NCBI GenBank assembly: GCA_017521465.1
Contig: JAFXCN010000022.1
Location: 1,640 to 65,639 of the forward strand
Length of the DNA: 64,000 nucleotides
Reading direction: 5' to 3'
Source of the DNA: Clostridia bacterium
GTDB lineage: Bacteria > Bacillota > Clostridia > TANB77 > UBA1234
Each line of letters begins with the position of its first letter. Position 1 is the stretch's first letter. The translations under genes and the position numbers were made by a program. This document shows positions 1 to 64,000 of this stretch, in pieces. Below the pieces are notes generated by a model. That model saw nothing but the letters and a program-made list of their open reading frames with translations, was not told the DNA's origin and did not search any database.

Positions 1-2345
1 GCATCTTTTAACTTGTAATGGAATTCTATTACTTTGTCTTCTGTCATCGCTATTTTTGTTGGCATATTAGATAAATTATAATCCTTTTTATCCACTTTTA
101 TACCACTTAATTCAAGACCCGCACTAAAGCCTTTATAACCTGTAATTTCATTATATGCTGTTTCCGGATCATCATAAATTGCATATCTATCTTTTAATGT
201 TTCATTTGTTGGCCATTGCGTATTTCGTTTTATTTTTCTTTCTTCTTTAGATGAATTATTTGGAATCTCTAGCATTACCTTTCCAGTTTCATCATTTATA
301 TATTTTACCGTTAATTTAAATGTTTTTCTATAATAGTGAGTAATTGTTACGTTGCTATTTACACTAATATTTGTATATACCTCTGGATTTGTATACTCAT
401 ATTCATATCCTGAAAATGTTTCTTTCTTTCCGTTATATTGCTGCCCCTTCTCAAGCTTATATTCACTTGTTTTCAATACTTCACCAGTATCAATATCTTT
501 ATGTTCTTCTATAACTTTTACCATTGGAATCTTTTTAAACCAATGTATTATTGTTGTATTTCCAGTTATATTAACAGGATTTTTACTTGGTTCAGTACTG
601 CTATATCTATACTCTTTTTGCAAAGCTTCCTTTTCTCTTGTATCTGGTGTATATGTTGTTTCTTTTTTTACATACTCATTTTTTGAAGGAAATACTTCTT
701 TCTGTGTTTCACCATCTAGCCATTTTTCTGTTACTAAAGGCATTTTCGTATATTTGTGAATTACTTCATCATTCTTCACAACTTGAAAAGACGCTGTAGA
801 AGGTGTTGTACTATCATGCTCATAATTTAATGATTCAAAAATTCTAACATCTGGCGTAAACCAGCCATTTTCTTTCACACTATGCTCCACTGGTGCATTT
901 CCTGGTATGTTTTGGCCAGTAGCCTTATCTATCCATTTTTCTGTGATTTTATATTTAGGAAGTTCTCTTTCTAACCATGGTGTTGGAACTGGAACTGAAC
1001 CTTCGTCATACTCAAACACACATTTATCATCTGTTGGGTCATCATCGTTTGTATTCAACCAGCCTTCGTATCTATCGTTTATAAGTTTTATTTTTATTTT
1101 TAATGTAGCTGTTGTTCCATATGGAAGGTTTGAGCCTAAATTCCATGTTACTTTACCTGTGTTTGGGTCTATTGTGGCATTTCCAATACTTGGGGTACAT
1201 ACTGCAGATGCTGTAGCTCCATTAAATGTAAAATATTCTGTTTCGATATAGTCTGTAACGATCATTTTTGAAGAGTGAGTTTCTGGTTGTTGAATTTCTT
1301 TTGCAATATCATCATGAACTTGCTTTATAGCTTCACTTATTTTAATTTTTGAATCTCCAACATAATACAAGTGTGAACTGTTATTTGCATTTCCCGTTGT
1401 TATTTCTGCCCATAATTTTTTATCCGCTGGATATTCATTATCTCTATCAATCATTATAGAATATATTTCTGCACCCGTGGCTCTTATTGCTTTCGCTATT
1501 TCTCTATGATGTAAATTTGCTGCATAATCACTAGGTCTACTATTTTTTCCTTGTGCTTCCCTACTATTGCTACTAGACTCTCCTGCATCTCTAGCCTGTT
1601 GTTTTGTATCATAAACTGGCCATGGTTGCCCTTCAGTAATAAATATTACATATGCTTGCCTATTAGCTTCATTTCCTGTTCTACTATCTATTAGATATCT
1701 AACATATGATAATCCCAAATCTATGTTAGTGTTTTCTCCTCTTCCATGAGCCATAAATCCCGTTATAACCTTTTCAACCTCGTTCGTTGTAGTATAGAAT
1801 TTTATGTCATTAATTGCCCCAGCTTTCTTTACGCCATTTGCATAAAATCTTTTTGCGGTCTCCGCATCCGGAACTTGATACAACCCAGATAAATCTTTTC
1901 CATTATCATTTTTATATCTTATTATTTTTTTTACCCCATTGGTATATACAAATGTGTTAGAAGAAAATGTAGCAAATGCAACTCTGTTTCCTGACGCGAT
2001 ATACTCTCCAGCAATAAATTTTCCTAATTTTTCCTCTATCACTTTTTTCATTTCATTCCATTTAAGGTTTACTCTATCTCCCATTGAATAGGACTTATCT
2101 AATACATAAATAAAATCTGCATTTTCCGCTTTTGCAATCTCTGGTTTTTTAGTTTCTACATTAATTGTTATTTCTGCCTCTGTCTTATTATTGTTTGTCC
2201 ATCTTGCTGATTTTGTTATCGTTGCATAGGGATCACTTGCTGTTTGTGTGCTTTTGTAGTTTGCCGCGTTTGCAACATTAACAAATGGTGACATTATTGT
2301 CATAATAGCTAACAATAACGTCAAAATTCTTGCTTTTCTTTTCAT
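1..2345 (-). CDS. VWA-domain cell-surface protein with MucBP-like repeats (start complete, C-terminus runs off window)
   Basis: Absent from the ORF track because there is no stop in the window. Hand translation from ATG 2345 (SD GGGGAGGA upstream) gives signal peptide MKRKARILTLLLAIMTIMSPFVNVANA and MIDAS-like DKSYSMGD. This is followed by repeated beta-rich units (KITEKWIDKATGQ, LVTEKWLDGETQ, VKVIEEHKDIDTGE, KLTVKYINDETGK). The frame stays open to position 1. Confidence 0.7.
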   Translation of the reverse strand, partial: MKRKARILTLLLAIMTIMSPFVNVANAANYKSTQTASDPYATITKSARWTNNNKTEAEITINVETKKPEIAKAENADFIYVLDKSYSMGDRVNLKWNEMKKVIEEKLGKFIAGEYIASGNRVAFATFSSNTFVYTNGVKKIIRYKNDNGKDLSGLYQVPDAETAKRFYANGVKKAGAINDIKFYTTTNEVEKVITGFMAHGRGENTNIDLGLSYVRYLIDSRTGNEANRQAYVIFITEGQPWPVYDTKQQARDAGESSSNSREAQGKNSRPSDYAANLHHREIAKAIRATGAEIYSIMIDRDNEYPADKKLWAEITTGNANNSSHLYYVGDSKIKISEAIKQVHDDIAKEIQQPETHSSKMIVTDYIETEYFTFNGATASAVCTPSIGNATIDPNTGKVTWNLGSNLPYGTTATLKIKIKLINDRYEGWLNTNDDDPTDDKCVFEYDEGSVPVPTPWLERELPKYKITEKWIDKATGQNIPGNAPVEHSVKENGWFTPDVRIFESLNYEHDSTTPSTASFQVVKNDEVIHKYTKMPLVTEKWLDGETQKEVFPSKNEYVKKETTYTPDTREKEALQKEYRYSSTEPSKNPVNITGNTTIIHWFKKIPMVKVIEEHKDIDTGEVLKTSEYKLEKGQQYNGKKETFSGYEYEYTNPEVYTNISVNSNVTITHYYRKTFKLTVKYINDETGKVMLEIPNNSSKEERKIKRNTQWPTNETLKDRYAIYDDPETAYNEITGYKGFSAGLELSGIKVDKKDYNLSNMPTKIAMTEDKVIEFHYKLKD

Positions 2346-2363
2346 TTGTTTCCTCCCCTTTAT

Positions 2364-3461
2364 TTATAATTTTTTTGTTTTTATTTGATTAACTGTTCTT
2401 AAAAACAATTCATGACTTTTTTCGTCTATTTCTTTTAGAGCGTTATCTAAAGAAATATACCCATCAACAACTGCATTAGCAAGTGATATTGTGAAACTTA
2501 CATTACCTTTATCAATTCCCGTTTGAATTGCATCTTCAAGTTCAGATTTTGTGAATTTATCTTTTCGAATCACACCTGCAATTGTACTATCAACAACCAT
2601 TACTTCTGGAACCATTAACAATGCTCCATTAGTACGTTTTAACAATCTTTGAGCAACAACTAGTTTTAGCAATGCCGACATCATAAATTTCACTGCAAGT
2701 TGATCACTTAAATCATAAAAATTAGTAATTCTATCCAATGTTTCAGCACACGATTTAGTGTGTAATGTGCCTATTACTAAATGTCCAGACTCAGCCATTT
2801 CTATAGCCGCATCCATTGTTTCTTTATCTCTTATCTCTCCAATGATAAGAATATCACAATCTTCTCTCAAAGCATTTTTCGTTCCATCACTGAAATCATT
2901 GCAATCTCTACCAGGCCCAACTTCTTTTTGTATTATTAAGGATCGCTTATTCTTATGCACGAATTCAATTGGATTTTCTAACATTAATATTTTTTTATTT
3001 TCTACTGCATTTATTTCATCAACTAATGCGTTAAGCGTTGTCGTCTTTCCTGAATTTGGTTTTCCAGTTACTAATATTAATCCTTGCGTTTGAAAGACCA
3101 TTCTTTTAACTATTTCTGGCAATCCCAGTTGATCAAATCTTGGTAATACATCTTGAATAATTCTTATTGTGAATATTGGAACCTCATTAGAAAGCGAAAC
3201 ATTTACTCTAAATCGTTTTCCGTTCAATTCAAAATTCACATCTAGCAACTTACCCTTGCTAAATGCCTGCCTTTTTTCATCATTGTTGCCAACGAAATAT
3301 TCATATAATGAATACATATCATCTGCTTGCAAAATATCATATTCATTTAAATAAACCAATTCCTTTTTCACTCTTAAAATTGGTCTACATTTGTGTATCA
3401 GGTGAACATCTGACGCACCGCTTGATATACCTCTACTTAAAATCGTTTCTATATCGACCAT
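2364..3461 (-). CDS. pilT: PilT-family type IV pilus retraction ATPase
   Basis: 365 aa; GASDVHL, Walker A GKPNSGKTTT, LENPIEF, REDCDILIIGEIRD, GHLVIGTLHT motifs. Confidence 0.8.
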   Translation of the reverse strand: MVDIETILSRGISSGASDVHLIHKCRPILRVKKELVYLNEYDILQADDMYSLYEYFVGNNDEKRQAFSKGKLLDVNFELNGKRFRVNVSLSNEVPIFTIRIIQDVLPRFDQLGLPEIVKRMVFQTQGLILVTGKPNSGKTTTLNALVDEINAVENKKILMLENPIEFVHKNKRSLIIQKEVGPGRDCNDFSDGTKNALREDCDILIIGEIRDKETMDAAIEMAESGHLVIGTLHTKSCAETLDRITNFYDLSDQLAVKFMMSALLKLVVAQRLLKRTNGALLMVPEVMVVDSTIAGVIRKDKFTKSELEDAIQTGIDKGNVSFTISLANAVVDGYISLDNALKEIDEKSHELFLRTVNQIKTKKL

Positions 3462-3565
3462 TTCTTTTCTCCTGTAAAAATTATAACTTCACAGATAAAT
3501 TTTATCATTAACAAATATGAGATGCAACAAAAATCGTCGAATACGAATGTCTTTTTCAAATTTTA

Positions 3566-3778
3566 GTGCGCATCGAAGTTTCCGAAGGAAACATTTTCGC
3601 AGACGGAAGAAGGCGAATCAAAGTAGTGAAGAGTGAATAATGAATAGTGAAAAGCAAATGGTTTTCTGAATTGAGGTAAAAAGTTAACTGTTAACTATTC
3701 ACTATTAGTTATTAACTGTGGCAAGCTTTCTTGCCACTTTGGGCGACCGTCTGCGAAAACGAACTGCGTTACATGTGC
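3566..3778 (-). repeat. Composite intergenic repeat: family A arms with family B module inserted in the central loop
   Basis: GTGCGCATCGAAGTTTCCGAAGGAAAC...TTTTCGCAGACGG on the left and CCGTCTGCGAAAACGAACTGCGTTAC on the right. These bracket an inverted GTGAATAGTGAA/TTCACTATTCAC module plus a GTGGCAAGC..GCTTGCCAC hairpin. Confidence 0.75.
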
Positions 3779-3857
3779 TTGGAATGAAAATCGACTTTCC
3801 GTTTTCAACATATTGAATTTCGAAGTGCGACAAAATTCATGCGTACTTTATCGAAGC

Positions 3858-3919
3858 ATTTTTACGTCGGACACATTGCGTTTCGCATTCGCTCAACACT
3901 CTGTGGGCCGACGAAAAAT
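3858..3919. repeat. Family C palindromic repeat (CGTCGGACA type)
   Basis: ATTTTTACGTCGGACACA ... TGTGGGCCGACGAAAAAT inverted arms. Confidence 0.5.
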
Positions 3920-3934
3920 TCTTCTCTATTCAAC

Positions 3935-3965
3935 AAAAAAGTAGGGACGCTGTCCCTACTTTTTT
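3935..3965 (-). terminator. Rho-independent terminator after ABC transporter genes
   Basis: GTAGGGAC-GCT-GTCCCTAC stem flanked by A6 and T6, 3 nt from the stop at 3969. Confidence 0.75.
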
Positions 3966-3968
3966 ATA

Positions 3969-5906
3969 TTATTCTAGTTCAAATGCCCCTGTGTATAATT
4001 TGTAATATGTTCCTTTTTGGTCTATTAAGAAGTCGTGTTCTCCTCTTTCAATTATTCTTCCGTTTTCTAATACTAGTATTGCTTTTGAATTTCTTACTGT
4101 TGATAGTCTATGTGCAATTACTAATACTGTTCTTCCGTCCATTAGCTTATCCATTCCATCTTGTACTAATTTTTCTGTTCTTGTGTCTATACTTGATGTT
4201 GCCTCATCTAGTATCATTACTGGTGGATTTGCAATTGCAGCTCTTGCTATTGATATTAATTGTCTTTGACCTTGTGATAATTGTGCTCCATTTTCCGTAA
4301 GCATTGTGTCATATCCTTGCGGAAGCATTTTTATAAATCCATCTGCATTTGCAAGTTTTGCTGCATTATAAACTTCTTCATCTGTCGCATCTGATTTTCC
4401 ATATCTGATATTTTCTTTTATTGTTCCTGTAAATAGATTTGTATCTTGTAATACCATTCCAAGCGAATGTCTTAAGTCATCTTTCTTTATTTGTTTTATA
4501 TCTATTCCATCATATTCAACTTTTCCATCTATAATATCATAGAATCGATTTATTAAGTTTGTTATTGTTGTTTTTCCTGCACCTGTTGCTCCAACAAATG
4601 CAATCTTTTGCCCTGGTTTTGCATATAATGAAACATCATGTAAAACTTGTTTTTCTTCATTATATCCAAAATCAACATCCGTTAATGTGATATATCCTTT
4701 TAATTCAATATATTCAAATTTTCCATCTTCTAAAGGTCTCTTCCAGGCCCACATTCCTGTATGTTTCTCTACTTCTACTAATTCACCTTTATCATTTTTC
4801 TCTGCGTTTACAAGCGTAACATTTCCTTCATCTACTTCTGGTGTTGTATCTATTAATTTAAATATTCTTCCTGCACCAGCAAGCGCCATTATTATTGAAT
4901 TAAATTGGTTCATTACTTGTGATACTGGACGTGAGAAACTCTTTGATAATTGCAAAAACGAAACTAATGTGCCTAAAAGCTCTATTGGATTTGTTGACGC
5001 AAGCGCCCACATACTTCCAACTATCGCAACCGAAACATATTGTAAGTTTCCTAAATTTCCAGCTATAGGCATAAGTGAATTTGCAAACCTATTCGCATTG
5101 TACATGTCTGAATTCAACTTATTATTTAACACATCAAATTCTTCTTTTGTCTTATCTTCATGAGTAAATACTTTTATTACTTTTTGTCCATTTAACATTT
5201 CCTCAACATAGCCATTAACTGTCGCAAGCGATTCTTGTTGACTTACGAAAAACTTTGAGCTTTTCGACGCTATTGTTTTTACAATGAATACTGTAAAAAT
5301 TGAAAATGCTATTACAAATATAGTAAGTGCTATATTCATACTAAACATTGCAACCATTGTTGAAACAATTGTTATTACTGATGAAATTAAATTTGGTAAC
5401 GATTGCGATATCATTTGTCTTAACGTATCTATGTCATTGGTATAGTGACTCATTATTTCACCATGAGTATGCGTATCAAAATATTTGATAGGCAATTTTT
5501 GCATCTTTTCAAACATTTCGTCTCTTATATCTCTTAAAACACCTTGTGAAATCATCGCCATAAATCTTGAATAAATAAATGTTGCAATTGTTCCTGTTAT
5601 AAATATTCCTGCAACCGCCATCATAAATGTTGCAAAATTAGAATAGTCAGGATTTGCTGTTCCAACAAGCGGTGTAATGTATTCATCAATTACAGTTCGA
5701 AGTGACATTATTCCCAGCACACTTGTGATTGATGAAATGATTATACAGATAATTACCGCAATAAATCTTGCTTTATATTTTTTTGTTATATAACTGCATA
5801 ACCTTTTAAAAGTTCCTTTTTCTATTTTTTGTTTTGGACTCATCATAGCGGCTCCGCCTCTACCTCCGCCAAAACCTTTCATTTGTCTTGGTCTTTCTGT
5901 ACTCAT
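3969..5906 (-). CDS. ABC exporter, fused permease/ATPase subunit (heterodimer partner)
   Basis: 645 aa; N-terminal multi-TM domain, Walker A GATGAGKTT, signature LSQGQRQ, Walker B ILDEATS; 4-nt overlap with the upstream partner. Confidence 0.85.
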   Translation of the reverse strand: MSTERPRQMKGFGGGRGGAAMMSPKQKIEKGTFKRLCSYITKKYKARFIAVIICIIISSITSVLGIMSLRTVIDEYITPLVGTANPDYSNFATFMMAVAGIFITGTIATFIYSRFMAMISQGVLRDIRDEMFEKMQKLPIKYFDTHTHGEIMSHYTNDIDTLRQMISQSLPNLISSVITIVSTMVAMFSMNIALTIFVIAFSIFTVFIVKTIASKSSKFFVSQQESLATVNGYVEEMLNGQKVIKVFTHEDKTKEEFDVLNNKLNSDMYNANRFANSLMPIAGNLGNLQYVSVAIVGSMWALASTNPIELLGTLVSFLQLSKSFSRPVSQVMNQFNSIIMALAGAGRIFKLIDTTPEVDEGNVTLVNAEKNDKGELVEVEKHTGMWAWKRPLEDGKFEYIELKGYITLTDVDFGYNEEKQVLHDVSLYAKPGQKIAFVGATGAGKTTITNLINRFYDIIDGKVEYDGIDIKQIKKDDLRHSLGMVLQDTNLFTGTIKENIRYGKSDATDEEVYNAAKLANADGFIKMLPQGYDTMLTENGAQLSQGQRQLISIARAAIANPPVMILDEATSSIDTRTEKLVQDGMDKLMDGRTVLVIAHRLSTVRNSKAILVLENGRIIERGEHDFLIDQKGTYYKLYTGAFELE

Positions 5907-7642
5907 GCTTCATCACTTCCCTTCACTTGAGAGTCATACACTTCTTTATAAATCGCATTAGTTTTTAGAAGTTCTTCATGTGTACCAAATCCATTAATCA
6001 CACCGCCATCTATTACTATAATTTTATCAGCATCTTCTACAGAATTAATTCTTTGAGCAATAATTATTTTTGTAGTGTCTGGAATTTCTTCTCTAAATGC
6101 TTTTCTAATTAATGCATCTGTTCTTGTATCAACAGCACTTGTTGAATCATCTAATATTAAAATCTTAGGTTTCTTTAGAAGTGCTCTTGCTATACAAAGT
6201 CTTTGTTTTTGCCCTCCAGATACGTTAGTACCACCTTGCTCAATATGTGTATTGTATCCATCTGGAAATGCTTTGATAAATTCATCTGCTTGAGCTAACT
6301 TACAAACTCTTTCAACTTCTTCATCTGTCGCACTTTCATTTCCCCAGCGAATATTTTCACTTATACTTCCCGAGAATAATACGTTCTTTTGAAGTACGCA
6401 TGCAACTTGATCTCTAAGAGCTTTTATGTCGTATTCTCTTACATCTATTCCACCAACTTTTAGCGTTCCATCTGTTACATCATAAAGTCTTGGAATTAAA
6501 TTTACTAACGTAGATTTTCCTGTTCCTGTACCTCCAATTACGCCAACTACTTCTCCTGGATTAATTTTTATGTTTATATTTTTCAAACATAATTTTTCCA
6601 TATCTTTCACATAACTGAATGATACATTGTCAAATTCAACAGAACCATCTTTAACTTCCGTTATAGCATTTTCTTTATTTACTATATCAATTTCTTCATC
6701 TAAAACTTCAACAATTCTGTCTCCTGAAGCCTTTGCGTTTGTAAGCATTAATGCTACCATCGAAACCATAAGCAATGATGTTAGAATTTGAATTGAATAT
6801 GTAATAAGTGTCATAAGTTCACCAGTTGTAAGCAATGTCATATTTGAGTCTACTATTATTTTGGCACCTAACCATGATACTAAAACAACACATGTATATA
6901 TTGCTGTATCCATTATAACTGGCATAAAAGTCATGTTCTTTTCAGCTCTAATAAAGTTGTTATAAATAACCCCAGACACACCTTTAAACTTTTCTATTTC
7001 TTCATCCTCTAAAACAAAAGATTTTACAACTCTCATTGAGCTAACGTTTTCTTCAACAACGTTATTTAACTTATCGTATTTTTTAAATGTTGCTTTCATT
7101 ATCGGATGTGTTTTAGATATTATTTTATAAATAGCAAAGCCAAGCACTGGAATTACACATACAAATATCAATGCTAATTTTGCATTTATTTTTAATGCAG
7201 CAATAAGTGAAAACGCAAACATAAGTGGCGCTCTAACTGTTATTCTTATAAGCATTTGAAATGCTTGTTGAACATTTGAAACGTCTGTAGTTAATCTTGT
7301 AATTAAACTTGCTGTTGAAAATTTATCTATATTTGAAAATGAAAAATCTTGAACTTTATAATAAAGTGCCTGTCTTAAATTTTTCGCAAATCCAGCTGAT
7401 GCTTTTGCAGCCGTAAAACCATTAGTCGCTCCAAAGAACAACGAAAACATTGCCAGAATAACTAATTCTAGTCCTAATTTATATATTAAATTCATTTCTC
7501 CAGCATAAACGCCTTTATCTATAAGTTCCGCCATTACTAACGGAATAATAACTTCCATAACAACTTCTAACGAAATCAAAATTGGAGTTAGAATCGTTGG
7601 AACTTTATATTGTCCAATAAATTTGGATAGTTTCTTTATCAT
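5903..7642 (-). CDS. ABC exporter, fused permease/ATPase subunit (heterodimer partner)
   Basis: 579 aa; TM domain, Walker A GGTGTGKST, signature VSGGQKQR, Walker B LILDDSTS. Confidence 0.85.
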   Translation of the reverse strand: MIKKLSKFIGQYKVPTILTPILISLEVVMEVIIPLVMAELIDKGVYAGEMNLIYKLGLELVILAMFSLFFGATNGFTAAKASAGFAKNLRQALYYKVQDFSFSNIDKFSTASLITRLTTDVSNVQQAFQMLIRITVRAPLMFAFSLIAALKINAKLALIFVCVIPVLGFAIYKIISKTHPIMKATFKKYDKLNNVVEENVSSMRVVKSFVLEDEEIEKFKGVSGVIYNNFIRAEKNMTFMPVIMDTAIYTCVVLVSWLGAKIIVDSNMTLLTTGELMTLITYSIQILTSLLMVSMVALMLTNAKASGDRIVEVLDEEIDIVNKENAITEVKDGSVEFDNVSFSYVKDMEKLCLKNINIKINPGEVVGVIGGTGTGKSTLVNLIPRLYDVTDGTLKVGGIDVREYDIKALRDQVACVLQKNVLFSGSISENIRWGNESATDEEVERVCKLAQADEFIKAFPDGYNTHIEQGGTNVSGGQKQRLCIARALLKKPKILILDDSTSAVDTRTDALIRKAFREEIPDTTKIIIAQRINSVEDADKIIVIDGGVINGFGTHEELLKTNAIYKEVYDSQVKGSDEA

Positions 7643-7715
7643 TATATATTCCTCCTCGAAGAAAATATTATATCATAATTCGGTAATATATACAAAACAT
7701 TTTTCATATATATAT

Positions 7716-7919
7716 GTGCGCATCGAAGCTTCCGAAGGAAGCATTTTCGCAGACGGAAGAAAGCGAATCAATATAGTGAAGAGTGAATAACGAATAGTAC
7801 AAAAATTGCTTAAATTGGCGCCCATATTTTTACTTTTCACTATTCACTCTTATCTTTTCACTGTGGTAAGCTTGCTTGCCACTTTTGGCGGCCGTCTGCG
7901 AAAACGAACTGCGTTACAC
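7716..7919 (-). repeat. Composite intergenic repeat: family A arms with family B insert (second long copy)
   Basis: Same architecture and orientation as 3566-3778; the 3' hairpin is the GCTTCC/GGAAGC variant. Confidence 0.75.
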
Positions 7920-8041
7920 CCATTTGCTATGATAATCGAATTTACGGTTTGGCGGACCAGACATTCGTATGTAAAAAGGAAGTGCGACAAAATCGATATA
8001 AAAATCGATTTTGTTTCACCTCCTGTTTTACATACTCTTCT

Positions 8042-8560
8042 CTATTCCATTGTTGCGATATATGGTAGATTTCTCATTGTTCCGTCTGTGTAATCTAATC
8101 CATACCCTACAACAAATTTATCTGGTATTTTAAATGCAACATAGTCGACATCTACATCTACTACTCTTCTTTCTGGCTTGTCTAACATTGTGCATATTTT
8201 TATGCTATTTGGTTTTCTTTCTTGTAACATGTCTTTTAATTTTTTTAACGTTCTGCCACTATCAATAATATCCTCTATTATCAATATGTCTTTTCCTTCT
8301 ACATCACTAATCAAGTCTTTTAAAACTTTAACTTCACCACTACTTTCTGTCGAATTTCCATAACTTGCAGCAGTTATAAAATCAAATGTAACTGGTCTCA
8401 TGATATATTTAGTTAATTCACATGCAAAGAATACTGAGCCTGTTAATACAGCGATAACATGTATAGATTTTCCTTCATATGCTTTTGTAATTTCCATACC
8501 CAAATCCGAACATCTTTTGTCGATTTCTTCTTCTGTAATAAGCATAGTCATGTTTGCCAT
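8042..8560 (-). CDS. hpt: Hypoxanthine phosphoribosyltransferase
   Basis: 172 aa; PRPP loop ILIIEDIIDSGRT, C-terminal VVGYGLDY. Confidence 0.9.
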   Translation of the reverse strand: MANMTMLITEEEIDKRCSDLGMEITKAYEGKSIHVIAVLTGSVFFACELTKYIMRPVTFDFITAASYGNSTESSGEVKVLKDLISDVEGKDILIIEDIIDSGRTLKKLKDMLQERKPNSIKICTMLDKPERRVVDVDVDYVAFKIPDKFVVGYGLDYTDGTMRNLPYIATME

Positions 8561-8626
8561 TATAACATTCCCCCTTTAAAATATAGAAAACATTATAACT
8601 CTATTTAATATGATTGTCTACAAAAA

Positions 8627-9016
8627 CTATCTTTTTTCTATACATTTTTGTAATATTTCATTTAATCTCTCATTTTCTTCAATCAAATACAAATATCCAA
8701 TAAGCGCTTCAAAACCTGTTGCATATTTATAATCTATAATATCTGCATTTTTTGCATGAGAATGTGGATTAGAATTTCTACCTCTTCTAACAATATCTAA
8801 TTCATCTTCTGTTAGATTCTCCTCTAATCCCCTTAATATCTCTGCTTGATTTTTAGCACTAACATATTTAATACTTTTTTTATGCAATAAACCATTCTTA
8901 CAAAGCCCTTGTTTTATAACATATTCTCTTATATATTTTTCATAAACAGCATCACCCATATAAGCCCATACTAATGGCGACATCTGTAAAACATCTTCTT
9001 TTCTCAATATTTCCAC
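8627..9016 (-). CDS. mrnC: Mini-ribonuclease III
   Basis: 129 aa; LVWAYMGDAVYE, VSAKNQAEIL, RRGRN, TGFEALIGYLYL as in Bacillus MrnC/YazC. Confidence 0.8.
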   Translation of the reverse strand: MEILRKEDVLQMSPLVWAYMGDAVYEKYIREYVIKQGLCKNGLLHKKSIKYVSAKNQAEILRGLEENLTEDELDIVRRGRNSNPHSHAKNADIIDYKYATGFEALIGYLYLIEENERLNEILQKCIEKR

Positions 9017-9940
9017 CTATCTTTTTTCTAATGTTATTTTTCCTATTTTACCAGTTCTAAATTCATCTAATACAATGTTTGAAACTTTTGTATAATCAAC
9101 CATATTCCCTCTAACTAGACAACCTCTTTTTCTTCCGATTTCATCCATCAGTTCGAAAATTTGATCAAATTCAAAACTTTCATCAATTTTATATCTTTCA
9201 AAAATTTCTTTTTTGTATCCTGTTTCTACAAGTTCTTTTAGCAAGTCGGCTGTAAGTTCTTCTTTATCAATAACTTCATCTTTTATTGTTCCGATATACG
9301 CTAAATGTCTAGCGTAAACAGCATTATCAAACTTAGGCCATAATACACCTGGAGTATCCAAAAGTTGAATTTTATCACTTAATCTAACCCATTGGTTTTT
9401 CTTTGTAACACCTGGTTTGTTTCCTGTCTCAGTTGTTTGCTTTTTAGCAATTTTATTTATAAGTGTTGATTTTCCAACATTAGGAATACCCACAACCATA
9501 ACTTTTATTGATGCACCAATTCTTCCTTTTTCGATTTGCGCATCAATCTTATCTTTCATAAGTTGTAAAGCTTTATCCACAACTTCCTTCATTCCGCTTC
9601 CAGAATTCCCGTTTGTCAACACTGCAACTTGATTTTTTTGTTTAAAACTTTCAACCCAAGCTTTGTTTTGTCTATCGTCACTTAAATCTGATTTATTTAA
9701 AACGATAACTCTTGGTTTGTCTCCAATAATTTCATTTAAAATCGGATTTCTACTTGCAACTGGAATTCTTGCATCAATTATTTCTATAACTACATCTACT
9801 TGTTTAACCGCTTCCCCAATCTCTCTTCTAGCTTTCGCCATATGACCAGGATACCAGTTGATATTTGTAGATGGTGTATTTTTTTCATCTTCATTCATTT
9901 TCTTGTTTTTTCTCATTTTTCTTTTTTGATACATGTCCAT
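9017..9940 (-). CDS. rbgA: Ribosome biogenesis GTPase A (YlqF/RbgA)
   Basis: NWYPGHMAKA, circularly permuted GTPase motifs NKSDL, GIPNVGKST, DTPG. Start moved to ATG 9940, which sits 9 nt after SD AAAGGAAG. Confidence 0.85.
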   Translation of the reverse strand: MDMYQKRKMRKNKKMNEDEKNTPSTNINWYPGHMAKARREIGEAVKQVDVVIEIIDARIPVASRNPILNEIIGDKPRVIVLNKSDLSDDRQNKAWVESFKQKNQVAVLTNGNSGSGMKEVVDKALQLMKDKIDAQIEKGRIGASIKVMVVGIPNVGKSTLINKIAKKQTTETGNKPGVTKKNQWVRLSDKIQLLDTPGVLWPKFDNAVYARHLAYIGTIKDEVIDKEELTADLLKELVETGYKKEIFERYKIDESFEFDQIFELMDEIGRKRGCLVRGNMVDYTKVSNIVLDEFRTGKIGKITLEKR

Positions 9941-9956
9941 TATTATCACTTCCTTT

Positions 9957-10712
9957 TTATTCGTTACTTATCAGTATATATGTTAAATCATCCTTATTTT
10001 TTATATCCTTTAATTTCTCTTCAAGGTATGCGTTATCAAAATCTTTTTGTTCTTTTGGTATGCCTATTTCATCATATAATCCATCAGAGCATAGTAAGAT
10101 TTTATCTATTTTTGCTTTTTCTATTTCTTTTACAATCATATTTTCTATACTTTCTGGATTAGTCGAACCTACCGGATAGCCATCTTGTGCATTTGCAAAT
10201 TTTCTGTATTTTCTAAAAACTTCTCTTTTCATTTCTGATTTTTCTTGTTCTGATATTTCTAACATTTCAATTTTTTCTTTTATTTCTTTTCTACATTCAA
10301 ATTTTATTTTATCAAATCTGTGATCTTCGTAATTTTCTATTTCACCATTTTTATATAAAATAGAAATTAAACAGTCGCATAACAAAAACAATTCATAAGT
10401 TGTATCTTTTTCTTTTACTGCTGCCATTGTAAATGTTGGTAATTCGTATTCATTATAATTTTCTAAATTTAAAAATTTCTTATTACTTTCTATTATTCCA
10501 TTTTTAAATGATTCTTTTATATTTTCATTAACAACTATATTCTTTTTCAACAGTTGCATATATTCATATGAATCTGATGTTTCAAAAAATATATTGTCAT
10601 CAAAAAGAGGTGTCGCTCCATCCATCACATAATAAATATTTTCCATATTATTTTTAATATCATTATTATATTTACGTATTCCTTGTTTATTTGCTTCGCT
10701 CAATATCTTCAT
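9957..10712 (-). CDS. Hypothetical protein, weak PP2C-like phosphatase signature
   Basis: 251 aa; YVMDGATP near the N-terminus and LLCSDGLYDE near the C-terminus resemble PP2C_2 metal-binding motifs; otherwise unrecognised. Confidence 0.35.
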   Translation of the reverse strand: MKILSEANKQGIRKYNNDIKNNMENIYYVMDGATPLFDDNIFFETSDSYEYMQLLKKNIVVNENIKESFKNGIIESNKKFLNLENYNEYELPTFTMAAVKEKDTTYELFLLCDCLISILYKNGEIENYEDHRFDKIKFECRKEIKEKIEMLEISEQEKSEMKREVFRKYRKFANAQDGYPVGSTNPESIENMIVKEIEKAKIDKILLCSDGLYDEIGIPKEQKDFDNAYLEEKLKDIKNKDDLTYILISNE

Positions 10713-10750
10713 TTGTATTCTCCTTTTTGTTTATAATCTCCTATACAGTC

Positions 10751-10821
10751 GAAACATTTTTCGTCGGACATTTTTTGTTCACCATACGGTGTACAAAAGA
10801 TGTCGGACGATAAAATGTTTC
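10751..10821. repeat. Family C palindromic repeat
   Basis: GAAACATTTTTCGTCGGACATTTTTT ... AAAAGATGTCGGACGATAAAATGTTTC inverted arms. Confidence 0.6.
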
Positions 10822-10822
10822 T

Positions 10823-11551
10823 CTAATGCTTCTCTTTTTCAAATATTACATTGTCGCAATATTTTTTTGCTTTTTCCATTTCTTCATCACTTCGTGCTGT
10901 CCAACCTAATATCAATTGTTTTTCTCTTAGCTTTTGAATTTTCTTGTTTGGTAATGCTCTAATATCATAAGAAATAAAATCTGGTTTTGATATAAAATTG
11001 AATAACATGTGCTTCAAAAATACTTTCTTTAATATAAACATTTTATCATTTTTAAAATCTGATGCAAGTTGGCCTCTTATCGTACTAGGTGAATGTTTTC
11101 TAAAATAATTTACCGAAAGCGGATTAAAGCTTTTTATTGCATATTTACCATTATATTGCTCTAATAATTTTATTACTTCTTTTTCTAATTTTCCGCATCT
11201 TAAATCTGTTTTTAATTCAATTATTATTGGAACTTTTCCATCGACTAAATTCAAAACTGCTTTTAATAATGGAATTCTCTCATCTGTTTCTTTTAATTGT
11301 ATTTCCGCTATTTCTTCATATGTACATTCTTTTATTTTCTTATTAATACCAGTCATTCTTTTTAAATTATCATCATGAAAAACAATTACTTCGCCATCTT
11401 TCAACAAGTGTACATCTAATTCAATTATATAATCATTTTTAATAGCTTCCGCAAATGCTTTCATTGAATTTTCAGGAATACCTTTTTCGATGTTGTGATA
11501 TCCTCTGTGGGCTATTAAATTCTGTTTTAAAAAATCGATTTCTCTTTTCAT
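10823..11551 (-). CDS. Glycerophosphodiester phosphodiesterase
   Basis: 242 aa; IAHRGYH, ENSMKAF, ELDVHL, VFHDDNL catalytic motifs of the GDPD family. Confidence 0.8.
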   Translation of the reverse strand: MKREIDFLKQNLIAHRGYHNIEKGIPENSMKAFAEAIKNDYIIELDVHLLKDGEVIVFHDDNLKRMTGINKKIKECTYEEIAEIQLKETDERIPLLKAVLNLVDGKVPIIIELKTDLRCGKLEKEVIKLLEQYNGKYAIKSFNPLSVNYFRKHSPSTIRGQLASDFKNDKMFILKKVFLKHMLFNFISKPDFISYDIRALPNKKIQKLREKQLILGWTARSDEEMEKAKKYCDNVIFEKEKH

Positions 11552-11595
11552 TATATTTTTCCTCTTAAATAAAATTTGCTTGTCATTTTAAATCA

Positions 11596-11693
11596 CTGTA
11601 ACACAGTTCGTTTTCGCAGACGGCCACTACGCGGGCGGCAATTCGCCCTCTTCCGTCAGCGAAAAAGTTTTCTTCGGAAACTTCGATGCCCAC
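11596..11693 (+). repeat. Family A GC-rich structured repeat (compact copy)
   Basis: GTAACACAGTTCGTTTTCGCAGACGGCC...CCGTCAGCGAAAAAGTTTTCTTCGGAAACTTCGATGCCCAC. Confidence 0.75.
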
Positions 11694-11719
11694 GGAAATT
11701 TACCTCTCTTTACTCTTCA

Positions 11720-12841
11720 TTATTCGTTATTCACTTTGTTTTTCACAACCAACGGAATAGCCATCAAAACTAATGTAAAGTATATCATCATTTTTAAATC
11801 TCTTATAAAGAAAAATATTACTAGCATGCAGATTGTTCTAAAAACATTTTGTACAAACTCATATAAAAATATAGAATTGTAATAATCATGCTTTTTAGAT
11901 ATTACAAGGAATACCTTTTGAACTGATTGTTCATACATCTTAACACCAAGTCCTTCTAAAAACGATACTAACATTAGCAAACCGCCTGATGTATTAATTT
12001 TTAATATATATATCATCAATACAATTACTATGCTTAATTTTAAATAATTCTTTTCTTTATTGATTATTCTGCCATATATATATGTAAATATTATTGTAGC
12101 TAAATTAACTATTAAATTTACTATACCTATAATCGTATATGTATTCGAAACATGTATTACTAAATATAACGGTATCAAAAATTTAATAACATTAAGCAAC
12201 TCAAAACACCCATATGTAATCATCTCAGGATTTAATAAATTTTTAAAAGTTACTTTTAACTCTAATTTAACATTATCATTTTTAGTTTCTTCTATTTGAA
12301 ACATAAATATTGAGCTTATTAAAAACAGTAGTGTTGATAGTACTGTCAAAATTTTGATATCAACAAACTCTAACATTATTGCACCTATGTATCCAGATAG
12401 TAATAAAGCAATTTGGTTCAAAATAGAAATGATTGAATAATCTTTTGCAACATTTTCTTTTTCTATGACTTCTAGATTATAAAATCTTCTACTCATCCAA
12501 TATATTCTTCGATATAGTGCAAACAAAAATGCTATTATTATTAAAAATATTGAATTAATTCTAACACTATTTAATAAAACTTGAAGCATAAAGAATGATA
12601 TTATTTCTAAAAAAATCATGATTTTGTAGCAATGTTTTTTCAGTAGTAGAATGCAAGGATACACTAACAACACAGAAAATACATTTACCATCAAATAATA
12701 AAACATTACTTCTTTTAATTCATATCCTGCTTTGTATAAAATTGTACCTATAAAAACTTCGATAAGACTTCTTGCAAATGTAGATAAGAATATGTATATA
12801 TTAAATTTTTCTCTGTTTTTCTTTTTTATTATATTATCCAT
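11720..12841 (-). CDS. Polytopic membrane protein, function unknown (transporter-like)
   Basis: 373 aa, about 10-12 hydrophobic spans, no recognisable catalytic motif. Confidence 0.5.
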   Translation of the reverse strand: MDNIIKKKNREKFNIYIFLSTFARSLIEVFIGTILYKAGYELKEVMFYYLMVNVFSVLLVYPCILLLKKHCYKIMIFLEIISFFMLQVLLNSVRINSIFLIIIAFLFALYRRIYWMSRRFYNLEVIEKENVAKDYSIISILNQIALLLSGYIGAIMLEFVDIKILTVLSTLLFLISSIFMFQIEETKNDNVKLELKVTFKNLLNPEMITYGCFELLNVIKFLIPLYLVIHVSNTYTIIGIVNLIVNLATIIFTYIYGRIINKEKNYLKLSIVIVLMIYILKINTSGGLLMLVSFLEGLGVKMYEQSVQKVFLVISKKHDYYNSIFLYEFVQNVFRTICMLVIFFFIRDLKMMIYFTLVLMAIPLVVKNKVNNE

Positions 12842-12865
12842 TCTTCCTCCTTTGTAAACATTTCA

Positions 12866-13016
12866 GTGTAACGCAGTTCGTTTTCGCAAATTACGTTTTT
12901 GCCCAGGTCGTCTGTCTCACATCTTCGATATGAAGCCGCGGCTTCGCCTTTTCGCCCTGGGCAGAAAACTCTTCACTATTCACTATTAGTTATTCACTGT
13001 GCCGCAAAGCGGCACA
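12866..13016 (+). repeat. Variant family A head fused to family B module
   Basis: GTGTAACGCAGTTCGTTTTCGCAA head, then TGCCCAGG..CCTGGGCA and GAAGCCGCGGCTTC hairpins, then CTTCACTATTCACTATTAGTTATTCACTG plus a GTGCCGCAAAGCGGCAC hairpin. Confidence 0.6.
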
Positions 13017-13099
13017 TACGCAACACGGTTGCAAACTGAAAGTGTCCCAATCGATACAAGTACCGATTTTGAACACCTCCGATTTACAACCGCGCAGAA

Positions 13100-13465
13100 T
13101 TAGTTTTCTTTATTTGTTCTAGCTTCGATGTCTTCTTTAACTCTTGTAGCTTTACCAACTCTATCTCTTAGATAGTAAAGTTTAGCTCTTCTAACTTTAC
13201 CATATCTAACGATTTCAACTTTTTCAATTCTTGGAGAGTTAACTGGGAATGTTTTTTCAACACCTGTACCATAAGCAACTCTTCTAACTGTGAAAGTTTC
13301 GTTAGCTCCTCCACGTTGTTTTTTGATTATTGTTCCTTCGAACACTTGAATTCTTTCTTTGTTTCCTTCTTTAATTTTATTGTGTACTCTTACTGTATCA
13401 CCAATATTTAAAGTAAGTGGATTAGCTCTTAATTGTTCGTTTTCAATAGCTTTTATTTTATCCAT
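13100..13465 (-). CDS. rplS: 50S ribosomal protein L19
   Basis: 121 aa; [28 protein letters not shown]-type sequence; located in the trmD-rplS context. Confidence 0.95.
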
Positions 13466-13497
13466 GATTTTCTCCTTTCTTCGAAATCTATATTTCT

Positions 13498-14175
13498 CTA
13501 TTTATTTTCCAGTAAGTCTGGTCTTCTTTTTTTCGTTATTTCTAACGCTTTTTCATGTCGCCATTTTTCTATATTTGCATGATGTCCTGAAAGCAATACT
13601 TCCGGAACTTTTCGTCCCATAAATTCTTCAGGTCTAGTATATTGTGGGTATTCTAAAAGTCCGTTACTAAACGATTCTTCGCTTGTTGAACCTTCACTTA
13701 AAACTCCATCAATATTCCTACTAACAGCATCTATCAAAATCATTGCAGGCATTTCTCCACCTGTTAACACATAGTCACCAATTGAAATTTCTTCATCTAC
13801 AATTTCTTCAATTAATCTTTCATCAACACCTTCATAGTGACCACATAATATAATTAAGTGATTTTCTTTTGAAAGTTCAATTGCCATTTGTTGATTAAAA
13901 ACTTTTCCTCTTGGAGACATATATATAACTTTAGGTTTGTAATCTAATTTGGCTACAATTGATTTATATGCATCATATATCGGTTCTGGTTTGATTACCA
14001 TGCCAGCACCGCCTCCATACGGAGTATCGTCAACATGTTTTTGTTTATCTGTAGAAAACTCTCTGAAATTAACTACATTAAGTTTGATTTTTTCACTTTG
14101 TATCGCCCTACCAATTATGCTTGAGTTTAACACATCAAACATTTCAGGAAATAATGTTAAAACATCAAACCTCAT
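13498..14175 (-). CDS. trmD: tRNA (guanine37-N1)-methyltransferase
   Basis: 225 aa; [46 protein letters not shown]. Confidence 0.95.
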
Positions 14176-14680
14176 CTTCTAACCCCCTAGGTATTTCTAC
14201 TTCAATTTTCTTATTTTCTAAATCAATATTTTTTACTACTGATTCTAGTGCAGGTAAAAGTAACTCTTTCTTACCTTCTCTTTTTACAACATATACATCA
14301 GATGCGCCAGCTGTGAAAACATCTATAAGTTTTCCAATCTGTTCATCTTTAACATACACGTCGCAACCAATTAAATCTGCAATAAAGAATTCGTTTTGTT
14401 CTAGTTCTTTCGCATCTTCTCTTGGAATGATTAAATTTTGACCTTTTAATCTTTCAGCTTGATCGATATCTTCAATTTCTTTTAGTTTTAAAAGAACAAT
14501 ATCTTTTTGATATCTAACACTCTGAACTTCATATTCATCAAAATTTTTATCATCTTTTTTAATTAGCACTTTTTTGATTTCTTCAAATCTTTTTGCATTT
14601 TCAGTATATGGTCTGACTTTAAGTTCTCCCTTTAAGCCATGTGTATTGGAAATTAGACCAATTTCAAAATATTCTACCAT
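14165..14680 (-). CDS. rimM: 16S rRNA processing protein RimM
   Basis: 171 aa; GLKGELKV N-terminus, PRC barrel C-terminus; canonical position between the KH protein gene and trmD. Confidence 0.9.
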
Positions 14681-14689
14681 ATTAGCTCC

Positions 14690-14920
14690 TTAATCAATTA
14701 TTTCAACATTAATTTTTGTTCCATTTTTTGTTGCATAAGCTTTCATTAAAGTTCTAATTGCTTTCGCTATTTTACCTTGTTTTCCAATAACTTTTCCCAT
14801 ATCTGATGGATCAACTCTTAGTTCTAAAACATTTACTTTGTCTTCAACACGAGTTGTAACATTAATTGCATCTGGATTATCTACAATATCTCTAACAAGT
14901 ACTTTTAGCATTTCTTCCAT
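14690..14920 (-). CDS. KH-domain RNA-binding protein (YlqC family)
   Basis: 76 aa; GKVIGKQGKIAKAIRT KH GXXG loop; sits between rpsP and rimM. Confidence 0.85.
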   Translation of the reverse strand: MEEMLKVLVRDIVDNPDAINVTTRVEDKVNVLELRVDPSDMGKVIGKQGKIAKAIRTLMKAYATKNGTKINVEIID

Positions 14921-14934
14921 ATAAAGTCCTCCTC

Positions 14935-15171
14935 TTATTTAGATACTTTATTAAATAATGCTCTTACAATATCTGTTGGTTTAGCACCATCTTTAACCCA
15001 TTTTTCATACTTTTCAGTATCAATATTTAAAAGCATTGGTTCTTTAGTTGGATCATAAACACCAATTTCCTCGATAAATCTACCATCTCTTGGATATCTT
15101 GAATCTGCAACTACTACTTTGTAATAAGGTTTTTTCTTTGCACCATCTCTTCTTAATCTGATTTTTACCAT
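14935..15171 (-). CDS. rpsP: 30S ribosomal protein S16
   Basis: [17 protein letters not shown]. Start moved to ATG 15171 because the track start GTG lies inside SD AAGGTGGTG. Confidence 0.95.
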
Positions 15172-15334
15172 TTGTTTCACCACCTTTCAATGATATATAT
15201 ATTCTATAAATTGTATATAACAAAAACATAAAGAATACTGAATAGTGAATAAATAATAAAGAATAATTTCTTCTTTATTCAATATTCTTTTTTCTTTATT
15301 CTTTAATTTTAAATTTTAGTTTAATGATATTAGA

Positions 15335-16702
15335 CTAAAATTTAAAATTCTTCAGGTCTTCTGGGCTCATATTTTTACCAAGTTTACTTGCCATTTTCAT
15401 TATTGACCCCTTGTTACTCATAAGCTGTTTCATTTTTAATTTTGTATCTGTATATTGTTTTACAAGTATGTTTACTTGTTGAACTGTCGTACCAGCTCCT
15501 GCTGCAATTCTTTTTCTTCTTGCTGCATTTAATATATCTGGATCATTTTTTTCAGCTGTAGTCATTGATTGAATTATTGCTTTGCTTAATTTAAATTGTT
15601 TTTCAATCATCTCTGATTGTTCTTCTGTTATCTCGCTTATTCCAAACATTCCAAGTATTGATTTGAAAGAACCTAATTTATTTACTTTTGTTAATTGTTC
15701 TAAGTAGTCCTGCATTGTAAATTGTTGTTTTCTAAGTTTCTTTTCTAATTCGATAGATTCTTGTTCTTCAATAGCTTCTTCTGCTTTTTCTATTAATGAA
15801 AGAACATCGCTCATTCCTAAAATTCTTCTTGCCATTCTGTCAGGATGGAACACTTCGACATCATTCATCTTTTCGCCAACACCAATAAATTTGATTGGTT
15901 TGCCTGTAATTTTCTTTACTGAAAGCGCAGCACCACCACGGGTGTCACCATCTAATTTTGTAAGTACTACACCATTTATTTCTAATTGGTTATTAAAGCT
16001 TTCTGCAACATTTACTGCATCTTGACCTGTCATTGAGTCAACAACAAGTAAAATTTCATGCGGTTTTGCAAATGCTTTTAAGTTTTGAAGCTCTGTCATA
16101 AGCTCTTCATCAATATGTAGACGTCCTGCTGTGTCTATGATTATTAAGTCATTTAATTTTGAATTTGCTTCTTTAAAAGCTTCTCTTGCAATTTGAATAA
16201 CGTCTTTTGTGTTTTCATTTGCATAAACCGGAATATCAAGTTGTCTTCCAACAACTTGAAGTTGTTTAATAGCAGCTGGTCTGTATACGTCACATGCAAC
16301 TAGCATTGGTTTTTTTCCTTGTTTTCTAAGTAAGTTTGCAAGTTTACCAGCCATAGTTGTTTTACCAGAACCTTGAAGTCCAACAAGCATTATAACTGTT
16401 GGTGGGTTTGGTGATATATTAAGTTTTTCAGCTTCTTTTCCAAGTAAATTTACTAATTCTTCGTGTACTATTTTTACAACTTGTTGTCCTGGTGTTAAGC
16501 TTTTTAAAACATCTTGTCCTAATGCTTTTTCACCAACAACTGTCGTAAATTCTTTTACAACTTTATAGTTAACGTCAGCTTCTAAAAGTGCAAGTTTAAC
16601 TTCTCTTGTAATATCTTTTATATCAGCTTCTGTAACTCTAGCTTTTCCCTTTAAGTTATTTACTATATTCTGAAGTTTACTAGATAGCCCTTCAAATGCC
16701 AT
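15335..16702 (-). CDS. ffh: Signal recognition particle protein Ffh
   Basis: 455 aa; GLQGSGKTT, DTAGR, TKLDGD, Met-rich M domain. Confidence 0.95.
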   Translation of the reverse strand: MAFEGLSSKLQNIVNNLKGKARVTEADIKDITREVKLALLEADVNYKVVKEFTTVVGEKALGQDVLKSLTPGQQVVKIVHEELVNLLGKEAEKLNISPNPPTVIMLVGLQGSGKTTMAGKLANLLRKQGKKPMLVACDVYRPAAIKQLQVVGRQLDIPVYANENTKDVIQIAREAFKEANSKLNDLIIIDTAGRLHIDEELMTELQNLKAFAKPHEILLVVDSMTGQDAVNVAESFNNQLEINGVVLTKLDGDTRGGAALSVKKITGKPIKFIGVGEKMNDVEVFHPDRMARRILGMSDVLSLIEKAEEAIEEQESIELEKKLRKQQFTMQDYLEQLTKVNKLGSFKSILGMFGISEITEEQSEMIEKQFKLSKAIIQSMTTAEKNDPDILNAARRKRIAAGAGTTVQQVNILVKQYTDTKLKMKQLMSNKGSIMKMASKLGKNMSPEDLKNFKF

Positions 16703-16720
16703 TAGTGTTCTCCTTTCAAT

Positions 16721-17026
16721 CTATAACAATTTCTGTAGTTCCTGTGCTGTCTTTTCGTCATTTGTCATTTCTATAATTTTTTCTATAATCTCCTGACGCT
16801 CAAGCTTTTCTTTTAAAAAACATAGTTTTTCTTCAAAATCAAACAGCTTATTTTCAGCATCAATAAGGTTTTTTCTAACGCCTTGTCTTGTGATATTGGT
16901 TTCCTCTGCAATCTCACTTAATGATAAGTTTTGATTATAATATAAATCGACTACATCATATTGCTTACTTGTAAGTAATTTTCCATACATATCAAGCAAC
17001 ATGCTTACATGAATACTCTTATCCAT
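16721..17026 (-). CDS. ylxM: YlxM/UPF0122 putative DNA-binding protein
   Basis: About 100 aa helix-turn-helix protein directly upstream of ffh (LSLSEIAEETNITRQGV); start at ATG 17026 after GGAGGTG. Confidence 0.8.
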   Translation of the reverse strand: MDKSIHVSMLLDMYGKLLTSKQYDVVDLYYNQNLSLSEIAEETNITRQGVRKNLIDAENKLFDFEEKLCFLKEKLERQEIIEKIIEMTNDEKTAQELQKLL

Positions 17027-17160
17027 ATGCACCTCCACGCATTAGCTGTAAACCTCAAACAGTTTACACCGGTTTTCCCTATTTGTCAAGGGAAAATTAT
17101 AATTTTTTCTAAAATTTCCGTACACATCCCTCACGGATAAATGATTTTCATTCCAAATTA

Positions 17161-17258
17161 CTGTAACGCAGTTCGTTTTCGCAGACGGCCGCTGCGCGGG
17201 CGGCGATTCGCCCTTTTCCGTCAGCGAAAATGTTTCCTTCGGAAACTTCGATACGCAC
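17161..17258 (+). repeat. Family A GC-rich structured repeat (compact reference copy)
   Basis: CTGTAACGCAGTTCGTTTTCGCAGACGGCCGCTGCGCGGGCGGCGATTCGCCCTTTTCCGTCAGCGAAAATGTTTCCTTCGGAAACTTCGATACGCAC. Confidence 0.8.
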
Positions 17259-17321
17259 ATAAATAACGATATAAAAAAGAGATGAAACTTCCTTGTTTCA
17301 CCTCCACTTTTTCATACCCTC

Positions 17322-17879
17322 TTATAATTTTATCTGTATCTTACAAAACTTTTTCACTGCTCCCCATACATCAATCTGCTTATTCAAGTCAACTTCAGCA
17401 AACAAAACATCTTTCCATGTCTTTTTAACTGTTAATGCTCTTTCAGCCGGTATCGTTGCATAATCTATAGTAATCATATTTTCCCTATTTGCGTCACACA
17501 AATCTTTTATATTATATGTTACATCCATCTTTGCTTGCATTCTTTTATTTGTGTACAATTTACTTAACTGCTCATCAATTATCATTCTATCGTTTACAGA
17601 CATATCTAATGCAAATGCATGTTTTGGAACATTTTTAACTCTTCTGCTTTTTTCTATAACATTGGCATAATAATTAATGCTCGTATTCGGATTAATTACA
17701 GGATTTTCTACTATAGGTTGCTCTAGTTTTTCTATTTCATCTATCGAAACTTTAAAACTTGCTGGAGTCACAACTGGCTCAGCATGGACATTCATTTCTT
17801 CTAAAAGCTTAGAAAATTGCATATTTATTTTTTCAATTCTGCTAGTAACTTCATCAACTTCGCCTACTGGCCATTCCAC
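17322..17879 (-). CDS. Hypothetical protein
   Basis: Open frame of about 185-195 aa with no recognised motif. The likely start is GTG 17879, 5 nt after SD AAGGGGTGA; the track start TTG 17909 is less likely. Confidence 0.5.
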   Translation of the reverse strand: MEWPVGEVDEVTSRIEKINMQFSKLLEEMNVHAEPVVTPASFKVSIDEIEKLEQPIVENPVINPNTSINYYANVIEKSRRVKNVPKHAFALDMSVNDRMIIDEQLSKLYTNKRMQAKMDVTYNIKDLCDANRENMITIDYATIPAERALTVKKTWKDVLFAEVDLNKQIDVWGAVKKFCKIQIKL

Positions 17880-17941
17880 GTAACTCACCCCTTTTATCCT
17901 TTGTACCAATTATATTGTATTATTATGGTAATCAAAATACA

Positions 17942-17980
17942 ATTACACAAATATTACATTTATATTACAAGAATGTTACA
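17942..17980. promoter_or_regulatory. Four RTTACA hexamers at exact 11-bp phasing
   Basis: ATTACA at 17942, 17953 and 17964, GTTACA at 17975; lies between the clpC stop and the promoter region of the 17322-17879 gene. Confidence 0.35.
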
Positions 17981-17987
17981 TGGCATT

Positions 17988-20417
17988 TTAATTAGCTTTT
18001 ATTTGCGATTTGCCATCTGTAAATAATATCTTTATGGTATCGCCATTATTTACTGTTCCTTCAAGAATTGCTTCAGCCAATTTATCTTCTATCATTGTTT
18101 GAATAGCACGTTTTAATGGTCTCGCACCATACATAGTATCAAAACCTTTTTTAACAATTTCTTTTTTCATACTATCATCAATTTTAACTTTTATTTCACG
18201 TTCCTTAAGTCTTCCCATAGAATCTTTCAACATTAATTCTACTATTTTACCAATTTCCTCTTCTGTTAATTGTTTAAATACTATTGTTTCATCTATACGA
18301 TTTAAAAATTCAGGTCTAAATTGTCGTTTAAGTTCAGTCATAACGCTACTTTTAATTTGTTCATAATTTTGATTTTCACTATTACCGCCACTAAACCCAA
18401 TTGATTTTCTTTCTGATATTGATCTTGCACCAACATTTGATGTCATTATTATTACTGTATTTTTAAAATTAACCGTCTTTCCTTGAGAATCTGTCAATCT
18501 TCCTTCATCTAATATTTGTAATAAAATATTAAATACATCTGGATGAGCTTTCTCTATTTCATCAAACAGAATTACTGAATATGGTTTTCTTCTTACTTTT
18601 TCTGTTAGCTGTCCTCCCTCTTCAAATCCAACATAGCCTGGAGGCGAACCTATAAGTTTTGATACTGTATGTTTTTCCATGTATTCAGACATGTCAATTC
18701 TTATAATTGCATTTTCATCTCCAAACAAAGCGTCTGCTAATGCTTTACATGTTTCTGTTTTTCCAACACCTGTTGGTCCTAAAAATATAAATGAACCAAT
18801 TGGGCGCTTAGGATCTTTTAATCCAACTCTTCCTCTTCTTATAGCTCTACTTACAGCAGATATTGCATCTTCTTGACCTATTACTCTATTGTGCATTTCT
18901 TCTTCTAATTTCATAAGTCGCGTACTTTCCGCCTCTGTCAATTTATATACAGGTACTCCTGTCCAGTTTGAAATAACTTGTGCAATTTCTTCTTCTCCAA
19001 CTTCAGTTGTTTTAATTTGATTTTTTTGTGCCCACTCTAATTTTTGTTTTTCTAATTTTTCTTTTTCTTTATGTTCTTTATCGCGCAATTTAGCAGCTTT
19101 TTCAAAATCTTGAGTATTGATTGCATCTTCTTTTTCTTTAATTATATTTTGAATTTTTTCTTCAATTTTTTTCACTTCTTTTGGAGCCATTAATGAATTA
19201 AGTTTTACTTTTGATGCTGCTTCATCCATCAAATCTATTGCCTTGTCTGGAAGATATCTATCGTTAATATATCTTGCAGATAATTCGGCTGCTGCTTTAA
19301 TTGCGCTATCCGTGATTTTAACTTTATGATGAGCTTCATATTTATCACGAATGCCAGTTAAAATTTGAATAGTTTCTTCTATGGTTGGCTCACCAACATT
19401 AATAGGTTGAAATCTTCTTTCAAGAGCAGCATCTTTTTCAATATATTTTTTATATTCATTAAGTGTTGTTGCACCTATTACTTGAATTTCAGCTCTTGCT
19501 AGAAGTGGTTTTAAAATGTTTGCTGCATCTATTGCTCCTTCTGCAGCTCCAGCACCAACTATTGTATGAATTTCATCAATAAACAAAATTGTATTACTTG
19601 CTTTTTTTATTTCATTCAAACATTTCTTTAATCTTTCTTCAAAATCTCCTCTATACTTTGCACCAGCAACCATTGATGAAATATCTAATGTAACAACTCT
19701 TTTATCTCTAAGTATTTCCGGCACTTCACCTTCAACTATTTTTTCTGCCAACCCTTCAACAACAGCAGTTTTACCTACTCCAGGTTCACCAATCAAACAA
19801 GGATTATTTTTAGTTCGTCTGCTAAGTATTTGAATAATTCTTTCTATTTCTTTTTCTCTTCCTATGATAGGATCTAATTTCCCTTCACTTGCTTCAGCAG
19901 TTAAATCTTTTCCATATTGATTTAATGTCGGTGTTTGTGAAGATGCTGCATTCTTCTTTTGTTTAGGCGCAGCTGTTCCACTTTCCTCGCCTAAAGCTTT
20001 CACAATTTCTGCAAAAAGTTTTTGAATATCAACACCAAGTTCAACAATTATTCTTGACGCAACACTATCTCCTTCTTTCATTATGCCTAACAATAAATGT
20101 TCTGTTCCAATAAAATTATTGTTTAATTTTTTAGCTTCAATAAAGCTTAATTCTATTACTCGCTTAGTTCTTGGTGTAAAACCAATCGGAACATTTTTTA
20201 GAGGTTCTTCTCTTCCTATTAACTCTTCAATTAACGCAATCACTTTTTCTTCAGTAATATTTTGCGATGTAAGAACTTTATTAGCAAGACCATTTCCTTC
20301 TCTTAAAAGTCCACACAGCAAATGTTCTGTACCTACATAATTGTGTCCAAGCTCTGCCGCAATTTCTTGTGATAACGCAATCGCTTTTTCTGCTCTATTT
20401 GTAAATTTATATATCAT
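17988..20417 (-). CDS. clpC: ATP-dependent Clp protease ATP-binding subunit ClpC
   Basis: 809 aa; double Clp_N repeat, AAA+ modules GEPGVGKT and [11 protein letters not shown]-like motif FEKAAKLRD. Confidence 0.95.
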
Positions 20418-20429
20418 TTTCTCACTTCC

Positions 20430-21434
20430 TTATTTCAATATATTCTTTATTACTTCACACCTTTTTATATCTCTTTCTTCTTCTGTTAATACTTCACCTA
20501 AATATTTTTGTAACGACGCAGATTTTGTGTATATATTTAATTTATTTATTTTCTCAGGTGTAACATTTTTTATTATTCCCAAATCTATACCAAGTTTTAC
20601 ATCTGAAATTAATTTATTACATTCTTTTGATGACATTTTTCGTGCATTTGCTAAAATGCCATATGCTCTACAAAGTCTATCTTCAAAATCAATTCCTTTT
20701 TCAAACAAGTATTTTCTTGCATTGCATTCTTGAATAATTATTTTTTCAACTACAGTATTTAAATTTTGAATTATTTCTTCACAAGTTAATCCAAGAGAAA
20801 CTTTATTAGATATTTGATACATATTTCCTTGTGAATCAGTGCCTTCGCCATATATTCCTCTTACATTTATACCTATTTTATTCATAACATCTAACACTTT
20901 TCCAATTCTTCTAGTCATAGTAAGTCCTGGTAAATGAAGCATTACAGATGCTCTCATTCCTGTTCCTACATTAGTTGGACATGATGTTAAATACCCATAT
21001 TTTTCATTATATGCATACTTTATTTTTTTAGATATTTCTTCATCACACTTGCATGCTAATTTCAACGTATCATCTAATTGCAATCCAGACGATATAACTT
21101 GAATTCTCAAATGGTCTTCTTCATTCACCATTATGCTTATATTTTCATCATCATTGATTAAAATTCCAGTGTTGTCGATTCCTTTTCTAAGTATATCTGG
21201 ACTAATGCAATGTTTTTCGACCAAACTTATTCTCGTTATATCATCCATATCATTCAATCTATAAAACTTTAGATCTTTTGAACTTAATTTTTCTTTCGCT
21301 ACACTTAATACACTTTCCAAGTCTTCATTATTACATTTATTAACAAAATTTATATCTTTAATATTTCTTGCGAATCTAATTCTTGTGCTTACAACAACAT
21401 CACTTTCCGGGCCATTAGTTAGGTACCAACTCAT
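20430..21434 (-). CDS. mcsB: Protein arginine kinase McsB
   Basis: 334 aa guanido phosphotransferase fold (NEEDHLRIQ, TNVGTGMRAS); sits between mcsA and clpC. Confidence 0.9.
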   Translation of the reverse strand: MSWYLTNGPESDVVVSTRIRFARNIKDINFVNKCNNEDLESVLSVAKEKLSSKDLKFYRLNDMDDITRISLVEKHCISPDILRKGIDNTGILINDDENISIMVNEEDHLRIQVISSGLQLDDTLKLACKCDEEISKKIKYAYNEKYGYLTSCPTNVGTGMRASVMLHLPGLTMTRRIGKVLDVMNKIGINVRGIYGEGTDSQGNMYQISNKVSLGLTCEEIIQNLNTVVEKIIIQECNARKYLFEKGIDFEDRLCRAYGILANARKMSSKECNKLISDVKLGIDLGIIKNVTPEKINKLNIYTKSASLQKYLGEVLTEEERDIKRCEVIKNILK

Positions 21435-21952
21435 TTGCTTTCACCTCTTTTATTTTCTAAATCTTTTATTTTATCCCTAAGTTTTGCAGCTTTTTCATAC
21501 TCTTCTTTTTTAATGCATTCTTTTAATTCTTCCTTAAGTTCATTTATTTTTTCTTCCGGACTAACTTGTTTTTTAGTTATCGTTTTTTTCTTTTCATCCT
21601 CAACATGTCTATTATTACCATGTAATCTTTTTAGCACGTTGTCAAGTTCAGCGCCGAAAGTTTCATAACATTCAGAACAGCCCAACTTTCCACTATCGCG
21701 AAAAGCTTTATAAGTACTTCCGCATTTTTTACATTTTACAACATCCAATTTTTGAGCAGTTGGCACGCTTGAAATTCCATTAAAAAAAGTAGAAAAAACA
21801 TCGTCAATATCAAACATAAAGTCTATACCGATTTTCATTTCACTCGCACACTTATCGCACAAATGCAAATGTAGTTTGTTACCATCAATCACTTGTGTAT
21901 AATCAACTACTGCATCTCGTTTACCACAATTTTGACATTTCATAGCAATCAT
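21431..21952 (-). CDS. mcsA: McsA (UvrB/UvrC-motif, zinc-finger activator of McsB)
   Basis: CxxC pairs (CQNCG, CDKC, CKKCG, CSEC) and UVR motif [17 protein letters not shown]. Confidence 0.85.
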   Translation of the reverse strand: MIAMKCQNCGKRDAVVDYTQVIDGNKLHLHLCDKCASEMKIGIDFMFDIDDVFSTFFNGISSVPTAQKLDVVKCKKCGSTYKAFRDSGKLGCSECYETFGAELDNVLKRLHGNNRHVEDEKKKTITKKQVSPEEKINELKEELKECIKKEEYEKAAKLRDKIKDLENKRGESK

Positions 21953-21961
21953 CTTCCTTTC

Positions 21962-22408
21962 CTATATAAGATTTACTAATACATTTTTTAATATTCTAGT
22001 TCTTACTTGATCTCTATATTCCTTTGGCAAATTCAAAACCTTATCATTAGTTGCAACCATCAATAATTTTGCTTCGTGTATAGAAATAACATCGTATTCT
22101 CTCAAATTATTAATAATAATTTCAGCTTCATGTTGCGACAAATCAGACTCCATCGAATTAATTATATGCATTAAATATTTATCCTTAGAAATACTAACTC
22201 TTTTAATTCTAATATTTCCGCCACCGCCTCTACGACTTTCAACATAGTAGCCTTTCTCCGGATTAAACCTTGTTGAAATTACATAGTTAATTTGCGAAGG
22301 AACACAATTAAAATACTGCGCCAAATCGTTTCTTCCAAACTCAACAAAATCCTCCGTATCTGACATCATCTCTTTTATATATTGTTCGATAACTTCTGAA
22401 AGTTTCAT
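21962..22408 (-). CDS. ctsR: Class III stress gene repressor CtsR
   Basis: 148 aa; glycine loop RRGGGGNIRIKR; first gene of the ctsR-mcsA-mcsB-clpC operon. Confidence 0.9.
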   Translation of the reverse strand: MKLSEVIEQYIKEMMSDTEDFVEFGRNDLAQYFNCVPSQINYVISTRFNPEKGYYVESRRGGGGNIRIKRVSISKDKYLMHIINSMESDLSQHEAEIIINNLREYDVISIHEAKLLMVATNDKVLNLPKEYRDQVRTRILKNVLVNLI

Positions 22409-22505
22409 TTCTTCATCTCCTAACTTTGACTTTCTTTGACTTTTATTTTTATTATATCATGGCATTTTAAAATGTCAAGTTTTTTTATATAACAGAAAAC
22501 GGTAC

Positions 22506-22605
22506 GTTTTCCGTCGGACACAAAATATGTCATGGGGCAACTTTTGTGTCTGACGGAAAGTGTATACTTTTCACTATTCACTATTAGTTATTCACTGCTC
22601 TTTCA
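22506..22605. repeat. Family C palindrome abutting a family B module
   Basis: GTTTTCCGTCGGACACAAAA ... CTTTTGTGTCTGACGGAAAG, followed by TACTTTTCACTATTCACTATTAGTTATTCACTGCTCTTTCA. Confidence 0.7.
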
Positions 22606-22794
22606 GTCTCCTCTTCTTTCGTCTCCTAGTTGTTCTAAGTATTCTGCCATTTCACGTTGTTTGTCTGGTGTTATCCACACATCAAATGATGGTACAAATT
22701 CTCCGTACTGTGTCGCATCTTCGACTATTCCTTTTCCCTTCGTTCTCGTACTTTCTTTTCCTAATCCTAGTTTGTTTTTCTTGTTTCTATTCAT
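22603..22794 (-). CDS. Small hypothetical protein (63 aa)
   Basis: AGGAGG SD 8 nt before the ATG; basic N-terminus and acidic C-terminus; no recognised family. Confidence 0.45.
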   Translation of the reverse strand: MNRNKKNKLGLGKESTRTKGKGIVEDATQYGEFVPSFDVWITPDKQREMAEYLEQLGDERRGD

Positions 22795-22800
22795 AAATTA

Positions 22801-22828
22801 AACCTCCTAATAATATTATTAGGAGGTT
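22801..22828 (-). terminator. Perfect 28-nt palindrome after lexA whose downstream arm is the SD of the small ORF
   Basis: AACCTCCTAATAATATTATTAGGAGGTT. Confidence 0.5.
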
Positions 22829-22843
22829 CCTGTTTTTTATTCT

Positions 22844-23476
22844 TTATATTTTTCTAAATACACCCGCAACTTTTCCAAGTATTGTACATGTTGGAACTAG
22901 TATTGGTTGCATAAAGCTGTTTTGTGGTTGTAATCTGATAAATCCTTTTTCTTTATAGAATGTTTTTACTGTTGCTTCATCTTCAATCAAAGCAACAACT
23001 ATCTCGCCATTTTCTGCTGTGTTTTGTTTTTTTACTAATACTAAGTCACCATCTAAAATTCCCGCTTCTATCATACTATCGCCTCTAACTCTAAGCATGA
23101 ATGTTTCAGAGTTTCCAACAAAATCAATTGGTAATGGAAATGAGTCTTCTATATTTTCTACAGCAAGGATTGGCTGTCCCGCTGTCACTCGTCCTACTAT
23201 TGGAACTTCAACCATTTCTTTAGATGTATAAAATGGTTTTTCATTCGCTTCTATATCTTCGTCCATAATTCGTATTGTTCTAGGTTTTAATGCTGCTTTT
23301 TGGATTAGTCCTTTTTTTTGTAATCTTGTTAGATAACCATGCACGGTTGATGTTGATTTTAAATCTAATGCTTGACATATTTCTCTAACTGATGGAGCAT
23401 ATCCTACTTTTTTTATTTGATCTTTTACATATTTTAAAACTCTTTGTTGTTTATCGGTTATTTTGTTTTCGTCCAT
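22844..23476 (-). CDS. lexA: LexA repressor
   Basis: wHTH N-domain, cleavage-site region [13 protein letters not shown] serine motif, EATVKTF lysine motif; start moved to ATG 23476 ([10 protein letters not shown]). Confidence 0.9.
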
Positions 23477-23519
23477 TTTATCAATCCTTTCAACCAAGAT
23501 ACATACTATTCTCGAAAAA

Positions 23520-23559
23520 AGAATATCACAAATATTTGTTCTTGTCAAACAAAAGTTCT
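23520..23559 (-). promoter_or_regulatory. Putative lexA promoter with overlapping SOS-box-like site
   Basis: Minus strand reads TTGACA (23548-23543), 17 nt spacer, TATTCT (23525-20). GAACTTTTGTTT (23558-23547) matches the Firmicute GAAC-N4-GTTC box with one half-site mismatch and overlaps the -35. Confidence 0.4.
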
Positions 23560-23596
23560 GTTTTTTCCTATAAAAATAGAGTATCTTTATGATACT

Positions 23597-24301
23597 CTAC
23601 TCTTTTACTAAATATACATCCCAATTTCTTCTTCCTAATTTTAATGCATAATCTCTATCAAACACTGCATAATCAAATCTATATTTTCCTTTTACCGCAT
23701 TTCCTGTATCCATTGCAACTACATAGCCAAGTCCTTCGATGTAAAATTTTGTTCCTAACTTCCAATACTTGTTATCTACAGCTATGGAAACACCCGCAAT
23801 TATTGGTTTACCCGAAGCTGTATATCCCAGGTTATTACTGCATTCTTCAACACTTGGTGTATATGCAGTCCCCTCAAATTCTCCTATATATTCAAGCTTT
23901 GAATAATCAACTGCTGATTCTATTTTTTCTGCTTCATCATAATTTTGTGGCTTCACTCCAACAGATGCTGCAAGTTTTAAAGATTCTTGTAATTTAATAT
24001 TTTCTTCTACTAAATATAAATTTGTTTGAGCTATAATTTCTGCTTCACTTAGAACTTGTTCTCTTTCTTGTTCAACCTTTTCTTTTTCTATTTCTAAGTC
24101 ATTTTTAGCAATATTTAATTCTTCATGTTTTTCGGTATATTCCACAACAATATCCTTAGAATAATATGTAATTCCAACAACTGCAACAATTAAAATAACA
24201 CACGTTGTAATTAATATTCTAAGTCTTTTTTTGTTTTTTATCATGTTTTTTCTAAAATTGAATGTCGCTTTAATTTGTGTAGCTATATCTCTACCACTCA
24301 T
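23597..24301 (-). CDS. 3D-domain cell-wall protein with N-terminal membrane anchor and coiled coil
   Basis: C-terminus GTAYTPSVEECSNNLGYTASGKP...VVAMDTGNAVKG..FDYAV matches the 3D (MltA-like) domain. Confidence 0.75.
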   Translation of the reverse strand: MSGRDIATQIKATFNFRKNMIKNKKRLRILITTCVILIVAVVGITYYSKDIVVEYTEKHEELNIAKNDLEIEKEKVEQEREQVLSEAEIIAQTNLYLVEENIKLQESLKLAASVGVKPQNYDEAEKIESAVDYSKLEYIGEFEGTAYTPSVEECSNNLGYTASGKPIIAGVSIAVDNKYWKLGTKFYIEGLGYVVAMDTGNAVKGKYRFDYAVFDRDYALKLGRRNWDVYLVKE

Positions 24302-24372
24302 TGATATAACCCCTTTCTTAAGTATACAGGTGAATTATAGCATAGGTAGAAAAAAAAATAAAGCAGTATGCT

Positions 24373-24789
24373 TTATTTTTTTATAGGGTTATTATCTTCA
24401 TCTTTTACTTTTTTGCTTTTTTTAAAAATTTTATCCATAATCAAAGTAAAAAAGCTTTTATGTTCCACTGCTTTATTACTTCTTCCATTTTCTTCTTCCA
24501 AAATTGCCGGTAAATGTTTCGTAACTAGTTCTATTGCTTCCTCTCTTGTTTTTTCATCATAATTTCCACTTGCAATTGCATCTCGTATTTCTTCTACATC
24601 ACGTCTAAATGTATACCACTTATCTACATTTAACGCATCATTTGCTCTTGCTGCTATAATTCTCTTAGATTCTACATCCACTATTATTCTATTTAAATTT
24701 CTTTGTATTTCGGCATCCTGCATACTCTCAGCTATAATTCCAAAATCATTCAAAATATTTAAATTTCTTTGTATCTCATCATCCTGCAT
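24373..24789 (-). CDS. Hypothetical protein with internal MQD(D/A)EIQRNLN duplication
   Basis: Start set at ATG 24789, 4 nt after GGAGGTGA; no recognised family. Confidence 0.5.
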   Translation of the reverse strand: MQDDEIQRNLNILNDFGIIAESMQDAEIQRNLNRIIVDVESKRIIAARANDALNVDKWYTFRRDVEEIRDAIASGNYDEKTREEAIELVTKHLPAILEEENGRSNKAVEHKSFFTLIMDKIFKKSKKVKDEDNNPIKK

Positions 24790-24841
24790 ACTATCACCTC
24801 CTAAACCAATTATATTATAAAATAATGAAGTATACAAACAT

Positions 24842-24948
24842 AAAGTGAATAGTTAATAGTACAAAAGCGGCCTAAATTTGCTCACTTATTAATACTTTTC
24901 ACTATTCACTATTAGTTATTCACTGTGGCAAGCGCCCGCTTGCCGCTT
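24842..24948. repeat. Family B inverted-repeat module plus GGCAAGCG..CGCTTGCC hairpin
   Basis: AAGTGAATAGTTAATAGTAC ... TACTTTTCACTATTCACTATTAGTTATTCACTGTGGCAAGCGCCCGCTTGCCGC; abuts the 3' end of tmRNA. Confidence 0.7.
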
Positions 24949-24949
24949 T

Positions 24950-25296
24950 TGGTGGAGATGACGAGAATCGAACTCGTGTCCGAAAACCCTTCCATATAAA
25001 CTTCTCCGAGTGCAGTTTGTTATCTAAATTTCCCTCGATTAATTGCTAACAAACAAGCTCTTAATTTTGGTAACTTTATGAATACCCACTATCTCAAAGT
25101 TTTGATAGCTTTGTTTCCACTTTATCGACGCCCGAGTTTAGCCAAGTGGCACGCTAAGTCAGACGTAGCCGCACTTAGGCAGCTAATGCTAATTTATTAT
25201 TGTTAATTATTTTTTATCTCGTTTTTTAGATGGCCCACGAGAATCCATCACTCGCTATTTATACTTCTAGATATCCGTCGAAACCATTGCATCCCC
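24950..25296 (-). ncRNA. ssrA: tmRNA (SsrA)
   Basis: Minus strand starts GGGGATGCAATGGTTTCGACGG and ends GGACACGAGTTCGATTCTCGTCATCTCCACCA (tRNA-like domain with CCA). The internal tag frame reads ...NNNKLALAA then TAA (stop at 25175-25177). Confidence 0.9.
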
Positions 25297-25309
25297 ATAT
25301 GTATTTAGT

Positions 25310-25338
25310 ATTATAGCACCTTTATTGCAAAAATGCAA
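25310..25338 (-). promoter_or_regulatory. Putative ssrA promoter
   Basis: Minus strand TTGCAT, 17 nt spacer, TGcTATAAT, about 13 nt upstream of the mature 5' end. Confidence 0.5.
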
Positions 25339-25394
25339 TTGCATTTACTTCCATATATAGTATAATAAAGCTGTAACATTGATTGGAGGTAAAT

Positions 25395-26036
25395 ATGAAT
25401 AATTATATGAAAATAACTGTTGTATTGATAATATTCGCAATTTTAGGATTCGTTGCCTATAATATGTTAAATCCAAATATTGAAAAAATGTCATATGAAA
25501 TAATTGAAGATAAAACAGAAATATCAAAAATCGTTACAGATTCATTTTTAGATATATTAATTGAAGTAAAAAACTATGATAAAAAAGAAATTAATTATGA
25601 GGATATGTTAGAAGCTACAATGCGTATTTCTAGAGAACTTGATTTATTTGAAGAAATGTCTACAGACACTAACTTTTATGAATATGTACCAGAAAACACA
25701 ATTCATTCAATGATTGCAGAGCTTACAGGAAAAAAAGTTAATTCACCAATTGTAATTGAAGATTTTTATTATCTATATAACGAAGAAAGCAAATATTACT
25801 ATGTTGTTCCAGTTGGAACGGATTGGATTCATATTGAAGATATAAAAGAAGTAAAGAAAATTAAAAATGGTGATTTCTATGTAATCACTTGCAGCACTTC
25901 TTTTTCTGAAGACGGCCTAACTTTTTATGATTCTGGCGATATAAAAGTTACAATAAAACATTGCCCTGATAACAAATATATTAGATATCAATTAACTTCT
26001 ATGGAACACTCAAAAGGAACTCTTGAAGAAATTTAA
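25395..26036 (+). CDS. Membrane-anchored hypothetical protein
   Basis: ATG 25395 after GGAGG; N-terminal TM helix ITVVLIIFAILGFVAY; one of the few plus-strand genes. Confidence 0.55.
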   Translation: MNNYMKITVVLIIFAILGFVAYNMLNPNIEKMSYEIIEDKTEISKIVTDSFLDILIEVKNYDKKEINYEDMLEATMRISRELDLFEEMSTDTNFYEYVPENTIHSMIAELTGKKVNSPIVIEDFYYLYNEESKYYYVVPVGTDWIHIEDIKEVKKIKNGDFYVITCSTSFSEDGLTFYDSGDIKVTIKHCPDNKYIRYQLTSMEHSKGTLEEI

Positions 26037-26041
26037 TAAAA

Positions 26042-26076
26042 AATCCTGAGTTAATTTATAACTCAGGATTTTTTTA
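26042..26076. terminator. Bidirectional rho-independent terminator
   Basis: AATCCTGAGTT-AATTTAT-AACTCAGGATT followed by T6; lies between convergent genes. Confidence 0.75.
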
Positions 26077-26811
26077 ATATTCAACTTTTACCAAATATAG
26101 TCCGTGTGGTGGCAATGTTTTTCCCGCTCTCGTTCTGTCCTTTGACGCAATTATTTCATCAATTTCATCAACATTTATTTTTCCAAGCCCTATATCGACA
26201 ATAGTTCCAGATATGATTCTAACCATGTTATATAAAAACCCATTACCTGTTAGCTCAATCATAATCCTGTTTCCATCCTCTATCAATTCACATCTAGTTA
26301 GGTTCCTAACTGTAGTTTTCTTTTCACTTCCACCTGATGATTTAAAACCTGCAAAATCATGCTCTCCCTCAAAATGTTTTATTGCTTTTTTCATATCGTC
26401 AACATTCAATTTATAAGGCATATGAAATTCTCTATATCTATTTAGCGCAGAAGGAAATTCACTATTATTGATAATATATCTATACGTTTTTTGTTTACAA
26501 TTATATCTTGAATGAAATCTGTCATCAACTTCTTCTGCATCTTTTATAACTATACTTTTTGTTAGTTTTGAATTTATTGCATACGGAATTTGTTTTATTG
26601 GAATATTTGTTTCAGTATGAAAATTAGCAACTTGCCCTAACGCATGTACTCCAGCATCTGTTCTGCCTGATGCAATTATTTGCACTTCTTCTCCCGTGAT
26701 GCTTTTTATTGCGTTTTCAATTTCAGTTTGTATACTAACTTTTCCCGGCTGACTTTGCCACCCAGGAAAGTTTTTTCCGTCATATTCTATTGTTAGTTTT
26801 ATATTTCTCAT
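26074..26811 (-). CDS. truA: tRNA pseudouridine(38-40) synthase TruA
   Basis: 245 aa; GRTDAGVHA catalytic Asp motif, FLYNMVRI. Confidence 0.9.
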   Translation of the reverse strand: MRNIKLTIEYDGKNFPGWQSQPGKVSIQTEIENAIKSITGEEVQIIASGRTDAGVHALGQVANFHTETNIPIKQIPYAINSKLTKSIVIKDAEEVDDRFHSRYNCKQKTYRYIINNSEFPSALNRYREFHMPYKLNVDDMKKAIKHFEGEHDFAGFKSSGGSEKKTTVRNLTRCELIEDGNRIMIELTGNGFLYNMVRIISGTIVDIGLGKINVDEIDEIIASKDRTRAGKTLPPHGLYLVKVEY

Positions 26812-26841
26812 AATTGCTCCCTACTTTTCACTATTAGTTAT

Positions 26842-27897
26842 TCACTGCTCTTTCAAGATGCAGTCCATGTGTATTTCTGGGCTTTGATTAAATAAAGCAA
26901 AGAATACATCATTTAAAATTGCATTTATTATTGTTATTAAGTTGTTAAAGTTCTTATATTTGCAAGTTATCGTGAATGAATTATCATCATTAAGTTTTGT
27001 TGGAATATTATTGTTATAAAATTCATTCAATAAACTAATAGAAATATCTTCGCAATATAATTCTTTTATTAAAGCATTAGTTGTATGTCCGAATTTTGGC
27101 GCAATTCTATTAAGAGGTGAAACAACATATGCATTTTTTTCATATTTATTCTGAATATCTTTTAAAATGGTCTCTACCGCTTCTTCTAAATTTGTATAAG
27201 ATACGTTTATAGAACATTTTCCTGAATTGTTAAATGTAGTACCTTCAAAATATGTATTTTCATTTATAGATTTACACACTGATGTTAATTCAAATCTTTC
27301 AATATATTCACTTAGATATTTACCAAACTCGTATATGAAGTTTCCTATAATAATACTGTTCGCTTCATTATCCATATCAGATAATTCATAAGAAGTATAT
27401 TGTTTAACATATTCATCAATTGGTTTAAACGGATCAACATCATTAGTAAGCAATTTTATGTATGTAGGAATGTCAAAAACATTTCTCATGTCAATACTTT
27501 TTGAATTACACCATTTTATGAATCCAAATGAATTAAGTGCAAATTTAACCGGTTGTTCCTTTGCAATAAAAGTTGCAATCAAACCCGTACTAACTTTATT
27601 AAGACGAACTATATATGTATTTTTGTCATCAGTTGTGATATATAGTCTTAAAAAATTAGGTGTTGGATGAATACTTATAAATTTACTCGAATCAATTATT
27701 GATAAGCATTCAAGAAAATCTTGATCATCATTTATATATTTAATTGGATTATTAGTATCAAAATCAAATTTAACAGAAGAAAACTCTAATAAAAATTTTT
27801 CGATTTCATCGGGATTTTCAAGAGCTTCAATGTCAGTAACTAAAGATCTTGTTCCACTAAGTCTACCTGAAACAAAAGCTTTTTTAATTTCTTCCAT
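26842..27897 (-). CDS. Hypothetical cytoplasmic protein (351 aa)
   Basis: Good SD GAGGTGA. Only a faint DnaQ/PolA-exonuclease-like pattern (KFDFDTNNP; VKFALNSFGF..NVFDIPTYIKLL), too weak to call. Confidence 0.5.
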   Translation of the reverse strand: MEEIKKAFVSGRLSGTRSLVTDIEALENPDEIEKFLLEFSSVKFDFDTNNPIKYINDDQDFLECLSIIDSSKFISIHPTPNFLRLYITTDDKNTYIVRLNKVSTGLIATFIAKEQPVKFALNSFGFIKWCNSKSIDMRNVFDIPTYIKLLTNDVDPFKPIDEYVKQYTSYELSDMDNEANSIIIGNFIYEFGKYLSEYIERFELTSVCKSINENTYFEGTTFNNSGKCSINVSYTNLEEAVETILKDIQNKYEKNAYVVSPLNRIAPKFGHTTNALIKELYCEDISISLLNEFYNNNIPTKLNDDNSFTITCKYKNFNNLITIINAILNDVFFALFNQSPEIHMDCILKEQ

Positions 27898-27915
27898 CTA
27901 AATCACCTCGAGCAA

Positions 27916-27944
27916 ATTATAGCACAGAAATGTTTGAAAAGCAA
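27916..27944 (-). promoter_or_regulatory. Putative promoter of the 351-aa gene
   Basis: Minus strand TTGCTT, 17 nt spacer, TGcTATAAT. Confidence 0.45.
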
Positions 27945-28016
27945 TTATGTATGCAACAGGTTAAAAGTACTGTGACGCAGCAAAACACACTTCCGTGCAC
28001 AACCAGTGTCTGGCGA

Positions 28017-28268
28017 AAAGTGTCCGCTGAGTGGATATTTGTGTCCGACGTAAAGTGTCCGCTATGTGGACGTTTGTGTCCGACGTAAAGTGTCCGCTAT
28101 GTGGACGTTTGTGTCCGACGTAAAGTGTCCGCTGTGTGGACATTTGTGTCCGACGTAAAGTATCCGCTGTGTGGACGTTTGTGTCCGACGTAAAGTATAC
28201 GCTGTGGGGACATTTGTGTCCGACGTAAAGTGTCCGCTGTGTGGACGTTTGTGTCCGACGTAAAGTGT
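28017..28268. repeat. 35-bp tandem repeat array, about 7.3 copies
   Basis: The TTTGTGTCCGACGTAAAGTGTCCGCTGTGTGGACG unit recurs with TTT at 28038, 28073, 28108, 28143, 28178, 28213 and 28248. There are no unique spacers. Confidence 0.9.
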
Positions 28269-28310
28269 ACAACTAGTTACTATTCACTTTTCACTACTAT
28301 TTATTCACTA

Positions 28311-28337
28311 AAAAAAGCACCCTTTCGGGTGCTTTTT
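28311..28337 (-). terminator. Rho-independent terminator ending the T4SS-like operon
   Basis: Minus strand GCACCC-GAAA-GGGTGC followed by T7, immediately after stop 28338. Confidence 0.85.
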
Positions 28338-31300
28338 TTATGTGTTTGAATTGTTGTTGTTATTTTTGTTCATAAGTCTCTTATACGTTTCTTCAAGTCT
28401 CTTTTTAGCCTGTTCATTCTGTAATTTTGCTTCTCTGTCTCTTTCAAATTGTTGATCTCTTGCAATTTTTTTCTGTAAAAATTGTTCTTTTAATTTGCTT
28501 GACATTGCAGAAGAAATTTCACTACTTGTTAATTGTAATTCGCTATCCGCAAACGTACCAAAAACAGTAACTTCTACTTCTTCCATTTCACCCGTATATG
28601 GATTCCTCATTTTTACTTTCTTTTTGTAACTTTCTCCTGTAGCTGTTTCAGCAACAGTATCTCCTATTGCTGCACCTCCTAAAGCACCTAACAACGCTTC
28701 TGATATCACACTGCCATCTTCGTTTATTCCAATTGCTCCTGCAGCTCCTATAGGTGCCATAAATGCAGCAGCTGTATTAGTTGCAACTGTTCTTGTAAGT
28801 TCTTTTACCCCTTCTTTAGTTTCTACACTAGCCATTTCCATAAGCTCGCTCTTAGTCATGCCGTCTATTTTTCTTTCATGTACACGATTTGTTGCTGCCA
28901 TCATTTCTCTTGAGAAGTCGTTTAATATCGCTTGTGATTCTGTATTCCAATCCTTTCTCTGATTTTTCACGTCAATTATAAATGCTTCTTCCTCTTTCTG
29001 CTTCGCCTCAGCATTATGCAGATTATGTTTTTCTTTATTATAGTTAAGCTGCATTACTTGAGAAACTGTTATAGTTTGTGGACATTTCTCCTCTATTGAA
29101 TTCTCTCCTTCATATTCTTCTAGTACTGCATCTGCCATTTTTCTTGCATCATCTGTTCTACTGCCTTTTTCACCTAAGAACTGTTTCTTCTTACCATTAT
29201 TAGCATTTCTATAATTTTCACCATACGCTTTTCTAGAAATCTTTTCTGCCAACACATGTCTAAAGTCACTAATATCGCATCCCGTGGCAGATGCCATTCG
29301 TTGGAACTCTTTGCTTTCACCTTGATTTCTATATATAAAGTTTGCAGAAGTCATAAGTTCTTTCGCGTCATATTTACCAGATTGTGCATCCTGAATCATA
29401 GCTACGCTCAATGCCATTCTATATTGATCTTTAGTATAATTTTTATTTGCTCCATATATAGAATGAAGCATTTTTGCAGCCTTCTCTGCTAATTCTCTAT
29501 CTGCATTTGCATCTGGTCTATTTTTATCGTCTGCTATATTACTAGTTTTTCTGTCTAGTTTTTCATAGCTCGCTTTTGCTTCTTCAAGTTCAGCGCTGAT
29601 TTCTTCTTTTGAAGTCTCGCGTGAATTGGCTCTTGAATTCATTAACGGTCTTCCTATTTGGGAATATATTGAATTTTTTAATACGTCTATATTTGCTTCT
29701 GGCAATATTCTTTCTAATTCCATTGTCAATTCCATATCTATTTGTTGTTTTGTTTTATTTCCAGAAAGAGCATCTTCCGCTACCGCATTTCTTGCAGCTT
29801 GTAGAGCTTCAAAATCCGAATCAGATATTTTTAAATCTTTCATTAATTCTTTGTATTCGCCTGATTCTTTTGCAGTTTCTACTACATTCATTGCGTGTGT
29901 TATTTGATCTGGTGTCGCATATTCTATATGGTTTAAAACTTGAATAGCATTTCCAACTTCTAAAGCTCCTACATCACCAAACTCAGTATATTCCGGTCTA
30001 AAATGTTCTAACGCCGCAGCATCCGGCATTCTATATTCCTTAGGTTTTTCACCTATTACATCTACAAGTTCTGCTTTTTTTCTATATAGATTTCTTTCAG
30101 AAAAATGCGAAATAGTTCTTCCTAAATGGCTGTTTGCTCCAATAAAGTTGTCACCAATACGTTTTGTTGTTTGTTTTACTGCAGTTGCTACCGCAAATGC
30201 TTGTGTTGCTGTTGCTGCAAGTGATTTCGCTGACTCTGCTTGTTGTCCTAAAATCTTCTTCAATATTTCTTCACCGTTAAATAGGAATGTTACCCCAACT
30301 AACATCAATATCCAATCATTTTCCGCGTTTCCAGCTGCTAAAACTGTTGCAATTGAGAATGAATATATGATCGCATGAATTGACTGAATAAATATATTAA
30401 CTAATATTTCTCTCGTCCATTTTGCAAATGCACCTCCCGTTTTTACATCTGCCACTTTTTCTAAAATATGTGCTATCATTACTAACGGGAATAGCACAAT
30501 CAAGAATGATACTATGAATAAACGTTTATAGTACATCATTGCCATTATTAATAGTTGGAATGTCATTATTAAATATACAAAAGCGTACGATAATCTTCTA
30601 GTAACATGCGCTCTTCTTGACATTACAGCCATATATCCAGTATCATTTTCTCCAAATGGGTTTTTTTCCATTCTTTTTGCTTCTTCACTTGTAAGTTCTT
30701 CGTCTGTTATCAAAGTTGAATCATCTGGAGCAATATATTCTCCCGTAACAATAGATGTATCTAAATCTGGTTTCCCAACAATAGCTTGTTCAACCATGTC
30801 AACAAATAAAGAATTTATTTTTATTGCATACTTTATTACATATGGGAATGTAAACAAAATAATAACTCCTGCTACCCAATGCATAAACAATTCTTTATAT
30901 ATTGCTTGTTTAGCTGCAGTTGAATTTAAAACAATTCTAATAGCCATATATAATAGAATTAATAAATATGCAACTATTGCTATAAGCATAAAATTACTAT
31001 GCCAATTATTTATAACTTCTACAAATAGTTTTATAAAATCATTTGTTTTTTCACCCGCTTTTAAATTGCCTGAAAACAAAGTTAATTGTGTTAATGGATA
31101 ATTATCAAAAACTATTGCATCTATAGAAATTTTTTCTTGTGTTTGTGTATTAGGATCTTCATATCCAAGTACAGAATCAAGCATTAAAACAAGTCCATTT
31201 GCAATGTTTCTTACAAAAAAAGAAATTAAAAATTCTAATCTTTCAAAAATTGTAAAACTTTCTCTCCCTCCAACGTGATATTGCTTGAAATTTTGCGTTT

Positions 31301-33095
31301 TAAAGTTAAAAACTTCATGATTGTAAATTTCTGCTAAATCATTATTCAAATAATTAAATTCAAAATCCCAATTATCTATATTTATTAATCCTTTATCTGG
31401 TTCAAGCATATAATCATTTACATCCAATACATATATTATTCCTTTTTTCAATGGATATGTAATATAAGGATCTGATGAATAATATAATCCGTTCTCAAAC
31501 TCCTGCACCTTACAATCTGGATCAGGGCATTTCCCTTCTCCTTTTTTTCCAGCATTTAATATTGCACCCGACATATCATGTATATTACGTCCTAGTACTC
31601 CATCAATATCTACTGTTGCAATATAAAGAGAAAAAGTTTCAATTTTACCATAATCTCGTTCAAACGTTTTTACTTTTGGCGTCATAATATACGTTCCATC
31701 TTTGTTCACTGTAAACAAGACTTCACCACGATCATTTTTTTCATAACTTATTGATCTGTTGCTTCTTAATGTTTTGACATCGCCTATGGCATTGAATTCT
31801 AATTGATATACTCCTTCAGGAGGTTCAAGAGTAACATTTAAAAAGTCTTGTAATGTCGGCATAGTTCCATCTTCGGCTTCTTCAACAAGTTGTGAAAAAC
31901 ACTCAATATATTTTTCATTTGCACCATTAATTTTTTCAATACCATTACTTAATGGTATTGAATATATTCTCATTTTTTCAGCACTATCTTTTGGTTGGAT
32001 AAATATATTAATATATAAAGAATGATTTTTTTGAATTATGTATTCATGTGCCCAATTTGTATATCCATACTCTCTATAATCGTCAATATCTAAACGATTA
32101 GTATAGAACAATTCAAATTTTTTATTTACTGTGGATGTTTCTGTCTTTCTTATTTTTGTAGTTATTTCATCATCTTCTGGTCCTAAAGTACGAAAATTTC
32201 CACTATCTGCTTTAAATTCTAATTTTAGTAATATATCGCCTTCTATATTATTTATACTGCCATATTCTGTTATAGCACCTTTTCTTATAGCCTTGGCTAT
32301 ATCAACTGGTGTAACCGTGTTACCCGACGATTTATTTGTAAATACTATATTTAAATTTTCCAAACTAACTTCTAGTTCCAATTCATCTAAAGCATTTTTT
32401 ATAGTCGCTGCATCTATTTCAATATTTTTAGCATCAAATTTACTCGTCACCCCAGGCATACTGTTTAATGTACTTTGAGAAATTCTTGCCACATCATACA
32501 TAGTATCTTTTAGTGGCTCTGCATCTGTAACAACAATACTTCCACCTTTGAAACATGCAAACTCTCCATTACCTAAATATATATATGTATCATAAATTTT
32601 CCAGCCAGTCCAAGCCATATCTATTAGAATATCTCCTGGTTCTAATAAGTCCGGAACAACTTTAAATTCGGCATCTTTATCATATATTATCTTTTCACCT
32701 TCAAAAGCTTTGGTAAAATATCTACAATTCGTTTTACCTGGATGGCACAAATTATTATAAATGTCATATTCTGAAAAGATTTTTTCGCCATCTTTCATAT
32801 TCATATTTCCTTTTGATACCTCTTTAAACACATAAGATACAAATGAGTCGTCAGTAAAAAACATTGCAGTAGTACCAATTTTTTCAGACATAACAGTTTC
32901 ATTATCATAAGAAATTATAGCTCTATCATCTTCTATTTTATCTGCTTGAAGAAATCTATCATTATATTTTTGCATATCCTTTACAAATGAAGTAATAGCG
33001 GTTTGAAATTCTTTTCTTTCAACAGCTAACACATTAGAAGGAAGAAGCGCTAATAATGTAATTATTAGCATACATATTAAATTGCATTTTTTCAT
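28338..33095 (-). CDS. VirB6/TrbL-position polytopic protein, paralog 5 of 5 (1585 aa): about 690-aa ectodomain, conserved TM core, about 650-aa tail
   Basis: Signal peptide MKKCNLICMLIITLLALLPSNVLA. Core motifs QAIYKELFMHWVAGVIILFTFPYVIKY, MYYKRLFIVSFLIVLFPLV, WTREILVNIFIQSIHAIIY and FLFNGEEILKKILG are shared with the four upstream paralogs. Confidence 0.7.
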   Translation of the reverse strand: MKKCNLICMLIITLLALLPSNVLAVERKEFQTAITSFVKDMQKYNDRFLQADKIEDDRAIISYDNETVMSEKIGTTAMFFTDDSFVSYVFKEVSKGNMNMKDGEKIFSEYDIYNNLCHPGKTNCRYFTKAFEGEKIIYDKDAEFKVVPDLLEPGDILIDMAWTGWKIYDTYIYLGNGEFACFKGGSIVVTDAEPLKDTMYDVARISQSTLNSMPGVTSKFDAKNIEIDAATIKNALDELELEVSLENLNIVFTNKSSGNTVTPVDIAKAIRKGAITEYGSINNIEGDILLKLEFKADSGNFRTLGPEDDEITTKIRKTETSTVNKKFELFYTNRLDIDDYREYGYTNWAHEYIIQKNHSLYINIFIQPKDSAEKMRIYSIPLSNGIEKINGANEKYIECFSQLVEEAEDGTMPTLQDFLNVTLEPPEGVYQLEFNAIGDVKTLRSNRSISYEKNDRGEVLFTVNKDGTYIMTPKVKTFERDYGKIETFSLYIATVDIDGVLGRNIHDMSGAILNAGKKGEGKCPDPDCKVQEFENGLYYSSDPYITYPLKKGIIYVLDVNDYMLEPDKGLINIDNWDFEFNYLNNDLAEIYNHEVFNFKTQNFKQYHVGGRESFTIFERLEFLISFFVRNIANGLVLMLDSVLGYEDPNTQTQEKISIDAIVFDNYPLTQLTLFSGNLKAGEKTNDFIKLFVEVINNWHSNFMLIAIVAYLLILLYMAIRIVLNSTAAKQAIYKELFMHWVAGVIILFTFPYVIKYAIKINSLFVDMVEQAIVGKPDLDTSIVTGEYIAPDDSTLITDEELTSEEAKRMEKNPFGENDTGYMAVMSRRAHVTRRLSYAFVYLIMTFQLLIMAMMYYKRLFIVSFLIVLFPLVMIAHILEKVADVKTGGAFAKWTREILVNIFIQSIHAIIYSFSIATVLAAGNAENDWILMLVGVTFLFNGEEILKKILGQQAESAKSLAATATQAFAVATAVKQTTKRIGDNFIGANSHLGRTISHFSERNLYRKKAELVDVIGEKPKEYRMPDAAALEHFRPEYTEFGDVGALEVGNAIQVLNHIEYATPDQITHAMNVVETAKESGEYKELMKDLKISDSDFEALQAARNAVAEDALSGNKTKQQIDMELTMELERILPEANIDVLKNSIYSQIGRPLMNSRANSRETSKEEISAELEEAKASYEKLDRKTSNIADDKNRPDANADRELAEKAAKMLHSIYGANKNYTKDQYRMALSVAMIQDAQSGKYDAKELMTSANFIYRNQGESKEFQRMASATGCDISDFRHVLAEKISRKAYGENYRNANNGKKKQFLGEKGSRTDDARKMADAVLEEYEGENSIEEKCPQTITVSQVMQLNYNKEKHNLHNAEAKQKEEEAFIIDVKNQRKDWNTESQAILNDFSREMMAATNRVHERKIDGMTKSELMEMASVETKEGVKELTRTVATNTAAAFMAPIGAAGAIGINEDGSVISEALLGALGGAAIGDTVAETATGESYKKKVKMRNPYTGEMEEVEVTVFGTFADSELQLTSSEISSAMSSKLKEQFLQKKIARDQQFERDREAKLQNEQAKKRLEETYKRLMNKNNNNNSNT

Positions 33096-33113
33096 TATCA
33101 GCTCTCCTTTCTT

Positions 33114-36100
33114 TTAAGAATTATTTGTTTCTTCATCGTCACCACTACCAGTACTACTATTTCTCGAACTTCTCGATAAGCTTTGTCTTAATCTTTCACG
33201 ATTTTGCTCTATTCTTTCTAATTGCTGTATTTTTTCATCAATTTCTTTCATTCTAGTAGCTTGTTGTTGATTTATTTGCTGTTTTATCGGATTTTTTTCT
33301 AACTTTACAGTTATAGTTTCAACACCTTGTTGATTATCATCTGCAAAAATTAATGTACTAAATAGTTTTCTTGCTATCTCACTAGAACCTTCTGTGGTTG
33401 TTGTATCAGCGTTTTTCGCAACATCTCTCATTCCTGAAATTTTATCAGCAACTCTTTCAACTCTTTTACTTGTAAAATCTACAGCTTTATTTTTTACGGT
33501 ACTACTAATATCTGAACCAAACTTTCCTGCCGCTATAGCATTCTTAACGCTATACTCTCCACTCGCACCCGTAACCATTGCTGCTGATGCTAGACCAGTT
33601 ACTGTTGTAACCAATGGTGCCGAGGCTGTTTTTATAGCCGCACCTGTAAATTCTAATCTTTCCTGAAATAATTTAGTTCTCATCATTTCAACAGAATCTG
33701 CATCCGTTAAAGCATTTCCTACCGCAGCCCTATTTTTAGCAATTTCCTTTTTCATGTCTGATTGAATTGTTTGTACCTCTTGTTTAACAGAACCACCCTC
33801 ATGGATAGAGATTATCTCAATTCCGTTTTTCTTATCCCTTTTCACACCTATTCCATGATCATCTATTATATTTTGGTATACTGCATCTTCTTTTTTCTCC
33901 GCCCTCAATTCTTCTGCTCTTTCTTTCAATACTTTTTTTGCTTCTTGTTCAAATGTTGCGGCCTCATGTTCATTACTATTCTTCGCCAAAACTTTTTTAT
34001 TCTTAACTACTAATGCGGCAACCTGTTCATCAAAGCCTTCCGGTTTGGCAGTTTTTGAATCTCCTTGTGCTACTTCAAGTATTTTCTTAATACCTTCATC
34101 CTTATCTTCTTTCTTTTTAGCTTTTCTAACAGTTTTAGTCGCTTCCCAAATTTCTTCCAAAGTATAGTTTCCAGAATCACTACCATCTAAAACAGCTTGT
34201 GCTTCAGCCAACTCTGCTTGTTCGTCAGAAATCATTCCTCCATTTGCTCTTTGCGCTTCTAATCTGTATTTTGCAACTTGTGCACCTTTATCATAATCTT
34301 TTTTCTTTAAGTCTTTTGTTGTTAGGTTTTTATTAGTTAAGGTTGCTTCAATTGCTTTCTTTTCTTCACTTATTTCAAATAATCTTCTTCTCTCTGCATA
34401 GCTTAACCCATTAGCTTGTAAACTTGCAAGACTTCTATTATTACTCTCTTCGTATTCATCTAGTTTTCCAAGTTCTCTTCTATATTCTGCAATTTGAGCA
34501 TCTATCGAAGATTTTTTCCCTTTTTGTTTTTTCTTTCCTGTTACTTTCAAATCTCTCTCTAGTCTAGAAATTTTTCCTTCAAGTTCTGCACGTTTTGCAT
34601 CAATCGCAACTTTGTTTTTTTCTAATTTTGTCTGCTTATCTGTTATTTCTTTAGCTTCCCTTTCTAATCTTCTTATTTCAAATAATCTTGCTCTATCCTG
34701 TTTTGTACAAATAGAACCTCTTATCTTGTTCAAATTAGCTTCTTGAGAACCTGTCAACTCTCTTGCCTGTATTTTTCTAAGTAATTGATCTTGCGCTTTA
34801 TTAGTAAGTCCGTTCTTGTTTAATTCTGCATTTAATTTTTCAAAATTTCCACCTTTTCTTCTATTTTTTACTAAAACATTTAAGTTTGCATTTATTTCTG
34901 CTTCAGCCATTTGATCTAAATTTTGCATTGCATCAACTGCATCACTTTGATCCATTAAATCCATTAACTCATTATATCTTTCTGGATCTTCGCTTTGTAA
35001 TTGTCTCATTTTTTCTTCATATCGCGCTTGTGTTTCACCACCAGCCATTGAAGCTTGTCTTAAAGCGCCTACTGATTGTTGTATTCTTTCAGCTGAAGAT
35101 CTCTTATCCAACACAGTATCAATATCATTTGATATCCTTTGGTCCGTTTGGGCCGTTTCACCACCACGTTGTCCTGCTGATTGCACCGACCTCAAGTTCC
35201 ATTCATCCCATTTGTCATTTGCTTTTCTCTCAGAAAGCTTCGTAGACATATTCTTCATTTCTAATCTTTTGTCACTTAAATTCTTAACATTTTTAATTCC
35301 TTTACCTATAGTTGCAGCACTATCTCTAACCATATTAACTACACCCATTGTAGCAAGCATACTTTCTGCAACGTCTTTTACAGTTCCGCCGCCGCCACCT
35401 TTCATATGAGAGAATATTCCTCTCAGAATCTTATCACCTTGTGCTAAATATGTAAGACCTATAATAATTAAAATAAAGTTTGTCTGTCCTGATGTTTTTC
35501 CAACAGCAAATATAATTCCCATTACAACAACATAATTTATTGCATGGAATAATTGTAAAAATACATTAAGTATATATTCTTTAACCCAGTTATTAAACGC
35601 TTGTGATTTTCCATCACCAATTTTATCGATTGCATACGATATAGTAACCAGCGGGAATATAACAATCAAAAACATCGTTGTTAATAATCTTTTCATATAT
35701 ATTATTAAGAATGATATCAGTTCTTTTAACATTAAAAGCCAACATAATGCGTACAAAATTCTTCCTGTTTCTAAAGCAGTTTGTCTCATAATACTCATAT
35801 AGTCTAATGATGCTACGCCATCAGAACCAACATAACTAAATGGAAATGCTAGTCCACCGGGGTAATCTATTATTTCTGCTTCCTCTATGTTACTTGCAAC
35901 ACCACTTCTTAATGATCCAACATAACCAACTAGTGCATTATTAATTTTTATAGTATATCGCATAACATATGGGAAAAGAAATAAAATTAAGATACCGCCA
36001 ACCCAATCTGCAAATAATTTTTTGTATTTAGCCATATCTCTACCTGTGCTTGAAAGAACAGTTCTTATTCCCATATATAGCAGCATAACAACGTATACAA

Positions 36101-37010
36101 CAATGGCTATTAGCATAAATCTATTATAAAACTTATTTAAAGTTCCTTCATTTGAACCCTTTGGAAGTAACCCTGTATCTGCTAAAAATGGGTTGATTTT
36201 ATTTTGATCTTCCACCCCATTCTCATCCACTATATCATTAACAAAAAATGCTAATCTTGTTCTACTATATTCATTAAATAATATCTTATCAATTGTTATT
36301 GGTTCGCCAGCAACAACTCCAATAAGAAACATTATTCCATCTCCAATAACATCAACAAAAAAACTTGTTAATAATTGTTGTACAAAATCAGCCTTTTGCT
36401 CTCCACCTAAAATCTCATATTTTTTTGCATTGTTAGGAGGATCCTGCAAATCATTTTGTTGACCATTCTTCATTGCATTTTCAAAATATAACTGCATCTT
36501 GTTAAGATCATCTATTGCATTTTTCGCCTTATCTTTTTTTGCCTCATAATATTTTCCATCTTCATTTTCAATTGGCGACGAAAGCCTTACTGTTATATAA
36601 TTTTCGGCCGTTGAAGCCTCAGTAACCAACTTATTTTTTTGGTTTTGGCTGTATAATTTTAAATTATATGTTTTACCTTCCATTAAAAGAACATAAGGAA
36701 TGTCATCTGAATATAATTTATAAATCGGTTCGTCTTTATCATTTACACCATCTTGAACGAGAGCCAAATTTAAATTTTCTCCTGACGTACTTATAGTGTA
36801 CTTCCATTCGTAACCTTCGATAACTGGTAAAAGTGTGATTGAATATATTCCTGTTTTATCTATTTCAAAATCAACTCCACTTATATACTGCGATTTTGTT
36901 ATAGAATTTGTTCCAGGAACAAATTTTATTGCTGCAAAAGAAGGTGATGTGCATAGCATCATAATTATTATTGTAAATATTAATATTCTTTTTAGAAATT
37001 TATTTTTCAT
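33114..37010 (-). CDS. VirB6/TrbL-position polytopic protein, paralog 4 of 5 (1298 aa): ectodomain, TM core, long coiled-coil tail
   Basis: Start at ATG 37010 after GAGGAGGG. Core motifs MAKYKKLFADWVGGILILFLFPYVMRY, IYMKRLLTTMFLIVIFPLV, WVKEYILNVFLQLFHAINY, YLAQGDKILRGIFS. The tail is rich in K/E/R heptad-like sequence. Confidence 0.7.
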   Translation of the reverse strand: MKNKFLKRILIFTIIIMMLCTSPSFAAIKFVPGTNSITKSQYISGVDFEIDKTGIYSITLLPVIEGYEWKYTISTSGENLNLALVQDGVNDKDEPIYKLYSDDIPYVLLMEGKTYNLKLYSQNQKNKLVTEASTAENYITVRLSSPIENEDGKYYEAKKDKAKNAIDDLNKMQLYFENAMKNGQQNDLQDPPNNAKKYEILGGEQKADFVQQLLTSFFVDVIGDGIMFLIGVVAGEPITIDKILFNEYSRTRLAFFVNDIVDENGVEDQNKINPFLADTGLLPKGSNEGTLNKFYNRFMLIAIVVYVVMLLYMGIRTVLSSTGRDMAKYKKLFADWVGGILILFLFPYVMRYTIKINNALVGYVGSLRSGVASNIEEAEIIDYPGGLAFPFSYVGSDGVASLDYMSIMRQTALETGRILYALCWLLMLKELISFLIIYMKRLLTTMFLIVIFPLVTISYAIDKIGDGKSQAFNNWVKEYILNVFLQLFHAINYVVVMGIIFAVGKTSGQTNFILIIIGLTYLAQGDKILRGIFSHMKGGGGGTVKDVAESMLATMGVVNMVRDSAATIGKGIKNVKNLSDKRLEMKNMSTKLSERKANDKWDEWNLRSVQSAGQRGGETAQTDQRISNDIDTVLDKRSSAERIQQSVGALRQASMAGGETQARYEEKMRQLQSEDPERYNELMDLMDQSDAVDAMQNLDQMAEAEINANLNVLVKNRRKGGNFEKLNAELNKNGLTNKAQDQLLRKIQARELTGSQEANLNKIRGSICTKQDRARLFEIRRLEREAKEITDKQTKLEKNKVAIDAKRAELEGKISRLERDLKVTGKKKQKGKKSSIDAQIAEYRRELGKLDEYEESNNRSLASLQANGLSYAERRRLFEISEEKKAIEATLTNKNLTTKDLKKKDYDKGAQVAKYRLEAQRANGGMISDEQAELAEAQAVLDGSDSGNYTLEEIWEATKTVRKAKKKEDKDEGIKKILEVAQGDSKTAKPEGFDEQVAALVVKNKKVLAKNSNEHEAATFEQEAKKVLKERAEELRAEKKEDAVYQNIIDDHGIGVKRDKKNGIEIISIHEGGSVKQEVQTIQSDMKKEIAKNRAAVGNALTDADSVEMMRTKLFQERLEFTGAAIKTASAPLVTTVTGLASAAMVTGASGEYSVKNAIAAGKFGSDISSTVKNKAVDFTSKRVERVADKISGMRDVAKNADTTTTEGSSEIARKLFSTLIFADDNQQGVETITVKLEKNPIKQQINQQQATRMKEIDEKIQQLERIEQNRERLRQSLSRSSRNSSTGSGDDEETNNS

Positions 37011-37028
37011 ACACATCCCTCCTCTTCT

Positions 37029-40000
37029 CTAATGATTATCATTTTCTTCCCTGATAACTGTCTTTCTCCTTGTTGTTTTGTGCAACGTTTTTGTTCCTTT
37101 AATCTTGGTTTTAGCCATTTTTCCATCATTAGTTGCCTTCTTATTAACACGTTGTTGAACTGGTTTAGGTGCCTTTTTATATTTTTGGCCGCCCGGCATA
37201 TTTTGAGTTTTTTTTGCTGACGGCAAAGCTGCATTTGGCTTTTGTTGTTTCTTTTCTTGTGGTTTTTTACTTGTTCCGCCAACAAGTTTTTTTACACCAC
37301 TTCCAACAGCAGCACCTTGAGCAATTCCATTAATCATATTTCCTTTTCCAGCAGCAACAATAGCATTTGTTGCTCCTGACATTACTCCAAATGAAAGTCC
37401 AGCAAATTTTCTTGCATTTCTTGCTAGTAACTTAAATGCTTTTCCAGCATTACGAAGCCCTGGATCTCTAGAAATTCCTTTGATTTTTCTTCCAACATTA
37501 CCAGCATGATACATTCCGTTTCTAACCATGCTTGCTGCATTAACAGTTTTTAACCAAGCTTTCTTTGCAGCCCCCGCATTTTTCATTTGCTGTTGTCTTC
37601 TTTGAATATTAGTATCACGAGTTCTCTTTTGTCTATCTGCAACAGCCTGACGTTTTCGTGCTTTCGCATCTTTTGCTTTGTATTCTTTATCGCCAAATTT
37701 TTGCCATTTCTCTCCCATAGTCTTTTTTAGGTGTTGCTTTCTACCACCAACAGCTGTCTTAAATCCATCACTTTTGATATTTTTGACCAAACTTTTTGTG
37801 CTTTTTACTCCTTTAGCTGCAAGTTTACCGCCTTTAAAAGCAGCTCTTCCTATCATAAGACCAGCAGCAAATCCACCCGCAACGTTAGCATTTAATGAAC
37901 TTATTGTACTTCCATTCATTCCAAATATTGATCTTAGTAATCTTTCAACTGGGAATAAGCATAACACTGCTATTATAAAGAATAACCAATTTTTAGGGTT
38001 TGCTTCATAAAAGCTTAGTCCTGTTTGGATTAATGTTACATATACCACTGCATGTGCTATTTGAACTGTTATATTTAAAATAAATTCTTTTGCCCAAGTT
38101 TCAAATGTTTGTGCTGAACCATCTCCTATTTTATCTATTGCATATGTGATCATAACAATTGGGAATATCATTATTAATATTGCAACCATAATTATTCTTT
38201 TGTAATACAAACCTACCAATGTGAATAATTGGAAAAATAGTATGTACCACACAAGAATATATGCTAATCTTCCTGTTTTTCCAGCTTTTACTTTCATTTC
38301 TGACATTAAGTCTTTTGTTTCCGAGTATGAATTTAAAGTATTAATTTCACTTTCTAACTTACCACATTTTAATTGTTTTTCTCTATACTCATTTATAAAA
38401 GCAAGAGACTCTCTTACTGGGTAAACTGTAGTTTCTTTACAAGCATCTGAATGCTGCATTATATATGTATACTCCCCTGTTGGCATTTTAGCACATCCTG
38501 GCGGTGAACAATTAGGACGTTTTGCAACATCTAGGAATAATGCCCACTTATCTTTAAAACTGTCTATTCTATTTTCAAATTCTACCTCATTAGCAGGTGT
38601 CCATGATGCACGCAAAGTTTCTACATAACTTGTTATAGCGTTTATATCTTTCTTTAAATCTAATTTTGCTTTTGCTTCGCTCTTTTTTCTTTCCGCTTCT
38701 TCTTGAGTATATTTTCCTTCTGCTACCCAACCATCATACATATCATCAATAAGATTATGAATATGCTCCGCATAATTCATTATAATATTATGTCTCACAT
38801 TAAGTTCATCTTCTAAAGCCGCAATTTCTGTTAAAGCTTGTGTTTTATCATTTTCTCTTACCTCGATGCCCGCTTTTATTTTCTCATCAAGCATTTTAGT
38901 ATCAGCATCTTCTCCTAGTAATGAATCATCTCTTAATATCGATGCAATATTATACTGTGTTACATATGGAGTAACTGAAGAACCAATATATCCAACAATA
39001 ACATTAGATATATCTGTTATAAATGGGAAGAACTTCGGTAGCAAGAATAGGAGAATTACGCCAACAACCCAATTTTGCAAATTTTTAATATATTTAGCTT
39101 GCTTTTGTCCTCCAACATTAATTACAATTTGTATTCCTAAATATAGCAATATTACTATATTAATAACAATTGCTACACGTTCAAAGCCACTGTACATATA
39201 ATTGATAATTTCACTTACTTCTTTATATGCAAAAACGCCCATTCTTCCTCTAAAATCTATTATGGTCATTTTGTATCTATTAAAAATCAGGGCATCCATT
39301 GATAAATCATCACCTAAAAATGCTTTTACAACGGCCATAAACACACTACCAATTCCATTTAGTAGTTTAGTTATTGCCATTTCAATTACTCCAGCTTGTT
39401 CTTCAGGTTCAATTTCATTATTTACAAAATGATATTTTATTTCAACAGTATGCTTTTCTTGTTCTTTTATATTAGACTCTGTTTTTGCACCGCTGTATGT
39501 ACCAAATCTAATGACTTCAGTCGGATAATTATTATAATTAAAATTTGGGTTAAGTATTTTTCTAAGCTGAGCCCAACGTGGAACATTTGAATCTATGACA
39601 AAATCCGCAATTCCATCTGCATATCTTATGTGTTCATATTCTGAATTATCACAAATCTTTTTACTCGTCTCTTCATAAAATTCTTTAACGGTACCTTTGC
39701 ACTTTGCAAACACAAAATAATTAAGATCTTGTACATATAGATTTCCACTATTCGGTCTAAATGTGTTCTTTAAAATATGAGTGTTTTCTTTATTTCTTTT
39801 ACCCTCTTGAAATTCATTAAATTTCCACTTTACTGTACTGCCCGTTGGTTTTTCTTCCGCATAAATTGAAAATTTACAATCTTTTTTTTCTGGTTCAATG
39901 GCAGTTCCATCCGGTATCGCTATTGCACCAGCTTGTACATAAAAGCCCTCTCCACCATTTCTTGGATAATAGATTTCTCTATTGCCATTTATGTATGTTA

Positions 40001-40292
40001 TCCTAACTTTTTCAGCATTCTTATCATGTTCTACGCCATATGTACCAATACCATTTGATTCATCTATTTTAAACCAAAAATCTTCTTTGTTTTTAAAATC
40101 TATTTCTATATATTTACCACTACCACCCTGTGTAGTTGTAGCATAATTAAAGTTTAAAACATAAGGATTATTTTGAGTGCCCTTTCCTTCAACCGCAACA
40201 TTACCCGCATATACTGTAGTATAAAGAGATAGTAAAATAGAAAAAGTCATCATTAAAAAATATATAATTTTTATTTTATTTTTTTTCATCAT
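37029..40292 (-). CDS. VirB6/TrbL-position polytopic protein, paralog 3 of 5 (1087 aa): large inter-TM loop and very basic tail
   Basis: Core motifs QAKYIKNLQNWVVGVILLFLLP, LYYKRIIMVAILIMIFPIV, WAKEFILNITVQIAHAVVY, ERLLRSIFG; C-terminal about 300 aa is rich in K/R/G/A. Confidence 0.7.
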   Translation of the reverse strand: MMKKNKIKIIYFLMMTFSILLSLYTTVYAGNVAVEGKGTQNNPYVLNFNYATTTQGGSGKYIEIDFKNKEDFWFKIDESNGIGTYGVEHDKNAEKVRITYINGNREIYYPRNGGEGFYVQAGAIAIPDGTAIEPEKKDCKFSIYAEEKPTGSTVKWKFNEFQEGKRNKENTHILKNTFRPNSGNLYVQDLNYFVFAKCKGTVKEFYEETSKKICDNSEYEHIRYADGIADFVIDSNVPRWAQLRKILNPNFNYNNYPTEVIRFGTYSGAKTESNIKEQEKHTVEIKYHFVNNEIEPEEQAGVIEMAITKLLNGIGSVFMAVVKAFLGDDLSMDALIFNRYKMTIIDFRGRMGVFAYKEVSEIINYMYSGFERVAIVINIVILLYLGIQIVINVGGQKQAKYIKNLQNWVVGVILLFLLPKFFPFITDISNVIVGYIGSSVTPYVTQYNIASILRDDSLLGEDADTKMLDEKIKAGIEVRENDKTQALTEIAALEDELNVRHNIIMNYAEHIHNLIDDMYDGWVAEGKYTQEEAERKKSEAKAKLDLKKDINAITSYVETLRASWTPANEVEFENRIDSFKDKWALFLDVAKRPNCSPPGCAKMPTGEYTYIMQHSDACKETTVYPVRESLAFINEYREKQLKCGKLESEINTLNSYSETKDLMSEMKVKAGKTGRLAYILVWYILFFQLFTLVGLYYKRIIMVAILIMIFPIVMITYAIDKIGDGSAQTFETWAKEFILNITVQIAHAVVYVTLIQTGLSFYEANPKNWLFFIIAVLCLFPVERLLRSIFGMNGSTISSLNANVAGGFAAGLMIGRAAFKGGKLAAKGVKSTKSLVKNIKSDGFKTAVGGRKQHLKKTMGEKWQKFGDKEYKAKDAKARKRQAVADRQKRTRDTNIQRRQQQMKNAGAAKKAWLKTVNAASMVRNGMYHAGNVGRKIKGISRDPGLRNAGKAFKLLARNARKFAGLSFGVMSGATNAIVAAGKGNMINGIAQGAAVGSGVKKLVGGTSKKPQEKKQQKPNAALPSAKKTQNMPGGQKYKKAPKPVQQRVNKKATNDGKMAKTKIKGTKTLHKTTRRKTVIREENDNH

Positions 40293-40309
40293 TACTATCT
40301 CCTTTCCTT

Positions 40310-42736
40310 TTAATTGTTATTATTATTTTTTCTTATATCAGCAATTTGCTTTAGCATTCTTAATTCTCCAGCTCTTTTGCCCCTAGTTGTCGATCTGCCA
40401 CCTAATTCTGCTAATGCTTTTCTAAACATTTCTTGAGTTTCTGTATCTAATGATGCCATATCAAGTCCTGCATCTCTAAATTCTTTATCTAAGTCACCGC
40501 TCATTATTTTTTGTTTTAATCTATGTCCCCTATATAAATTACTAATTCCTTTAATCGGTGCTCTCACAACTCCAGTTACAGTTTTTCCAACCGCTTTTCC
40601 TGCAACAGCAAATCCAACAGCTTTTCCAACATCACCCGTCGCTAATCCTGCTGCAAGTCCAACTGTTGCACCAACTGCACTACCAACATGTCCAACAGCC
40701 TTACCAATTTTTCCTGCAACACCTCTGCCTTTTCTAGTTTTTTGTCTTTGTCTTAGCGCTTGTCCTATTACTACACTTTGTGCGCGTGCAAAAGCTGCAT
40801 TTGGATCATTTGTTATTTCTTCTGGTTCAGTTCTTGGGCCTTCTTCTTGTTCGGTATTTCCAGCATCTCCTGAACCTCCTCCAGAACCATTAGAATTTCC
40901 AGAGTTGCCTCCTCCTGAAGAACTTGTAGTTTGCGGTCTACTTCCCGAAGCTGCCTTTTCATCAGCTTCTTTTATCTGCTTATCCTCGTCATTTTCGCCT
41001 TTATCTCCAGCAAACAATTTCTTAGCTGTTCCTAGTACTGCATATCCTGCAGCACCTGCTTTTGCTAAATCTCCAATTGTATTAGCACTTGACTTCATTC
41101 CAAATATTGAACGTAATATTTTTTCACCTTGAAACAAAAATATTACGCATAAAAGCATAAATAACCAGTTATCTTGCTCTATGTATACTTGAACACCAGC
41201 ATTAACTACAACTACATAAACCGCCGCATGAAATGCTTGTGTAAATACTAAAACTACATATTCTTTTAACCAAGTAGAAAAAGCTCTTGAACTACCAGAT
41301 ATTAATTTTTCTACTATATACATAATTGCTATAATTGGAAAAATAGTAATTAAAAATCCCATCATAAATACTCTTTTATAATATACAAAAATAATTACTA
41401 TTAATTCACCTAGCATGACGTAGTATACAAATGTTAATGACATTTTTCCTAGGTTAGCAGCTAATTCTCTAATATAAAGCATCATATCTCTCTTTGCTGC
41501 TGCATCTGATGGCTCAAATGGTTTCCCTTTTATAGAATTTACGAAATCTGCTTCACCGAATGAAGCCGATGCATTATCTAATGTAGTTTGATCTATTTCA
41601 GGAGTAGCTTCTGGTTCTTGAATTTGTACTGATTCCAAGTCTGTATTTATCATTTCAACAAGTAAATTGTTTAATAATAATGTATATTTCATAACGTATG
41701 GAAATAAGCATAAAATAACAACTCCAGATAGCCACGCTTGTAACACGTCTTTGTATTTCGCTTTTTTGTCTCCAGTACTTGAGAAAACTATTTTTATCCC
41801 TACAATCAACAAAGCTACCATGTACACGACAACTGCTATTGCAAAAAATACCGAATACCAATCATTTACTACAGGTTTCATAATTGACATTACACTATTG
41901 GCTTGTTCTGTGTTGGTATTAGTACCTACCGCTGTGTCTTCCCAAAAGTTTATACTAAGTTTACCAACTCTTCCGAAAATAACTTTATCCATTGTAACTG
42001 GTTCTCCCACTGCTGAACAAACAACAGAAAGAATACCATCAGCCAATGCTATAAACAGTTTGTTTACTAGCGATTCAATTAAATCTTTAACTTTATTCAA
42101 TGTGTCTGTAAGCCAACGCCAAAAAGCAGTCCAGCCGTTTTCTTCCATTGAATTTTGACTTATTTCTGAAAAAGTACTAGAAACTAACCATTTTTCATTT
42201 AAAATTTGAACTGTTTCTTCAACGCTTTCGGATCCAATATCAATACTAGCTTTGAAAAACATTGGTTTTTTTTCATATTCAGATAAATTACCAGCTACCT
42301 CTAATAAATATCCATATTTACTTTCACCTGCATTAAAATTATTTGCTGCCTGCCTCTTCAACAAACTCCTTGTTTGCTCAACACCATTTTCATCATCATA
42401 TTTTGTATAAAGATTTAATTTTATTTGATTTTCTTCAACTTCACTTGTCTCCTCATTATATGTTTGCATAAAAAAAGTAATTGAGCCAGAAGCACTGTAT
42501 TTGTATATTATTCTAGGGTAATCAGTTTTTTCTATTGGTAATACTATTTTCATAAACACAGCATTGTATGTTTTGGTATCATCTTTGTATGAAAATTCAT
42601 AAAATTTTTCTCTGGTAGGAATGAGCTCAATATTCTCTAACCAACTTGCTAATTCTTCACTTGGATTATTGCTAGTTGCATATGAAATTTTCCCCAACGT
42701 TATAAAAGGTAATATTATAAAAATCAATATTAACAT
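40310..42736 (-). CDS. VirB6/TrbL-position polytopic protein, paralog 2 of 5 (808 aa): ectodomain, TM core, Gly/Ser-rich then Gly/Lys-rich tail
   Basis: Core motifs KAKYKDVLQAWLSGVVILCLFPYVMKY, VYYKRVFMMGFLITIFPII, WLKEYVVLVFTQAFHAAVY, FLFQGEKILRSIFG. The true start may lie upstream at a non-ATG codon (see findings). Confidence 0.7.
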   Translation of the reverse strand: MLILIFIILPFITLGKISYATSNNPSEELASWLENIELIPTREKFYEFSYKDDTKTYNAVFMKIVLPIEKTDYPRIIYKYSASGSITFFMQTYNEETSEVEENQIKLNLYTKYDDENGVEQTRSLLKRQAANNFNAGESKYGYLLEVAGNLSEYEKKPMFFKASIDIGSESVEETVQILNEKWLVSSTFSEISQNSMEENGWTAFWRWLTDTLNKVKDLIESLVNKLFIALADGILSVVCSAVGEPVTMDKVIFGRVGKLSINFWEDTAVGTNTNTEQANSVMSIMKPVVNDWYSVFFAIAVVVYMVALLIVGIKIVFSSTGDKKAKYKDVLQAWLSGVVILCLFPYVMKYTLLLNNLLVEMINTDLESVQIQEPEATPEIDQTTLDNASASFGEADFVNSIKGKPFEPSDAAAKRDMMLYIRELAANLGKMSLTFVYYVMLGELIVIIFVYYKRVFMMGFLITIFPIIAIMYIVEKLISGSSRAFSTWLKEYVVLVFTQAFHAAVYVVVVNAGVQVYIEQDNWLFMLLCVIFLFQGEKILRSIFGMKSSANTIGDLAKAGAAGYAVLGTAKKLFAGDKGENDEDKQIKEADEKAASGSRPQTTSSSGGGNSGNSNGSGGGSGDAGNTEQEEGPRTEPEEITNDPNAAFARAQSVVIGQALRQRQKTRKGRGVAGKIGKAVGHVGSAVGATVGLAAGLATGDVGKAVGFAVAGKAVGKTVTGVVRAPIKGISNLYRGHRLKQKIMSGDLDKEFRDAGLDMASLDTETQEMFRKALAELGGRSTTRGKRAGELRMLKQIADIRKNNNNN

Positions 42737-42799
42737 CGTTGATAACTTCTTTATTAAATTGTTTTTTATAATATCACCCCCTTCATATACTTCTATTTA

Positions 42800-44044
42800 T
42801 TATTTTTTACCAGGTATAGCTCTCTTTATATTTCCTGCTGCACCTTGAATCTTTCCTTTTATTGCTTTTCCTGTACCTCCGATGCCTTTATCTGTACCAG
42901 TATCTACTCCTAATAATTTTCTAATGATTTTTTCACCTTCTGATATAAAGTTTATAGCAACAATTATTATAATCCAATTCATTTTATCTGCTGAAGATTT
43001 TATATCTGCTTGAACCCTTGAAATTGCAACACTGGCAATTATAGCATATATAACCGCATGTACTGATTGAATAAATATATTCACAAACATTTCTTTTGCC
43101 CACGCCGAAAATACTTGACCAGTTTTTCCTCTAAGAATATCAATAATATAAAACATTGTAACTAAAGGAAATACAATAAAAAGTATTGCAATTATGAAGT
43201 ATCTTTTATAATACTTAATTACTAAAACAATTAATTGTGAGAACAAAATCATCCATATTATTGCATATATCGCTTTTTTGGTTATTCCTGCATACGCTCT
43301 CATTATTCTAGCCAAATCTGCTTCACTTTTATAAGCGTCTAGTGATTTTTGATAAATTACATTAGCTTCATGTCCACCTAAATTTGTGCTACCTGTAAAT
43401 CTAGAAACATATTCTGGACTTCTAAATTCTATTTCTTCAGTGCTCCATTCACCTTCTGTAGTTCCTATTCTTGTTCCCGCTTCATCTTCTCCATTATAAT
43501 TTTTAGCAATCATACTAACTATGCCTTCATTTAATTCAAATGCATATTTTAATATTACATTTGGAAACAAAAATAATAACAATACTCCCGCAAGCCATTT
43601 TACAGCAAGTTCTTTTAATTTTTCCATTCCTCCAGCAGTACTTCCTAATACTACTTTTATTCCCATTCCTAAAAGAACTATTAAATATGTTGCTATTGCT
43701 AGAGTCATGAAAAAACTATACCAGTTATTTATCTGGTCTCTCATAATTTCGGTTGTAGCATTATTTATTGTTAAATCTTCGTTAAAAAAGTTTGGATCCA
43801 AAGAAGGAGTTTTATTGAACAACAATTTTTGAATTGTAACTCTTTCACCAACAATTTCATTAAGCATATTAGTTGCAAAATCACATACGCTAAGATACAA
43901 GTCTGTTACTGCCTCATCTAAAGCATTTGATTCATCAACTTTGTATCCACTTATCTCTATATCAGCATAAACAACAGGAGGCATTATATTAATAGCCATA
44001 ATTAGTGAAACAAAAAATATTAATGCCACAGCTATTTTTTTCAT
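42800..44044 (-). CDS. VirB6/TrbL-position polytopic protein, paralog 1 of 5 (414 aa, minimal form)
   Basis: Signal peptide, short ectodomain, core motifs MEKLKELAVKWLAGVLLLFLFPNVILKY, IKYYKRYFIIAILFIVFPLV, WAKEMFVNIFIQSVHAVIY, FISEGEKIIRKLLG; directly follows virB4. Confidence 0.7.
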   Translation of the reverse strand: MKKIAVALIFFVSLIMAINIMPPVVYADIEISGYKVDESNALDEAVTDLYLSVCDFATNMLNEIVGERVTIQKLLFNKTPSLDPNFFNEDLTINNATTEIMRDQINNWYSFFMTLAIATYLIVLLGMGIKVVLGSTAGGMEKLKELAVKWLAGVLLLFLFPNVILKYAFELNEGIVSMIAKNYNGEDEAGTRIGTTEGEWSTEEIEFRSPEYVSRFTGSTNLGGHEANVIYQKSLDAYKSEADLARIMRAYAGITKKAIYAIIWMILFSQLIVLVIKYYKRYFIIAILFIVFPLVTMFYIIDILRGKTGQVFSAWAKEMFVNIFIQSVHAVIYAIIASVAISRVQADIKSSADKMNWIIIIVAINFISEGEKIIRKLLGVDTGTDKGIGGTGKAIKGKIQGAAGNIKRAIPGKK

Positions 44045-44080
44045 ATACTACCTCCTTTAATAATTATTTATAATATTAAA

Positions 44081-46057
44081 TTATCCATTTTGTTGAACAA
44101 TCTTGTTAACGTTTGTTTCAATAAAGCTAAATTCTCTTTCTGTTGGTCTTATTTCTAATATTGCTGTCTCATTTCCAACTTTTAAAAGACCTTCACCTCT
44201 AGTGCATGTAAGCAGATAATTTGCTTCACCATCACTTAATTTAAATACTTCTTTTAAATATTCTATTTCTGATTTGTCTTGAGCTAAGAATAATTTTGTA
44301 TCTGAAGATGTTAATACCGCTTGTGCTTCTTTATTTTCATAGAAGTCTTGGAATTTTTGCGAAATAACCGCAAGCGAAACATTTCTCTTTCTGGCACGTC
44401 TTGCCATTGTATTTAAGAAGTCTACAGCTTCTGGATAAGGTAAAAGCATCCATGCTTCATCGACAAGCACTCTCTTTTGTCTTGCTTTTGCTTTATCTTC
44501 ACTATTTTTCTTAACATATTTTTCCCAAATCCATGATAACAATATTTGTTGAGCAAGAGGTCTTGCAAATCTTTCTTCAAGTTGTGAAATATCTAAATTG
44601 ATAAATGGGGAACCATCTAACAATTCAAATGTAGATTGTCCATCGAAATAAGCCATTTGTCCGTCATACTCTCTTACATATTGTTTCATAACTTTTACTA
44701 AATAACTAAAATGGAATTGATAGTCTATATTATCATTCATTTCAGCTTTTCTTAAAATTCTTCTATACCATGAACCAATTGTAGGCATATCTTTTTTCTT
44801 TCTTGTTAAAGAATTTCCAAGTTCTACTTTATCATCATCGTATAAACTATTAGGATTGTTTGTTATACCAGCGGCTTGATATTCTTCACCTACAGATTCA
44901 GCTATGATTTGTTTTGTAATTTCGTTTACATCTTCTGATCTTGTACTACCTCTTGCCATAGTAACAAGAGCATTTGTTACGTCTTCAACTTTATTTTCTA
45001 CATTTAGTACTGTTCTATCTTTACCAGTAATTTCATCCCTAATTATTTCTGGTTCTATATCAAATAAATTAATAACTGTTTTTGAATTCGGACTAATTAC
45101 TACATTTATTCCGCCTAAACTTTCAGCAACAACACCATATTCACCTTCGGCATCTAGTGCTAAACTTTCAATTCCCATAAGAACTGAAGAACGAGATGTG
45201 ATTGTTTTGATTGTAACACCTTTACCAGCACCAGACTTACCAAATATAACCATGTTATAGTTGGTTAGTGATGAGTGGAAATTATTATAAAGTATTGGTA
45301 ATCCAGTTTGTTTATCAAAACCTATTGGTATTCCTGTTGGATGTCCAACTTCTGATGAAACAAATGGGAAAACTGTTCCCATAGAACTTCTATCAAATGT
45401 ATGTTTTTTAGAAATATAATTTCTATTAAATGGTAAGTTTGACTTAAATGCTTCTTCTTGCATTGCCCAGGCTGATTTTACATTTATCAAGCTTTTTGAC
45501 ATTTCCATTGTTAATAATTCCGAAGCTTTGTCAAGTTCTGGAAGATCATATGCGAACAACGTGCATACAACAGAAGCTTCAAAAAGTTTATTAAAACCAG
45601 CTGCTATTTCGTCTCTTATTCTTTCTGCTTCAATTCTTTTATCTTCAATAAGTCTTTCTCTGTTGATATCTCCTCTTTTTGCTGCAACGATTCTTTCAGA
45701 CTCAAGTGAAACAATTATTTTATTTAAGCTACTTTGTGATGCTGCTTCATTTACAGGATTTATAAAAACAGATGTGTTTATATCTCCAAAATTATACATT
45801 CCTCTTAAAAAATATGGGAATGTCGCCATTCTAGGAACTCCTGTAACATAATGACTTCTCGCATATCTCGGAGAGCCACTTGAATATATTCCCATTTCAT
45901 TTATATCGCTCGTATCTATTCCTGATGGAGCAATTAAATCTTTTATTGTTTTTCTGTTTTTCATTATAGGATTCTTTTCTTCTTCTTGTTTAGCCATTGT
46001 TAATGATTGTTGATTTTCTACTTGCGAAGCATCTGCTTTCTTTTTATTAAATAACAT
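44081..46057 (-). CDS. virB4: VirB4-family type IV secretion ATPase
   Basis: About 658 aa; N-domain IKDLIAPSGID...PRYARSHYVTGVPR, Walker A FGKSGAGKGV, Walker B RVLVDEAWMLL, C-terminal LAVISQ. Start at ATG 46057, the second Met, which has proper spacing from AGGAGGA. Confidence 0.85.
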   Translation of the reverse strand: MLFNKKKADASQVENQQSLTMAKQEEEKNPIMKNRKTIKDLIAPSGIDTSDINEMGIYSSGSPRYARSHYVTGVPRMATFPYFLRGMYNFGDINTSVFINPVNEAASQSSLNKIIVSLESERIVAAKRGDINRERLIEDKRIEAERIRDEIAAGFNKLFEASVVCTLFAYDLPELDKASELLTMEMSKSLINVKSAWAMQEEAFKSNLPFNRNYISKKHTFDRSSMGTVFPFVSSEVGHPTGIPIGFDKQTGLPILYNNFHSSLTNYNMVIFGKSGAGKGVTIKTITSRSSVLMGIESLALDAEGEYGVVAESLGGINVVISPNSKTVINLFDIEPEIIRDEITGKDRTVLNVENKVEDVTNALVTMARGSTRSEDVNEITKQIIAESVGEEYQAAGITNNPNSLYDDDKVELGNSLTRKKKDMPTIGSWYRRILRKAEMNDNIDYQFHFSYLVKVMKQYVREYDGQMAYFDGQSTFELLDGSPFINLDISQLEERFARPLAQQILLSWIWEKYVKKNSEDKAKARQKRVLVDEAWMLLPYPEAVDFLNTMARRARKRNVSLAVISQKFQDFYENKEAQAVLTSSDTKLFLAQDKSEIEYLKEVFKLSDGEANYLLTCTRGEGLLKVGNETAILEIRPTEREFSFIETNVNKIVQQNG

Positions 46058-46084
46058 TTTCATTCCTCCTATCTTTCGTTCTTC

Positions 46085-47386
46085 TTATTCTAGTATACTA
46101 TCGTAAATGTTGCCTGTAGCTGTCTCGTCATCTTCATCATCATTTTCATTTTCGTTAAGTTGAACTTCTTTTGTGTTAATCGCCTCAACTTCTTCTGACA
46201 TATCTTCCACAAATTCATCCGGATCAATAACAGGTTGATGCATTTTATTATTTAATTCTGTTAAAGCTTCATCAACAACAGCCGCTTCAAACTGATCTTG
46301 ATTATCAAGAATTAATTGCATTGCTCTTCTCTTTGTTTCATCTTCAATCTCTTCTTCTTCTGTTAATCCCATTTTTTCTGCTGTAGCATATTTTATATTT
46401 CCTATAGCTGTTTGTAATGCTAACTCTGCTTCTGCAACTGCATTTTCATCAATTTTTGCTTGTAATATAGCATCTTTCTTTGCTTTTACATCTTGTGCTG
46501 TTGAATATAATCTGTAATATCCATTGTCTAACGCTCTTTTCAAATTGTATGTATCAGCTTCATCTTTGTTGTATGCAATATATAGCAATTCTGCCAATTC
46601 TTCTGATTTTAGTATTGTAGCTTCAACACCACATGGTGCAAGAGCAGCTGCAATACTTCTACATCTCGTATATAATTCAGAATATGCCAAGTCACGAACT
46701 TCTTCTTTTTTGAAATTAGTTGCAAGTCCAAGTTCTGATGAATGGTATGATATAACAACGTAGTACTTTCTTTGTAGAATATTTCTATTCATACTCATTC
46801 TTTCAATGTATTTTACAATGTCTGCACCATAATCTAATAAAGTTCTTTTTTTCTTCAATTCAAATTCCATTTGTTGTTTTTGTGCTGGTGTAGCTCTACC
46901 TGTCGCTTTAGTTTTCATAACTGCATCAGCGTATTTTTCGTATTCAGTATTAAGGGCTTCTAATCTTTTTCTATACACACTTATACCTTCGTCCAAATCT
47001 AGCGATCTTGCTTGTACATATAATTGAATTGGATATTTTAATGTATTTAAAAAGTTTCCAAATCCTTCTTCTACTGCAAGCATTTCTGTTTCTGACATAA
47101 GGTCATAGTTAATTCCCATACATTTTAATATCATTACATATCTGTTACCATTTTCTTGAATGATCATATCGTCTTCAATTTCGTCAAATTCCATAAAGTT
47201 TTTTACGTCCTCTTTTGGCAACTCTTTTTTTGCTGCAATTCTTTCTTGTTCTTTCTTGCTGTTATTTTCTAATTGTTGAACAGTTCCTTTTTTACTTTGA
47301 ATTGCAAATGTAATCATCGCTCCTATTAATGCAGCAACAACCGCAATTAAAATTATAAGAACCATCATCCACACATCAAACATCAT
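46085..47386 (-). CDS. T4SS-associated membrane-anchored protein, VirB4 N-domain-like pattern without ATPase motifs
   Basis: 433 aa; one N-terminal TM helix; FDEIEDDMIIQENGNRYVMILKCMGINYDLMSETE...FLNTLKYPIQLYVQ...RKYYVVISY; no Walker motifs; acidic tail NENENDDEDDE. Confidence 0.45.
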   Translation of the reverse strand: MMFDVWMMVLIILIAVVAALIGAMITFAIQSKKGTVQQLENNSKKEQERIAAKKELPKEDVKNFMEFDEIEDDMIIQENGNRYVMILKCMGINYDLMSETEMLAVEEGFGNFLNTLKYPIQLYVQARSLDLDEGISVYRKRLEALNTEYEKYADAVMKTKATGRATPAQKQQMEFELKKKRTLLDYGADIVKYIERMSMNRNILQRKYYVVISYHSSELGLATNFKKEEVRDLAYSELYTRCRSIAAALAPCGVEATILKSEELAELLYIAYNKDEADTYNLKRALDNGYYRLYSTAQDVKAKKDAILQAKIDENAVAEAELALQTAIGNIKYATAEKMGLTEEEEIEDETKRRAMQLILDNQDQFEAAVVDEALTELNNKMHQPVIDPDEFVEDMSEEVEAINTKEVQLNENENDDEDDETATGNIYDSILE

Positions 47387-47402
47387 AGTCCTTCATCCTC
47401 CC

Positions 47403-47765
47403 TTATTCTTCATTCGTATCTATAACTTCATTTGTCTCTAGTATTTTATTAACATATATTTTTTTCGTTTGTCTAAACTTTACAAATCTAACTATTATTT
47501 TCCATATAGATTCCCCACCAACTTTTTTAAAAAGTGGCATAGCGTTTGTATCCGGCACCTTTGCTTGGCCAATTGTAAATCCTAGCAAACCAAAAACGCC
47601 AATGAATATCCATCCAAGTATCGCCGCACCTGCCATTGCACAAATATTATACAACAAGAACCCAATACCAGCACCAATAAGTGTACCTATAAGTCCTTGT
47701 ACTGTAAATATAATTAATATTCTTCCTTCACCTTCAACATCTCTCGGAATTAAATGTGTTCCCAT
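47403..47765 (-). CDS. PrgI/VirB3-like small membrane protein
   Basis: 120 aa; IPRDVEGEGRILIIFTVQGLIG followed by two TM helices; positioned just upstream of virB4 as in Gram-positive T4SS modules. Confidence 0.7.
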   Translation of the reverse strand: MGTHLIPRDVEGEGRILIIFTVQGLIGTLIGAGIGFLLYNICAMAGAAILGWIFIGVFGLLGFTIGQAKVPDTNAMPLFKKVGGESIWKIIVRFVKFRQTKKIYVNKILETNEVIDTNEE

Positions 47766-47807
47766 ATTACACCTCCATACAAAAAATAAGCATACTATCT
47801 CTAAAAC

Positions 47808-47836
47808 ATTATATCATGATATATATTTTTTTTGTA
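47808..47836 (-). promoter_or_regulatory. Putative internal promoter for the prgI-like to paralog-5 genes
   Basis: Minus strand extended -10 TGaTATAAT (47816-47808) with a weak -35 TACAAA 17 nt upstream. Confidence 0.4.
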
Positions 47837-47882
47837 GAAAAAGAGGGAAAAAACTCATTCACAATAACATTTTTAATATTGC

Positions 47883-47910
47883 TGTAACAATGTTGTAACT
47901 TTATTGTAAC
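47883..47910 (-). promoter_or_regulatory. Three GTTACA hexamers (minus-strand reading) at exact 11-bp phasing
   Basis: Plus strand TGTAAC at 47883, 47894 and 47905; lies between the pilin terminator and the internal promoter. Confidence 0.4.
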
Positions 47911-47920
47911 ATTTCGAAAA

Positions 47921-47970
47921 AAAGAATAAAAAAAGAACAAATTCACCAATGATGAATTTGTTCTTTTTTT
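47921..47970 (-). terminator. Rho-independent terminator/attenuator after the three pilin genes
   Basis: AGAACAAATTCA (47934-45), 7-nt loop, TGAATTTGTTCT (47953-64), flanked by A-rich and T-rich runs. Confidence 0.7.
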
Positions 47971-47986
47971 ATTTGTTCGACACACA

Positions 47987-48316
47987 TTAGGTCGATGCTG
48001 CTCCGAATACTGCACTTGCAATTGTTACCGCACCTGCAATCAATACAGCACCAACTACGATTGGTACAAGTGTTTCTTTAGCTTTAGCTTTTTCACCTGC
48101 TCCAGCTGTTACATACTTAACACCAACCCAGATTAACATGGCAATTGCTACTATGTATCCACCCCATTGCATTACACCTAATACTTTTATAGCTGTTCCT
48201 TCAACTCCTGAAAGTGCTGATGGTTGTACTCCTGTAAGGTTGTACGCATAAACACTGCTAGCCATTAAAAACATAGCAATTATCATAACTATCATTAACA
48301 TTTTTTTCATAATCAT
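47987..48316 (-). CDS. VirB2/TrbC-like pilin paralog 3
   Basis: 109 aa; signal peptide, two hydrophobic helices joined by the loop GAGEKAKAKETLVP. Confidence 0.7.
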   Translation of the reverse strand: MIMKKMLMIVMIIAMFLMASSVYAYNLTGVQPSALSGVEGTAIKVLGVMQWGGYIVAIAMLIWVGVKYVTAGAGEKAKAKETLVPIVVGAVLIAGAVTIASAVFGAAST

Positions 48317-48368
48317 TTCACCTCCTTGTATAAAAATATATATTTTAATTAATTTTGAAATCTAAATA

Positions 48369-64000: not shown

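Follow-up and report, generated by a model that had tools for sequence, protein, structure and literature searches.

An array of five VirB6-like paralogs in a type IV secretion locus of Clostridia

What VirB6 does, and what the "extended" VirB6 proteins are for, count among the questions named as open in work on type IV secretion systems (T4SSs) (PMC12857230). VirB6 of R388 and DotA form pentamers, and the Gram-positive VirB6 homologs have been modelled as pentamers templating VirB2-like pili (PMC12857230; bioRxiv 10.64898/2025.12.18.695078). Sets of paralogs are described for the Rickettsiales rvh system, with RvhB6a-e in Rickettsia and VirB6-1 to -4 in Anaplasma and Ehrlichia (PMC2653234; PMC12857230). 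The reason for the presence of five VirB6 paralogs in Rickettsia has been unexplained since 2009 (PMC2653234). The T4SSs of Patescibacteria were called unique among monoderms in a 2025 review. The locus analyzed here adds an independent case from a monoderm, in which the number of paralogs has stayed at exactly five throughout a deep radiation.

Organization of the locus

The window, i.e., the whole 64-kb stretch of DNA that was analyzed, encodes five tandem ORFs designated P1 to P5 (Table 1), all on the minus strand and exactly where the original prediction had placed them. They are separated by 12-63 nt and tightly packed in one operon without internal terminators. P1 begins 36 nt past the VirB4-like gene. 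The same order of VirB4 and P1 was found in the window and in 19 related loci, these being all whose sequence spans the gene upstream of position 1.

The VirB4-like ATPase scored 200 bits with the NCBIfam model conju_CD1110 and 178 bits with VirB4_plasma, both scores being below the cut-offs and confined to the C-terminal portion of the models. The separately encoded TrsD/TraC-N-like protein matched positions 48-238 of VirB4_plasma (E 3e-7) and TrsD (E 0.012), and its orthologs carry the TraC-like domain PF26593. Such a split VirB4 of the TrsD/TrsE type is arranged as in Firmicutes plasmids. The ~120-aa gene at the VirB3/PrgI position gave no match in the Pfam scan; the count of loci in which its position is conserved covers every locus whose sequence spans this region. 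Two of the three VirB2-like pilins were matched by the Pfam families TrbC and T4SS_pilin, and all three were recovered with the pilin HMM.

Table 1. Features of the T4SS locus, with positions within the window
Feature	Length (aa)	Position	Strand	Remarks
P1	414	42800..44044	-	Signal peptide, short ectodomain, VirB6-like core 42830-43939, ~10-aa basic tail
P2	808	40310..42736	-	Ectodomain ~213 aa, core 41015-42097, tail ~234 aa, Gly/Ala-rich segment 40553-40738
P3	1087	37029..40292	-	Ectodomain ~296 aa, core 37848-39404, Gly/Ala-rich segment 37269-37430
P3 insert	~220	38313-38972	-	Interrupts the core in the TM2-TM3 loop
P4	1300	33114..37016	-	Ectodomain ~205 aa, core 35319-36401, charged tail ~734 aa, Gly/Ala-rich segment 33507-33647
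P5	1585	28338..33095	-	Ectodomain ~611 aa, core 30168-31262, tail ~609 aa, Gly/Ala-rich segment 28626-28814
P5 NlpC/P60-like fold (predicted)		~32451-32918	-	N-terminal part of the ectodomain; FFTDDSF 32841-32861, IYLGNGEF 32559-32582
VirB4-like ATPase	660	44081..46063	-	C-terminal ATPase part only; Pfam P-loop_TraG, AAA_10, DUF87
TrsD/TraC-N-like protein	433	46085..47386	-	Homolog of the VirB4 N-terminal domain on a separate gene
Conserved gene at the VirB3/PrgI position	~120	47403..47765	-	Position conserved in L001-L006 and L008-L016
Three VirB2-like pilin genes		47987-48316, 48369-48716, 48727-49080 (array 47987..49080)	-	
Probable operon terminator		28309..28340		G+C-rich hairpin between A and T runs, overlaps the P5 stop codon

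The T4SS locus is flanked by housekeeping genes and adjoined by glycosyltransferases. Integrase, relaxase, and coupling-protein families gave no match among the scanned ORFs of the window, the remaining ones being housekeeping or unassigned; for the relaxase and the coupling protein (T4CP) this absence refers to the window and the 10-kb flanks of the relatives. VirB8-11 and VirD4 genes were not found in the window either. The window has a gene of ~350 aa next after P5, as do five out of the seven relatives with a downstream flank listed, and truA-like ORFs are recognizable in three relatives. As for the host, the window carries a ctsR-mcsA-mcsB-clpC operon, and NCBI assigns related contigs to Clostridia or Eubacteriales.

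The shared core

P1-P5 have in common a polytopic core of ~360 aa with 29-36% identity. BLASTP recovered it in each of the ten pairings at E-values of 1e-26 to 1e-57, far past chance, with 28-39% identity within the single aligned segments. The alignment contains the five predicted core motifs, with the Y-K-R of YYKR, FP, W.KE, Q..HA..Y, and W..G among the invariant residues. Hydropathy and the AF2 model of P1 place long helices at residues 96-133, 137-184, 258-305, 310-349, and 357-377, i.e., a polytopic protein with ~5 hydrophobic helices, and the loop charges of TM1-TM2 and YYKR obey the positive-inside rule. Core conservation between the window and the related locus L009 amounts to 61-72% and is similar across the five; together with the retention of the same invariant residues, this indicates that none of the five cores looks degenerate. 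The core family comprises ~2,300 representative sequences at E ≤ 1e-30. Two distant single-copy members, L023 and L025, adjoin PBP5, VanW, and glucosaminidase-like genes, with no VirB4 detectable within 10 kb.

The proposal that the core is VirB6-like held with regard to its position after VirB4 and the accompanying pilins, but no VirB6/TrbL sequence model reached its curated threshold. When the AF2 model of P1 (pLDDT 73.8, pTM 0.70) was compared with 350,542 PDB chains in Foldseek, R388 TrwI/VirB6 chains occupied the top four places, with probabilities of 0.87-0.99 but only weak E-values of 0.04-0.15 and TM-scores of 0.33 and 0.45. Two NCBIfam mycoplasma ICE VirB6-like families, NF045889 and NF045848, matched over most of the model (E 1e-8 to 5e-8), their best scores of 34.8 and 32.7 bits remaining below the cut-offs of 70 and 90. 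Pfam TrbL/VirB6-type profiles matched none of the five window proteins. Among the relatives, sub-threshold matches were obtained to TrbL_4 (23.4 bits, cut-off 27) and TrbL (E 6e-4), and rescans of homologs failed to reproduce their precomputed TrbL_3 labels. The hhalign comparison with PrgH of pCF10 was null (E 0.32, probability 0.2%). A conserved essential Trp in a TM/cytoplasmic region is a trait of the VirB6/TrbL superfamily; hhalign to TrwI puts the invariant F..W.KE on TrwI FDQWAQQ, W on W, with a P of only 0.035.

A relative of the core was found on a C. beijerinckii plasmid, where TrsD and a 42%-identical VirB4 are followed by one 896-aa protein matching the core HMM (E 1.6e-12), its gene lying also beside a T4CP. 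This arrangement fits the statement that the described Gram-positive systems have a single VirB6-like gene. It also bears on the view that the core represents an unrelated polytopic family placed beside T4SS genes, e.g., an envelope or glycan transporter tied to the adjacent glycosyltransferases. The lack of a curated VirB6 model above threshold and the surroundings of L023 and L025 would agree with such a view, which we nevertheless consider highly improbable given the invariant position after VirB4 in the window and the 19 related loci, the like placement of the plasmid relative beside a T4CP, TrwI as the top fold match, and mycoplasma ICE VirB6-like models as the sole NCBIfam matches. Altogether, the VirB6 reading is supported, albeit not proven.

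Profile comparisons suggest that the TM1-TM2 hairpin of every core is pilin-like, a feature which the original prediction had missed. Proteins of the window scored 16.7-23.4 bits with the VirB2/T4SS pilin families of Pfam (PF18895, PF04956; cut-off 26.6). At E ≤ 1e-3, 33 out of a diverse set of 45 family members were matched by T4SS_pilin (best 5e-8), and the pilins of the operon itself aligned with the core in hhalign at a probability of 80% (E 1.4e-5, 66 columns), although TM composition may inflate these values. If VirB6-type proteins indeed carry a pilin-like hairpin at their N-terminal end, this bears on pilus nucleation.

Add-on domains and copy number

The expected signal-peptide-led ectodomains were confirmed in so far as each start is signal-peptide-like, with the segment ending in YA, FA, or LA, and the sizes of ectodomains and tails matched those predicted. 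With tails of 234-734 aa, ectodomains of up to 611 aa, the P3 insert of ~220 aa, and five tandem copies, the proteins display the trait of extended VirB6. The tail of P3 is very basic (net charge +57), and the charged tail of P4 may form a coiled coil, as the original prediction had read it. The claim that nothing is shared outside the core turned out to be too strong. The tails of P2-P5 have in common a new feature, a Gly/Ala-rich small-residue segment located 80-130 aa before the C-terminus; it occurs only in P2-P5 among the 32 minus-strand ORFs of at least 200 aa in the window and recurs in most orthologs. Its sharing points to a structural role that these tails have in common and away from a variety of effector roles. 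Ectodomain modules are also similar across positions in the relatives, as for the N-terminus of window P4 and position 1 of L012 (E 2e-8).

These features are relevant to the idea that only one or two of the proteins are true channel subunits and the other cores anchor adhesins, pilus-base or tip components, or cleaved secreted effector tails. The pilin-like hairpin could dock such anchors into the VirB2 polymer, and the ectodomains and tails, which are very large and Pfam-dark, resemble the extensions of extended VirB6 proteins, which have no known function (PMC12857230). The preservation of the invariant residues and similar conservation in all five cores, the Gly/Ala-rich element shared by the tails, and the failure to identify any processing site or secretion signal make it quite unlikely.

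The ectodomain of P5 is predicted to start with an NlpC/P60-like fold, also new here. The modelled region matched 4xcm_B with a probability of 1.00 and LytE with a probability of 0.95 (TM 0.52), and gave no Pfam or PDB sequence match. Visual inspection showed DDSF where DCSG is expected and D-T-Y-I-Y in place of H-x-G-I-Y; hence, the domain is probably non-catalytic. In line with the loop charges and the basic P3 tail, the tails of P1-P5 are probably cytoplasmic, and they could be extracellular if the proteins were arranged like R388 TrwI, of which only two N-proximal helices cross the membrane.

All nine complete arrays (the window and L009-L016) contain exactly five core genes, and the genes present in 12 incomplete arrays fit the same order, whereas the number of pilin genes varies from two to five per locus. 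The NJ tree of 46 cores resolved into five clean positional clades. The constant count and the positional clades indicate an ancient duplication that has become fixed. The evolutionary rate of ectodomains and tails is about twice that of the cores, and they have been resized or replaced; the tail length class is position-specific. The picture of a diversifying family was not supported. The five copies are ancient orthogroups whose number and order are the same at each related locus, and only the add-on domains turn over. The monotonic rise in protein size along the operon was confirmed in the window, but not in L013 (425/776/1227/1646/901 aa) or L014 (428/647/1117/1308/1196 aa). The array might also have been widespread among ordinary conjugative elements, a possibility raised in the original prediction itself; no match to P1 was found in viral contigs or, by tblastn, in 72,556 plasmids, which argues that it is not common there.

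The fixed copy number matters for the alternative of five homo-oligomeric VirB6 rings on a shared VirB4 motor, as machine variants differing in surface specificity or cargo, which corresponds to the alternative specificities suggested in the original prediction. The divergence of ectodomains and tails between the paralogs at about twice the core rate would suit such variants, the pilin arrays at the same loci also resemble variant sets, and the single-copy relatives imply that the core can presumably homo-oligomerize. Variant sets, however, normally gain and lose members, whereas five were kept in nine out of nine complete loci while the pilins float. Since, in addition, each position forms a separate ancient clade with its own tail length class and the genes are packed in one operon without internal terminators, we regard this alternative as unlikely.

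Proposed assembly and comparison with known systems

The reading that we favor, with a probability of roughly 55%, is a single relaxase-less, pilus-type T4SS, chromosomal and vertically inherited, in which the five VirB6-type paralogs co-assemble, plausibly as a hetero-pentamer; both the co-assembly and its stoichiometry we infer purely. The system would belong to uncultured gut/rumen Clostridia of roughly 30% GC. An ancestral single extended VirB6-like gene, similar to that on the Clostridium plasmid, would have been duplicated four times before the lineage radiated, and all five copies would have been kept since then in a fixed order. Each subunit would consist of a Sec signal peptide, a variable ectodomain, a conserved pre-TM helix, and the VirB2-pilin-like TM1, basic loop, and TM2, followed by an extracellular loop, a second hydrophobic module (YYKR, W.KE, Q..HA..Y), and a position-specific tail. 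No separate VirB1-, VirB5-, VirB8-, or T4CP-like protein is encoded at the locus; hence, the add-on domains may supply these roles. The ectodomains would serve wall crossing and contact, with the P5 fold probably binding peptidoglycan non-catalytically, and the tails would dock to the VirB4/TrsD motor and the substrates.

A hetero-oligomer of all five seems the most likely, since VirB6 homologs are pentameric and the copies are invariantly five while the pilins float. One of each paralog could plausibly form a pentameric base on which the pilins polymerize. In Anaplasmataceae, four VirB6 paralogs are retained and not five (PMC12857230; PMC7648143), so the paralog number need not equal the ring size. 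For the locus as a whole we infer a non-conjugative function. A stricter version, which we put forward tentatively, is an obligate hetero-pentameric ring with one of each paralog in a fixed cyclic order. The normally C5-symmetric base of the stalk and pilus would have become a machine of five different subunits, a Firmicutes counterpart of the Patescibacteria T4SS acting as a chromosomal, non-conjugative contact or uptake organelle. In such a ring, each position would bring its own wall-spanning or contact ectodomain together with its own tail for docking in the cytoplasm, and VirB2 pilin polymerization would start from a first layer made up of the pilin-like hairpins. The count of five paralogs equals the known VirB6 ring stoichiometry, which makes the hetero-pentamer idea directly testable. 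If true, an obligate hetero-pentamer could also account, in a testable way, for the presence of five RvhB6 proteins in Rickettsia.

The described Gram-positive systems (PrgH of pCF10, the extended TcpH/ConG, and the post-VirB4 gene of pGO1/pXO1/pCLJ-like plasmids) likewise have a polytopic protein beside VirB4, predicted to form a pentameric base for VirB2-like pilins (bioRxiv 10.64898/2025.12.18.695078). In contrast to P1-P5, these homologs are single-copy and reside on mobile elements with a T4CP and a relaxase, and PrgH has no profile similarity to the core. The CDS16-type proteins of mycoplasma ICEs (Mbov_0396, MMCAP2_0566), regarded as a VirB6-like component and also adjoining VirB4 (Mbov_0397 family) (PMC12857230), represent the only curated families with matches to the cores that cover most of the model. 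They differ in being single-copy, ICE-borne, and ~300 aa long without large add-on domains, and the cores score 17-35 bits against their cut-offs of 70-90.

The analogy with RvhB6 is apt, as Rickettsia also has five paralogs with divergent flanks (PMC2653234). The likeness to rvh comprises tandem VirB6-like paralogs conserved in the group, a retained core with large divergent flanks, duplication alongside of VirB2 and VirB4, and a chromosomal location with a function that here is probably likewise non-conjugative (PMC2653234; PMC12857230). However, rvh is a P-type machine of diderms that includes VirB8-11 and VirD4 and whose proteins match Pfam TrbL/VirB6, whereas here the host is a monoderm Clostridia lineage, VirB4 is split in the TrsD/TrsE (MPF-FATA) manner, and the cores fall below the TrbL thresholds. 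These differences in host, VirB4 type, gene set, and TrbL scores argue for a VirB6 expansion independent of rvh.

The T4SS of Patescibacteria (CPR) resembles the clostridial locus in its VirB4, TrsD, small gene at the VirB3/PrgI position, VirB6-like genes, and arrays of divergent VirB2-like pilins (PF18895), and in being chromosomal and usually devoid of a relaxase (PMC12102498; PMC12857230). The host here is not a member of Patescibacteria, as seen from the Clostridia/Eubacteriales labels and the ctsR-mcsA-mcsB-clpC operon; the range of chromosomal relaxase-less T4SSs with VirB2-pilin arrays is thereby extended from Patescibacteria to a Clostridia lineage common in gut/rumen metagenomes. For Southlakia, the pertinent parts of the cited accounts describe a single essential virB6 and do not mention a five-gene array (PMC12102498; PMC12857230), whereas in the clostridial loci five VirB6-like genes are fixed.

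Five paralogous genes and their operon

Five consecutive minus-strand open reading frames, P1 to P5, were found in tandem as originally predicted, with intergenic gaps of only 12-63 nt (see the table). All 10 pairwise BLASTP comparisons recovered the same membrane core of ~360 aa (segments 28-39% identical, E 1e-26 to 1e-57), which confirmed the conserved polytopic region, and all five motifs proposed for it were seen in the alignment of the window cores (A3). The core spans roughly residues 36-405 of P1, 214-574 of P2, 297-815 of P3, 206-566 of P4, and 612-976 of P5. In P3 it is divided by an additional ~220 aa placed within the loop joining hydrophobic helices 2 and 3. Across 43 family members Y278, K280, and R281 of the YYKR motif, P293, W315, Q326, and Y333 (P1 numbering) were invariant. 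All five proteins had an N-terminal segment that resembles a signal peptide and has YA, FA, or LA at its end. The claimed monotonic rise in protein size held in the window (414 to 1585 aa) and was frequent among relatives, but not in loci L013 and L014.

Coordinates of the features in the window
Feature	Position	Strand	Length	Remarks
PilT/PilB-type T2SSE ATPase	2364-3461		365 aa	
ORF beside the tmRNA gene	24373-24837		154 aa	
Cytoplasmic-looking protein	26842-27897	minus	351 aa	follows P5
Spurious ORF	27961-28272		103 aa	
Repeat array	28006-28268		35-bp unit	
Hairpin terminator	28309-28340			strong; overlaps P5 stop codon
P5	28338-33095	minus	1585 aa	
P4	33114-37016	minus	1300 aa	
P3	37029-40292	minus	1087 aa	
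P2	40310-42736	minus	808 aa	
P1	42800-44044	minus	414 aa	
VirB4-like ATPase	44081-46063	minus	660 aa	matches C-terminal ATPase part of VirB4 models only
433-aa protein	46085-47386	minus	433 aa	mycoplasma VirB4 N-terminal part; TrsD weakly; orthologs with Pfam TraC-like
Conserved gene	47403-47765	minus	~120 aa	
VirB2-like pilin genes (three)	47987-48316, 48369-48716, 48727-49080	minus		Pfam TrbC and T4SS_pilin on two of three; pilin HMM on all three
553-aa membrane protein, GT2 glycosyltransferase, GtrA-like protein	49172-51764, 55014-55481			
GC-richer stretch	57000-62000			
Multi-zinc-ribbon protein	57187-58779		530 aa	
Adenylosuccinate synthetase gene	59067-60365			

The original prediction saw nothing in common outside the core. 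The tails (C-terminal to the core) of P2-P5 are, however, not wholly unrelated: each carried a Gly/Ala-rich small-residue segment 80-130 aa before the C-terminus, which, among the 32 minus-strand ORFs of the window that reach 200 aa, was seen in P2-P5 alone and recurred in most positional orthologs. The N-terminal part of the P5 ectodomain (the region preceding the core) was modelled by AF2 with an NlpC/P60-like fold (pLDDT 72.7), and Foldseek matched the model to 4xcm_B (probability 1.00) and LytE (probability 0.95, TM 0.52). Since the catalytic Cys and His positions, located by eye, were occupied by Asp and Asp/Thr (FFTDDSF; YDTYIYLGNGEF), the modelled domain is probably a wall-binding module and not an enzyme. 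The P5 ortholog profile gave only a coiled-coil chance match against PDB sequences, and hhalign of P5 with the C40 peptidase of pCF10/Tn916 produced a spurious, uninformative TM alignment. No other Pfam domains were detectable in the ectodomains or tails across 45 relatives.

The pilin genes, the ~120-aa gene, the 433-aa protein, and the VirB4-like ATPase all lie upstream of P1 in the operon. VirB4 comes in two pieces (44081-47386), the TrsD/TraC-N-like 433-aa protein and the 660-aa ATPase, as it does in pGO1/pSK41-type plasmids and Patescibacteria loci. The remaining ORFs scanned in the 64-kb window were housekeeping genes or had no family match. The operon is followed by truA, the tmRNA gene, lexA, ctsR-mcsA-mcsB-clpC, ffh, rimM, trmD, and ABC transporters, and preceded by glycosyltransferases, tRNA-Met, tRNA-Gly, and purA. 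The promoter scan was uninformative (93 sites versus 92 expected).

Several further features were noticed around the operon. The P5 terminator is separated from the promoter-like region of the following gene by 7.5 head-to-tail copies (92% identity) of a 35-bp unit (GTGTCCGACGTAAAGTGTCCGCTGTGTGGACGTTT) that is absent from the rest of the window and gives rise to the spurious 103-aa ORF. The 553-aa membrane protein is encoded directly upstream of the pilin array, with the GT2 glycosyltransferase and the GtrA-like protein nearby; close relatives keep the synteny of the GT2/553-aa pair, which makes glycosylation of the pilin or the surface a possibility. The gene upstream of the array in L006, a putative counterpart of the 553-aa gene, is weakly PMT_2-like. 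The stretch of ~42% GC (versus ~30% background), which holds the multi-zinc-ribbon protein and the adenylosuccinate synthetase gene, may have been acquired horizontally. The T2SSE ATPase suggests that the host possesses, in addition, a type IV pilus or a system of the competence type. The weak phmmer match of the 154-aa ORF to the window VirB4 (E 2.4e-6) is probably compositional.

The core as a VirB6-type subunit

We consider it likely (probability about 0.85) that the core protein works as a VirB6-type subunit, and treat it as a putative member of the family. The VirB6-like channel scaffold of the original prediction gained support from the position of the core genes directly after VirB4 and from the AF2 model of P1 (pLDDT 73.8, pTM 0.70), whose four best PDB matches in Foldseek were chains of TrwI, the VirB6 of plasmid R388 (probability 0.87-0.99, with weak E values of 0.04-0.15). 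The only NCBIfam families matching the cores were VirB6-like families of mycoplasma ICEs (E 1e-8 to 5e-8, with most of the model aligned); CDS16 of the ICE is a likely VirB6 (PMC12857230). Against the prediction, none of the curated VirB6 models exceeded its own threshold on the cores, and hhalign of the core with PrgH, the VirB6 homolog of pCF10, gave a null result. The PDB sequence search with the family profile returned nothing relevant. In favour of the prediction, a few relatives had sub-threshold matches to TrbL_4 and TrbL, and hhalign placed the invariant F..W.KE of the core on FDQWAQQ of TrwI, a weak motif-level match (P 0.035) of a kind whose score TM composition can inflate. Precomputed PF19590 TrbL_3 labels on homologs were not reproduced with the local Pfam copy, hence they were disregarded.

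Also in favour of a VirB6-type core, homologs 41-42% identical to the window VirB4 were found on Clostridium plasmids. On a C. beijerinckii plasmid, TrsD-VirB4 is followed by a single 896-aa protein matching the C-terminal half of the core HMM (E 1.6e-12), with a coupling protein encoded near these genes.

Profile comparisons also suggest a resemblance to pilins in the first TM hairpin of the core. Among the five window proteins, the Pfam model T4SS_pilin matched this hairpin in P2-P5, each time with a sub-threshold score; it also did so in 33 of 45 diverse relatives (best E 5e-8), and the operon-pilin profile aligned with TM1-loop-TM2 of the core (probability 80%, E 1.4e-5); these scores involve TM segments and can be inflated by composition. 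The predicted hairpin topology is that of a VirB2 pilin, with the N-terminus outside and the basic loop inside. Comparisons of the operon pilins with PrgF and TrwL were null or weak. Arrays of two to five VirB2-like pilin genes, varying among relatives, were present on the Firmicutes chromosome, in the window (47987-49080) and in the related loci L001-L016. A 2025 review described VirB2-like pilins in monoderms as unique to Patescibacteria, and a late-2025 preprint reported PrgF-type pilins on Gram-positive plasmids.

Relatives, copy number, and inheritance

Homologs of P1 and a profile of the five cores both led to a large, purely metagenomic family. The profile search gave 4,188 representative sequences at E<=1e-3, of which 2,321 reached E<=1e-30 (lengths 347-2,218 aa). 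NCBI annotates the family proteins as hypothetical. MAGs labelled Clostridia or Eubacteriales, together with gut, rumen, and Hadza metagenomes, supplied the 22 related loci. Scanning metagenomes with P3 orthologs yielded only four loci, and word-indexed searches for homologs had little depth for P5 and the core profile.

The gene order was invariant: pilins (two to five copies), the ~120-aa gene, the TrsD-like gene, VirB4, and the core-bearing genes. The latter numbered exactly five in all nine complete arrays (the window and L009-L016, the position-2 gene of L016 being split), and the genes present in 12 truncated arrays fitted the same order. In the neighbour-joining tree, 46 cores fell into five clean clades, one per gene position; therefore, the five-fold duplication is older than the radiation of the sampled lineage. 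On this tree we rejected recent diversifying duplication, and the diversifying family of the original prediction is not supported; the loci instead show a frozen five-subunit scaffold on which only the add-on domains turn over. Identities of the window to L001 and the more divergent L009 were 63-81% and 48-72% for the cores, 48-54% and 28-39% for the ectodomains, and 47-55% and 35-46% for the tails. In more distant relatives the add-on domains were resized or replaced: the P5 ectodomain has 611 aa in the window versus 31-305 aa in other loci, and that of P4 205 aa versus 45 aa in L013. Tail length class was position-specific, at ~10 aa (position 1), ~240-280 (2), ~160-380 (3), 520-1,250 (4), and 500-820 (5).

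The position-2 paralog was split into two ORFs in three loci from different samples (L008, 6086-8453; L016, 8732-11297; L022, 3644-6200), with the break separating the half of the core that holds the pilin-like hairpin from the half that holds YYKR. The L016 array is complete, those of L008 and L022 truncated; the split may reflect true fission of the gene and not faulty assembly.

Downstream flanks were listed for seven relatives. In five of them, as in the window, P5 is followed by a ~350-aa gene whose product is similar at the N-terminus, and truA-like ORFs were recognisable in the window and three of these relatives. Retention of these neighbours speaks for vertical inheritance, with the locus staying at one site in the chromosome. 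The 351-aa protein of the window had no Pfam match; it may be linked functionally to the T4SS or simply syntenic. A recently integrated island was considered, as the region lies between a tmRNA gene and one for tRNA-Met. It was rejected because integrase families (like relaxase and coupling-protein families) had no match among the scanned ORFs of the 64-kb window, GC (~30%) was uniform over the locus and its flanks, and the ~350-aa neighbour, with truA where recognisable, was kept in distant relatives. P1 found no tblastn match in 72,556 plasmids, and no relatives were found in viral contigs.

Distant single-copy core members of 798-825 aa occur in another ~30%-GC lineage (L023 and L025, 10001-12478) beside PBP5, VanW, a glucosaminidase-like gene, and mutS; neither VirB4 nor pilin genes were detectable within 10 kb.

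The proposed machine and known systems

In an R388-like arrangement, with only the two N-proximal helices spanning the membrane, the tails would lie outside. Basic charge in the TM1-TM2 loop, in YYKR, and in the P3 tail (net +57), against an acidic TM2-TM3 loop, gives a positive-inside pattern; this pattern, together with the classical VirB6 topology, led us to infer that the tails are probably cytoplasmic. No separate VirB1-, VirB5-, or VirB8-like gene or coupling protein was found at the locus, hence the ectodomains are presumed to supply wall-crossing and contact functions, and the tails docking on the cytoplasmic side.

VirB6 (TrwI) and DotA form pentamers at the machine centre, and models of Gram-positive VirB6 homologs show pentamers that serve as the base for polymerisation of VirB2-like pilins; what extended VirB6 proteins do is given as unknown in this literature (PMC12857230; bioRxiv 10.64898/2025.12.18.695078). 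As five anciently diverged copies are never lost while pilin number varies, the simplest reading is that all five paralogs would be required together in one machine. The match between copy number and VirB6 ring number suggests that they could form a hetero-pentamer. The main interest of the array is that it makes both VirB6 stoichiometry and the extended-VirB6 question testable.

Neither relaxase nor coupling protein was found in the window or the flanks of relatives, and for this reason and by its gene repertoire the system looks less like a conjugation apparatus than like the T4SS of Patescibacteria (PMC12102498). No description of an array of five VirB6-like paralogs was found in the searchable literature. 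The systems closest in gene content, the Patescibacteria T4SS and the TrsD/TrsE-type Firmicutes plasmid systems, have a single gene at the VirB6 position, whereas the window has five. Among known systems, the nearest analogue is rvh of Rickettsia, which has five RvhB6 paralogs with divergent flanks (PMC2653234); it is a P-type machine of a diderm host and has an independent origin.
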